DNA of 64,000 bases from Heptranchias perlo (lineage: Eukaryota), in contig NC_090341.1 in NCBI RefSeq assembly GCF_035084215.1, forward strand, positions 15,810,001 to 15,874,000, given 5' to 3'. How positions within the stretch are numbered: position 1 is the stretch's first letter; the number at the start of each line of letters is the position of its first letter. The position numbers and the translations under genes are program-made. Below, piece after piece: positions 1 through 64,000 of this stretch. The notes below the pieces were generated by a model. The model saw nothing but the letters and a program-made list of their open reading frames with translations. It was not told the DNA's origin and did not search any database.

Positions 1-12882: not shown

Positions 12883-15814
12883 ATTGTAAACAATTTTACA
12901 ACACCAAGTTATAGTCCAGCAATTTTATTTTAAATTCACAAGCTTTCGGAGATTTCCTCCTTCCTCAGGCAAATGTTTCAAGAGCTCCTTGAAGCCTACG
13001 CATTTATACATATTGAACAATACATGGTGTTTACAGACTGCCCCTGCAACTGCCCGTTGCCAAGGCAATCACCGTGTTCAGACAGAGAGGTGTCACCTGC
13101 AGAACCCCCGAATACACATTCAACAAAAAAACAAACAGGGAAAAAAAACAGAGAAAAAAAAAACACAGAGAGAGGCAGAAACATCCGGAAGGCAGAGAGA
13201 GCCAGCAAATGACCCATTATATTAAAAACAGATAACATTTGTTCGCTGGTGGGGTAACGTGTAGCGTGACATGAACCCAAGATCCCGGTTGAGGCCGTCC
13301 TCATGGGTGCTGAACTTGGCTATCAATTTCTGCTCGACGATTTTGCGTTGTCGTGTGTCTCGAAGGCCGCCTTGGAGTACGCTTACCCGAAGGTCGGTGG
13401 ATGAATGTCCATGACTGCTGAAGTGTTCCCCGACTGGGAGGGAACCCTCCTGTTTGGCGATTGTTGCGCGGTGTCCGTTCATCCGTTGTCGCAGCGTCTG
13501 CATGGTCTCGCCAATGTACCATGCTCTGGGGCATCCTTTCCTGCAACGTATGAGGTAGACAACGTTGGCCGAGTCACAGGAGTATGAACCATGCACCTGG
13601 TGGGTGGTGTCATCTCGTGTGATGGTGGTATCTGTGTCGATGATCTGGCATGTCTTGCAGAGGTTACCGTGGCAGGGTTGTGTGGCGTCGTGGACGCTGT
13701 TCTCTTGAAAGCTAGGTAGTTTGCTGCGAACGATGGTCTGTTTGAGGTTGGGTGGCTGTTTAAAGGCGAGTAGTGGAGGTGTGGGGATGGCCATAGCGAG
13801 GTGTTTGTCCTCATTGATGACATGTTGAAGGCTGCGGAGAACATGGCGTAGTTTCTCCGCTCCGGGGAAGTACTGGACGACAAAGGGTACTCTGTTGGTT
13901 GCGTCCCGTGTTAGTCTCCTGAGGAGGTCTATGCGATTTTTTGCTGTGGCCCGTCGGAACTGTCGATCGATGAGTCGAGCGTCATATCCCGTTCTTACTA
14001 GGGCGTCTTTCAGCGTCTGTAGGTGTCCATCGCGTTCCTCCTCGTCTGAGCAGACCCTGTGTATTCGCAGGGCCTGTCCATAGGGGATGGCCTCTTTGAC
14101 GTGGTTAGGGTGGAAGCTGGAAAAGTGGAGCATCGTGAGGTTGTCCGTGGGCTTGCGGTAGAGTGAGGTGCTGAGGTGCCCGTCTTTGATGGAGATTCGT
14201 GTGTCCAAGAAAGAAACTGATTCTGAGGAGTAGTCCATGGTGAGCTTGATGGTGGGATGGAACTTGTTGATGTTATCGTGTAGTCTCTTTAGTGATTCCT
14301 TGCCGTGGGTCCATAGAAAGAAAATGTCGTCGATGTATCTGGTGTATAGTGTTGGTTGGAGGTCTTGTGCAGTGAAGAAGTCCTGCTCGAACTTGTGCAT
14401 GAAAATGTTGGCGTATTGGGGTGCGAATTTGGTCCCCATGGCTGTTCCGTGTGTTTGGGTAAAGAACTGGTTATCGAAGGTGAAGACATTGTGATCCAGG
14501 ATGAAGCAGATGAGTTGTAGGATGGCTTCCGGAGATTGGCTGTTGTTGGTGTTGAGTATTGATGCTGTCGCAGCGATGCCGTCATCGTGGGGGATACTGG
14601 TGTATAGTGCCGAGACGTCCATCGTGGTGAGAAGTGTTCCTGGTTCAACTGGTCCGTGGGTACTGAGTTTTTGTAGGAAGTCTGTAGTGTCACGACAGAA
14701 GCTGGGGGTTCCCTGTACGATGGGTTTCAGGATGCCCTCGATGTATCCAGAGAGGTTCTCACACAGGGTTCCGTTGCCTGATACGATGGGACGTCCGGGT
14801 GTGTTGGCTTTGTGTATCTTTGGGAGGCAGTAGAAGTCTCCCACGCGGGGATTACGTGGGATGAGAATGCGTAGGATGCTTTGAAGGTCTGGATCGAAGG
14901 TCTTGATCAGTTTGTTGAGCTGGTGGGTGTGTTCTTTGGTCGGATCTGCGGGTAACCGTCTGTAGTGTTCCTGGTTGTCCAGTTGTCGGTATGCTTCTTT
15001 GCAATAGTCTGTTCTGTTCTGTATGACTATGGCTCCTCCTTTGTCCGCTGGTTTGATGACGATGTTGCGGTTGGTCTTGAGAGCGTTGATGGCGTTGCGT
15101 TGTGCTCGGGTGACATTCTGGACTGTCTTCTGAGTGCGGCTGATGAATCTGGCATTGACGCATTTCCTGACAGCTTGAGCATACATGTCCAGCTGAGGGC
15201 AGCGACCCTCCGGAGGAGTCCAGTTTGACTCTTTCCTCTTCGGTTGCTGTACCGCGGATCCCTCTGTCTGCTGTTCCGGATCGTCGATTGTCTCATTGGG
15301 TTCGCTGCTGAAATCTTGGGGTTTGTGGTAGAATTCCCGGAGCCTCATTCTCCTGATGAATTCCTCTGTGTCCGCCGCGAGACTAGTGGGGTCCATTTTG
15401 GTAGTGGGGCAGAAATTGAGCCCTCGGCTGAGAACTTCGATTTCGTCTGGTTGAAGGGTGTGGTCGGATAAATTGACAATAGACTTCCCTGTGGTTGCAA
15501 CCGTGGTACCAGGGGAAGCTTGGTCGTTGCTGGTGGTGATGCCGAGTTTCTCAAGCTTCCTGCTCTTGGTTTTCATGTAGGCAGCGTAGTTCCATTGCCT
15601 CGTCTGTTTGGCGGTATAACGTAGCTGGTCTGCTGTGTCCTGAGTACAGGTTGAGAGTATGGACTCTATCTTGGTTTCGAGGTTGTGGCGTCTGCTGTAG
15701 AGTTGGTGTATGAGATGGTTGCGGAGTGTGCGAGAGGTACGGCGGCAGAGTCTCTCAGCGTAATCCGAGTTGTATGTGGACTTGAGTGGGTTCGTGATCT
15801 GGAGTCCTTTCGGG
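12883..15814 (-). mobile_element. Penelope-like element (Neptune-type), 5'-truncated, young
   Basis: Flanked by 11-bp duplication ATGTGTTTACA (12872, 15815); long open ORF plus 3'UTR containing a hammerhead. Confidence 0.95.
12935..12973 (-). ncRNA. Minimal type I hammerhead ribozyme (PLE 3'UTR)
   Basis: UUUGC CUGAGGA A GGAG-GAAAU-CUCC GAAA GCUU GUGAA. Confidence 0.85.
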
Positions 15815-15831
15815 ATGTGTTTACAGCCCAA
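13222..15831 (-). CDS. PLE reverse transcriptase + GIY-YIG endonuclease (first codons host-derived, native start missing)
   Basis: YCLPKIHK, MDVSALYTSI, GTAMG, RYIDD, YRKPT RT motifs; CHGNLCKTC Zn-finger-like linker; VVYLIRC...WYIGET...RMNGH...GLN GIY-YIG; no stops in 869 codons. Confidence 0.95.
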   Translation of the reverse strand: MGCKHIPKGLQITNPLKSTYNSDYAERLCRRTSRTLRNHLIHQLYSRRHNLETKIESILSTCTQDTADQLRYTAKQTRQWNYAAYMKTKSRKLEKLGITTSNDQASPGTTVATTGKSIVNLSDHTLQPDEIEVLSRGLNFCPTTKMDPTSLAADTEEFIRRMRLREFYHKPQDFSSEPNETIDDPEQQTEGSAVQQPKRKESNWTPPEGRCPQLDMYAQAVRKCVNARFISRTQKTVQNVTRAQRNAINALKTNRNIVIKPADKGGAIVIQNRTDYCKEAYRQLDNQEHYRRLPADPTKEHTHQLNKLIKTFDPDLQSILRILIPRNPRVGDFYCLPKIHKANTPGRPIVSGNGTLCENLSGYIEGILKPIVQGTPSFCRDTTDFLQKLSTHGPVEPGTLLTTMDVSALYTSIPHDDGIAATASILNTNNSQSPEAILQLICFILDHNVFTFDNQFFTQTHGTAMGTKFAPQYANIFMHKFEQDFFTAQDLQPTLYTRYIDDIFFLWTHGKESLKRLHDNINKFHPTIKLTMDYSSESVSFLDTRISIKDGHLSTSLYRKPTDNLTMLHFSSFHPNHVKEAIPYGQALRIHRVCSDEEERDGHLQTLKDALVRTGYDARLIDRQFRRATAKNRIDLLRRLTRDATNRVPFVVQYFPGAEKLRHVLRSLQHVINEDKHLAMAIPTPPLLAFKQPPNLKQTIVRSKLPSFQENSVHDATQPCHGNLCKTCQIIDTDTTITRDDTTHQVHGSYSCDSANVVYLIRCRKGCPRAWYIGETMQTLRQRMNGHRATIAKQEGSLPVGEHFSSHGHSSTDLRVSVLQGGLRDTRQRKIVEQKLIAKFSTHEDGLNRDLGFMSRYTLPHQRTNVICF

Positions 15832-15862
15832 CGAGGAAGGAAGCAGTGCTGTATCTAGTTAT

Positions 15863-16121
15863 TGTAAACAATTTTACAACACCAAGTTATAGTCCAGCAA
15901 TTTTATTTTAAATTCACAAGCTTTCGGAGGCTTCCTCCTTCGTCAGGTAAATGTTCAGGAGCTCCTTGAAGTCTACCTGAAGGAGCTCCTGAACATTTAC
16001 CTGACGAAGGAGGAAGCCTCCGAAAGCTTGTGAATTTAAAATAAAATTGCTGGACTATAACTTGGTGTTGTAAAATTGTTTACAATTGTCAACCCCAGTC
16101 CATCACCGGCATCTCCACATC
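15863..16121. mobile_element. PLE-derived hairpin element
   Basis: 105-bp inverted arms (15863-15967 / 15980-16084), 37-nt tail ending CTCCACATC, 12-bp TSD GTATCTAGTTAT. Confidence 0.95.
15996..16034 (+). ncRNA. Minimal type I hammerhead (mirror copy on - strand at 15913-15951)
   Basis: UUUAC CUGACGA A GGAGG-AAG-CCUCC GAAA GCUU GUGAA. Confidence 0.85.
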
Positions 16122-17701
16122 GTATCTAGTTATGGGGAATTAAGTGGAGCATATTTCAATGGGGGAGTATTTGGAGAATAGTGATCATAATATCATCAGG
16201 TTTAGAATAGTTATGGAAAAGGACAAGGAACAATCAAGCGTAAAAATAACTTCAGTGAGTTAAAAAGGGATCTTGCCCAGGTGGATTGGAATCAATAATT
16301 GGTAGGCAAAACAGTAATTGAACAATGGGAGGCCTTCAAACAGAAGATGGTTTGGGTACAGAGTAGACACAGTCCCACGAAGGGGAAAGGAAGGGCATCC
16401 AAAGCTAGAGCTCCCTGGATGACCAAAGATATAGAGATTAAAATTAAACAGAAAAAGGAGCTTATGACAGATATACGGTTCATAATACAGTAGAGAACCA
16501 AGCTAAATACAGAGCAGATCTAAAAAAGGAATAAGATTGGCAAAGACAGAGTATAAGAATAGTTTGTTGGCTAACATAAAAGGGAACCCAAAAGTCTTTT
16601 ATAAACATATATATAAATAGTAAAAGGGTAGTCAAAGGAAGGGTGGGGCTGATTAGGGACAAAAAAGATCTTCTTGTGGAGGCAGAGGGTATGGCTGAGG
16701 TACTAAATGAATACTTTGCATCGGTCTTCACTAGAGAAGAGGATGCTGCAAATGTAACAGTAAAGGAGGACGTAGTAGCGATATTGGATAGGATAAAAAT
16801 AGATAAAGAAGAGGTACTTAAAAGATTGACAGTACTCAAAGTGGAAAAGTCAACCTGTCCAGATGGGATGCACCTAGGTTACTGAGGGAAGTAAGGGCGG
16901 AAATTGCGGAGGCTCTGGCCACAGTCTTCCATTCCTCCTTCAGATATGGGGGCAGTGCCAGAGGACTGGAGGATTGGAAATGTTACACCTCGGTTCATAA
17001 AAGGAGAGCGGGATAAACCTGACAATTACAGGCTAGTCAGCCTAATGTAGGGAAACTTTTAGAGATAATAATCCAGGACAAAATTAATTGGCACTTGGAA
17101 AAATGTGGGCTGATAAATGAAAATCAGCATGGATTTGTTAAAGGAAAATCATATTAGACTGACTTGATTGAGTTCTTTGATGAAGTAACAGAGATGGTTG
17201 ATGAAGGTAATATGGTTGATATGTATATGGACTTTCAAAAGGCATTTGATAAAGTACCACATAATAGACTTGTTAGCAAAATTAAAGCCCATGGAATTAA
17301 AGGGTCAGTTGCAGCATGGATACAAATTTGGCTAAGGGCCAAAAAGCAGAGAGTAGTGGTGAACGGTTGTTTCTCAGACTTTTCAGTGGTGTTCCCTAGG
17401 GGTTGGTATAAGGACCACTGCTCTTTTTGACATATATTAATGACCTGGACTTTGGTATAGAGGGTATAATTTCAAAGCTTGCAGATGACACGAAACTCGG
17501 AAATGTCATAAACAGTGGGGAGGATGGTGACAGACATTAGGAGGATATAGACAGACTGGTGAAATGGCAGATGAAATTCAGAGAAGTCTGAAGTGATACA
17601 TTTTGGTAGGAAAAATTAGGAAATGCAATATAAACTAAATGGTACAATTTTAAAGGGAGTGCGGGAACTTTGAATACTTTGCGCCTGTCTTCACAAAAGA
17701 A

Positions 17702-18333
17702 TTGTAAACAATTTTACAACACCAAGTTATAGTCCAGCAATTTTATTTTAAATTCACAAGCTTTCGGAGGCTTCCTCCTTCGTCAGGTGAACGATGTGAA
17801 AATGAAAACCTCGAAATGAAATCGCATTTATAATTCACAGAACAATGCTTGGTGAGTACAGACAGTTTTTTCAACTGCCCGTTGCCAAAGCAATCAGTGT
17901 GCAGACAGACAGGTGTTACCTGCCAGGTCTCACAGAATATACAAATCACCAAAAAAAAAACAACAAACAAAAAAAAACAGAGATAGAGAGGTAGAAACAT
18001 ATGTTTCTACCTCTCTATCTCTTTTTTTTTGTTTGTTGTTTTTTTTTTGGTGATTTGTATATTCTGTGAGACCTGGCAGGTAACACCTGTCTGTCTGCAC
18101 ACTGATTGCCTTGGCAACGGGCAGTTGAAAAAACTGTCTGTACTCACCAAGCATTGTTCTGTGAATTATAAATGCGATTTCATTTCGAGGTTTTCATTTT
18201 CACATCGTTCACCTGACGAAGGAGGAAGCCTCCGAAAGCTTGTGAATTTAAAATAAAATTGCTGGACTATAACTTGGTGTTGTAAAATTGTTTACAATTG
18301 TCAACCCCAGTCCATCACCGGCATCTCCACATC
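17702..18333. mobile_element. Large PLE-derived palindrome
   Basis: ~300-bp arms with no spacer (centre GAAACAT|ATGTTTC, 18000/18001), 36-nt tail, TSD (TC)TTCACAAAAGAA. Confidence 0.95.
18208..18246 (+). ncRNA. Minimal type I hammerhead (mirror copy on - strand at 17753-17791)
   Basis: UUCAC CUGACGA A GGAGG-AAG-CCUCC GAAA GCUU GUGAA. Confidence 0.88.
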
Positions 18334-18502
18334 TTCACAAAAGAAGGGGACGATGCAGACATTGTAGTTAAGGAGGAGGAGTGTGAAATATTGGATGGGA
18401 TAAACATAGTAAGAGAGGAAGTAGTAAAGGGTTTAGCATTTTTGAAAGTAGATAAATCGTCAGGCCCGGATGAAATGTATCCCAAGCTGTTAAGAGAAGC
18501 AT

Positions 18503-18759
18503 GATGTGGAGATGCCGGTGATGGACTGGGGTTGACAATTGTAAACAATTTTACAACACCAAGTTATAGTCCAGCAATTTTATTTTAAATTTCTAATGAT
18601 TTAGACTTAAATGTAGGGGACATGATTAAGAAATTTGAAGATGATACTAAAATTGGCCGTGTGGTTGACAGTGAGGAGGAAAGCTGTAGACTGCAGGAAG
18701 AGATCAGTGGACTGGTCAGGTGGGCAGAAAAGTGGCAAATGGAATTCAGTCCTGAATTT
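18503..18759. mobile_element. Chimeric insertion: PLE 3' end (~89 bp, - strand) + 162-bp copy of 19328-19489
   Basis: Direct sequence comparison; AAGCA at both flanks (18497, 18760). Confidence 0.9.
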
Positions 18760-20867
18760 AAGCAAGGGAGGAAATGGCAGAGGTTCTGACCATCATTTTC
18801 CAATCCTCCCTGGCTACAGGCATGGTGCTGGATGATTGGAGGACTGCTAACATTGTACTGTTGTTTAAAAAGGGAGAAAGGGATAGACCGAGTAATTACA
18901 GGCCAGTCAGCCTAACCTCGGTGGTGGACAAATTATTGGAAAAAATTCTGAGGGACAGTATTAATCGTCATTTAGAAAGACACGGATTAATCAAAGACAG
19001 TCAGCATGGGTTTGTTAAGGGAAGGTTGTGTCTGACTAATTTGATTTAATTTTTTGAGGAGGTAACAAGGAGCGTCAATGAGGGTAGCGCGTTTGATGTC
19101 GTCTACATGGATTTTAGCAAGGCTTTTGACAAGGTCCCACATGGCAGACTGGTTGAAAAGGTGAAAGCCCATGGGATCAAAGGGAAAGTGGCAAGTTGGA
19201 TCCAAAATTGGCTCATTGGCAGGAAGCAAAGGTTAATGGTCGACGGGTGTTTTTGTGACTGGAAGGCTGTTTCCATTGGGGTTCCGCAGGGTTCAGTATT
19301 AGGTCCCTTGCTTTTTGTGGTATATATTAATGATTTAGACTTAAATGTAGGGGACATGATTAAGAAATTTGAAGATGATACAAAAATTGGCCGTGTGGTT
19401 GACAGTGAGGAGGAAAGCTGTAGACTGCAGGAAGAGATCAGTGGACTGGTCAGGTGGGCAGAAAAGTGGCAAATGGAATTCAGTCCTGAGAAGTGTACGG
19501 TAATATATTTGGGGAGGGCAACCAAGGCAAGGAGCCACACAATAAATGAGAGGATACTGAGAGATGTAGAGGAACAGAGGGACCTTGGAGTGCATGTCCA
19601 CAGATCCCTGAAGGTAGCAGGACAGATAGATAAGGTGGTTAAGAAGGCATTCTAGCCGAGGCATAGAATATAAAAGCAGGGAGGTTATGCTAGAACTGTA
19701 TAAAATACTAGATAGGCCACAGCTTGAGTACTGTGTATAGTTCTGGCCACCACATTACAGGAAGGGTGTGATTGCACTAGAGAGGGTGCAGTGGAGATTT
19801 ACGAGGATGTTGCCAGGATTGAAGAATTTTAACTATGAGGAAAGATTGGATAGGCTGGGAATGTTTTCTTTGGAACAAAGGAGGCTGAGGGGAGATTTAA
19901 TTGAGGTGTATAAAATTATGAGAGGCCAAGATAGAGTGGATAGGAAGGACCTATTTCTCTTAGCAGAAAGGTCAATAACCAGGGGGCCTAGATTTAAAGT
20001 AATTGGTAGAAGGATTAGAGGGGAGCCGAAGAGAACCTTTTTTATCCAGAGGGTGGTAGAGGTGTGGAACTCACTGCTTGAATGGGTGATAAAGGCAGAA
20101 ACCCTCATCACATTTAGAAAGTACTTGGATATGCACTTGAAGTGCCACAACCTACAAGACTACAGACCAAGTGCTGGAAAGTTGGATTAGGCATGATAGC
20201 TCTTTTATGGGCCAAATGGTCTCCTTCTGTGCTGTAAATTTTCATGGTTCTATGATTCTATGAGGAACAGAGAGACCTGGGAGTGTACATACACAAATCT
20301 TTGAAGGTGGCAGGACAAGTTGAGAAAGGTGTTAAAAAAGCAAATGGGATCCTTGGCTTTATTAACAGAGGCATAGAGTACAAAAGCAAGGAAGTTTTAC
20401 TAAACCTTTAATAAAACACTGGTTAGGCCTCAGCTAGAGCATTGTGTTCAATTCTGGGCACCACACTTTAGGAAGGATGTCAAGGCCTTAGAGAGGATGC
20501 AGAAGAGATTTACTGGAATGGCACCAGGGATGAGGGACTTCAGTTATGTGGAAAGACTGGAGAAGCTGGGGTTGTTCTCCTTAGAGCAGAGAAGGTTAAG
20601 AGGAGATTTGATAGAGGTGTTCAAAATCATGAATGGTTCTAATAAAGTAAATAAGGAGAAACTGTTTCCAGTAGCAGAAGGGTCGGTAACCAGAGGACAC
20701 AGATTTAAGGTGATTGGCAACTGAGGCGACATGAGAAAACTTTTTTTTTAAGCAGCGCGTTATTATGATCTGGAATGCACTGCCTTAAAGGGTGGTGGAA
20801 GCAGATTCAGTAGTAAGTTCAAAAGGAATTGGATAAATATTTGAAGGGAAAAAAATTAAAGGGCGTT

Positions 20868-21660
20868 GCACCCCTATGCACTATACACTTGATGTATAGT
20901 GCAACAGAGATCAATGACCACATTCCCAATGAGATGCAAAATAAAATCTGCAATCAAGTTAAAGAAGTTCAAAGTAAAATAATTGATAAATTTACATCTG
21001 AGCAACAAATGTAATTTAGTGATACATCTTTGTGACAACAAGAAAAGAATGATCCTCATTACATGTTCTTGAATCTATTGGATGAAGTGAAAAGTTTCAA
21101 TCATTTTCAGACATTTATCCATTAACTATTCATTCCATATAGCTATTCAGTACTCAACCAAAAAGAATTGTTAGAATGTGGTCAAGACCTGGATTTACAA
21201 TTAAATAAAATTGGATGTATATTAGGAACCAGATGGGTTGCAAATTCATACAGGATGGTGTGTACTGTACAAAATAACTCTGAGGTGCTTTCTGCTTATT
21301 CCCTTGTTGCTTCAAAAGATGAGAAAAGACAAAGGGGAAACTGAGCTATGAATTCATCCAGGATTTAGGCATATTGTGTGACGTTCTTTATGAATGATCT
21401 CTGCTTTAAGGGTTATTGCACAAGCAAGGTATCACACTTATATATGTAGAGAAGCTACTGAGATGTGCAACATAAACCATAGAGATTATGAAGAAAAAAC
21501 CTGGCAGAAGGATACTGGAAGTGAATGAAGACTTCAGAGCACATAAGAAAGTCCAATGAAAAGTGTCTCTATAGTCTAATATCTAATAGAAGGCATGTTA
21601 GCTTCAACCACCGGTAGTTTTTCTCCAGCTTGATAAACTACATGAAAGATTAATTATTCG
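20868..21660 (+). mobile_element. Decayed hAT transposase fragment (KIAA1586/ZNF862-like)
   Basis: Manual translation near 21160-21257 gives NQKELLECGQDLDLQLNKIGCILGTRWVANSYR, with the hAT 'TRW' motif. Confidence 0.55.
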
Positions 21661-22653
21661 CCATTCTTTCACCACACCAAGAAGATCATGGGGACAGTGA
21701 ACATCAGGGTTCAATTCTCTTACTGCTTTCTCTTTCTCCTCAAAATCTAATTTTTTGATCCTGCATTTGGCCAGCCCTCTTAATATTTGTATTACCTCTC
21801 TGTGTTCTTCTATGTTTTATTACATTGAAGTACTTTACAAATGTAAGTTGTTGTGAAACAAGTTTGCCTCTTTGGGGCAGTACCCACAAATTATGCAATA
21901 AGAAGGGCTATGGCAGAAAGTCTGGACGCTATCATTTTGCCCATATAGACGGACTAAATTTCAAGGCACTCTTGAGTGTACCTCTGTAACTTTATATCTT
22001 AACCACCTGCCCTAGTTTATCGAAGTTAGTCTTTATCTGATTTTCCTGGTGTGTTTTGCTGTGCATTAGCCATGCTTCATGGCAACCAATGGTCAGCTTT
22101 TGACCTCATCCTGTTGTCTTGAGCTTCTTGAATTCTGTCTCCTCTTGGCTTTATCCTCTTTATCTATCTTTTTCTTTTGCCCTTTTGTACTAGTTCTTGT
22201 TTTCTCACAGATGAAGGTTGTGTGTAACTGCCTAGTTTAAGAGGAATATCTTTCTCTATGTACTTTGAGACTGATAGGAAATATCATCAATGCCAAGCTG
22301 AAATATGGGTTTATTAAATATCTATATCCCATGTGCATAACGTATTAAATGGACTGGAGGATTTAAGATGTGTGGATAGCCAGTATAACTAGTATTGCAA
22401 AACTAGAAGTGATACATAGAATCCTTCTGATGCTTGCGAGAGAAACTATCCATAGTGATAAACATTTTTTAGATTTTAAGCTCAAATCTATTTAAGTTCA
22501 GAGTCAATTCTTTGCATTAGGATCAAGATAATTCATTCCAATAGGACATAAATAATAAACAGCATGATTCCTAACCCGCACTTGAATAACTTTCATGTAA
22601 CAGAAAAATTGTATTCTGTCCTCCAAGTTAAGCTGTGACTTCGGATATTTAAA

Positions 22654-22884
22654 CCAGTGGCTCTCAATCTTTTCTGCGTGGGGCCCTCTAACTTTTGACG
22701 CTCTCCTGAGGATCCACACTTCCAAAATTCTGCTTCAGCAACTCAAAGAAAAACAATGCTATGACTCTAGAAAATGTTTTTTTTATTATTATTAGTATGT
22801 AACAATAGAAATAGCATGTAGAATTCTGATGCCCTCACGGACCCCCTAAAGTTCCCTTGGGGATCGCCAGTTTGAAAACCTATG
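22654..22884. mobile_element. hAT/Charlie-like MITE
   Basis: Imperfect TIRs CAGTGGCTCTCAA ... TTGAAAACCTATG. Confidence 0.55.
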
Positions 22885-23191
22885 ATTTTAAGCTGGTCAA
22901 ACTACATTCTTATGTTTCTGCTCCTGTACTTTGAACCATTGCCATTATATCTCTCACAATACACCTCTATTAACTGTCTGAAGTTCGACACTTACCTGCA
23001 GAAACTTAATTTCCAGTAGTATATTTGGGATTGGCCTAGATGTCTACTGAAAAGCACTTGAGTTGGGAAAAAGTCAGAATCAGCAGAATACTCAAGTGAT
23101 ATAGCCTTTTTCGAGCTCAAGCACCTTGCAATTTACTATTATATAAATGAGGAAGGGAGAGGAAGTACTCAATAATGAAATATTGCTCCCT

Positions 23192-23333
23192 AGGGGTTAT
23201 GGGGAGCGGGCAGGAAATTGGATATGAATTTAGATTTGAGGTTAGGATCAGATCAGCCATGATCTTATTGAATGGCGGAGCAGGCTCGAGGGGCCGATTG
23301 GCCTACTCCTGCTCCTATTTCTTATGTTCTTAT
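23192..23333 (+). mobile_element. CR1 3'-end fragment
   Basis: ggagcaggctcgaggggccga...cctactcctgctcct...ttcttatg tail; similar short tails at ~49395, ~50980, ~51945. Confidence 0.75.
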
Positions 23334-23911
23334 GGTATTCTACATTGCTTAGGTAGTGTTATTTTATGATGCTCAAGTGAACATGTATGAATATTGTGCT
23401 TATGTGCAGAAAACTGGGAAAAGGCAGAGTTTAGTGTGTGTATTTTGTGATGGAGACCAAAATGTATTGAACTAGCTGTACTTATATATATTAAAAAATT
23501 ATCTTTTGGGCGAAATGGCCTTTTGTTTTTAGTACTTTATTTTCTAAAGAATTAGCTCTGCAAACACTGCTCTCTTTTAAAATTATTTATAATATTTTGG
23601 TGAGAATTTTAATATTTATAATAAAAACTGACTCTGGCTCAGGCTCCCCTAAAGCTTTTTAAATTTTAGTTTCTTTTTCAAAAATTGGATTAAATAACAA
23701 TAATGTACTTGTGTGTGGCTGGTTGATTGAAGATGTCATTCCTGGTAAAATACAAATGTTTAGCTGAAATCCTCTCAAGTCTTGGCTATATTTCCTAGTA
23801 CTACAAATCATACACTTCACTGATGGTTTTACTGAGTGCACTGATATAAAAGTACTCCATTCCCCAACTCTTTGTTCCATGCTTTAATGTTCATACAATG
23901 ACAAAAAAGAT

Positions 23912-24389
23912 ATCCTGCAAATATCTATGCAAATAATGAGGTTAAGTTGGGGAACATTGAAATTTACGGATTTGATTATGATTATACTCTTGCACAATAT
24001 TCCAATTCAGTGCACACAATGATCTTTGACACTGCACGAGAAATCCTGATTGATCAATACAAGGTAAGTTATTTTTGATTCTTTTTAAAATGATTACACT
24101 GATTTCTTCAAGCCTATTGACAGTGCTGCTAAATATTACAGTAGAACCAACATTATCCACCACAATGGAATGGATCCTGTTGGTAGATAATGGAAATTGG
24201 AGGATAATTGAGAATCTCTACATTTTAGTCTTGCACGTATGGTACTCAGGTACCCTAGCCATGGGAATAAAGGTAAGTTTAATACAAATAAGATAAATTG
24301 AATTCAATCTTTCTTTGGCTGTGAGGTTAATTTATTTTAGAAAAATTGATGTTAATGGGCTATGAAATGAGGCCACGTTTTATACAAGT
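23912..24389 (+). pseudogene. Partial duplicate of NT5DC2 exon 2 plus start of intron 2
   Basis: Identical by eye to 25411-25888 (478 bp); lacks the acceptor and first 33 nt of the exon. Confidence 0.95.
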
Positions 24390-24480
24390 ATTTTTCATCA
24401 CAATAAACAAAACTTAACTATGTGTTTCCAGTCATGTATTTTTCATCACAATAAACAAAACTTAACTATGTGTTTCCAGT
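24388..24480 (+). repeat. 45-bp tandem duplication at the duplication breakpoint
   Basis: gtatttttcatcacaataaacaaaacttaactatgtgtttccagt twice, separated by CAT. Confidence 0.95.
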
Positions 24481-25377
24481 ATATGGTCATAGGTTTACGT
24501 AGAATAGCGGTAGACTATACTGTGGCAATCTATTGCAAGCATGTGGAACCTTAGTTAACTGATTAGTAAAACAATTACAAAGAAAAATCCAATTTGTTGG
24601 TTACAGCATTTAAATCTAAAACACAAGTTTCCCTATTGTCATGGTAAGCTGTCATATTCGCTAAACTCGTCATTAAAACTGTCTGTGGAAAATCCCCAGA
24701 TATGTATTGATGCTGCCTGAAGTAATAAAGGCATATCACAGTGATATAAATATTCCAATTAATTCATACTAGCAGATCTCCCATGGCATTACTCATGGGT
24801 AATCGGGGACTTAGTTTTTGATGTTTACTGAGGTCCTGCTACAGCTTAATCATCACACCAGATTACGTATCACTGTAACGCAGCAAATTTATTAAAGCAA
24901 TATTTCACATTACTGACTTGTAAAAATCGTTTCAAAGTACCATATTTTTTTTACACGCGCTAACTTGATCCTAGCTGTATCCACTGACCTGAGGGAAGAA
25001 GGAAAATGGCGGCTGAAAACAGCATGAAGAAATTATTTGTGATTTGACTAGTTAGTTTTGTGGTACCTGCAGATTTATGAATGGTAGTTTTGTTAAAAAA
25101 ATTGAGGGACTTGATTGCTTGGTTTTCTGCTGGTTATTTTTTCTCATTGGTACTTCCTGCTACTTTTAGTTTGTTCGAATTTAGTCAATTTGATTGGCAA
25201 CTTAACATAAATGTTATTTGAGCCATCACTTTTTTTGCCCTGCAACATGTGACACTTTGGAGGTGTGACACCTGAGATCACATTTTAAGGTGCAGTGCTA
25301 TAGATGCATGCTAGATGTTTATAATCATTTATTTATAATTTTTAAAATAAATTATTAAATTGTGTTTTTTTTCCCAG

Positions 25378-25562
25378 AACTTATTCCCCCAGGAGTCTGC
25401 AACCTCCTCAATCCTGCAAATATCTATGCAAATAATGAGGTTAAGTTGGGGAACATTGAAATTTACGGATTTGATTATGATTATACTCTTGCACAATATT
25501 CCAATTCAGTGCACACAATGATCTTTGACACTGCACGAGAAATCCTGATTGATCAATACAAG
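25378..25562 (+). CDS. NT5DC2: NT5DC2 exon 2 (HAD motif I DxDxT)
   Basis: ttcccag acceptor; (E)[40 protein letters not shown]...IDQYK; donor AAG|GTAAGT. Confidence 0.95.
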
Positions 25563-26229
25563 GTAAGTTATTTTTGATTCTTTTTAAAATGATTACACTG
25601 ATTTCTTCAAGCCTATTGACAGTGCTGCTAAATATTACAGTAGAACCAACATTATCCACCACAATGGAATGGATCCTGTTGGTAGATAATGGAAATTGGA
25701 GGATAATTGAGAATCTCTACATTTTAGTCTTGCACGTATGGTACTCAGGTACCCTAGCCATGGGAATAAAGGTAAGTTTAATACAAATAAGATAAATTGA
25801 ATTCAATCTTTCTTTGGCTGTGAGGTTAATTTATTTTAGAAAAATTGATGTTAATGGGCTATGAAATGAGGCCACGTTTTATACAAGTCTTTGTTCCATG
25901 AAAAATGTCAGATAATTGGGAAGACAGATAATTGGAGTGTGGATTATTTCTTTGGAATTTAATAAACACCATCAAAAATACAAAGAGCGATAATAAATAT
26001 TGCCATTGATTTTGCTACACTTTTCATATGATTTGCATAAGTAGCACTTTTTGTGCCAGGTTTTATGACAACAGAATAATTTGCATTTATTTAGTGCCTT
26101 AAAATAGAAAAGTTCTCAAGGTGCTTCAATGAAACATAAGGAAAATGGACAATGAACCAAAGAAGGAAAGATTAGGACGGGTGGCCAAAAGTTTGGTTAG
26201 AGAGGTGATTTTAGGAGGGAAGGCAAGGG

Positions 26230-27843
26230 AGACCATAAGAGACCATAAGAGATAGGAGCAGGAGTAGGCCATTCGGCCCCTCGAGCCTGCTCCGCCATTT
26301 AATGAGATCATGGCTGATCTGATTTTTACCTCAACTCCACTTTCCCGCCCTTTCCCCATATCCTTTGACTCCCTTGCTGATCAAAAATTTGTCTAACTCA
26401 GCCTTGAATGTATTCAACGACTCAGCCTCCACAGCTTTTTGGGGTAAAGAATTCCAAAGATTCACGACCCTCTGGGAGAAGAAATTCCTCCTCATTTCTG
26501 TCTTAAACGGGTGACCCCTTATTCTGAGTCTATGCCCCCTAGTTCTAGATTCCCCCATGAGGGGTAATGTCCTCTCAGAATCTTGTATGTTTCAATAAGA
26601 TCTCCTCTCATTCTTCTAAACTCCAATGAGTATAGACCCAATCTGTTCAATCTTTCCTCATAAGACAACCCTTCCATACCCGGAATTAACCTAGTGAACC
26701 TTCTCTGAACTGCCTCCAATGCAAGTATATCCTCCCTTAAATAAGGGCACCAGAACTATAGCAGTACTCCAGGTGTGGTCTCACCAGCACCCAGTACAAT
26801 TGTAGCATGACTTCCCTGCTTTTATACTCCATCCTCCTAGAAATAAAGGCCAATATTCTGTTTGCCTTCTGGATTACCTGCTGCACCTGTATGTCGACTT
26901 TTTGTGTTTCATGTACGAGGACACCCAGATCCCTCTGTACCGCAGCACTTTGTAGTATTTCTCCATTCAAATAATATTTTGCTTTTTTATTTTTCTTCCC
27001 AAAGCAGATGACTTCACATTTTTCCACATTATATTCCATCTGCCAAATTTTGCCCATTCGCTTAACCTGTCAATATCCCTTTGCAGACACTTTGTGTCCT
27101 CATCGCAACTTGCTTTTCCACCTATCTTTGTATCATCAGCGAGTTTGGCCACAAGACACTCTATTCCTTCATCCAAGTCTTTGATATATATTGTAAATAG
27201 TTGAGGCCCGAGCACTGATCCCTGTGGCACCCCACTAGTTACAGATTGCCATTTTGAAAATGACCCTTTTATCCTGACTCTTTGTTTTCTGTTAGTTAGC
27301 CAATCCTCTATCCATGCCAGTATATTGCCCCCAACGCCATGAGCTCTTATCTTGTGGAGTAATCTTTTATGTGGCACCTTATCAAATGCCTTTTGGAAAT
27401 CCAAATATACTGCATCCATTGGTTCCCCTTTATCCGTCCTGCCCGTTACTTCCTCAAAGAACTCTAATAAATTTGTCAGACATGATTTCCCTTTCATAAA
27501 ACCATGCTGACTCTCCTTGATTGTATTATGAGTTTCCAAATATCCTGCTACTACTTCCTTTAATAATGGATTCCAGCATTTCCCAATGACAGATGTTAGG
27601 CTAAATGGTCTATAGTTACCTGCTTTCTGTCTCATTCCCTTCTTGAATAGGGGTTTCTAAGAAATAGCAAGGGAAAGAAATCTCTGGTGGGAGTAGTAAA
27701 TAGGCCCCCTAACAGTAGCTACACTGTAGGGCAAAATATAAATCAGGAAATAAGGGGGCTTGTAAAAAAGGTAATGCAATAATCATGGACGATTTTAACT
27801 TTCATTTGGATTGGACAAATCAAATTGGCAAAAATAGCCCTGA
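26230..27843 (-). mobile_element. CR1 LINE with inverted 5' segment (27657-27843 on +)
   Basis: RT ORF 26967-27635 (DFQKAFDKVPH, GVPQGSVLGP, LADD); EN-like fragment in opposite orientation at its 5' end. Confidence 0.85.
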
Positions 27844-28385
27844 GGGGAGGTGGAGAGACAGAGGGGTTTAGGGAGCAAATTCCAGTGCACAGGGCCTAGG
27901 TGGCTAAAGGCATAGTCACCAATGGTGGGGCAAATGGAACCGGGGATGTAAAAGAGATAGAAATCAGAGGAATGGGGAGATGTGGGGGGGAGGGTGCGGT
28001 TGTAGAGCTGGAAGAGTTTAGATATCGGAAGGAGTAAGGTTATGGAGGGATTTGAACATGAGATTTGAAAATTTTCAATTTGAGGCCTTGGAGGACTGGG
28101 AGCCAATGTAGGTCAATGAGCACAGGAGTGATGGGTGAGCAGGAGGAGCTGGATGCGGGTTAGGATATGAGCAGCAAAGTTCTGGATGAGCTCAAGTTTA
28201 CGGAGGGTGCAAGATTGAGGTCTGCCAGGAAAGCATTGGAATAGTCAAGACTGGAGATAGCAAAAACACAGATGAGGGTTTCAGCAGCAGGTGGGCTGAG
28301 GCAGGGGCAGAGGTGGATGATGTTATGGAGAGGATATGAGGTTGGAAACTCAACTCGGGGTGAAGGAGGATGCCGAGGTTGCAAA

Positions 28386-28581
28386 TGAGATAGCCAGGTG
28401 GTGAAGGATAGAGTACTAGAGCCTGGTCTTCAGTTGCTTCCAAGCCTTTATTCACAGAGATCAACACAACCCACATCCTAGATAAGCTCTCATAAATGGA
28501 TACAAGAGAGTCCCCAATTGATACGTTCCACCTGAATACAATTAAGACTAATTGATGTAAATCACATGAATACGATTAACA
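28386..28581 (-). mobile_element. Solo LTR (196 bp)
   Basis: TG...CA ends, AATAAA on - strand, 5-bp TSD GCAAA/GTGAA (both derivable from host GCGAA by CpG decay). Confidence 0.7.
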
Positions 28582-29364
28582 GTGAACAGTCTGGTTCAGC
28601 CTGAGAGAGTGGCTGAGGAGGTTGATTGAGTTGGTGGTGAGGTTATAGAATTTGTGGTGAGGACCAAAGACAATGGCTTCAGTCGTCCCATTGTTTACCT
28701 GGAGAAAATTACAGCTCATCCAAGACTGGATGTCAGACAAGCAGTCTGACAGCACAGAGGCAGTAGAGGAGTCTAGAGAGGTAATGGAGAGATAGAGCTG
28801 GTGTCGTCTGTGTAGATGACTATGGATGATGTCGCAAAGGGGGTAGTACGTAGAAGAGGAGGGGCCAAGGATGGATCCTTGGTGCAGGGGTGGGAAGAGA
28901 AGCCATTGCTGGAGATGCTCTGTCTCTGATCAGATTAGTGAGTGTGGAACCAAACAAATCAGCCTGAAAGTGGAATTTATGTAATTTGACTGCCTGGCAC
29001 AAAAGAAATTTGATGTGATGTATACACCAGGTTTAATGGTCTGATTTCTCTATATTTCTCTTGTACTCCAACATGACAACCATCCTTCTTGAACTGAGAG
29101 CTGGCAGACAACCAGTCCCAGTCTCTGTCATCCCTGATTGTTCAAACAAGATGGGAAATGCATGGTGGGAGAAATTGTGGAGAGAATAAGCCTCCCATTG
29201 TTCTGTGATATACCTCATTAGTGGGCTGGCGTGCTATGTTGATTTTTTAATCTGCAATAATTTTAGTAAAACACAAATTTAGGAAACTATACTGATGGTG
29301 CATTTTTAAACTGTGTTTGTGAATATAACTGATAGTTTGGTGGGTAAAAACATTATATCGTGTG

Positions 29365-29670
29365 GTACTTAGCCGCAGCGATGAGCAAGTCTTGAGTTCA
29401 ATACATGGTCTGTATTGAATTGGCTGATCTGAGCTAGGTCAACTGTGGGGTGCTACAGTTGACCTGGGCTTCCTGGACTAGGGAGGGAAAGATCACCTCG
29501 GCTTCCAGATTACCTACTGGAATGTATATGGATGTCGGGTGAGGTCACACTGGTCGTCTGTGATGGTCCCCAGAAATGAATAGCCTGCTGTAGCACAGTC
29601 TAGATTGGCACATGAAGAGTGCCAGGGAAACCCTGGTATGAGTCACCGCTTGCAGTACAGGAGGGAAGAA
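29365..29670 (+). mobile_element. Ancient SINE, AmnSINE2/Nin-domain-like
   Basis: Core gctgatct..gct...ggtgctaca.ttg.cct...ctgg.ctagggaggg shared with 59135-59500; family name from recall only. Confidence 0.55.
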
Positions 29671-29721
29671 AAAGGAAAAATGTATCTTTTGCACGTCAGT
29701 AACGCATCATTTGTACTCTGA

Positions 29722-29855
29722 TGTAAAAACAGAAAATGCTTATCCGGATGAAGGGCTTCCACTTGAAACATTAATCTGTCTTCTCTTTCAGATGCTGATA
29801 GAAGGCGCATTTCCTGGGGGTTTTCCTTCTGATTTTCAACATTTAGTTTTCTTTG
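29722..29855 (+). mobile_element. Degenerate PLE family B 3' end
   Basis: ccggatgaagggcttccacttgaaacattaa (decayed hammerhead) followed by cagatgctg...gattttcaacat tail. Confidence 0.5.
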
Positions 29856-31165
29856 TATCAGTAATTTGATATTTTTCACTGTGATTTTATTATTTTTGAA
29901 TCCCGTGCTACAATCTGAGTATTCTGTGCAATGTATTATTACATCGCTGAGCAGTGAAATTACTCATGCTTACAGTATAGAGGATAATTAATGGCTATAG
30001 GGAGCTCCCTAATGATGGTGATTTATTAGTGTCTTATTTGTTAGTAGCACAGTGCTTCCCTTGCTCAGCAGCAGCTGGCTGAAGCCAACTGATTTGGTAT
30101 GATTAATGCAGTTCATTCAGGAAACGAGTAAAGTCAGCTAGTACATAGGCTAGTAAGCACCAGATTTAGCTTGTAGCCTTGAATTATACAGCATATTTTC
30201 TTATTGAAGAGCTCAACATGAATGCTGTAATTAATAGTCAGGTCTTGAAATTCTGCTGTATGAATATATATGAATGCTTAATGCTTCTGTCAAATGAGGG
30301 ACAAAGGTATCTATAATATCGAAGCTTCAATTGTTTGCTTAGTTTGTGCCAATACCAAATCAGGTGTTGATGCTTTGGCCTAGGATTATATGCACACACT
30401 TGATTTAGGAAGACACAGTGGCAGCCATATTGGCTTTTATTGCGATGAAGTGCTGCAATGGGTAACAGTGCAAGCGATTTCTTGTAGATGGGGTTCTAAG
30501 ATTCTTTCTGTTGAATTGAATGAGGAAAATAGTACAAGTGCGGCACTGTTAGGAGATACTCAGACATTACCTCCCTTCCATTTGACATCACATTGGGTTC
30601 CACAGTATAATTGAGGCATAACACAAAACAAGATACACAAAAATGATAACTCCTGAAAAACAGAAGCAAGTGAAAAATAATAGCAGGTAATTGTTAAAGT
30701 TTATTAGTAAAGCCTAATTTATATTAATTATATAAAATATAATTTTAAGAAACATAATATGGTTAGACAGGTTTCAATACTTAGAAAAGCCTGGAGAAAT
30801 ATTAGGTTTGCCTTGAAAGAAAACATTTCAAATTCCCTTGTAACTAATAAAATCCAGTTGGAGCAATACCTTATGAGGTAATTAATGAGAATCCTACTCA
30901 TCCTGGTGCCTGGCTTAAAGAATAATGTACTTTATATATTTTTTTAAAAATGGGTCCTGTTGTATTTAAGAATAAGGTGTTACCAGTTCTCAGTCAGCTC
31001 TCAGAAGCATGCAGAACAGTGATATTTCACCTGTCTCGTCCTGCAAAACAAGTGTGCCTTCTTTCAATTACATGTGGGAGACAACAGACAAATGTTGTGC
31101 TAAATGCTGTATTTTATTTAAAACTTTTTTTGTTTACCTTGAATATTTATCCCTATTTCTTTTAG

Positions 31166-31240
31166 TACCCAGAAGGAATCAAGGAGTATGAATACCGGTC
31201 TGACTTTGCCATTAGAGGCCTCCATTATGATGTGCGGAAG
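31166..31240 (+). CDS. NT5DC2: NT5DC2 exon 3
   Basis: tttag acceptor; YPEGIKEYEYRSDFAIRGLHYDVRK; donor GTAAT. Confidence 0.95.
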
Positions 31241-31619
31241 GTAATATATAAAAAATAATTATAAACGAGGACAGTCTTCAGTAACATTTGTGTGGCAAAT
31301 CTTTATAGTCTGCTTACAAATAAATAATGCAATGTTCCAAACCAAATTACATTGTCATTTGCATGTCATATCATTGCTAATAGATTGATGCACAGCTCTA
31401 TTATCCCCCTTTTTCCACATCGCCACCCCCCAAAAAGGTCACAAATATTATTTCATGAAAACACTACCTCATTAATCTGAACAATATATATACATATTTT
31501 TTTATTGCAGTGCGGGGTGGTGAACCTTTCAAAGATTAGGAGCAGGAAAAATAATTTGTATATTCACAATTGACTTCACATCATTTGGTTCCAACTGCTT
31601 ACTTGAAATATGGATTGTA

Positions 31620-32015
31620 CCCTCTCCTGGCATTTCTCTCACTCCACTCTTTCCCTGTCTTTTTTACCCCTCTCTATTATTCTCTTTCTTTCATATTCCC
31701 TGTTCCCCTTGCTTTCATTCCATCTCAGCTTTCAGTTCTGCCCAATGCATTCTTGCATTCCCTCTTTCCTCCTCTCTCGTTCCCTCTTAGTCAATCACTT
31801 ATCTTTCATTCCTTCTGTCCCTGTCTTTCATTCACTCTTGTTCTTTCTCTCATTATTTTCATTCCTTCTATTTCTCTCATTCCTTTTGTCACACCTTCTT
31901 CTTGTCTCTCAGTCCCTCTCCACCTTCTTTTCCTTTCTGTCTCATTCCCTCTGTTCCTGCTTTATTTTTTCTTTTTGTGTATGTGCCTCTCTCTGTCTCT
32001 GTTTCTACTCTATGC
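31620..32015 (+). repeat. Polypyrimidine low-complexity tract
   Basis: ~400 bp that is strongly C/T-rich. Confidence 0.85.
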
Positions 32016-33509
32016 TTTATTCATTTGAAGTTAAAAAAGTGTAACTAACTTGTTCTCTGGAATTATGGTGGGGGCTGGGGTTCCATCTGAACTTATTGAG
32101 CAAAAGCTGTGTCTTTTGTTCTCCCTCAGTTCTTTCTCTCTTCAATCAGTGTCTGTGCTTTGTAGAACAACTCTCATGGGATCCTCAGGATCTGTGCATC
32201 GCTATTTCATTGAAAGCCTATTTAATGTCTGTGTAATCCATGTGGTTGTGAATGACCTCCATTCCATCTGCCTTGTTTTCTGTACACATTTGAAGGTTTG
32301 TGATTGTGACACTAGAAGCATCACCTCTCCCAGTTTTCCCCTTTTCTGGGATGAATGTGTGGGCAGCTGTGATTAAGCAAAGCGACATATTTCAGCCACA
32401 AAAGAGCCGTTCATAGTTTGCAAGGCACCAGTTGACCACCCCTGCTGTACTATACGAAGAAACAGTAACCTGTCTAGTAAATAAAAGTTAACCATGGGTA
32501 TTACAAATTTTGGGTCTGTATGAGATATATTTTCGGGGTCAGCATCACTGGTTGTTCGCATAAGTGTCCTCCTTGTCTCTTACCATCTAGTGAGTACCTT
32601 TAATGTTCACTATCTAGTTACATGATCGTGTTGTCCAAGGGCCATAACAGTAAGATCCCTGTGGTGTGGACTGGACCTTGTGATCTTATAAGTGCCTTGT
32701 GGGCTTCTACTATCTTCCGGAAGGCAGACTGATAATTACTCCAGTGAGATCAGGCCAACTTTAAATGAACAAATTGATTTATTTTATATGAAATACATAA
32801 CTTGAACAGTCCACCATTTTCGTAAGACAGTTTACCTATTTTGTATTGCTGCTCATAACACCGAAAATAATTACATGACCTTAGCCCTTGAAATGGGCCT
32901 AGTTTCACTTTACCAGTCAGTGTTCATTGAACTGATGGCACTAACTTGAGAAACAAGTGAGTTCTCTGCCTCCTTCTCTGTTTCAAATTCAAACTACTAC
33001 ATATAATGTTTTCTAGAAAGACATGAACAGACATAGCTGACCACTGACCCTTCCCCAGCTCTCTCTGCCAAGCATTGGCTCATAGAGCCACCAATCAAAG
33101 CTGCAGCCTTCAACTAGAAACTTCCCTAGACCTCCCCCCTATGACCCCTACATTGCCTGTATCCAGTGAAGGGAAGCCATTCTATCATTACAGGTGTGAA
33201 TGTCTCAAATGTACTAATGAACCGCATTGTCTCAAACTGATATAGTATGCGATAAACTCAGTTCTGTTAACCACTTGGTCTTCTCCCAATTAACAGGCCT
33301 AACTTCCCAGATGACTTGGGAATTAACCCTTTGTGGGCTGAATTTAACTTAATGGCAACATCCTAAAATAAATCAGCCTAAAATCCTCCTAGGCCAAATA
33401 GTCAAAAATCTCAAAACGTGGCAATAGGTTTCTACTAAAAGGTTATTAATGATAGATTAATATTGCTCAAAAGTCTAGTGCTTGAATAAATTACATTTCT
33501 TTTTGACAG

Positions 33510-33565
33510 GGATTTCTAATGAAGATTGATGCTTTCCATTATGTCCAGTTAGGAACAGTGTACAG
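33510..33565 (+). CDS. NT5DC2: NT5DC2 exon 4
   Basis: gacag acceptor; GFLMKIDAFHYVQLGTVY(R); donor GTACG. Confidence 0.95.
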
Positions 33566-34074
33566 GTACGATATTCTGTATAGTTCTATATTGTTACATG
33601 TGGTGAAGTTGGAACTGGAAAATAGACTATTATACAAGAAAAATGGCTATACCAGAACACAACGGCATTTATTCACAAAGCTTGTGCAGACTTGCAAGAA
33701 AACAATTACTTCTTGGAGAAACTCCAGCTGTTTGTCGGCAGTAATGGAAAAGTTTCATTTTGATGCATCTGTATTAAGTTTGCAACTGAAGGTCTATGTC
33801 AGGAGCGCATGAGACTTGGTAGTAAGTTTGCTCTTTCAGAACAGATTGTCCTTGTCTACCCTTATCTGCTTATTAAATCAGCAACCATATGTATTTGAAC
33901 TGCTCCTAAAAATGAAAACACTCATTCTGTATTGTACTTTGAACTAAGTCTTCAATCTCATTTCCCTCCATCTGATACAGATAACCATTGCGATCAAGAA
34001 TATTTATTGTTTGTCAATGAGATTTTATAGCCTGCTTTTTATAGGAATCTTTCCCTATCATATACAAAGCTCAT

Positions 34075-34836
34075 TGGGCTAGATATTAACTCCAAGGTGG
34101 AAAGAGAGCGGGGGGGAGGATTTGTGGATGGGAAACCCAGAAGTGAAGGTTTCCCGCAGGTCCTGCTGATTTTTACCGTAGGACCTATTTAAAATTTTTT
34201 CAACAGGTTTCTCACCCGACAGCCATTCAGATTGACAGGCCGGCTGCCTGTTGGGCGGGCGGGAAAGCAGCTGGGGAGCAATTGAGCTCTTCGGTGTTTG
34301 GATCGGGGAGACATCGGGATCTTCGAGGTTTGGATCGCGGGGGTCCGATTGCAGGAAGGAGTCGGACATTGGGGCGGTGGGGGTACGGGGGGGGGGGGAA
34401 GACAGACATGGCGGGGAGGTGGGGTAAGTCGAACATCGCGGGGGATAGAGGGGAGTTGGACATTGGGGGTCAACCAATCGCGGGTGTTTAAGCTTGGTGG
34501 GCTGGGGGTGGGAAGCTCTCCTGTTCCTCTTGGCCCATAAGCAGTGCAATAAAGACATTTAACACATGGATCCAGCCCTTCTTGCCTCCTTTCGTCTGCC
34601 GTGATTCCTGAGGCCCGGGAATCCCAGCCTGCAGCTGTTGAAAATAAAACTTTAGTTGAAATGGAGGCCCGCAGCCTCCTTAACATATTTTAGTGATCGA
34701 CCCACCTCGTGAGAGCGAATTGATCGCCCGCCCCACGACCTGCCCATGTTACAACCGGAAATGAGCGGGTTGGGGTCGGGTTTCCCCATTTTTAATTTTT
34801 AACTCCCACCCACTCTGGGGGGTTAAAATTACTCCC
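34075..34836. mobile_element. Non-autonomous TIR DNA transposon (Harbinger-like)
   Basis: GGGCTAGATATTAACTCC ... GGGGTTAAAATTACTCCC, GC-rich interior. Confidence 0.6.
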
Positions 34837-34903
34837 ATTCTGTAAAGGAAATTAAACAAGTAATTTCACGAAATGACTGAAACTAATTTTTACTTATTTG
34901 CAG

Positions 34904-34997
34904 AGGACTCAGCCCAGTACCAGATGAAGAAGTGTTTCAAATGTATGAAGGGACCCAGCATGTTCCTCTACACCAATTGAGTGATTTCTATGGCAAG
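34904..34997 (+). CDS. NT5DC2: NT5DC2 exon 5
   Basis: tgcag acceptor; [31 protein letters not shown]; donor GTAAT. Confidence 0.95.
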
Positions 34998-37728
34998 GTA
35001 ATTTAAAAGTTGTTTTATGTAATTTTAAAAAAATCTTCATAGTGGCATATGCACAAACGTCAACACAGAGCAGTAGGATGCAGGTTTGATATTTCTCTCT
35101 CTTTTTTTATTCCTCTCCCCTCGCCACCTACATGAGCTCCTGGTCTCGGCTACATCTCTGTTCAAAGACAGAGAGAGAGAAAGAAGGCCAGGACTGGCTA
35201 ATGATGATGAGGAGGAGAAATTAAAGGGTTAGTCAACAATGGGCTACCATCATGTGCCTTTTAGTGACCAAGTCAGGAATGCTATGAGGGGAGGCCTGGG
35301 AGCAGGTTGCCCACTTGCTCTCTTTGCCCACATCCTGACAAGAGCACAACAGGAGGGAAAACATTTTTTTTCCTTTTGATAGGTCAGCTGAGATTTAGTA
35401 CTTGTCCTAAAAGGAATCATAGGTGTCCATTAGTACCCCAATGGTCTGCATTACCAGGGTAACTCGAGCTACGCTGAAGCAAATTGGAAAAACCAAAAGA
35501 TTGGATACTTTGATTTTCAGATTTTAAGTTCTGGTGAAAAATCTTACACCCAATTCAAGGGATTCAACATTATTCAAGCAGGTTGAAAAAAACAAATAAT
35601 TTAGCTAAATAGCCGTGTATTAATTGCAATGATATCAGCACAGAAACTGATGCACAGCGCAATGAAATGATTATACCTATGGGGCAAGCTAGGAGGTCAG
35701 TCGGATCAGTTAACTGGCCACTTTAGATAAATGGCATCTGATCTGTGTCATTGTAATTTTTCAAGGATCTTTTATGTTGCCAAGTGATAAGAAATATGTA
35801 GCTTTAATGTTTTTTTCTGAGAGGCGATAACCATAAAAAGCAGGTTTCTTTTTTTCAAACTGTGGGCTCAACAGAAAGCTGTGTTGTGTCTGTCTACATT
35901 CTAGTATTTCTGGGAAGTTAGTCCCAGGCAAGGCAGAGACCTGCCATAACCAGAGTCTGACCTTTCAAGTACAATTCTGGAGGAATTCTGGCAGATAAAT
36001 ATTGGAATGGCCTTAGATTTTTGACCCCATCCCCATTGTATTAACAGATTATTTTAAAAAGATTTATCTCTGCAAATTCAGACTGTAGTTCAACACTAAA
36101 GTGTTTGATAATACCAGTGATGTTTTATTTCACTTGTTTGCACAGCTTTGTCTTGTTGCTATTTTTAGTTATTAAATATTGCTTACAGATCATATAAGGG
36201 ACGTTACAGAAACAACTATACCCTTTCAGGCACTCATTTGTACTTATTTTGGCACGGGTACATACTTCTCTACCATTAAAAATGATTTCCTCACTCCAGT
36301 TTTGATTGATTCAGTTTTCCCTCCAGTCCATGCACCATTTCTGGTTGAGATAGTTGTAGTGGGGAGGGGGGAATTTGCGCTCGAGTCTTCACCAGTATCC
36401 TTATTTTGGCCAGCTACCAGAGGCGAATGAGACAAGCCTGTGATGACTCTATCTGTCATTTTTCTTTTGCTTCACAGGCTGCTGTTTAGATTCTACTCGG
36501 CACCTCCTTGTTTAACATGGCTGGGATTGGAGGATCTTGTCAGGGTGGGGAAGGGGCAAGGGATAGCAAGCCACTTCTCCTTCTATTCTGCACTGCAAAT
36601 AAAGCAGTTGGTGTTTTGTTGAAATTTTGAACAGAACACTTGTTGATCTTTAGATAGTCCTCAATTCCTGAAATTCTCTGGCAGCCAGCAGAAACATGAA
36701 ACTAGAACACTTATCTACAGACACCAGACACAGTCAACAACTGGCAGCTTGGGCTATGCCAGGATATTTCAATGTTGAGTAAACTGAAGCTTATTTATTA
36801 TCTTTTTACCTTTTTGTAAATTATATTTAAAAACAAATCTGCAATTCTTTGTGGACCAGTAATTACCAGTATATTTACACATCAGGTTAAATATGTGACA
36901 TTGTTTTCCTACAGTACTTGCAAGGTCACACGCTGATATCCTGTATTGACACATAAAGTAAATTAGTAGAAGTGTACATTGCTATAATCTTTAGTGGTAG
37001 TCGAGCAAAAGTCTTTGGGTGAATTTAGAGGTCTCTTGTGAAGAGGGCCAGGTGTTTAAAGGGGAGGTCTTTTCATATAAGTTTCTTTTTTAAAAAAAAA
37101 GGGATTTCAGATTGTCTGGTATTTCCACAGTTCAAGGTGGAAACAGGTCATTGTCTGTTCAGATTGGCATGTATCCCACCTGGTTGACAAAATATCAGCT
37201 AGTTAATGGAGTAGATGGTGGAATTTTCAACAAAAACAGTTGATTCTTGAGGGTTTCATGCAAACTACATTAGTCTGTTTAGAAGCGGTTTCTGTATCAA
37301 TTCAGTACCTTTAGTTGCAATTATTTCAAATGAAGAGCGAGGATAACTTAAGTCCACATTGATCCACGTGTGGCAGTCACAAGCTGTTGTCAAGAAGATC
37401 AATTTCACATGTGACAACCTAGCTGTTCAAGCATGCTTTACTGACTATGGCAAACACTGCTGTAACTATTCTAGAATATAAAATAAAAACATAACTAAAG
37501 TAAATACTTAGTAACTTCCTTTGTTACTAATATGGTCTGCCATTCTGTTTAGTCTAGAGTTTCTTTTATAAGAACTATTGAGAAACATGTTTCCTAAGTG
37601 TATGTTACTGAATTGCTAAACTGAGGTCATTAACTTCTTGTTGGTACTGTCGATATGTTTAAAATTGTCATTTGTCAGTAAGTGAATATGCAAAATGCTA
37701 TGATATGTATGTAATGTGGACACATTAT

Positions 37729-38038
37729 GGGCAATGTTAACTACTAACAGTGAATGGGCTGGCAGCGACTGCCCATCCATACTTGCCGGCTGGAGGCCCG
37801 AGACATTAGAGGCCCGACCCTCGTTTCCATTCCACCAGCAAGCTGTGGGCACTCCGCTGCTGCTTTGGGAGGGCAGGGAATCGTCCGGCTGTCACGCTGA
37901 GCTGGCCGACAGTTGGACCCGGGAAGGGGGAAGGGGGAATGGGGAAGGGAACGGGAAAGGGGCTGTTAAATGCAGCACTCCGACCTTTAGGCCTCTACCA
38001 CCCTGTTCCTACCCACCTAATTGAGTTAAAATTGGCCC
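37729..38038. mobile_element. TIR MITE
   Basis: GGGCAATGTTAACT ... AGTTAAAATTGGCCC. Confidence 0.55.
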
Positions 38039-38150
38039 TACTTTCTCAATGCAGAAGACTCCGATATACGGTATGTTAACAGGAGAATTGTGACATTTTT
38101 GTTTATGCAGGTCTTTGTATTTATTTGCATTTTGTGTTTTTATAATTTAG

Positions 38151-38279
38151 GGTCCTTCCATGAAACAGTTCATGGATATTTTCTCTCTTCCTGAAATGAC
38201 TCTTCTTTCGTGTGTGAATGACTATTTTATTACCCACAACATTGAATATGATCCTGTTCATCTCTTCAGAGATGTGAGC
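38151..38279 (+). CDS. NT5DC2: NT5DC2 exon 6
   Basis: tttag acceptor; [43 protein letters not shown]; donor GTGAGT. Confidence 0.95.
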
Positions 38280-38975
38280 GTGAGTACACAATTTACTCCT
38301 GATTAATCTGCATTCTCAGACCATGGGACGAGAATTGGGACTTGCTGCAATATTAGCAGTTTGACGTAATAGGGCAGCCAATACTTCCCAGATATTTGTA
38401 GCTGCTAACACTGGAAAGGAATGGGTTGATTATGCAATTTGTTCTTTGTTTCTGAACAGCGTTTGAAAAGGACTGAGCTTTTCACCCACTTCATTGTTGT
38501 TAAGTGACATTAATAAACTGTATATACACACAACCCTTCCACATTATTAAAGTCACTTAAACGATCAGATTTAACTTTTTAATCACATTAACAAGAATTA
38601 CAGTAAAAGAAAGGCAACAAGTTTATTAAATGTAACATTTTATCTATTAACCGTGGAAAGCTTCACTTATAGGCCAATAGTCAGAAATGAAAACGACACA
38701 AAATCTAAATAGAAAACCTGTGTGTATTGGTTCCTGTTTAACACTGCAGCAACAGACCAATGTTGTCATGTTTGCAGCTGTCGTTCTATTTTAATTAGAT
38801 ATCGTGGATTGTATGTCAGGAATAGTTCAACAGGGTTTCAGTATGGAACAGTTTCCTTCACTAAATATGGGACCTATCTAGTATGAATGGTAAAATCTGG
38901 ATGGATGCAGAGTTCAATTACTTAGCAGTCAGTGGCTGCAAGACCTACCATGCTGTAATGCTCTATGTATATTAT

Positions 38976-39650
38976 GGGCACAATCTTAATATGCCAGCAG
39001 GAAGAGACTGGGTGGGGGGGTGGGGAGTGATTTGCGGGCGCCAAACCCGGAAGGGAAGTAGGCATTGATTGACAGGCTGCACATCCGAGGGGGGGGGTGT
39101 GAAAGAGAGAGAGAGAGAGAGAGAGACCTCATCGGCAGTTAAGATAGAAATGGGGGAGGGGAAACAAAGATTAGAGTGGGGACATCGGGATCAGAGGGGA
39201 GACATCGGGATCAGAGTGGTTGTGGGGGGGGTGGTCCAGGCAACATTGTTTTTTAAGGTCTGCTTATTTAATTTGTTTGCAATGGGAAATGTGATTTTAT
39301 TTAATTTATTTAGTTTATTTTTCACTGATCCGGTCTTTCCTGCCTGGTTTCACCAGGCGTGAATCAGACGCCCTTGGAAAGCCGCCCAGGTAACGTTAAA
39401 ATCTTTTTAACTATCCAATACACAAAAAATAATCTACCTTAAATACCTCAATGAGGTACATTTGCTCCTTTAATTATCAGCCCGCCGGATTTAAGTGGGG
39501 GCGGGACTTCCTGGTGACTGATAAGATTTGCCTGAGTCTCATTCAAAAATGTGCGGGTTCCAGCCGGGATGTCTGGCCGCTCCCAAAACCAGCGATTTTG
39601 ATTGCCCCCGCCCTCAACCCACCCTGTTTCTCCCTTTTAAAATCGTGCCC
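38976..39650. mobile_element. Non-autonomous TIR element (Harbinger-like)
   Basis: GGGCACAATCTTAA ... TTAAAATCGTGCCC with TAT on both flanks. Confidence 0.65.
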
Positions 39651-40807
39651 TATGTGTTTTATCTCAAATCCTTAAGACTTATGTCAAACTGCCCTCTTGT
39701 CAAACCCTGTTGATTTGTTTGAAGTTGAGATTAGATCGTTTACACACAAAGTCCTCTGGTAAGTGTTCCAAATCACGCAAAGAGACCATTATGCACTCCT
39801 TAAAGGGACAGCTGGAGGCCACTCATGAAACTGCTCTGGAGATAGCTAATTTTTTTTCTGGTGGGCCCAGTTGGAGCCCACAAAAAAAAATCGGAGCCAC
39901 TACCAGGAGGGGCATTGGCTTAGATGTAAGTCCTGATTTTGTGAAGCCCTGTGCCACCAGTGGGGTCTTGTAATCTGTAGTCGTCAGTCACAAAATTGGG
40001 CCCGGCCTTACAAACCCGATTTTGCGACCTGTAATTGGGAGTGAAAAAAATGGGGCTGTGCTAGTCGCATGAGTGGCCTCACTAAAATATGTAAATAGGT
40101 GTTTAAATGGGCCAGGTCAGACTTTACAACTTGGGAGAAGGCTCTACTTACAGCTCGTCCCTCCATTAAAACTGAAGGCATCAGGGTGCTTGTGGACTCA
40201 CTTGCTGCAGAAGTGAACTTAATGAGAAAAGGTCGTTGTCATTTATTTTTGTTTATGCATTTTTATGTACACTTGGCCGTGTTTTGCTCCATCCATTAGT
40301 TGGTTTTATTTAATTCCTTTTCCTTCTTCCATTGCGTTCTAGATAGGCTGATGGTTCCATGTCTTGCCTTTGGCTGTCGCTGCGCAATGTAATTTTGTCT
40401 CATTTCAGAAAGAAAGATTTTATATAAATGTGTTATTTAAAAGCTAAAATTTAGTGAAAAGTCACAAAAGTATCTCTGCAGAGCACAAGTTGGCCTCATC
40501 CAAAATGCACTGCAGGAAGGAGAAGCAGAGGCCTTTCCTGTGGTAGTGAAAATTGGATGTCTGAATCTCATTCTTCCGTAATGCAGTATTGTAGGTTTCA
40601 GAATACTTGCGGCAGCACTGTGTTTGTGACTAAGCTATTAATATATCCCGTTTTTAAAAAAAACACAGGTTTCCCTTTTAAACTTTGAATTTGTTTTTAG
40701 TTATCGTGAGCTCCAGAGGAAAATATTGTTAAAATTTGGCAAATGTGCAATCCTGCCCTGCCACCATCACAGTAGCGGAGCTGGATTACCAAATTATTAT
40801 AAACTTG

Positions 40808-41305
40808 TGCTGCCCGTATCCTAACTCCAAAACTCTGCTGCCCGTATCCTAACTCGCACCAAATTCCGTTCACCCATCACCCCGCTGACCTACATTGGCT
40901 CCCAGTCCACCAATGCCTTGATTTTAAAATGCTCATCCTTGTGTTCAAATCCTTCCATGCCCTCACTCCTCCCTATCTCTGTAACCTCCTCCAGCCCTAC
41001 AACTGTCTGATAACACTGCGTTCCTCCAACTCTGATCTCTTGTGCATCCCCCCCACTTCACCCCGCCATTGGCGGCCGTGCCTTCAGTCATCTAGGCCCT
41101 AAGCTCTGGAATTCCCTCTCCAAGCCTCTTTGCCTCTCCTACTTTTAGACTGCATAAAACCTACCTCTTTGACCAAGCATTTGGTCATCTATCCTAATAT
41201 CTCCTTTGGCTCGGTGTCCATTTTTGTCTGATAATGCTCATGTGAAGCGCCTTGGGACATTTTACTACGTTATAGACGCTTTATAAATGGAAGTAGTTGT
41301 TGTTT
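40808..41305 (+). mobile_element. L2 3'-end fragment
   Basis: Reverse-complement similar to 1490-1985; short internal duplication ctgcccgtatcctaactc. Confidence 0.8.
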
Positions 41306-42669
41306 AAAAGGATTTTTTTTAAATGATGTTTGACAATAGTTTATTCACAAACACAGCTGTCTTAAGTGTTCCCTTTATGTCACTCAGTTACATGCCTGAC
41401 CCCGTCAGAATTCCCAGGGTCAGGCAAGTAATACACAGTGGGTGGGCACTGACACCAGTATCAGCGCAGCTTGGACATCCACTACGGGTGGTCCAGAAAC
41501 TGTGTTGTGGGTCCCCTTTCCCCTTCTTCAAAGAACGGTATGCCTGCTTGTTGTACAAAGTATAGATGTGCTTCCACTACAAAAAGGGACAAGAGTTTAT
41601 TGCACAAGTTAAGCTACCAAATGAGCATTTTAATAGCCTGCAGATATCAATTTATTCATATAAGCAGGCACTGTGGTCTAAAAGCTTATCTTTCTGTATA
41701 TAGTCAGTCGGCAACATTATGTTTGCGGCACAATCTCAGCTGGCGATAAGACTGCAGCAACTTCTCCGCTCAGGCCTGAGTTAAAATGTTGTCTGAGTCC
41801 GATTGACCTCATCAGACCCCGATTAGCATATTTAAAGAAGGATCCCGTCGACTTCAGGTGGCTGCTTTTATTGCCTGCTCAGAAGAGCAGGTTAAAATAG
41901 GACACAGTGGGATCCAGGCACTTTTCCAGTGGGTAAGTAATCCGGGGCATTTTAACTGCCTGCCTGCATGGTTTCTGCCAGGCGGGTAGGGTTAACATTC
42001 CGCCCCAGGTTTACACTGATTATTAAGGTTACTCCTCATCTGATTACTCCTCATCTCAAGCGTGTGTGTTAGCTGGATTTGTTAATGTAATGGGAATAAT
42101 TGCTGGACAACCAAAGCACATCAGCTATGGCCATGTAAACATACCAACTATGTGTACTTTTTATGTCTGTGGAATGTTTCTGATTTAGACTGCATCCTAT
42201 AAAGATGGATGCTTGCTATTTTTTCATTTACATGAAAGACCAAATGAATCTAAGGGCATGTGCAATGTTTGAAACTCATAGCTATTACCTATAGATGCTA
42301 TATCAGAATATTGAAACCAATTCTAAATCATATATTTGCATGATTTTGGAAAATTCATATAGCATTTTATAGATGGCATCAAAACTACAGTTATAGGCCA
42401 GTGATTTGACTATGTTTTAATTCTTAGGGTTTTGAATTTTCCATGAGGAATTACCCCCACCTTTTTAAAAATTATATATTTGTCTGCTAGTAGCTGTAAC
42501 AGATCTGGTTGTCCAGGCAAACATTTTGGTTGTCTCAAGATACTTTTCCATTAAGGAAGTACTTACTCACATCATAATGCTGTGGTACACTTAAGGATGG
42601 GTGGATAATAACAATGGAAGTAGTTCAGCCCTACAAAATGGTCTGTCAAGAGTTTTAAATTTTTAAAAA

Positions 42670-43320
42670 TTTGTCCATGGGATGCGGGCGTCGCTGGCAA
42701 GGCCAGCATTTATTGCCCATCCCTAATTGCCCTTGAGAAGATGGTGGTGAGCTGCCTTCTTGAACTGCTGCAGTGTGTGTGGTGAAGGATCTCCCACAGT
42801 GCTGTTAGGAAGGGAGTTCCAGGATTTTGACCCAGCGATGATGAAGGAACGGCGATATATTTCCAAGTCGGGATGGTGTGTGACTTGGAGGGCAACGTGC
42901 AGGTGGTGTTGTTCCCATATGCCTGCTGCCCTTGCTCTTCTAGGTGGTAGAGGTCACGGGTTTGGGAAGTACTGTTGAAGAAGCCTTGGCGAGTTACAGC
43001 ATTGCATCCTGTGGGTGGTACACACTGCAGCCACAGTGCGATGGTGGTGAAGGGAATGAATGTTTAGGGAGGTGGATGGGGTGCCAATCAAGCAGGCTGC
43101 TTTGTCCTGGATGGTGTCGAGCTTCTTGAATGTTGTTGGAGCTGCACTCATCCAGGCAAGTGGAGAGTATTCCATCACAATCCTGAGTTGTGCTTTGTAG
43201 ATGGTGGAAAGGCTTTGGGGAGTCAGGAGGTGAGTCACTCACCACAGAATACCCAGCCTCTGACCTGCTCTTGTAGCCACAGTATTTATGTGGTTGGTCC
43301 AGTTAAGTTTCTGGTCAATT
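42670..43320 (-). mobile_element. 3' part of another non-LTR LINE family (second copy at 51690-51903, +)
   Basis: ORF 42954-43238 STIYKAQLRIVMEYSPLAW (RT C-terminus); 3'UTR shared between the two copies. Confidence 0.75.
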
Positions 43321-44648
43321 GATAGTAGATTGATCAGAGCCATTTCATATCTAATCAGGGACTGTTAGAAACACAAAAATAACAAGGCTGAAAGGATAGC
43401 CTCTGGTTGCTGTCATTTATCTTCAGGTTACTGAAACTAATGGCTCCTTTTTTCTCTCTCTGCCCGTAAAGAAATGTCATTGATAACAAACACAATGCAA
43501 TTGAAAAGCTCAGATTGAATCTTAAAGCTGCAGTGTTTCACAATCATTATTCATCTCCCAGGAGCTAAGGAGCCACATTAAACCCCAAGGGCTACAATAT
43601 ATAGAAGTTGTTGCAGCACTTGCAGGAAGATGTGGTTTATTTACTTACACCATTAATTGCTACACTTTTCCTCCAGGTTCTGGCTCTGTGATTGTCAGGA
43701 ATTTTGGGTCAAAAAGCAGAGGTCAAAGTTATGAGTACATAAATGGTACCTTCCTAAAACTGACTACAACCATAGAAAGTTAAAACCTGTTTATAATGGT
43801 GTTGGAGAGAATTTTAAAATCTAGATTGACTTCTTCAATTTTCTATATAGTAAGTTTAAATCGCTTTGATTTGGCTGCACAGTAAACAGAATTCAGTTTG
43901 AAGCAGGATTTGGCACAATACTGTGCCTATGGATAAAAGGTGGAAAGAAAGCTAGGGCCATTAAATTAGATTGGGGGGATAATTATGAACAACGTGTACT
44001 CTAAAATTCTTGTCTCTGTTATTTTAGTGGAGGTGTCAGCACATTTATTTTTAATGGATCAATGCATCTGCTAAAATAACGGAACTAGGACAAATGTTAA
44101 TTAATCATGTGTTAGTATCTCATAGCATCATTTTGGTCCAAGTTAAGAACTGCCCAGATTTAGTTCGAGGAGCAGAGATCAGGGAGGCAATTTATGGTCA
44201 GTATTTTAAAGTTTAGAGAAGTGAACAAATGAAGAGCAGAAACATACTGTATTGGGACAAAGGTTTTCTAAAAAAATGATTCTGGTCTCTAAAGTGATGT
44301 ATTAATATTTTCAAGTTAGGATTAGCTAGCATTTGAATAGGGGCATGAAGTGAGTACTTGAGAGTATCATACTTTCAGGTCTGCAATTTGTTAACATTGG
44401 TTAATAAAAGATTTGGTTGTCCAGGCAAGCATTTTGGTTGTCTCGGACAATTGTCTGTGCTGTATAACAAAATCACGCAGATAACATCTTCGCTGTAGTA
44501 AGTTGGAACTGGTCTGGGAGATAATTGAGAACTTGGAATGATGACTACTGTAGATTATTTATAGTGTAGGTCAGCAAACACAGCAGAAACTTGTCCTCTC
44601 CACTCAAATTTCAGTTTCTGAATTAAACTGAAAGGAGTACAGTACAAT

Positions 44649-45399
44649 GGGGTCAATTTGAACTTCCTCCCGGTTGACGGTAACCAGTTAAAATTGAGCG
44701 AGGGACTTACCCACTCCTTGCAGGCACCTGTTCCAAGCAGGGCTATGGGGAAAGAGCAGGGGAGTGAGATAGCTCTTTCAAAGAGCCAGCACAGGCAAGA
44801 TGGGTCCGAATGTGCTGTACCATTCTATGATAAACCAGTGAGGTCCTCTTTAAATATGCAGATCAGCTTCCGGTGACATCATTGAGGCCCGATCTACCAT
44901 TTTAAACTGAGGCCTGAGCGATCGAGCAATGGCGGCTTCCCCGCCAGGCAAAACCTGCCGGGGACAGCAACCAGGGCCAGAAGAGGCCTAGTAGGTGGGT
45001 TTTAATTTTTTTTTACAGGTTTCCTTGTGGACCAGGAAGAGCCAGAGTGCTCCTCCAGGTCCATAAGAAATCCTCGGGGTGGGGGGAGCCCTTCCCTGGG
45101 CTTCCTCCGCCCCCCCCCCCCCCCCGCCACCCCTCTCCCAACCAGGATTCCCCTCCCAGAGCACTTACCTTGTGCCGGGGACCATTCTTCTGGGTCCCCA
45201 GCGGCGACCTCCTGCCACCTAATTTTAACAGCCAGGCAGCCACTTCCTACCCACTTCACTGCCATTTTGGTCGGGAAATCGGCAAGAGGCATGTTAATGA
45301 GGCCTGGCCATTACAATCGGCCGGGCCTCTCTTTTACCCCTCCCAGCGGGATGGCTACTTGCTTTACCGTGTTCCTGCCTGGGAGTTAAAATCGACCCC
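44649..45399. mobile_element. Non-autonomous TIR element (Harbinger-like)
   Basis: GGGGTCAATTTGAACTTCC ... GGGAGTTAAAATCGACCCC. Confidence 0.65.
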
Positions 45400-46189
45400 A
45401 ACGTGTTTGTTGCTATTAGTGGACAGCCAGAATGAGCTTTGATTTGCATCTATTGTCCTTCCAAAGGAATTATTTTATTGTTGTAACGTGATTCCAAGTG
45501 GATATAGTGTTGAAGGTGGTTTGTCCCACTGGGCTTTCAGCACTGTATCTCTTCTTGATTGTAAGCGCAATAGTTGGTCAATGTGACTATTACCATCGTG
45601 TGACTGCGCTGGCAGGTATACATAACAATGTCTGCTTAAAGCTGCTTTTATGTTGGTTTTGTGCTACGTTAATGTCACCAGCTTCTGGGGCTTGCGTTTT
45701 GCACAGATGGGGGCAACCCCATGATTAAATTGCTGGAGTCGTTGAGGGCAGCTCTTGAGAAGGCCCGATGAAGAACAGGTCACCCCTATGGTTGGCCTTG
45801 GCTTTACTTTGGAGATGCTGCAGGCTGCACTTGACTTGAGTATTGGGAAGTGGTGGCATTAATGTGGCACAAAACTAATGTAAATGAAGTGTAAGTTCTT
45901 AAGGATGAGAGCCATCCAGAAAGTATATCACCCATCAATAGGGTGGAGGTTAGCCAAAGGCCTGCTCGTTCCTCTCTTTCTGTTTGTAGTGGCTGCTTTT
46001 TATTTTTTTTAAAGAAAGAATGATATTTCAGCCAAAAGTAGAAAAATACAAAGCAAGGTAACCACTTAATTACCCATGGGGACGCTGGCTGAAATGGGAG
46101 GATGGTTTGAAAGACCTATTTCCTCAGATTTTCTTCTGAATTCCTGAGAAGTGCCTCTTTCTCCTTGTAAAATGGTTATTTAATATGAA

Positions 46190-46530
46190 CATGGCTCAGT
46201 GGTCACACACTGGCTTCTGAGTCAGAAGATTGTGGATTGAAGTCCCACTCCAGGACTTGAGCACAAAGAACAGCTGCTATTTCACTGTAGTGCTAAGGGA
46301 GAACTGAGGCTCCATCTGCCTGCTCAGGTGAATATAAAAGATCCCATGGCACTATTTGCAGAACAGGGAGTACTCCCAGTGTCCTGGACAGCATACGTCC
46401 CTAAACCTGTGTGCAAACTGGCTGCTGTGGTTGCCTACAAAACAACAGTGACTAAACTTCAAATGTAATTAATTGGTTATTTGAGATGTCCTGAGGACTT
46501 AAATAGCACTATATCAATGCAAGTCTGTTT
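46190..46530 (+). mobile_element. DeuSINE copy
   Basis: tggctcagtgg head, aaaagatcccatggcacta body, atgcaagtct tail. Confidence 0.75.
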
Positions 46531-46872
46531 GTGCGTTCTCATTCCTGGAATTGTCAGTCTGTGGCGGTGATGTAGTTGGTAGTGGAAGAGGTGTGAGGGT
46601 AAGGCAGAGGAGAAAGGGCTGGCAAGGGATCTACACAGGGATCTGCAATCCCAGATTCCCGCTTGTGTTTTTTCAGAGTATGGACTTAAACGGAGTCATC
46701 TCCTGCCAATTTGTTTCTTGGTGCGCTCAAGCCTCCATTTAACAGATTGAGAAAAGATTGGCGCTGTAGCCGGACCCTAGATGTGTAGTACTTGCCCGCG
46801 TACAAATGTGAGAAAAGGATGGCCCACTTTGAACAGCTGCTGGATTGGCTTATGTCACTGTGCTGGAAGGAG

Positions 46873-47233
46873 GATGTGGAGATGCCGGTGATGGACTGGG
46901 GTTGACAATTGTAAACAATTTTACAACACCAAGTTATAGTCCAGCAATTTTATTTTAAATTCACAAGCTTTCGGAGATTTCCTCCTTCCTCAGGCAAATG
47001 TTTCAAGAGCTCCTTGAAGCCTACGCATTTATACATATAGAACAATACATGGTGTTTACAGACTGCCCCTGCAACTGCCCGTTGCCAAGGCAATCACCGT
47101 GTTCAGACAGAGAGGTGTCACCTGCAGAACCCCCGAATACACATTCAACAAAAAAACAAACAGGGAAAAAAAACAGAGAAAAAAAACAGAGAGAGGCAGA
47201 AACATCCGGAAGGCAGAGAGAGCCAGCAAATGA
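46873..47233 (-). mobile_element. 5'-truncated PLE 3'UTR with full tail and hammerhead (46960-46998, -)
   Basis: Near-identical to 12880-13213 plus the GATGTGGAGATGCC... tail; short AGGAG flanking repeat. Confidence 0.92.
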
Positions 47234-47499
47234 GGAGATTGAGCTAGCGCAACTGGAGGTGCAGTACTCCGGAAGGACATTTGTAGATGTGATTGTCACC
47301 ATTTAGAACATTTTTTTGTGGGTGTACTTCTGGGGGAGGGGTCTCCTAAAAGCATATAATTGTTAGTTTGGTGGGGGGCTAATGGGGGAATCAAGAATTC
47401 AGGATTTTTGATATAAATATTTTATCGAGAACCTATGAAATGAAAGAATAAAATCTTCTTAAACGTTGAAATCCTTATTGGTTTCTTCTGTCTTTTCAG

Positions 47500-47560
47500 G
47501 ATGCCATAAGTACCGTCCATATCAAAGGAATGATGTACGATTGGATTGAAAAGGACATGG
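47500..47560 (+). CDS. NT5DC2: NT5DC2 exon 7
   Basis: ttcag acceptor; DAISTVHIKGMMYDWIEKDM; donor GTAAGT. Confidence 0.95.
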
Positions 47561-47822
47561 GTAAGTGAGCAGTATTTAACACTGTTGTCTCCCAAAGTGG
47601 GTTAGACCTGTTAGAAACTGTATATAATCCTGTAAATGCTTAACAAAATAATTCAAAACCTTATTTATTGAACATCTGGGATGCTAGATGCTCAAATATC
47701 GGATTTAAGTAGGCGATTCCCATCAGGTAATCATTAAGACAGCACTGATCTGGAGAATGAATTCTCTGTAACAGTCCTACTCGCTGCTTCATACTCTTAT
47801 TTCAATGATAAGCTAACTCAAT

Positions 47823-48536
47823 GGGCCAGATTTTGCTGTAAAAATAATGGTGAGACTAACAGCGCTTACCATTATTAATGTGCAAATTGAACATTAACTT
47901 CCGGTGACCTGATGTGCGCAATTAAACGCGGAAATTGGGAATTTGCTGCTCGAGATGCCCTGCTCCTCCAAAAGCTGACTCACCGTTCAAATGTACTTAT
48001 CTGGACTAAACTCACCAAAAAACATTAGGGCTTGTCCATTCCAGTGTAAGTACCCTTTTAACGGCATGGTAAGTCTTAATTACTGCCAAACAATTTCTCT
48101 GGCACTGAAAATTAATTTTTTACAAGTGTGTAGTCTCATTCCTTCAGATTTTAATTATTATTGAACATTTTAAAAACAAATTTATAAACTTTTTAAAACT
48201 TTTTTTCTTTCTGTCTCTTTAATCGCTTTCTCTTAATCCCAATCTTTCTTTCCCTCTCTTTATTTCGCTATGACATAGAATTCGCTATTCAACTTACACT
48301 TCCTGTTTCTGACTTTGCGCTGTTATTAACAATGCTTCAGTCTGATTAGTCAAGGAGATACACAGTTACTTGCCCTGTTCACAGAGATCCTAGATGCCCT
48401 GCAGATGGTGCCCCGTTGTTTGGCTGTCCCGTTGACAGTAATGTGCTGTGCAAAAGCTCATAGAAAGTCTATGGGCAAGTGCAAGTCTAATGAATAGCTG
48501 GCGCTGTTCATTCGCTGCTCACAGCAAAATCTTTGT
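47823..48536. mobile_element. TIR element
   Basis: GGGCCAGATTTTGCTGT ... ACAGCAAAATCT. Confidence 0.55.
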
Positions 48537-50298
48537 CACTGAAATAATAACATTGTGCCTCTAAGGTTGCCTCAGAAAGCTAGTATCTGTCCAGTCTGCT
48601 GCCTATTGAAATGTAGATAGAAAGAAAAGAAAGAACTTGCATCATCCAGATGTTCCAATGCCCTTCACAGCCCATGAATTTTTGAAGTGTAGTCACTGTT
48701 GTAATGTGGGGAAACAATTATGTATTTAAATGGAAGGCCAATTTAAATGTGAGCCATTGTTTACATGCGGAAGACCTAATTTCAATAATGTATTCACACC
48801 ACACTTAATGGAAATACAATGTTCCCAAACAATTATTTTTTTGCACGATTGCACAAATGCAATGTCCTATTCAGTTTATAAGTTATCACAGTTCTAAGTT
48901 TCTGATAGTTATTGTCTAGAACCCATCCACTCCTAAATGTACAAACTCATGTTGAGGTCCAGTTCCACTCATTCTGGCATGTCTCCAGTACATCACCCAC
49001 GTGGCTTTTTTTCATGTGTAGGACTTGATTGTGGGTGTTGAACATTGTCTGACTAATTAACCAGAAAGAACATCACAGCTGAGCTCAGTACACTCAGAGG
49101 CACATTCCTGGCTGATTTTCTTTATTTGTCCCTAGTCCAGGGGTGCTGAGGCCAATTGTAGCAAATCCTGCCCCTCCCCACCTTGGACAGCACAATTGCT
49201 GGGCTCCTCTTTGAAATTAGTATGAATCCAACATTGCTATTTTACAGATCAACATCTCTAATTTCTAGGCCAGAATCTCAACTTTTTAATCTTATCAAGA
49301 TTAAACATTACTTCAAGCAATCAGACTCATCAGCCACTTGTCACCAAGGTTGGAGTTTGTGCTGGAGTTACTTGTCCAAATAAGTCCACGGATTCGAAAG
49401 GGCCGAATGGCCTCCTTCCATGCTGTAACCATTCTCTGATTCTAATTTTAGCATAAAGAATGAATATTTAATGTGTTATTGCTAATATATTTGGCTCCTG
49501 AGCTTCCACTGGATCTTTGCTTATTTTTAAGATCAATAGTTCAGCCATTTGTTGGGCCTTTTATATATTAACTCTACAGTGGTGGGTTTGCTGCAGCTTT
49601 ACCTACATTTGTAATATTCAGCATTATAATGTTGAGCTTCACTACAGAGTTGCAGCACTTAGAGTTTTGGAATGGCTTTGTAAAGATATGTTTTCATCCA
49701 GTGCAAGCTATACTGTTTCCTGCGCATGTGTCTGTCCTGTCCTTGTCCCTCATTCCCCCACCCACTCATTCCAGGAGAGCAATATTCAGTGTATAACAGC
49801 GTAACACCAATCCATGGACTCGCAGCATATGCAGGAAGTAACGGCAAACTGACTATAACTACCCTGGGTAGAACTTTGAAAGCTGTATTTCTTGACGTTT
49901 CCTCATCTGTTTGGTGAGTTTTCGTCCTCATCTAGTGGCACGTGATGGAGGGGTTGATGGACACAGCTAGGCTCCCGCAATCAGACCCGCACAATTCCCG
50001 CACCCAACTCTGTCCAATTTGTAGGTTGAGTCAAATGTTTTTTATAGGTTTGCAAGAAGATTTGTTAAATAATGGAGCTGGAACTGTAATCTTAAATGAA
50101 TTAGACTTAAAGTGAGGAAATGAGAGATGAGATTGACTTTTAGATCTGAAATTCACCAACTGTCTTATTCCATTACCCTCAGCAAAATGCTGAAAAATGA
50201 GGAGGTGTATCAAGGATTTCTGTTTTTGAAGCAAAAAAAGTGCTCCGTATTAGTATTGGAATAGATTGACAATCTTCTTCTTCCCTCCCCAATCGCAG

Positions 50299-50401
50299 AA
50301 AAACACATTCTTCATGGAGAAGAAACATATGCTGTCCTAAACCGGCTGGTTAATAATGGAAAGAAGCTCTTCCTTATAACCAACAGTCCCTTCAACTTTG
50401 T
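50299..50401 (+). CDS. NT5DC2: NT5DC2 exon 8 (HAD motif II LITNS)
   Basis: cgcag acceptor; (E)[33 protein letters not shown](V); donor GTACGT. Confidence 0.95.
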
Positions 50402-52675
50402 GTACGTGGTAACTTTTGTCATCTGTGCTGTTTGTCATTTTCTTACCATAATCTTAAAGTTGGGTTTGAATGAAATCCTTCCGGGAGGGCATTACTGTCC
50501 TAGATACTGGGTTAGCTTCTCCTCTCTTTTATTGTGTGGTTTATAACATTCCAAAATCATATGGGAGTCTGTGACTAAGATATGCAATGACCATTGAATT
50601 AATGAGCTCCACATTGCATTTAGCAATTGTAAGTAATCAGTCCAAAAATAAATGGAAGCTGGATTCAATTGTAATATGTTGGGATGAGCCAGTGCCTTTC
50701 CTCCATGGTCCAGAAAGTGTGGCTCTATGCTGAGTAAAAGTGAGGCTTACAAAAAACCCAGCAGATCATAGTCACGTTAGTTTGCCATAATGTTTTAACA
50801 CTTATCTTCGCGTTTGGGTTGTATGTGCTGTGTTCTGTTCCAGCCTAGTACAGTAATAATTAATGGGGAAATGAAAGTGTACCTATCGGCAGCATCCCTG
50901 AGCGGCTTCATTATAAATAGCTAGAAAACAACTTCAAACCATAATAATTATGGTTTTGGGACTAGCTTAGTGGTATAAACTGGGCGACATGGACATGTTG
51001 GGCCGAAGGGCCTGTTTCCATGTTGTAAACTTCTATGATTCTATAATTCTAATTAAAAGGGGAATGAAAGTGTATTTTTTGTTCTAAGTGACTTTTTTTC
51101 CAATGGCAATGAAATCCCTGCCATGAATTCCCTCTGGTAGGAGCTCCCTCCCTGCGAGACTACTGCGATGGCATTAATTACGGGAATGCACCTGCATATT
51201 CTGGAGTTGGTCTATTGCAAGCAGAGGGGCTGTAACACCAGACTGGACTGAGAGTTGCTATGGAGCTGTCTGACCCAAGGAAATTACACCATAATCTGGG
51301 AAATTTTCACTTCTGGCCAGTAGCCAGGTCTCCTAGGGGTCAGTTGGCTTTGAGGTTGTACACTGGCTACTTATAATGAAGCCACTCAAGATACAGCCCT
51401 TGATATTATTAAAGTTTCCTAAAGAGGAGGAAGAAACACGCTACTCGAGGGTTGCTAATAGGTGATAAAATTGCCGTTTTTTTATAAAAACAGAAGAATA
51501 ACTTTCTTGTATAAAAGAGGCGTGCTTTAAACAATAAGAGCTCCCACTAGACGTTTGTTCACCTTTTAAGGGTAGTTTTTAAAAGGGGATGGTTGACTAA
51601 AATGTTATAGACTTATGAGCAACATTTATGAATGCAACTTAAGTGACCTATATAATGGGTCATCTTTTTATCGTAAAAATATGAAATATATGACTTGGAA
51701 ATATATCGCCGTTCCTTCATTGTCGCTGAGTCAAAATCCTGGAACTCCCTTCCTAACAGCACAGTGGGAGAACCGTCACCACACGGACTGCAGCGGTTCA
51801 AGAAGGCGGCTCACCACCACCTTCTCGAGGGCAATTCGGGATGGGCAATAAATGCTGGCCTTGCCAGCGACGCCCACATCCCGTGAACGAATAAAAAAAA
51901 AAATGAAAGAAGACCCTATCTTCTTTTCATTCTACTATCTAGAATGATCCAATTGAATGGTGGAACAGGCTGGAGGGGCTGAATGGCCTACTCCTGTTCC
52001 TTATGTTAGTATGTCTATGTTTTTGACATTGATTTAATTGGAATTCCTTGCTGGGGAACAAACCCTTTTTTTTGCCTGGTTGACATCAAAGGGTAGAATT
52101 TACAGATTTGTACTCCTGATGCAGAGCTTTGTAAGCCAGGATTCTACATTAGGAATTCTGGCAGGCCAGTATTTTGTAAAATTTTCATTCTTGAACAGAG
52201 AGGAAATCCTCCACGTCTGAATGTGCTCCCAGCACCTGAAACTCCATGGCAGGAGCACAACTTCCTAAAACTATCTTAAAGTCCAAAGATGTTCCATAAT
52301 GAGGCAAAGTGAATTGTGCAAAGTGAATGGCTGGGCCATTATTCAGTCAGAAAGGCTTGATTTTCATGTTGACCCATTCTTACTACTGTGACTCGTCCAA
52401 TGCAGTCGCAAATAAATGCAACTGCCGACCCTGACAAATTGAATTGAGAGACTGACCATGTGTCCAAAGGAGCTGCTAAAAGTGAGCCTTTTCAGAACTG
52501 CAATAGCATTACATAGAATTACATCGAATTTTACAGCACGGAAACAGGCCATTCGGCCCGACAGGTCTATGCTGGTATTTATGCTTCACATGAGCCTCCT
52601 CCCACCTTACTTAATGTCACTCTATCAACATATCCTTTTACTCCTTTATCCCTCATGTAATTATCTAGCTTCGTC

Positions 52676-53953
52676 TTAAATGGACAAGTGTGGATTAATA
52701 AAGGAAAGCCAGTACGGATTTGTTAAAGACAAATCATGTTTAACTAATTTGATTGAGTTTATTGATGAGGTAACAGAGAGGGTTGATGATGGCAATGCGT
52801 TGATATATACATGGACTTTCAAAAGGCGTTTGATAAAGTGCCACATTATAGGCTTGTCAGCAAAATTGAAACCCATGGAATAAAATGGGCAATGACAGCA
52901 TGGATACGAAATTGGCTAAGTGATAGGAAACAGAGAGTAGTGGTGAATGGTTGTTTTTCGGACTGGAAGAAGGTATACAGTGGTGTTCCTCAGGGGTCAG
53001 TGCTAGGACCACAGCTTTTTTTGATATATATTAATAACGTGGACTTGGATGTACAGGGCACAATTTCAAAATTTGCAGAAGACACAAAACTTGGAAGTGT
53101 AGTAAACAGTGAGGAGGATAGTAATAGACTTCAAGAGGACATAGACGGGCTGGTGGAATGGGCGGACACATGGCAGATGAAATCTAACGCAGAGAAGTGC
53201 GAAGTGATACATTTTGGCAGGAAGAATGAGGAGGGGCAATTCTAAAGGGGGTGCAGGAAAAGAGAGACCTGGGGGTATATGAGAACAAATCTTTAAAGGT
53301 GGCAGGACAGGTTGAGAAAGTGTACGGGTTCCTGGGCTTTATAAATAGAGGCATAAGAGTACAAAAGCAAGGAAGTTATGTTGAACCTTTATAAAATACT
53401 GGTCCAGCCACAACTGGAGTATTGTGTCCAATTCGGGGCACCGCACTTTAGGAAGGATGTGAAGACCTTGGAGAGGGTGCAGAAAAGATTTACTAGAATG
53501 GTTCCAGGGATGAGAAACTTTACTTACATGGATAGACTGGAGAAGCTTTTAGAGCAGAGAAGGTTGAGAGGAGATTTGATAGAAGTGTTCAAAATCATGA
53601 AGGATTTAGGTAAAGTAAATAAAGAGAAACTGTTTCCATTGGCGGAGGGGTCGAGAACCAGAGGACATAGATTTAAGGTGATTGGAAAAAGAACCAAAGG
53701 CTACATGAGGAGAAACATTTTTACGCATTGAGTAGTTCTGATCTGGGATGCGCTGCCTGAAAGGGTGGTTGAACCTGCTTCCATCATGGCTTTCAAAAAG
53801 GAACTGGATAAATACTTGAAGGGAAAAATTTGCAGGGCTATGGGGAAAGAGCCGAGGAATGGGACTAACTGGAATGCTCTTACAAAGAGCTGGCACTGGT
53901 TCGATGGGCCGAATGGCCTCGACTTCTGTAATGTAACATTCTATGATTCTATG
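52676..53953 (+). mobile_element. 5'-truncated CR1 nested in an opposite-strand CR1 3' end (52510-54045)
   Basis: RT ORFs 52811-53731; ttctatgattctatg tail. Confidence 0.85.
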
Positions 53954-54044
53954 CATCTATGCTTTTCGCCTCTACCACTCTGAGTAAAGAAGTTTCTCCT
54001 GAATTCCTTATCGGATTTTTTAATGACTATCTTATATTTGTGTC

Positions 54045-54440
54045 CAAAAGCAAAATACTGCGGATGCTGGAAATCTGAAATAAAAACAGGAAATGCTGGA
54101 AATACTCAGCAGGTTAGGCTGACAAGAGGGATGATGGTGCAAGGCAAAGGGGGTGGTAATGGGACAAGTAATGAAATAAAAGATGGGTCTAGAGGAGCTG
54201 TAAATGGCAACAGCAGAACCAATACCAATACCTGCTTAAAAAAAATGGGAGCAGTGGTTATGATCTGAAGTTGCACCCTAAGCTTTCAATCGCTTGCCAT
54301 TTTAATTCTCCGTCCCACTCCCACTCTGACCTCTCTGTCCTCGGCCTCCTACACTGTTCCTATGAAGCTCAACAGAAGCTCGAGGACCAACACCTCATCT
54401 TTCGATTAGGCACTTTACAACCTTCCGGACTCAACATTGA
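54045..54440. mobile_element. PLE family B rearranged fragment
   Basis: Tail caaaagcaaaatactgcggatgctggaaatctg (- strand) joined to + strand GIY-YIG C-terminus HFNSPSHSHSDLSVLGL...LEDQHLIFRLGTLQPSGLN. Confidence 0.8.
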
Positions 54441-55484
54441 CCATTTTCTCGGACAACAGGTGCTGGTAATGGTATTCAAATGAACCCCAGTGCATTGTTC
54501 GCACTTTTTATGACTTTGTTAATCTTTGATCCTAATGATCAACAGTGGTGTAAACACACTTTATCCTCACTCTGTAAACACAGTCTTTGGGGAGCTAAGC
54601 ATTTTGGGTATTTAACAAAAGTGCAAGCGATAGTGAATATCTCAGAATGCAACATAAAATATAACCTAAAGAAACTGAGAGCCAAGATTCGCTCTCTTTT
54701 GCATTAGAGAAGTGGCAGCATCCTAAAGGCGGTAACATATTTAAATTAAAAGGAAATCATTTGGAGTTGGAGGTTTTCTTTATACCTTGCTCCTTATTTT
54801 TTGAAGCACTCAGCATTACGCAGAATATCCCTTATATATCCAAATTATAGCAAATGTTTTGCTTGCTTATCTCAGTTACAAAACAATCTGATTTTAAAGA
54901 TTTTATCCATCTGGTACTAAGTACAAGTATAACTGTACCTTTAATTTCATGAGCCTTGCTGTCAGTTGTGTTGATTTTCTTTCCAAGTATGAAGTAATAA
55001 ATTGACCCTCTTTGACAGGATTGCTTTAAAGTCTGTCCATCACTCCAGTTGTAATAAATCCTTCATACTACATGTGTGGTCTATGAATTGTGAAGTTTTT
55101 TTTGTATCTCTGCACCATTGACGTCACATAAATTAATTTTAAAATTATGTAAACGCAACCTGACAGGGCCGGCAGTGATAAACTAGTAAGTCACGAGTAG
55201 AGATATCAGGCCAGCCTAACTTGTGAAAGTATTTGTCATATTTCACTGCTGGGTATGACTTGTCCCTTCATACAAACTACAAATCTAAACCAAATCACCA
55301 GTCAGCTGCAAAGAAACTTTGAAAATAGGCAGACCTTTGTTGCTAGACTATGTATAGTACATGTTACCAAAAGTCCACAGTCCATTAAGATTGATACGTT
55401 TTTGAGAAAAAAGCACATCCTAAGTGCACTAATGTGGTAATGTATTTACACAATCTTCTTCACGTACCCTCTCTTTTTTTACAG

Positions 55485-55586
55485 TGATAAAGGAATGAAA
55501 TACATGGCGGGAAAGGACTGGCGGGATCTTTTTGACTTGGTGATCGTCCAAGCTGACAAGCCGACCTTTTTTACGGATAAGCGCAA
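55485..55586 (+). CDS. NT5DC2: NT5DC2 exon 9 (HAD motif III K)
   Basis: tacag acceptor; [33 protein letters not shown](K); donor GTAAGT. Confidence 0.95.
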
Positions 55587-56083
55587 GTAAGTGGTGTTGT
55601 AAGCGTTTGAAGTGGAGCATATCCTTAACTATTCTGTTCACTTTAGTTTGGCTACAATATGTATTCTACATGTTGTAGAAAACCATTCAACGCTGTCAGA
55701 TAGAAAACATAACCAATTTTAAATAACTATAAACTGTAACTCTTCTGGACTAATGTGATTTTCAATGAAGAAAAATATCTAGAAGCATATGTAAAGTACA
55801 GACTCATCCCAGGATCTCTTTATGGTAAAAGCCAAGAGCACAGAGAGGCAAACATAGAAAGGGTCAAGCAAACCTTCTTTGGAAAGCTGATCAGAAGGAA
55901 AATAGTATTTTCCCAAATTAAGAGCACAAAGTAAATATATGGAATTGCATTTTCTGTGTAACTATGCCTGGCTACTTGGCATCTAATGACAGAGATTAAG
56001 TCTGTCTGGGTTGCAATTTTTCTGCAGTTTCATCCTCGGACTGTCTAATTACTGGCTGGGTAATGATTGTTTTCTTTTGTCAG

Positions 56084-56165
56084 GCCTTTCAGAAGACTGG
56101 ATGACACGGGTGCACTGCAGTGGGACAAAATCAACAAACTAGAGAAGGGCAAGATGTATAAACAG
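56084..56165 (+). CDS. NT5DC2: NT5DC2 exon 10
   Basis: gtcag acceptor; [27 protein letters not shown]; donor GTCAGA. Confidence 0.95.
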
Positions 56166-57184
56166 GTCAGAACAATTGGTCCGTGTTTAGTGCTACAGTG
56201 TGTTTTCCAACATTCCCTTGATCTGTATTGCATTGCTGGGATCATATTCTCTGATGTTTACTAATGTTGGTCAGCATGAAGTGGGAAACCTGCCTTATAC
56301 TCAAGCTGACTTTTTCGGTAGACTTCATAAATGGAGAAAAATATACGTCAAGGCTGTTTTTCTTCTTGTAAGTTGAACCGTAGACTAAAGCTGGAGAAAG
56401 ACTGGTCTTACCAACTATGTTTCTCTAACTGGTTATAGTTAAATTAATTACCCATGTTGAATATTTCAGTACTGCTCGAGCCAAGAGCGTGAGGCTAAAA
56501 AAAGATTTAAAGAAATCAAACTTTTCAGATTAGGGGTGGGATTTTTTAGGGTAGTTTGGCAGGGGGGGGGAGAGAAAGGAAAAACACTGCAGCGATAACA
56601 TTGGAGGCGATTGTTTTGGAAAATAAATAACTTTTAAAACATTTGATTGATTATACAGTTCACTGGATTTTTGTTGGGTTCATGCAGAAGTAAGAAAAAG
56701 TCAAAGAATAAGGACAATTTAAGTCTACCAATGTGTAAAGCAGTTCTGTTTGATTTCCTCCCCCACTTCAACTCTACTGAGTCTCCAATTGGCATTTCCC
56801 AAGCAGTGAGGAACAAATGATGGAGAGTCATTGCTGGACTTTCTTGGGCCTGATCAGGACCAGCTTTGAGTGGCATTGCTGGAGGCCTGGGAGGAAGGCA
56901 AGGGAAATACTTGGCCAGTTCCGAAGTGTACTGGCTCAGTACCTGCAGTTCAGCAGCCAAGATGAGAAGGGGTGTTAACCTGAAGCATTTTCCACTCTAC
57001 TTGCCCTCTGAGCAAAATCAGCTGGCCAACTTGCTCCCTGCTGGTGTGGGGAGCTTGCAAAATATATGGAAATAATTCCTTCTTATAGGAGATATCTTTA
57101 TATTCCCTCCCCATGGAGTTTCCAGCAGAAGGGAAACTTAGAATATCCCCTATAAGAAGGGCCGCTTTCTATATATTGTGTTTT

Positions 57185-57560
57185 CCAATTTTCTTCCACT
57201 TTCTCCCACCCTCTCCTGAAGATGCTGACTCTTGCAGGGGTAGAGTTCAAAGACAGCCCTCTCTCTGGCCCAAGTGGCCATTTTTGTGTGAGCCTAGACT
57301 GTGAGCTTCAGCAGGCTATTCAACAATGGAGGACATCACAGGTGAGATGGATCCTGTTCTCGCCCACTGTCCATACATATACACTTCAGAATGAGAATCC
57401 TTTGCCTCCTCCTCTTCCCTCTTTAGCTTGGGGACACAGAGGCCTATGCTGCCCCAGCTGAGATCAGCTAATTTAGCACCGACTGAGAATTCAACTTCAC
57501 GTGATCTGGTCTGTATGGTTTATTGCTAAACTGAGTGATGCCTTTAACCACAAGACCATC
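57185..57560 (-). mobile_element. AmnSINE2/Nin-like SINE (another partial copy at ~48960-49190)
   Basis: ccccagctgagatcagctaa core in reverse complement. Confidence 0.55.
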
Positions 57561-58549
57561 AGGGGAGTAATAAGGTGGACTTTTAATTTTTTTTCTATTA
57601 CCTAAATTGGCTGTGTCTGTGTAGTTTTATATTGACAGTACTCCCATCCACTCCCATACAACCCCCCTCCCCCCAACTCTTGCCTCCTTTTCATTTTTTT
57701 TCTGTGTGAATGTACAGCAGTAGGCAGCTTTGATGTGCAATACAATAGAATGATGAGCTGGCTGTATCCCAGTTTGGCTGACCTGGCTGCATCTCTCTGC
57801 TGTAAGCATATTCACCTCAGTGTAGTCCAAGCACAACAAGCTGAGTTCCGTCAAAAGCCACACGTATACATATACATATTAATGGCTGCTCAGATTTAAG
57901 CTATAATAATTTAACTGAAATGTGCTGTTTCTATTTCATTATGCAGCTTTTTTTATAGTTCAGTAGATTTGTATAATTTTTACGATAGCAATTTATTCAT
58001 TGATTTGTAATTCAGAGATCGTTGTCTTTGATGCTGTGATTCTCTGGGTACTTCAGCATAGTCCTTCTTCCTTGTTACCATGACAATATCCCTCTCATTC
58101 TAACAAACAAGCAAAACATGCTGAATGTTTTGTCCCATGCATCCACTGTGAAATTGAAATGCGACTCTGATGAAGATCAGTTGTATTTTCACTCACGTTA
58201 CTGCGGCTGTTCATGAAGTCAGTTTTCATGTTAAAACCAAATGTTACATAATTTCAGTCTTTTTTTGTGTGCATGGTAGCCTTCTGGGTTTCTGATCCCA
58301 GCTAACCGGCCACGGAGAAGCAGCAAGTAGCGAGGAGATGCTTCCCAGTTAGGAAGGGAAAAGTGGAGGATAAGTCCTTTTATGTACCTTATGAACTGAT
58401 TGCATGTCAGGAGACCGGAGAGGGTCATTTGTCCACCCATTGGCTGGTAACTAGTGTTCAGAGGAACTGAAAAGAAGGAACTAACTTAAGGGGGAAGTGG
58501 AAATAAAGTTTCAAGAAATCAGATACTGAAGGAAGTGATGTCTTTGAAG

Positions 58550-58862
58550 GTGTCAGCTGTGGCCCTCTCAGGTGGACGTAAAAGATCCCGTGGCACTATT
58601 TCGAAGAAGAGCAGGGGAGTTCTCCCTGGTGTCCTGGCCAATATTTATCCCTCAACCAACATCACTAAAACAGATTATCTGGTCATAATCGCCATAATCT
58701 CATTGCTGTTTGTGCGATCTTGCTGTGTACAAATTAGCTGCCGCGTTTCCCTACATTACAACAGTGACTACACTTCAAAGATACTTCATTGGCTGTAAAG
58801 CACTTTGGGACGTCCTGAGGTCATGAAAGACACTATATAAATGCAAGTCTTTCTTTGTCTTT
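58550..58862 (+). mobile_element. DeuSINE, 5'-truncated
   Basis: Well-preserved body and tail (aaaagatcccgtggcacta ... atgcaagtctttcttt). Confidence 0.8.
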
Positions 58863-59134
58863 CTTAGTATTAGTAAATGGATAGGTGACAATTCAGGTCC
58901 ACTACACTTTTTGAAATAACGAATTCCTTATTAGAGTCATTTCATAAACAAAAATAACTTCTTGGATGGCAGGCCTTAGACAATAATCATTAGCCTGCAG
59001 CAACCTCAATTAGCTATAGTTCTTTTCAGGGAAAATGTCATCATGGCTCAGGTGGCCTAAATAAGTACAAAGCACTATGAAAAGAAAAATAAGTAACATT
59101 TGAGATTAATTCGTAATTAAACGAAAATGATAAG

Positions 59135-59500
59135 TTTACCCAATGAGTAGCTGAGCTATACAAACAAGGGAGTTCCCAGGTTCGATCCCTGGTAAGTGTT
59201 GAGTTGGCAGATGTCAGCTAGGGTTGCAGGAAAGGTGCTAAAATTGGCCTCAGTATCCCTGGGCTTGGGGGTGGAAAATTGATCAGGGTTCCTGCACCTG
59301 ATCCTTATCCCACAACATCTGCTGGAAAGTGCATGTGTGTGGACATTGGGTGAGAACAAGATTGAATGTTGCTGTGATGCCCCTGTGGATGAATAGCAGG
59401 CACAAGAATAATGGCCAACTGTGCGCGGTGCCAGAAAGCATAGCACCTGTGGAAGTGTATTCCATCCAGGAGAGCAGAGAATAAAGTTGATGAGGGGAGA
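59135..59500 (+). mobile_element. AmnSINE2/Nin-like tRNA-headed SINE
   Basis: B box ggttcgatccc followed by the shared core. Confidence 0.6.
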
Positions 59501-61772
59501 ACATGTGAATAACTTTCTACTCAGTAATTGTTTCATATAATTTCTTTACAAACAGAAACTAAATCCATCAAAATTGGCTTTTTAGGAATAAACCATGGGA
59601 GTTCCTACACAAAAGGGAGACCGTTGGCTCATTGAGCCTGTGCAGCTTGCTCCTTTATGTAAGCACTGCTCACAATTAGCATGTAAATCACTTCAGTGCA
59701 ACGGTGAATTCCTTTTATGCAGAATGGGCAGCGCTTGGAAAATAGAGAGGTACAAAATATTTCTAAACAGTCAAACGCTGGTTTCTGGCTGTAAATTCTC
59801 ATCATTATGCATCAACCTTTGAACATAGAAGATGGAAACGTGACAAACGGAGAAGGGAGAAATTTGAAATACAACAGCGGACTGTATGAGATTCTAACTT
59901 TTAAACTTCAGTCTGCATGTTGCCATGTGGAAAAATGCATATGTGGAGGTAACTAGAAGGTTGTTATTCAGATGAAGGACTCTAATGGTGCCACAGAGTG
60001 TGAGAATGCAACAAAAGAAGGTTCTTAGTTACAGCAAGCTGTAGGATTGAATTACAGCCTTTAAGTCCTTTAAAAACATGTAGTATTTCTTGTCATATGC
60101 GCCAACTGACTTTGCAATGAAGCAAGGTATTAGGAACTGTGCCAACACAAGGGCGCTACTGCAGAAACTGGGTGCTTGGAGGGGAATGCTAATGACTGTT
60201 AGAGGCAGTGCCCTGATAGTGAGAACAAACCTCATCTTTGATTCACAGGACAGTATAATAATTAGTCTGGAGAATAATTGTGGACGTATTTCAAAATTTT
60301 ATCTGGTATAGTAGTCACTCATTGATTAGCTGCATCATCTTTTCAGTGTGTAAACTAGAACAAACATATCAGTTTTTAATCTCAGCTTCTATAACTTTTA
60401 TTGCTGGACCATGCTTTGTGAGGATTGGAACAGAACTTGTAGTCAGATGTATTTCTGGATACGTATACATAGTTTGACAATGTCATGACTCAGTCAGTTG
60501 GGGAGCGGCAATCTGGCTCTGTCAATAACCCTGTCATATTTTAAACATGACTCTCAGTGAAATGCAGATCTGCTTTCCACCAGTTGCCTCTCACTTGCAG
60601 TTTGCACTGCATTTGAAATTTAATGCAGCAACAATGACAACTGGATGTGTGCTTTACAACGTAAAGGATGTCTGTGCTTGGGAAGAGAATATCTTCCTCA
60701 TTTTTGCCATCCATTGTCAGATATAGCATGGGCTTAAGTGTATCAGTGTGAAATACCATTCCCTTGCTGTCAATTTCACACATGCCAACCGTCTGCATTT
60801 CACGTGAACAGTCAGCATTTTGGAGTTAGTATCTGCTTCTGTGTGTTTGCAGATGAAAATCGGCACTGCTTCCAGCTCCTACCTGATGCTGCTGTTCCAG
60901 GGGATGGAACTCTGCTGCACGTTGTGGATGGGATTTTTCACAGGAGTTTTGTGAGATCAGGAATTCCTGCCCATACCGTGCCACAATAGCAGCAGCATAA
61001 GGTAGGAACCAGGAGGGTAGAAAGGTGCCATCAACTCTGATAATTGTATGCATCCGATGAATGAAAACAGCTGGAATCTCTACTGACTGACAATAGACAG
61101 TGAACATATTCAATCTTACCACAATCTTCACCATTTGTCTGTTCAAATGACAAAACAGTTCTATAAGTAGCCTGAATGCGCTCACTGGGTGAGTGGTGCA
61201 ATGACAGGCTGCACTGATGGGCAATAAGATGTGAGAGTCTCCCCAGCTCAAGTTCCCAAAGTCAAGCAAAAGTCCTCTGCATAAGGCAATCCCATAAGAG
61301 TGACAAAGAAAAACCGAAAGAAGAGCAAACTCGCATTACTAATGCACACCCAGCTCCTGACCATTTACAGGGAGCGGCATTGGTGGGAATTAGGTGCATA
61401 AGACTGTAAGTAAATAACTTTAGGAACAGGACACAAAATAAGGTCAACACAAAAAACCATGGCATGTTAAAGAAAGGCACAACTTTTTCATATCACTAAG
61501 TCTGTTCAATTTCTGCAATGTAATTGACAGCTTCTTCGTTCTTTATAAGTATAATAACCTGTTAAAGTTGGCAGATTTTATTCCGTGCCTGTCGGACAAG
61601 GCCTGTGTTACCAGTAAGATTCTAAACTATGAGAAGAAAGATACTTGTAACACAAATTACTATGTAATTAAGTCTGTTTGACAAACCTTTAGCCCAGTTT
61701 ATGTTGCAGGTGTATATCTCTTTTGGCTTTGGAGCCTGAAGTGTTATATAAATTAATGCCAATGCAGGAAAG

Positions 61773-61978
61773 TGTAAGGAATCTTACAACACCAGGTTAT
61801 AGTCCAACAGTTTTATTTGAAAATCACAAGCTTTCGGAGCTTACCTCCTTCGTCAGGTGAGCGAAGGAGGTAAGCTCCGAAAGCTTGTGATTTTCAAATA
61901 AAACTGTTGGACTATAACCTGGTGTTGTAAGATTCCTTACATTTGTCCACCCCAGTCCATCACCGGCATCTCCACATC
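61773..61978. mobile_element. Hairpin element of a diverged PLE subfamily; intact hammerhead on - strand 61824-61860
   Basis: 80-bp arms (61773-61852 / 61862-61941), 37-nt tail ending CTCCACATC, TSD AATGCAGGAAAG; UCAC CUGACGA A GGAG-GUAAG-CUCC GAAA GCUU GUGA. Confidence 0.92.

Positions 61979-64000: not shown

Follow-up and report, generated by a model that had tools for sequence, protein, structure and literature searches.

The window, a 64,000-nt stretch of the Heptranchias perlo genome (GCF_035084215.1, NC_090341.1, positions 15,810,001-15,874,000, forward strand), contains six independent insertions of one Penelope-like element (PLE; Table 1). Target duplications of 11-14 bp are clear at four of the six, and a comparison of flanks gave no clear target duplication at 18503-18591 or 46873-47233. 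An earlier note on this DNA had described six insertions sharing one terminus; the six are indeed separate, but they have two ends, 35 nt apart, rather than one. We ruled out that 12883 and 15863 are opposite ends of a single element, since each has its own target duplication. The same note placed a coding element here, which did not stand: the long copy lacks the ATG along with its first 38 codons, and no upstream repeat accompanies it. Its open frame is 878 aa long, and the 14 codons preceding the element-derived part come from a flanking repeat. Four of the six insertions lie in decayed CR1-like repeats within 6 kb (window 12227-20724), two of them 45 bp apart. Insertion 18503-18591 is fused to 162 nt (18594-18755) duplicated from DNA close by (19328-19489), and this copy was probably templated in the course of repair. 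An open frame at 9303-9677 (+), beginning MASLLAKS, may be a host exon.

Table 1 Element insertions in the window and their features (window positions)
Feature	Position	Strand	Details
5′-truncated long copy, subfamily alpha	12883..15815	-	11-bp target duplication; order: ORF without first 38 codons, 3′ UTR, TATA box, hammerhead, short 3′ end
Element-derived reading frame, 864 codons	13222..15816	-	RT (YIDD), CX4CxxC linker, GIY-YIG
TATA box	13003..13008	-	from sequence
Predicted transcription start	near 12978	-	inferred from the subfamily's end pile at TATA+30
Minimal hammerhead, loop II GAAAU	12935..12973	-	complete core match at 12968; predicted cut before 12939
Head-to-head palindromic insertion	15861..16121	both	12-bp target duplication; tail on + arm only
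Core	15996-16034	+	complete core match at 16001
Core	15913-15951	-	complete core match at 15946
Head-to-head palindromic insertion, subfamily beta	17700..18333	both	14-bp target duplication; 289-nt arms; tail on + arm only
TATA box	18167-18172	+	
TATA box	17827-17832	-	
Core	18208-18246	+	complete core match at 18213
Core	17753-17791	-	complete core match at 17786
Short tailed copy without core	18503..18591	-	begins 3 nt after predicted cut
Solo 5′-truncated copy, subfamily alpha	46873..47233	-	3′ UTR, TATA box, core, tail
TATA box	47028-47033	-	
Core	46960-46998	-	complete core match at 46993
Short head-to-head insertion, gamma-like	61770..61979	both	13-bp target duplication; tail on + arm
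Core, complete	61823-61861	-	complete core match at 61856
Core, partial		+	arm begins within core

Natural tandems elsewhere in the genome have a unit of 3,081-3,083 nt with intact 902-aa ORFs, which begin 114-116 nt earlier than the frame of the window copy. The unit runs in the order ORF, 3′ UTR, TATA box, hammerhead, a short 3′ end at about +56, a 35-nt tail to about +91, and the next ATG at +92, where position 0 is the base that directly follows the predicted ribozyme cut, itself placed right after GAAAGCUU. The single ORF matches RVT_1 (E 3.4e-10) and, below the Pfam cut-off, GIY-YIG (E 6e-4), with a VVYLI..YIG motif; between RT and endonuclease lies a CX4CxxC linker, CHGNLCKTC, at residue 753. 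A CX2-5CxxC linker is described as marking Neptune or Nematis (PMC8557442), and only Neptune and Poseidon are reported for vertebrates in the available text of bioRxiv 10.64898/2026.07.22.740005. The closest named proteins are from sharks (Heptranchias, 93-96%; Scyliorhinus, 80-85%; Mustelus, 80%). Each of the 40 best genome matches found with the 128-nt end reproduces it without a difference, indicating that the element was recently active, and a 35-nt 3′-end pattern has 49,500 genome matches and none for its reversed control. The pseudo-LTR layout is present in the tandems and in the single 35-nt tail of 152/159 inverted pairs. The sequence thus supports a young, abundant PLE with a Neptune-type linker, a criterion that also fits Nematis. 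On these points the earlier note is borne out: a PLE by its RT, linker and GIY-YIG, the linker being of Neptune type, with shark relatives, recent activity (the tandem ORFs being intact) and more than four subfamilies (we count 14 clusters).

Neptune-clade vertebrate PLEs, as described in PMC4209133 and PMC8557442, share with this element an RT with C-terminal GIY-YIG, the CX2-5CxxC linker, pseudo-LTRs, tandem and inverted insertions, and a 30-40-nt tail on one end. The rotifer element Pen2a_Av (PMC3846280) likewise has a putative TATA box and initiator in its repeat, inverted repeats with palindromic junctions, solos and a tail. Two further observations concern the element's surroundings. Nearly all subfamilies retain a block of 25 nt that precedes the TATA box by about 45-65 nt (window 13040-13075, 17865-17900 and 47065-47100, all on the - strand); we take it to resemble an RFX X-box accompanied by MYB-type sites, as might be expected of a promoter active in the germ line. 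In public gene models, host genes (in one shark, epn2) are fused with RT sequence of the element, which may be annotation artefacts.

All seven complete minimal type I hammerhead cores that had been claimed for the window were located by pattern search. Each consists of stem I, CUGANGA, an extra A, the GGAG/CUCC helix, GAAAGCUU and stem I again, and the loop II variants (GAAGC, GAAAU, GUAAG) and stem I variants are as claimed. An eighth GAAAGCUU at 61879 (+) is without CUGA; no core is present in the insertion at 18503. The claim that core and GGAG/CUCC helix are invariant holds for the window cores but not for stem II genome-wide, where GGGG/CUCC and GGGG/CCCC also occur. The core pattern has 80,410 exact genome matches compared with 0 for a reversed control, so the motif is not due to chance; about 9,000 motifs are reported for Xenopus, by differing search methods (PMC4209133; PMC8557442). 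The motif shows every feature of the minimal PLE hammerhead listed in PMC4209133, namely CUGANGA and GAAA boxes, an extra base after A9, G10.1-C11.1 and a palindromic 15.2-16.2, and the last three, including the palindromic stem III, are shared with the Neptune-clade hammerhead (PMC4209133; PMC8557442). The Rfam hammerhead search that the note had proposed returned no hammerhead among 14 matches at E up to 10, and a PDB sequence search returned 0 matches.

Minimal PLE hammerheads are described as cleaving as dimers (PMC4209133, PMC6765202); 8 of 9 Xenopus hammerhead dimers failed to cleave (bioRxiv 10.64898/2026.07.22.740005). Opposite-strand hammerhead pairs 100-700 bp apart, together with many single motifs, are described in PMC4209133. 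In the window, paired ribozymes of the short inserts lie on opposite strands and face away from each other, indicating that these inserts are not tandem dimers. For the two palindromes that have a core on the + strand, predicted folds of read-through RNA trap this core within the long duplex. Several features of the motif and its neighbourhood are recorded here as separate observations. The variant GAAAGATT, found in more than one cluster, disrupts the AGCU palindrome. The predicted cut falls directly before GUGAAU (window 18242-18247 and equivalents), a word weakly resembling a splice donor that lies 46 nt downstream of the predicted beta start; in Drosophila Penelope the intron likewise begins 46 nt after the start (PMC2377424). 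No spliced form was seen, and contigs of uncertain kind from four sequencing runs contained neither a start nor a splice joint. A second, unrelated hammerhead family, with stem II AGGU/ACCU, occurs beside the window and in the flanks of other loci. Its stems differ, its palindrome is ACGU instead of AGCU in 4/6 motifs, which fits a putative pairing between two copies, and downstream lie a pyrimidine tract, CAG and ATG, resembling a splice acceptor.

The earlier note had also proposed that the ribozyme is under structural selection, which our data support only in part. We examined 63 arms, an arm being one element-derived stretch in a single direction, from loci that were not chosen by the core pattern, and counted a variant when it was common to two of the 14 clusters. 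Shared-variant columns were fewer in core plus stem II than in the flanks as a whole (1/23 versus 31/141, P 0.05), in agreement with the proposal, but the 3′ flank alone was as conserved (2/50 columns, P 1.0). Shared variants otherwise fell at N7, in loop II (2/5 columns) and in stem I (4/10 columns). Pair covariation among 10 hand-picked sequences did not exceed that of shuffles: 93% of cells were paired with 2 two-sided changes, and 67/500 shuffles scored as high.

Most inverted insertions are built from two different 3′ ends. In a non-random sample of loci, 152 of 159 head-to-head pairs combine one tailed and one short arm, and their target duplications have a mode of 12 bp, compared with 4-5 in controls. 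Eight of 92 pairs with two complete cores have arms that are unlike at N7 or loop II, several of them by subfamily marks, indicating that two RNAs can feed one insertion. The available text of PMC3846280 ascribes Pen2a_Av palindromes to self-priming on an antisense template, whereas some shark pairs have arms from two subfamilies; it ascribes Pen2a_Av solos to recombination or deletion, whereas shark solos carry target duplications. The shark pairs agree with what PMC11167929 describes for Poseidon PAc of the green anole: cutting and extension of both strands, two internal RT starts and uncut RNA as the main substrate. PAc shares with the shark element two RT start sites that define the tail, AT-rich targets and, in the available text of that study, no ends at the ribozyme cut. 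It differs in belonging to the Penelope/Poseidon clade, unlike the shark element with its Neptune-type linker, and in having a ribozyme that overlaps the start codon and RT sites 111-118 nt inside the ORF, all of which lie before the ATG in the shark element.

To map 5′ ends relative to the predicted cut, we took an unbiased sample of 3′-pattern matches (94 of the first 100 listed, minus 5 host duplicates), which gave 89 arms. Forty of these end at -29 to -50; the others end at +6 to +20 (4), -3 to +5 (6), inside the core (5), at -51 to -75 (8), at -76 to -299 (7) or beyond (19). Per base at risk, the end rate is 3.3% in the interval from -29 to -50, 0.8% around the cut and 0.15% between -76 and -299. 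The pile of ends sits upstream of the core rather than at the predicted cut, and 74/89 arms span the whole core. Genome matches with an A before position 0, +2 and the control position +21 number 93, 82 and 66, of which 29/30, 23/30 and 20/30 checked were true ends. The excess of ends at the predicted cut is weak at most.

Transcription by RNA polymerase II begins some 30 nt downstream of a TATA box. With three subfamily patterns (8,380, 4,063 and 6,123 genome matches) we mapped 86, 54 and 52 arms, respectively, taking the places that head each list of matches on one contig, which is also where our samples mostly come from; the patterns need an arm to reach -34 or -35. The end modes were -39 where the TATA box is at -69, -46/-45 where it is at -75 and -36 where it is at -66, with a weak fourth mode at -41 (TATA -71) that is tied with -37 (2 each of 9). 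Among arms truncated within 190 nt, 36/121 end at TATA+29/30 (P 0.006 for random offsets), compared with 22 in the best cut-anchored window, and among arms without an inverted partner the fraction is 14/53 (P 0.005). The 36 arms comprise 17 tailed and 19 short-ended ones, indicating that position, not length, sets the end. The modes hold at TATA+29/30 despite differing spacing between TATA box and ribozyme, and we conclude that many short copies are likely to be cDNAs of an uncut 5′ leader. In the window, the starts predicted in this way fall at 12978, 18196 and 47003. The beta end is the A of TCATTTT, which we take to be initiator-like. Some ends lie elsewhere: 18/192 arms extend beyond the predicted start and stop at -51 to -75. 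Both arms of 15861-16121 also begin upstream of that start, about 50 and 54 nt before the predicted cut, and 61770-61979 is the sole one of the five short insertions in the window with an end close to the predicted start. The base before the beta start is G in 276 genome matches and T in 63. We rejected this as a cap-G signature: when 30 of the G loci were inspected by eye, the G was in most cases supplied by an adjoining inverted partner or target copy, and only one looked untemplated.

Together, we consider it probable that these are insertions of one young PLE whose RNA starts about 30 nt after the TATA box, and that many of the short copies are DNA copies of its uncut leader. Under this mechanism, a leader of 130-140 nt before the start codon would carry the predicted hammerhead. 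The RT-endonuclease would cut both target strands, and reverse transcription would prime inside the RNA at two sites, one per strand, corresponding to the two 3′ ends (+56 and about +91), by analogy with the anole element in vitro. Priming in the first transcript repeat would run off at the RNA 5′ end and yield a leader copy, and priming in a later repeat would yield a longer, randomly truncated one; the two cDNAs would then be joined head to head via microhomology or fold-back. The ribozyme would probably cleave only as a dimer, through the AGCU palindrome, and the RNA behind short copies would be mostly uncut. Transcription starts within the upstream repeat are described for other PLEs (PMC8557442, PMC6765202); the Drosophila Penelope promoter, which is TATA-less (PMC2377424), is a counterexample.

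The pile might instead reflect RT stalling or cDNA fold-back at local hairpins or microhomologies upstream of the ribozyme, rather than the RNA 5′ end, an explanation that we consider unlikely. The alpha RNA has a predicted hairpin ending near -38 that could stall RT, a fold-back junction at -39/-34 recurs at 8 alpha loci, five ends coincide with a palindrome at -47, and, as noted, some ends lie upstream of the predicted start. However, solo arms show the same TATA+29/30 mode, the AT-rich, self-complementary stretches at +3 to +18 have no pile, and whole-ORF cDNAs pass through the same sequence with a single stop in 19 (see below).

The earlier note had interpreted the short inserts as a separate family of ribozyme-bearing derivatives. 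Such a self-propagating non-autonomous family, retrozyme- or SINE-like and mobilised by the coding element, seems improbable to us. Non-LTR retrozymes, as described in bioRxiv 10.64898/2026.07.22.740005, are short non-coding hammerhead units derived from PLE repeats, and two junctions recur exactly at 5 loci each, the second set being enriched by the search used. However, 139 short pairs, again from a non-random sample of loci, include 121 different inner sequences, the most frequent junction is found with either of two loop II variants (6 and 2 loci), the arms bear the same subfamily marks as long copies, and their ends track the TATA box, which is absent from copies beginning at the predicted start or downstream of it. 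Moreover, retrozymes are head-to-tail tandems thought to be self-propagating, whereas the short inserts, in the window and beyond, are solo or head-to-head, with mostly unique junctions. Least probable, and disfavoured as the main route, is that short copies begin where the ribozyme cut the RNA, as R2 does at its HDV-like ribozyme cut: the slight excess at -3 to +5 and at the A before the cut, and the window copy 18503-18591 beginning at +3, contrast with an excess that is about two-fold and not sharp, being nearly matched at +2, with the many arms that traverse the whole core, and with a subfamily of about 6,100 cores for which 339 or more genome matches begin at the predicted start.

If, as we favour, short copies run off at the start of uncut leader RNA, copies that extend through the ORF can be compared with them at the same site. 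Of 41 arms chosen by the ORF 5′ region, 19 traverse the leader a second time as far as -34, and 1/19 stops at -34 to -50, compared with 37/86 first-pass alpha arms (P 0.001; some of the 19 come from one array). A simple two-repeat linear RNA does not predict so low a rate. That whole-ORF copies skip the stop might be due to long arrays (eight or more units would account for it without circles), to transcripts reading through from promoters further upstream, or to circles; RNA circles for PLEs were proposed in PMC4209133. A more specific reading, which we offer tentatively and regard as doubtful, is that two templates are used: capped, uncut linear RNA would give rise to the tens of thousands of leader copies, ending at the transcription start, and in RNA with two hammerheads these would pair, cut the RNA to unit length and allow its closure into a 3.08-kb circle giving rise to whole-ORF and tandem copies, which would skip the start-site stop because RT copies the circle past its origin. 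If that reading is true, the genome holds the first trace left in vivo by the circular step that has been proposed for PLEs.

Both the ribozyme and the element type were already known; what is new is the mapping of ends relative to the TATA box. A surface-level search of the literature on PLE promoters, sharks and circles found no study of this shark family or of TATA-tracking ends, and the pile at TATA+29/30 was not found in the literature searched on Neptune-clade PLEs; preprint supplements may list the family, and bioRxiv 10.64898/2026.07.22.740005 sampled one chondrichthyan. The finding concerns the cellular role of PLE hammerheads, which cleave weakly in vitro and for which the available text of the anole study (PMC11167929) reports no reads at the cut. 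Because the family is young and its tens of thousands of copies are nearly identical, insertion ends preserve a record of the RNA forms that served as templates, and our sample points to uncut leader RNA as the dominant source of short copies. Leader copying is thus a likely mechanism for the numerous solo ribozyme motifs in animal genomes, and the mapping of insertion ends offers a cheap test of the circle model and a handle on the role of the ribozyme.

What the first reader, a model, noticed from the sequence alone, without database searches (positions are those of the whole stretch)
15851..18345. Stereotyped hairpin insertions: TSD, inverted arm without tail, direct arm, 36-37-nt tail, TSD
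Seen: at 15863-16121, 17702-18333 and 61773-61978 the left arm always starts at the same nucleotide (TGTAA...), the right arm alone carries the tail, arm lengths differ (105, ~300, 80 bp), and TSDs are ~12 bp. Established: inverted partial repeats and a ~35-nt 3' tail are known for Penelope. Inference: each hairpin is the product of two priming events from opposite strand nicks, one starting at the RNA end and one at a fixed internal site. They would then be one-off integration products rather than MITEs; alternatively they propagate as retrozyme-like units.
Basis: partly seen in the sequence, partly recalled or inferred. Interest (0 to 1): 0.7.

Follow-up and report, generated by a model that had tools for sequence, protein, structure and literature searches.

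The report
Hairpin stubs of Penelope-like retrotransposon
These hairpin-shaped repeats are short, dead-end insertions of a Penelope-like jumping gene, a known pattern, but their neatly matched arms give a testable clue to how this poorly understood class of elements inserts.

Summary
The three hairpins are real. Each has a target-site duplication (TSD) of 12-14 bp, a tail-less inverted arm, and a direct arm with a 37-nt tail. They are the 3' ends (pseudo-LTR with a minimal hammerhead motif) of a high-copy Penelope-like element (PLE). A nearly full copy with an open RT + GIY-YIG frame lies 37 bp left of the first hairpin. Inverted copies, a one-sided 30-40-nt tail and palindromic junctions are published PLE features, and the two tail ends correspond to two RT start sites shown in vitro. 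The hairpins differ in pseudo-LTR sequence and centre, so they look like one-off products, not a MITE or retrozyme family. Both ends also occur on non-hairpin copies here, which supports two priming events. The left start is fixed only to within about 2 nt. Independent truncation does not explain this; copying one RNA twice, or snap-back of the tail-less cDNA, does. No genome was held, so the genome-wide test is open. Known kind; modest interest.

The parts
15851..15862 (.). Hairpin A left TSD (12 bp), inside a CR1-type LINE
   Evidence: LINE label from my knowledge of such repeats; no repeat library was searched
15863..15976 (-). A: inverted tail-less arm, 114 nt, with hammerhead core at 15946-15922
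15977..15979 (.). A: 3 junction bases; with the next A they match the 4 bases that follow TAC at the hammerhead (24-nt near-repeat 15957-16004), so possibly a templated slip
   Evidence: reading inferred
15980..16084 (+). A: direct arm, 105 nt, hammerhead core 16001-16025
16085..16121 (+). A: 37-nt tail
16122..16133 (.). A right TSD
17688..17701 (.). Hairpin B left TSD (12-14 bp)
17702..18000 (-). B: inverted tail-less arm; ends at the same base as the right arm, no loop
18001..18296 (+). B: direct arm, hammerhead core 18213-18237
18297..18333 (+). B: tail (last 2 nt shared with TSD)
18332..18345 (.). B right TSD
61760..61772 (.). Hairpin C left TSD (12-13 bp)
61773..61860 (-). C: inverted tail-less arm, 88 nt, of a diverged variant (13 of 116 differences to A and to B)
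61862..61978 (+). C: direct arm (80 nt) plus tail; one extra G at 61861
61978..61990 (.). C right TSD
12883..15814 (-). Near-full-length, 5'-truncated PLE of the same family: open RT + GIY-YIG frame (13222-15816, 864 aa, about 38 N-terminal codons missing), 3' pseudo-LTR, tail-less end, no inverted arm; TSD 11 bp at 12872-82/15815-25
18503..18759 (-). Tailed 89-nt stub (18503-18591) joined to a 162-bp duplicate of nearby LINE sequence (19328-19489, 99.4%); 5-bp TSD 18497-501/18760-64
46873..47232 (-). Solo tailed pseudo-LTR, 98.5% identical to the long copy; possible 5-bp TSD
9698..9887 (.). Fourth, older hairpin of a different repeat family with the same plan (tail-less left arm, tailed right arm, 10-bp TSD 9688-97/9888-97); PLE origin inferred from anatomy only

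Best explanation
Each hairpin is a single, severely 5'-truncated integration product of an endonuclease-bearing Penelope-like retrotransposon (Neptune-type by linker motif). Shown in the sequence: identity with the element's 3' pseudo-LTR, exact TSDs, one tailed and one tail-less outer end, and arms that end within 0-9 nt of each other at tiny self-complementary motifs. Inferred mechanism: the GIY-YIG domain nicks both strands about 12 bp apart. One target 3' end primes reverse transcription at the internal start site, at the foot of a small stem-loop 37 nt before the tail end. The other primes at the tail end. Both cDNAs are copied from the same RNA, the trailing one displacing the leading one, and stop at about the same point. 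Their 3' ends are identical in sequence, so they can anneal only at a local palindrome; they join there and are filled in, giving a hairpin. The product is dead on arrival and does not spread as a unit. Confidence that these are one-off PLE insertion products is about 0.93; that two target-primed cDNAs are involved, about 0.8; the figure given is for the full same-RNA, end-to-end annealing model.
For: Family identity: 9 matches in the window, forming 3 inverted pairs and 3 single copies, one with an 864-aa RT + GIY-YIG frame; closest named proteins are from sharks, 80-95% identical. Both ends work alone: 1 tail-less and 2 tailed single copies. In another organism's contigs (run X9) one contig ends at the same tail base, and 81 contigs of run X1 run on into the tail. 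In vitro, a Poseidon PLE cuts and extends both strands and starts RT at two sites that bound the tail; the main site lies 111-118 nt from the hammerhead-located ORF start (PMC11167929). Here the tail ends 118 nt and the tail-less end 81 nt from the equivalent hammerhead position. Coupling: arm ends differ by 9, 0 and 8 nt while lengths span 80-298; a rough log-uniform null gives 1e-5 to 5e-4 for three such pairs. Both arms of each hairpin are the same variant (C arms 0 of 80 differences, C versus A 11 of 80). Exactly one arm is tailed in 3 of 3 hairpins, 4 of 4 with the second family. The extra centre bases in A and C belong to the tail-less arm, so the tailed cDNA alone cannot have templated them, and the tail cannot come from the tail-less cDNA: two cDNAs are needed. 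The junction palindromes have loops of 0-2 nt (B: TA, consistent with loose-end letters; C: TCA-GG-TGA; A: GT-CT-AC), tight for self-priming but fine for two identical strands.
Against: Only 3 hairpins of this family (4 with the other family) were examined, and no genome was held. In the fourth hairpin the tailed arm is the longer one at the centre, against the trailing-RT detail, although that copy is old (arms 84% alike). Junctions A and C carry 3 and 1 extra bases, so the microhomology reading is not clean. One opposite-strand joint with ends 227 nt apart (13495/13722, 7 shared letters, not at a restriction site) exists in run X1, so strongly asymmetric inversions probably also occur; its orientation is unknown. 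The in vitro data are from a Poseidon element, not a Neptune-type one, and did not show hairpin products in the text I read. Strand displacement on a shared RNA is not shown. The null model for arm length is my assumption.
Confidence: 0.55

Rival explanations
1. Snap-back plus strand transfer: the internally primed cDNA folds back on itself, copies its own arm, then switches onto a short tail-primed cDNA on the other target end to pick up the tail. It also needs two priming events, but arm matching comes from self-priming.
For: Explains matched arm lengths directly. The native centre bases in A and C lie on the tail-less strand. A's extra bases look like a local templated slip. Self-priming was proposed for palindromic PLE junctions (PMC3846280).
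Against: B has no loop at all, and A and C have 2-nt loops, which are poor for intramolecular priming. In the fourth hairpin the longer arm is the tailed one.
Confidence: 0.27
2. One priming event plus processing: a tailed cDNA, or an antisense template, self-primes into a hairpin, and the element's endonuclease cuts it at a fixed site to create the tail-less end.
For: [quoted passage not shown] The tail-less end abuts ATT in A, B and the long copy, the motif preferred by the anole endonuclease (PMC11167929).
Against: The tailed strand lacks the 8-9 centre bases that the other arm has in A and C. A tail-less end occurs on a plain non-inverted copy, with target bases matching the element at the junction. 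Variant C has TTT at that place. Both ends are RT start sites in vitro.
Confidence: 0.12
3. An independently mobilised non-autonomous family: MITE-like hairpins or retrozyme-like units that copy themselves as units.
For: Small size, inverted repeats, TSDs and a hammerhead motif. Animal retrozymes are reported to derive from PLE pseudo-LTRs (bioRxiv 10.64898/2026.07.22.740005). Some joints in run X1 have several times the depth of others, so recurrent rearranged copies may exist.
Against: 3 of 3 hairpins differ in length, centre and pseudo-LTR variant. TSD length varies and the ends are asymmetric. There are no tandem hammerhead units (12 tandem rows, none of this kind). Each strand of a hairpin has at most one sense hammerhead, and C's right arm lacks the 5' core.
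Confidence: 0.05

Closest known systems
Canonical EN+ Penelope-like elements with an inverted 5'-truncated copy and a one-sided 30-40-bp tail (PMC3846280, PMC8557442, PMC8969392; passages read)
   Same: Pseudo-LTR with minimal hammerhead, inverted head-to-head copy, tail on one end only, palindrome at the junction, TSD of about 10 bp, frequent 5' truncation
   Different: Here the whole insert is reduced to two near-equal arms of 80-298 nt with no ORF between them; the near-equal arm ends are not discussed in the passages I read
Anole Poseidon element PAc in vitro (PMC11167929; abstract, main text and part of Methods read)
   Same: Two RT start sites bounding the tail, both strands cut and extended, similar distance from the hammerhead (118 nt)
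   Different: This element has the CX4CxxC linker of Neptune/Nematis; the reading frame from the hammerhead position is closed by stops; hairpin products were not reported in the text read
L1 twin priming (PMC2912911; passages read)
   Same: Two target ends prime on one RNA, one at the 3' end and one internally; the cDNAs anneal at short complementarity; TSD kept
   Different: In L1 the internal site varies and the two pieces mostly cover different parts of the RNA (recalled, not from a call); here the site is fixed 37 nt from the end and both cDNAs cover the same sequence
Non-LTR retrozymes (bioRxiv 10.64898/2026.07.22.740005, part 1 of 5 and passages) and MITEs (PMC8969392)
   Same: Small non-coding repeats; hammerhead (retrozymes) or inverted repeats (MITEs)
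   Different: No tandem units, no uniform length, no transposase parent; the arms are retrotransposon 3' ends

Membership tests
EN+ Penelope-like elements | Single ORF with RT and C-terminal GIY-YIG endonuclease in the parent element | tested here: met
   RVT_1 E 3e-10; GIY-YIG E 7e-4 on the C-terminal 175 aa, 20.3 bits against a cut-off of 22.6; many homologs carry PF01541
EN+ Penelope-like elements | DKG motif; CCHH motif with two cysteines between GIY and YIG | tested here: met
   ADKGG and VVYLIRCRKGCPRAWYIG with downstream histidines in the translation; definition from PMC8557442
EN+ Penelope-like elements | Minimal hammerhead in the pseudo-LTR | tested here: met
   CUGANGA, stem II, GAAA, palindromic AAGCUU and stem I in 7 arms or copies; Rfam found nothing at gathering score; cleavage not tested
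EN+ Penelope-like elements | One-sided 30-40-nt tail, inverted truncated copy, TSD | tested here: met
Neptune/Nematis clades | CX2-5CxxC zinc finger in the RT-EN linker | tested here: met
   CHGNLCKTC precedes the EN; absent from Penelope/Poseidon per PMC8557442
Neptune/Nematis clades | Placement in an RT phylogeny | not tested
   no tree built
Non-LTR retrozymes | At least two tandem units each with a type I hammerhead | tested here: not met
   definition
MITEs | Derived from a TIR DNA transposon; symmetric ends; uniform copies | tested here: not met
   the arms are the PLE 3' end, the ends are asymmetric, and 3 of 3 differ
MITEs / mobilised non-autonomous family | Same centre recurring at many loci | not testable with these tools
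   no genome; assembled short-read contigs showed only 15 of 146 joints and palindromic centres assemble poorly
L1-type twin priming | Both cDNAs come from one RNA molecule | tested here: inconclusive
   matched arm ends and same variant fit it, but snap-back fits too

The most novel reading that the evidence does not exclude
PLEs routinely copy one RNA twice: an RT dimer primes both target strands from two fixed start sites 37 nt apart, the trailing enzyme displaces the leading cDNA, and the two identical cDNA ends join at local palindromes. Use of the internal site may go with a wide (10-14 bp) nick stagger and tail-only priming with a short one (5 bp). This would be a specific mechanism for the long-unexplained inverted, one-tailed PLE structure.
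Probability: 0.35. Interest if true: 0.55.

Novelty: new member of a known kind. Interest (0 to 1): 0.27.

Why it matters
As a structure this is known PLE debris, and it matters mainly for annotation: such hairpins can be mistaken for MITEs. How PLEs make inverted, one-tailed insertions is still open; the papers read offer self-priming, endonuclease resolution and internal initiation without settling it. A young, very abundant family with short, clean hairpins lets the models be separated by simple counts: tail status of both arms, offset of the arm ends, loop strand and TSD length. An open-frame copy is also at hand for an ordinary in vitro assay.

Tried and rejected
Own genome: none held. 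A 24-nt family motif in metagenome contigs: 0 matches. The C-terminal protein in metagenome contigs: 1 weak locus of 123 candidate stretches (L001, 29%), not used. Rfam: no match at gathering score. PDB sequence search: 0. No RNA holder is on record; X5 is only guessed to be RNA, so nothing is said about expression. Contig joints as a hairpin census: rejected. Only 15 of 146 joints and 12 of 42 rows with letters between were shown. Of the 24 distinct joints listed, 9 have both ends within 4 nt of GATC/GANTC/CTNAG/TTAA sites, which cover about 10% of positions, so they look like proximity-ligation artefacts. Depth falls about 19-fold from the 3' to the 5' bin in X1, which fits 5' truncation but is not a copy number. 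Covariation of the stem-loop at the internal start: one pair changes on both sides between the two variants, but with 2 distinct sequences 262 of 500 shuffles match it; my outer helix was misplaced (8 of 12 cells unpaired). RNAalifold chose another register with no compensatory pair; fold z-scores were -3.25 for A and -1.11 for C. Treated as a lead only. Hammerhead cleavage as the turning point: rejected, since the centres of A and B lie about 20 and 210 nt upstream of the core and C's lies in its 5' part. Whether the tail directly precedes the ORF start: unresolved (one copy shows ATG after the tail). Palindromes at 2267-2317 and 57058-57180 are not of this family. Literature searches found no paper that quantifies arm-length matching. 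The library lacks most subscription papers, including the 2004-2006 PLE papers, and the supplementary figures of PMC11167929 gave no usable text, so this may be in print.

Full report
Observation. Exact TSDs are 12, 14 and 13 bp, with 0, 2 and 1 bases shared with the tail end. Arms without the tail measure 114/105 (A), 298/296 (B) and 88/80 nt (C), and only the right arm has the 37-nt tail. Rebuilding the empty sites restores continuous LINE sequence for A (254 nt, 85%) and B (325 nt, 68%); C's target had no partner in the window. The left start is fixed to about 2 nt, not to one base: offsets are 0, -1, 0 and, in the long copy, -2, with 2-3 target bases matching the element in three of these four.

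What it is. Searching the window with B's right arm gives 9 matches: 3 inverted pairs and 3 single copies. [quoted passage not shown] It lacks about 38 N-terminal codons relative to a full-length relative. Its closest named relatives are shark proteins. It has the DKG and CCHH motifs and a CX4CxxC linker, which places it by motif with Neptune/Nematis rather than Poseidon; no tree was built. The hairpin arms are the 3' end of this family's pseudo-LTR and contain a minimal hammerhead motif of the kind described for PLEs; Rfam does not detect it. The family is abundant: 70,194 contigs of one run were laid on the long copy.

One-off products. A, B, C and the long copy are four different pseudo-LTR variants. 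A and B are identical over the last 116 nt but differ upstream; C differs from them at 13 of 116. Centres and lengths are all different. No tandem hammerhead units exist. This argues against a MITE or retrozyme family, on three examples only.

Two start sites. The tail-less end also terminates the long, non-inverted copy, and the tailed end terminates two other single copies. One contig from another organism stops at the same tail base. PMC11167929 (abstract, main text and part of Methods read) shows that an anole PLE cuts and extends both strands and starts RT at two sites bounding the tail, the main one 111-118 nt from the hammerhead-located ORF start. The distances here are 81 and 118 nt. 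The internal end lies at the foot of a 6-bp stem-loop present in both variants, but two sequences give no statistical support.

Within each hairpin the arms end 9, 0 and 8 nt apart. A rough null of independent truncation gives 1e-5 to 5e-4 (the null is my assumption). In A and C the extra centre bases belong to the tail-less arm while the tail belongs to the other, so neither cDNA alone can template the whole insert. The junctions fall at tiny palindromes with loops of 0-2 nt, with 3, 0 and 1 extra bases. I infer two cDNAs from one RNA, annealed end to end (0.55). Snap-back of the tail-less cDNA followed by transfer to a tailed cDNA is the main rival (0.27). Single priming with endonuclease resolution (0.12) and an independent mobile family (0.05) fit worse. 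Against my reading: the fourth, older hairpin of another family (9698-9887, 10-bp TSD) has its longer arm on the tailed side, and one opposite-strand joint with ends 227 nt apart exists in the contigs.

A side pattern. TSDs are 10-14 bp in 5 of 5 insertions with a tail-less end (one from the second family) and 5 bp in 2 of 2 tail-only copies of the main family. A 5-bp match may be chance, and the second family's single copies were not checked.

Comparison with what is known. An inverted 5'-truncated copy, a 30-40-bp tail on one end and palindromic junctions attributed to self-priming are all described (PMC3846280, PMC8557442, PMC8969392; passages read). L1 twin priming uses one RNA, two primers and microhomology between the cDNAs (PMC2912911, passages); the case here works like it but with a fixed internal site and fully overlapping arms. 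Retrozymes need tandem units (bioRxiv 10.64898/2026.07.22.740005, part 1 of 5 and passages). PMC4209133 was read as passages. PMC9977147 and bioRxiv 10.1101/2024.12.14.628481 were read as passages and not relied on. Four searches found no paper that quantifies arm matching, but key subscription papers and the supplementary figures of PMC11167929 were not visible. Earlier AI notes on other genomes reach the same verdict; they are leads, not support.

Verdict. A real feature and a new member of a known kind: the shortest form of the standard PLE inverted insertion. Interest 0.27, for the testable mechanistic clue rather than for the structure.

Noticed in passing
window 9698-9887; single copies 54045-54119 (-) and 8906-8953 (+); decayed 29717-29900: A second repeat family with the same hairpin plan: about 35-nt one-sided tail, 3' half of a hammerhead-like motif, 10-bp TSD. 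Probably another PLE family; no ORF found for it.
   Followed up: partly
window 18503-18759: A tailed PLE stub joined to a 162-bp, 99.4% duplicate of LINE sequence about 730 bp downstream (19328-19489), all inside a 5-bp TSD; looks like a locally templated insertion made during integration.
   Followed up: partly
window 12883-15814: Near-complete PLE with an uninterrupted RT-endonuclease frame, inserted 37 bp from hairpin A in the same LINE; four family insertions lie within 6 kb (12.9-18.8 kb), all in LINE sequence.
   Followed up: partly
window 2267-2317: Small local inversion-duplication inside a LINE-like repeat, consistent with a template switch.
   Followed up: no
window 57058-57180: Weak (70%) palindrome of unknown origin, possibly an old inverted-repeat element.
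   Followed up: no
run X1 laid on window 12850-15830: 9 of 24 listed joints have both ends at common restriction sites, so they are probably proximity-ligation chimeras; two short joints (12915/12890, 12918/12889) end near the internal start site and may be tiny partial tandems.
   Followed up: partly
window 24388-24480: Perfect 48-bp tandem duplication (1.9 copies).
   Followed up: no

Follow-up and report, generated by a model that had tools for sequence, protein, structure and literature searches.

Within a LINE of the host, a very short copy of a PLE is followed by 162 bp duplicated from nearby DNA, and the copy ends just ahead of the predicted cut of the hammerhead ribozyme of the element. 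The question raised by this locus (18497-18764 of the window, i.e. of the whole 64,000-nucleotide stretch of Heptranchias perlo DNA analysed here) is whether reverse transcription ran off the end of a ribozyme-cleaved RNA before turning to local host sequence, as proposed in the preliminary description, or whether it halted early on an uncut template.

Structure and source of the insert

In the assembly, the insert comprises 258 bp: a very short PLE copy, a copy of 162 bp of host DNA and fillers, framed by a target duplication (all coordinates of the insert refer to the + strand). The left duplication AAGCA occupies 18497..18501 and is maybe the end of a 12-bp duplication from 18490. The trinucleotide CAT at 18500..18502 is the complement of the start codon and likely represents priming microhomology plus one templated base: the element ORF begins right after cDNA position 1 (position 1 being the tail end of the element), and the T at 18502 and the preceding CA agree with the element start codon. 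CAT is found directly ahead of 81 of the 218 tailed arms of the family, and judging from the sequence the insert was likely primed via this start-codon microhomology. PLE cDNA positions 1-89 (the 34-nt tail and a further 55 nt) follow at 18503..18591; all 89 bp agree (100% identity) with the same cDNA positions in two other PLE copies of the window, 18245-18333 and 16033-16121. The insertion thus begins with the complete tail at 18503, as previously described, and its end at 89, 3 nt short of the predicted cut after position 92, falls within the 2-3 nt given before.

The junction holds a 2-nt filler, TC (18592..18593), and the trinucleotide ATT is common to the cDNA end and the donor. The locally templated host segment of 162 bp (18594..18755) is identical to 19328..19489 (+) at 161 of 162 positions, FEDD codons included, the single mismatch being T at 18648 vs A at 19382; it is followed by the filler ATTT (18756..18759) and the right target duplication AAGCA (18760..18764), exactly as had been read from the letters. 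The donor lies within the RT region of a host CR1-type LINE, 570-830 bp downstream of the break. Its local origin, a point that the preliminary description had left for checking, holds in the 3.25-Gb genome: among the 40 candidates scored out of 3033, no non-self sequence matches the 162 bp better than the local donor (99%), with the runner-up at 95%. When the 258 bp are excised in silico, the ORF of the host LINE, which matches RVT_1, becomes continuous across the site.

Together with its flanks (18753-18761), the filler ATTT corresponds to 9 nt of sense PLE sequence (positions 83-91), located just after the cut; 2 of the 256 possible fillers match equally well. The target duplication of the family has a mode of 12 bp (74/196), compared to which 5 bp is short, and AAGCA may be a 12-bp duplication minus five bases. 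Since the family duplication is usually 12 bp and its slippage would cover two of the four filler bases, ATTT provides a weak hint of a second priming on RNA. As seen in the assembly, this single insertion is real and itself ordinary, the PLE counterpart of L1 templated insertions.

The element and its hammerhead

A tandem array elsewhere in the genome provided a 3081-bp unit with a 902-aa ORF, which matches RVT_1 (E 3e-10) and, at its C-terminus, GIY-YIG (E 4e-4, a weak match just under the curated cut-off). This architecture is that of a canonical EN+ PLE, in which one ORF combines RT with a GIY-YIG nuclease at the C-terminus; the tandem/inverted pseudo-LTRs, with tandem units present, and the tail, which in such elements is optional and 30-40 bp long, also agree, as does the presence of a hammerhead motif in the pseudo-LTR. 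Position 1 adjoins the start codon, arm starts cluster near 1 or near 35, and an inverted partner adjoins 65 of 130 sampled arms; the pairs of one tailed and one tail-less arm are what priming of both strands from two start sites would produce. The 32-mer at cDNA 39-70 has 62,115 exact genomic matches.

As position reference we used the neighbouring inverted insertion at 17700..18333 (+), composed of a tail-less arm (17700-18000) and a tailed arm (18001-18333) with a 12-bp duplication. It carries a minimal type I hammerhead at 18207..18247 (+), with the predicted cut between 18241 and 18242, i.e. after cDNA position 92. The core of the motif is found in 280 of 305 arms, and stems I and II are maintained despite variation; the Rfam scan of the window returned no hammerhead at gathering score, and the monomer fold is no better than those of shuffled sequences (z -0.5).

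Several arrangements of the element were recorded on the side. Three inverted PLE insertions in the window (15860-16121, 17700-18333 and 61770-61979) each consist of one tailed and one tail-less arm, and a long tail-less arm starts at 12876 (+) inside an older repeat; 12011-12883 is inverted to 6149-6995. Arrays of at least three near-identical 3.08-kb units are present at L220 (G000:C1:188733825-188740024) and L156, and the arms that run on past 570 nt of the next unit (29 of 79 rows for arms extending into the ORF side) are compatible with long tandem or circular templates. At L228 (G000:C2:21273029-21276294) nine element start motifs recur with a 404-bp period; this tandem derivative is short, lacks the ORF, contains the hammerhead region and resembles a non-LTR retrozyme. 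One short PLE insertion has identical host flanks at three genomic places (L343, L346, L367), and was therefore carried along inside another repeat.

Ends of copies at the predicted ribozyme cut

If insertion templates were commonly cut, copies should terminate at cDNA position 92. Nested exact counts give 45,717 copies reaching position 84, 44,604 reaching 88, 43,359 reaching 93, 42,637 reaching 98 and 40,975 reaching 103, which corresponds to losses of 1113/45,717 (85-88), 1245/44,604 (89-93) and 722/43,359 (94-98). The per-base loss is 0.61% at 85-88, 0.56% at 89-93, 0.34% at 94-98 and 0.79% at 99-103 (a bin that contains a CpG and a palindrome), vs 18% at 137-140. Only 2.8% of the 44,604 copies leave the consensus at 89-93, and 97.2% pass. 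The genome-wide peak of truncations at the ribozyme site, by which the earlier proposal could have been recognized, is absent, and a genomic footprint of in vivo ribozyme cleavage is unsupported as a feature of the family, as ends do not pile up at the cut. The DNA-mode genome search, in which 40 candidates were scored and long copies were favoured, was left out of the end mapping.

At single-base resolution, the numbers of copies whose last match is at 89, 90, 91, 92, 93, 94, 95, 96 and 102 are 498, 215, 220, 165, 131, 235, 129, 122 and 72, respectively, and the corresponding estimates of true junctions are 382, 104, 121, 143, 70, 157, 48, 84 and 22, based on classification of the first 27-30 arms listed per position, with one duplicate removed at each of 90 and 91. 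Position 92 does not form a spike, its value being no higher than that at 94; the many junctions at 89 are mostly due to fold-back at an AATT palindrome (20/30 loci). Position 65 has approximately 64 estimated true junctions (4/30 loci, judged by eye). For ends joined directly to host DNA the estimates are 50, 52, 23 and 50 at positions 89-92, 17, 26, 5 and 13 at 93-96, and about 2 at 102. Such ends are thus about three times commoner at 89-92 than at 93-96, which speaks against uncut templates, with 1-9 loci per position and wide intervals; at position 90, two of the seven loci represent one propagated insertion. This excess leaves room for either a cleaved class amounting to well under 1% of arms or microhomology in AT-rich sequence. 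Among arms extending into the ORF side (79 rows, some of them duplicate), one ends at 92, 12 end at 115-148 and 29 run beyond 570.

A TATA-linked end of most copies

The position at which copies most often stop lies about 40-45 bases beyond the predicted ribozyme cut. Among 130 first-pass arms, 57 end at 122-141, four at 89-93 and one at 101-111. These arms come from the start of contig C1 and from the window with its flanks (135 after de-duplication, minus five second-pass arms); 20 loci were taken from lists requiring a match to 84-98, which introduces a slight bias against early ends, and without them 100 arms remain, still with four ends at 89-93. Genome-wide, in one subfamily, 14,231 copies reach position 131, 10,361 reach 136, 4,596 reach 140 and 3,434 reach 146 (counts that include point variants). 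Hence, 5765/10,361 (55.6%) stop at 137-140, where the loss per base exceeds that at the cut about 30-fold.

This end is linked to a TATAAAT motif (18167..18173, +), a predicted TATA box that is conserved across subfamilies and present in 178 of 189 long arms. Its sense positions are 161-167 or 154/155-160/161, depending on the subfamily. Fifty-six of 156 ends lie 29-31 nt downstream from the first T of the motif, with a mode of 30, and the favoured spacing from TATA to transcription start is 30 or 31, according to the accessible part of the published analysis (PMC1779604). In the subfamily of the window copies the main stop coincides with a predicted transcription start, the A in TCATTTT (18196..18197, +; cDNA 138/137). 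Copy ends move with the motif between subfamilies (medians 136 and 131; ends at or before 132 in 30/103 vs 27/43, p = 2e-4 by Fisher test, an optimistic value as paired arms are non-independent). As the end keeps a fixed spacing to TATA and shifts with it, most copies are likely run-off cDNAs that extend to the predicted transcription start of uncut RNA. Among solo arms, those that begin at 1 and those that begin at 35 share their end (medians 135.5 and 135), which points to a fixed template end.

Two observations speak against this start-site reading: the loss at 141-146 (1162/4596, 25%) is above the expectation for a single sharp start, and after read-through of a whole unit the next unit shows only a weak excess of ends at 115-148 (12 of the 79 rows mentioned above). 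Other causes of the 122-141 end were considered and rejected: processivity, as solo arms from 1 and 35 end alike, and skipping of an intron, as the 14 apparent skips mostly reflect missing subfamily references and have no recurrent junction. The TATA-linked stop agrees with the in vitro work on a lizard PLE, as far as presented in the accessible part of that report (PMC11167929). In the openly accessible literature searched, we found no report linking PLE copy ends to the start site or describing local capture by PLEs. The TATA-linked stop, with the uncut templates it implies, is a by-product worth following.

Capture of local host DNA across the family

Host DNA from the same locus has been found at seven sites among the 463 arms with enough flank, with PLE ends ranging from 86 to 519. 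Of the 29 rows flagged, visual inspection removed 21 that were palindromic, derived from the element or part of tandem or segmental repeats, which left eight rows (seven sites); with most loci represented by only 1.5 kb of flank, the capture rate is a lower bound. These are templated insertions in the sense that the junction segment is best matched by nearby DNA and lies inside the target duplication. At the six sites other than that in the window, segments span 29-379 bp and a target duplication of 11-12 bp was recovered at four. The PLE copy ends exactly at 92 and is joined to 178 bp from 1.0-1.2 kb upstream at L099; it ends at 139 with 130 bp at L272, at 519 with 35 + 237 bp at L003, at about 135 with 29 + 73 bp at L114, at 129 with 30 bp at L320, and at 86 with 379 bp in inverted orientation at L201.

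The end of L099 at the very cut position speaks against uncut templates; enrichment of captures near the cut is not significant (3/106 arms ending at 85-96 vs 4/357 others, p = 0.20). The route for PLE-driven local duplications suggested earlier stands, as capture recurs, and its tie to the cut site does not. Besides the capture in the window, two were found among 113 unselected arms. Local capture by PLEs is an added route to small duplications of host DNA, of which there are possibly hundreds in the genome, if the sampled rate holds.

Several of the captured segments and targets at L099, L114, L272, L201 and in the window resemble LINEs or SINEs. Short copies at L104, L108, L145, L158 and L162 are joined to sequence without a convincing target duplication nearby, and these joins represent either deletions or capture of distant DNA. 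The window also contains a 482-bp direct repeat (23912-24393 / 25411-25892; 99.8% identity, 1499 bp apart), to which no PLE end was linked in self-comparison, and one of 159 bp (3205-3363 / 3714-3872; 99.4% identity, 509 bp apart).

Origin of the insert

We regard it as probable, with good confidence, that the very short PLE copy and the 162-bp duplicate of nearby host DNA arose by target-primed reverse transcription that halted early on uncut RNA and was followed by local copying of the repair type. The copy begins at the usual start of the family beside the start codon, with a target duplication around it; at this step the nuclease of the element would cut both target strands and cDNA synthesis would start inside the RNA, for which there is in vitro precedent in the lizard PLE (accessible part of PMC11167929). 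Genome-wide, copies traverse the hammerhead and mostly end 29-31 nt downstream of the conserved TATA motif, which would be the 5' end of RNA that is mostly uncut. The window copy would belong to the early-ending minority, halted in the AT-rich palindromic tract at 84-94. One free 3' end, either of the cDNA or of the far side of the target, would then pair by 3-nt microhomology with DNA 570-830 bp off the break, copy 162 nt, be released and get joined. In the first case the template may have been the bottom strand, in the second the top strand or a sense RNA, and the geometry permits either strand. Of the switch postulated in the preliminary description, the local host source has been retained, and run-off from a cleaved RNA has found no support.

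It is conceivable, if unlikely, that the window copy stems from hammerhead-cut RNA as a minor class of template, by run-off at 92, loss of 3 nt and continued synthesis onto local DNA. The copy end is only 3 nt from the cut and host-joined ends drop approximately threefold past 92, yet AT-rich palindromes at 84-98 supply microhomology and account for the extra joins. Position 92, with about 143 true junctions, surpasses both 102 (about 22) and 65 (about 64; 4/30 loci, judged by eye), but it forms no spike and does not exceed 94, 97.2% of copies go past 89-93, and just one of the 79 second-pass rows ends at 92. The second filler ATTT matches sense positions 83-91, but a 12-bp duplication would leave only two of its bases in need of a template. 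Finally, the stems of the motif are maintained across variants, but in the lizard PLE, according to the part of the report available (PMC11167929), insertion proceeds normally with ribozyme mutants, and the cut coincided with neither the beginning nor the end of any RNA read.

Two further explanations dispense with the element's own reverse transcription or with the insert altogether. Repair of a break could have copied two nearby DNAs, namely the PLE at 18245-18333 (inverted) and the LINE at 19328-19489, identical or near-identical templates for both pieces being available within 1 kb. We find this quite improbable: the PLE piece starts exactly at the start site of the family with start-codon microhomology, a target duplication exists, there is no microhomology with the flank of the neighbouring copy, and the same 89 bp are common to tens of thousands of copies, so local identity is uninformative. 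That the structure is an artefact of assembly, to which two near-identical 162-bp stretches 734 bp apart could have given rise, has hardly any likelihood in view of the mismatch between them, the fillers at both joins and the target duplication, and of six more sites built in the same way, at four of which an 11-12 bp duplication was recovered.

Beyond early halting on uncut RNA at this locus, we consider it rather likely that the genome logs a short cycle of the PLE, in which cDNA synthesis is initiated internally on the RNA, next to the start codon, passes the uncut hammerhead and runs off at the start set by TATA. This cycle would leave tens of thousands of 95-140 bp copies without a TATA box of their own, and in 1-2% of joins it would duplicate host DNA lying as far as about 1 kb away. 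As at most about 1% of templates would be ribozyme-cut, the conserved hammerhead would work elsewhere than in making the insertion template. With its end matched exactly at approximately 62,000 places, the element provides a large natural test of the role of the PLE hammerhead, in which insertion templates appear overwhelmingly not cut-ended; the data also give a precise predicted transcription start and explain the shortness of most PLE copies.

Comparison with known systems

The closest counterpart is Poseidon PAc of Anolis carolinensis (Frangieh et al. 2024, PMC11167929), described here from the accessible part of the paper. There, as is likely here, uncut RNA is the main template. Both elements have RT with a C-terminal GIY-YIG, tandem units, extension of both strands, a hammerhead upstream of the start sites, and two internal start sites about 34 nt apart, which is the length of the tail. 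The start sites of PAc are located inside the ORF, whereas here position 1 adjoins the start codon. That part of the paper includes neither mapping of genomic 5' ends of insertions nor a description of host-DNA capture.

The hammerhead resembles the minimal ones of PLE pseudo-LTRs (Cervera and De la Pena 2014, PMC4209133) in its type I core and short palindromic helix III; for such motifs, the available part of that paper gives predicted dimeric activity and low activity in vitro. Its authors propose cleavage and circular templates, whereas the genomic ends analysed here bear no run-off mark at the cut; a circular template may apply to long tandem copies. In the accounts of Pen2a_Av from Adineta vaga and Penelope from D. 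virilis (accessible parts of PMC3846280 and PMC2377424), the promoter and start site are found in the pseudo-LTR, as predicted for our element. A putative TATA plus Inr has been noted in Pen2a_Av, whereas D. virilis Penelope, unlike the present element, is TATA-less with an internal promoter. Within those parts insertion ends are not linked to the start site, and unrelated sequence captured between pseudo-LTRs has been reported in the rotifer.

Templated insertions at L1 junctions have been described in 22 cases, usually <250 bp (Zumalave et al., bioRxiv 10.1101/2024.08.27.596794), and in three cases (Mendez-Dorantes et al., PMC11702581). In the accessible portions of both reports it was proposed that the growing cDNA anneals to nearby DNA. 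As in the captures described above, the junction receives a copy of non-element DNA from the vicinity of the insertion; donors of human L1, according to those portions, are typically within 15 bp of the site, whereas the PLE donors found here lie up to about 1.2 kb away.
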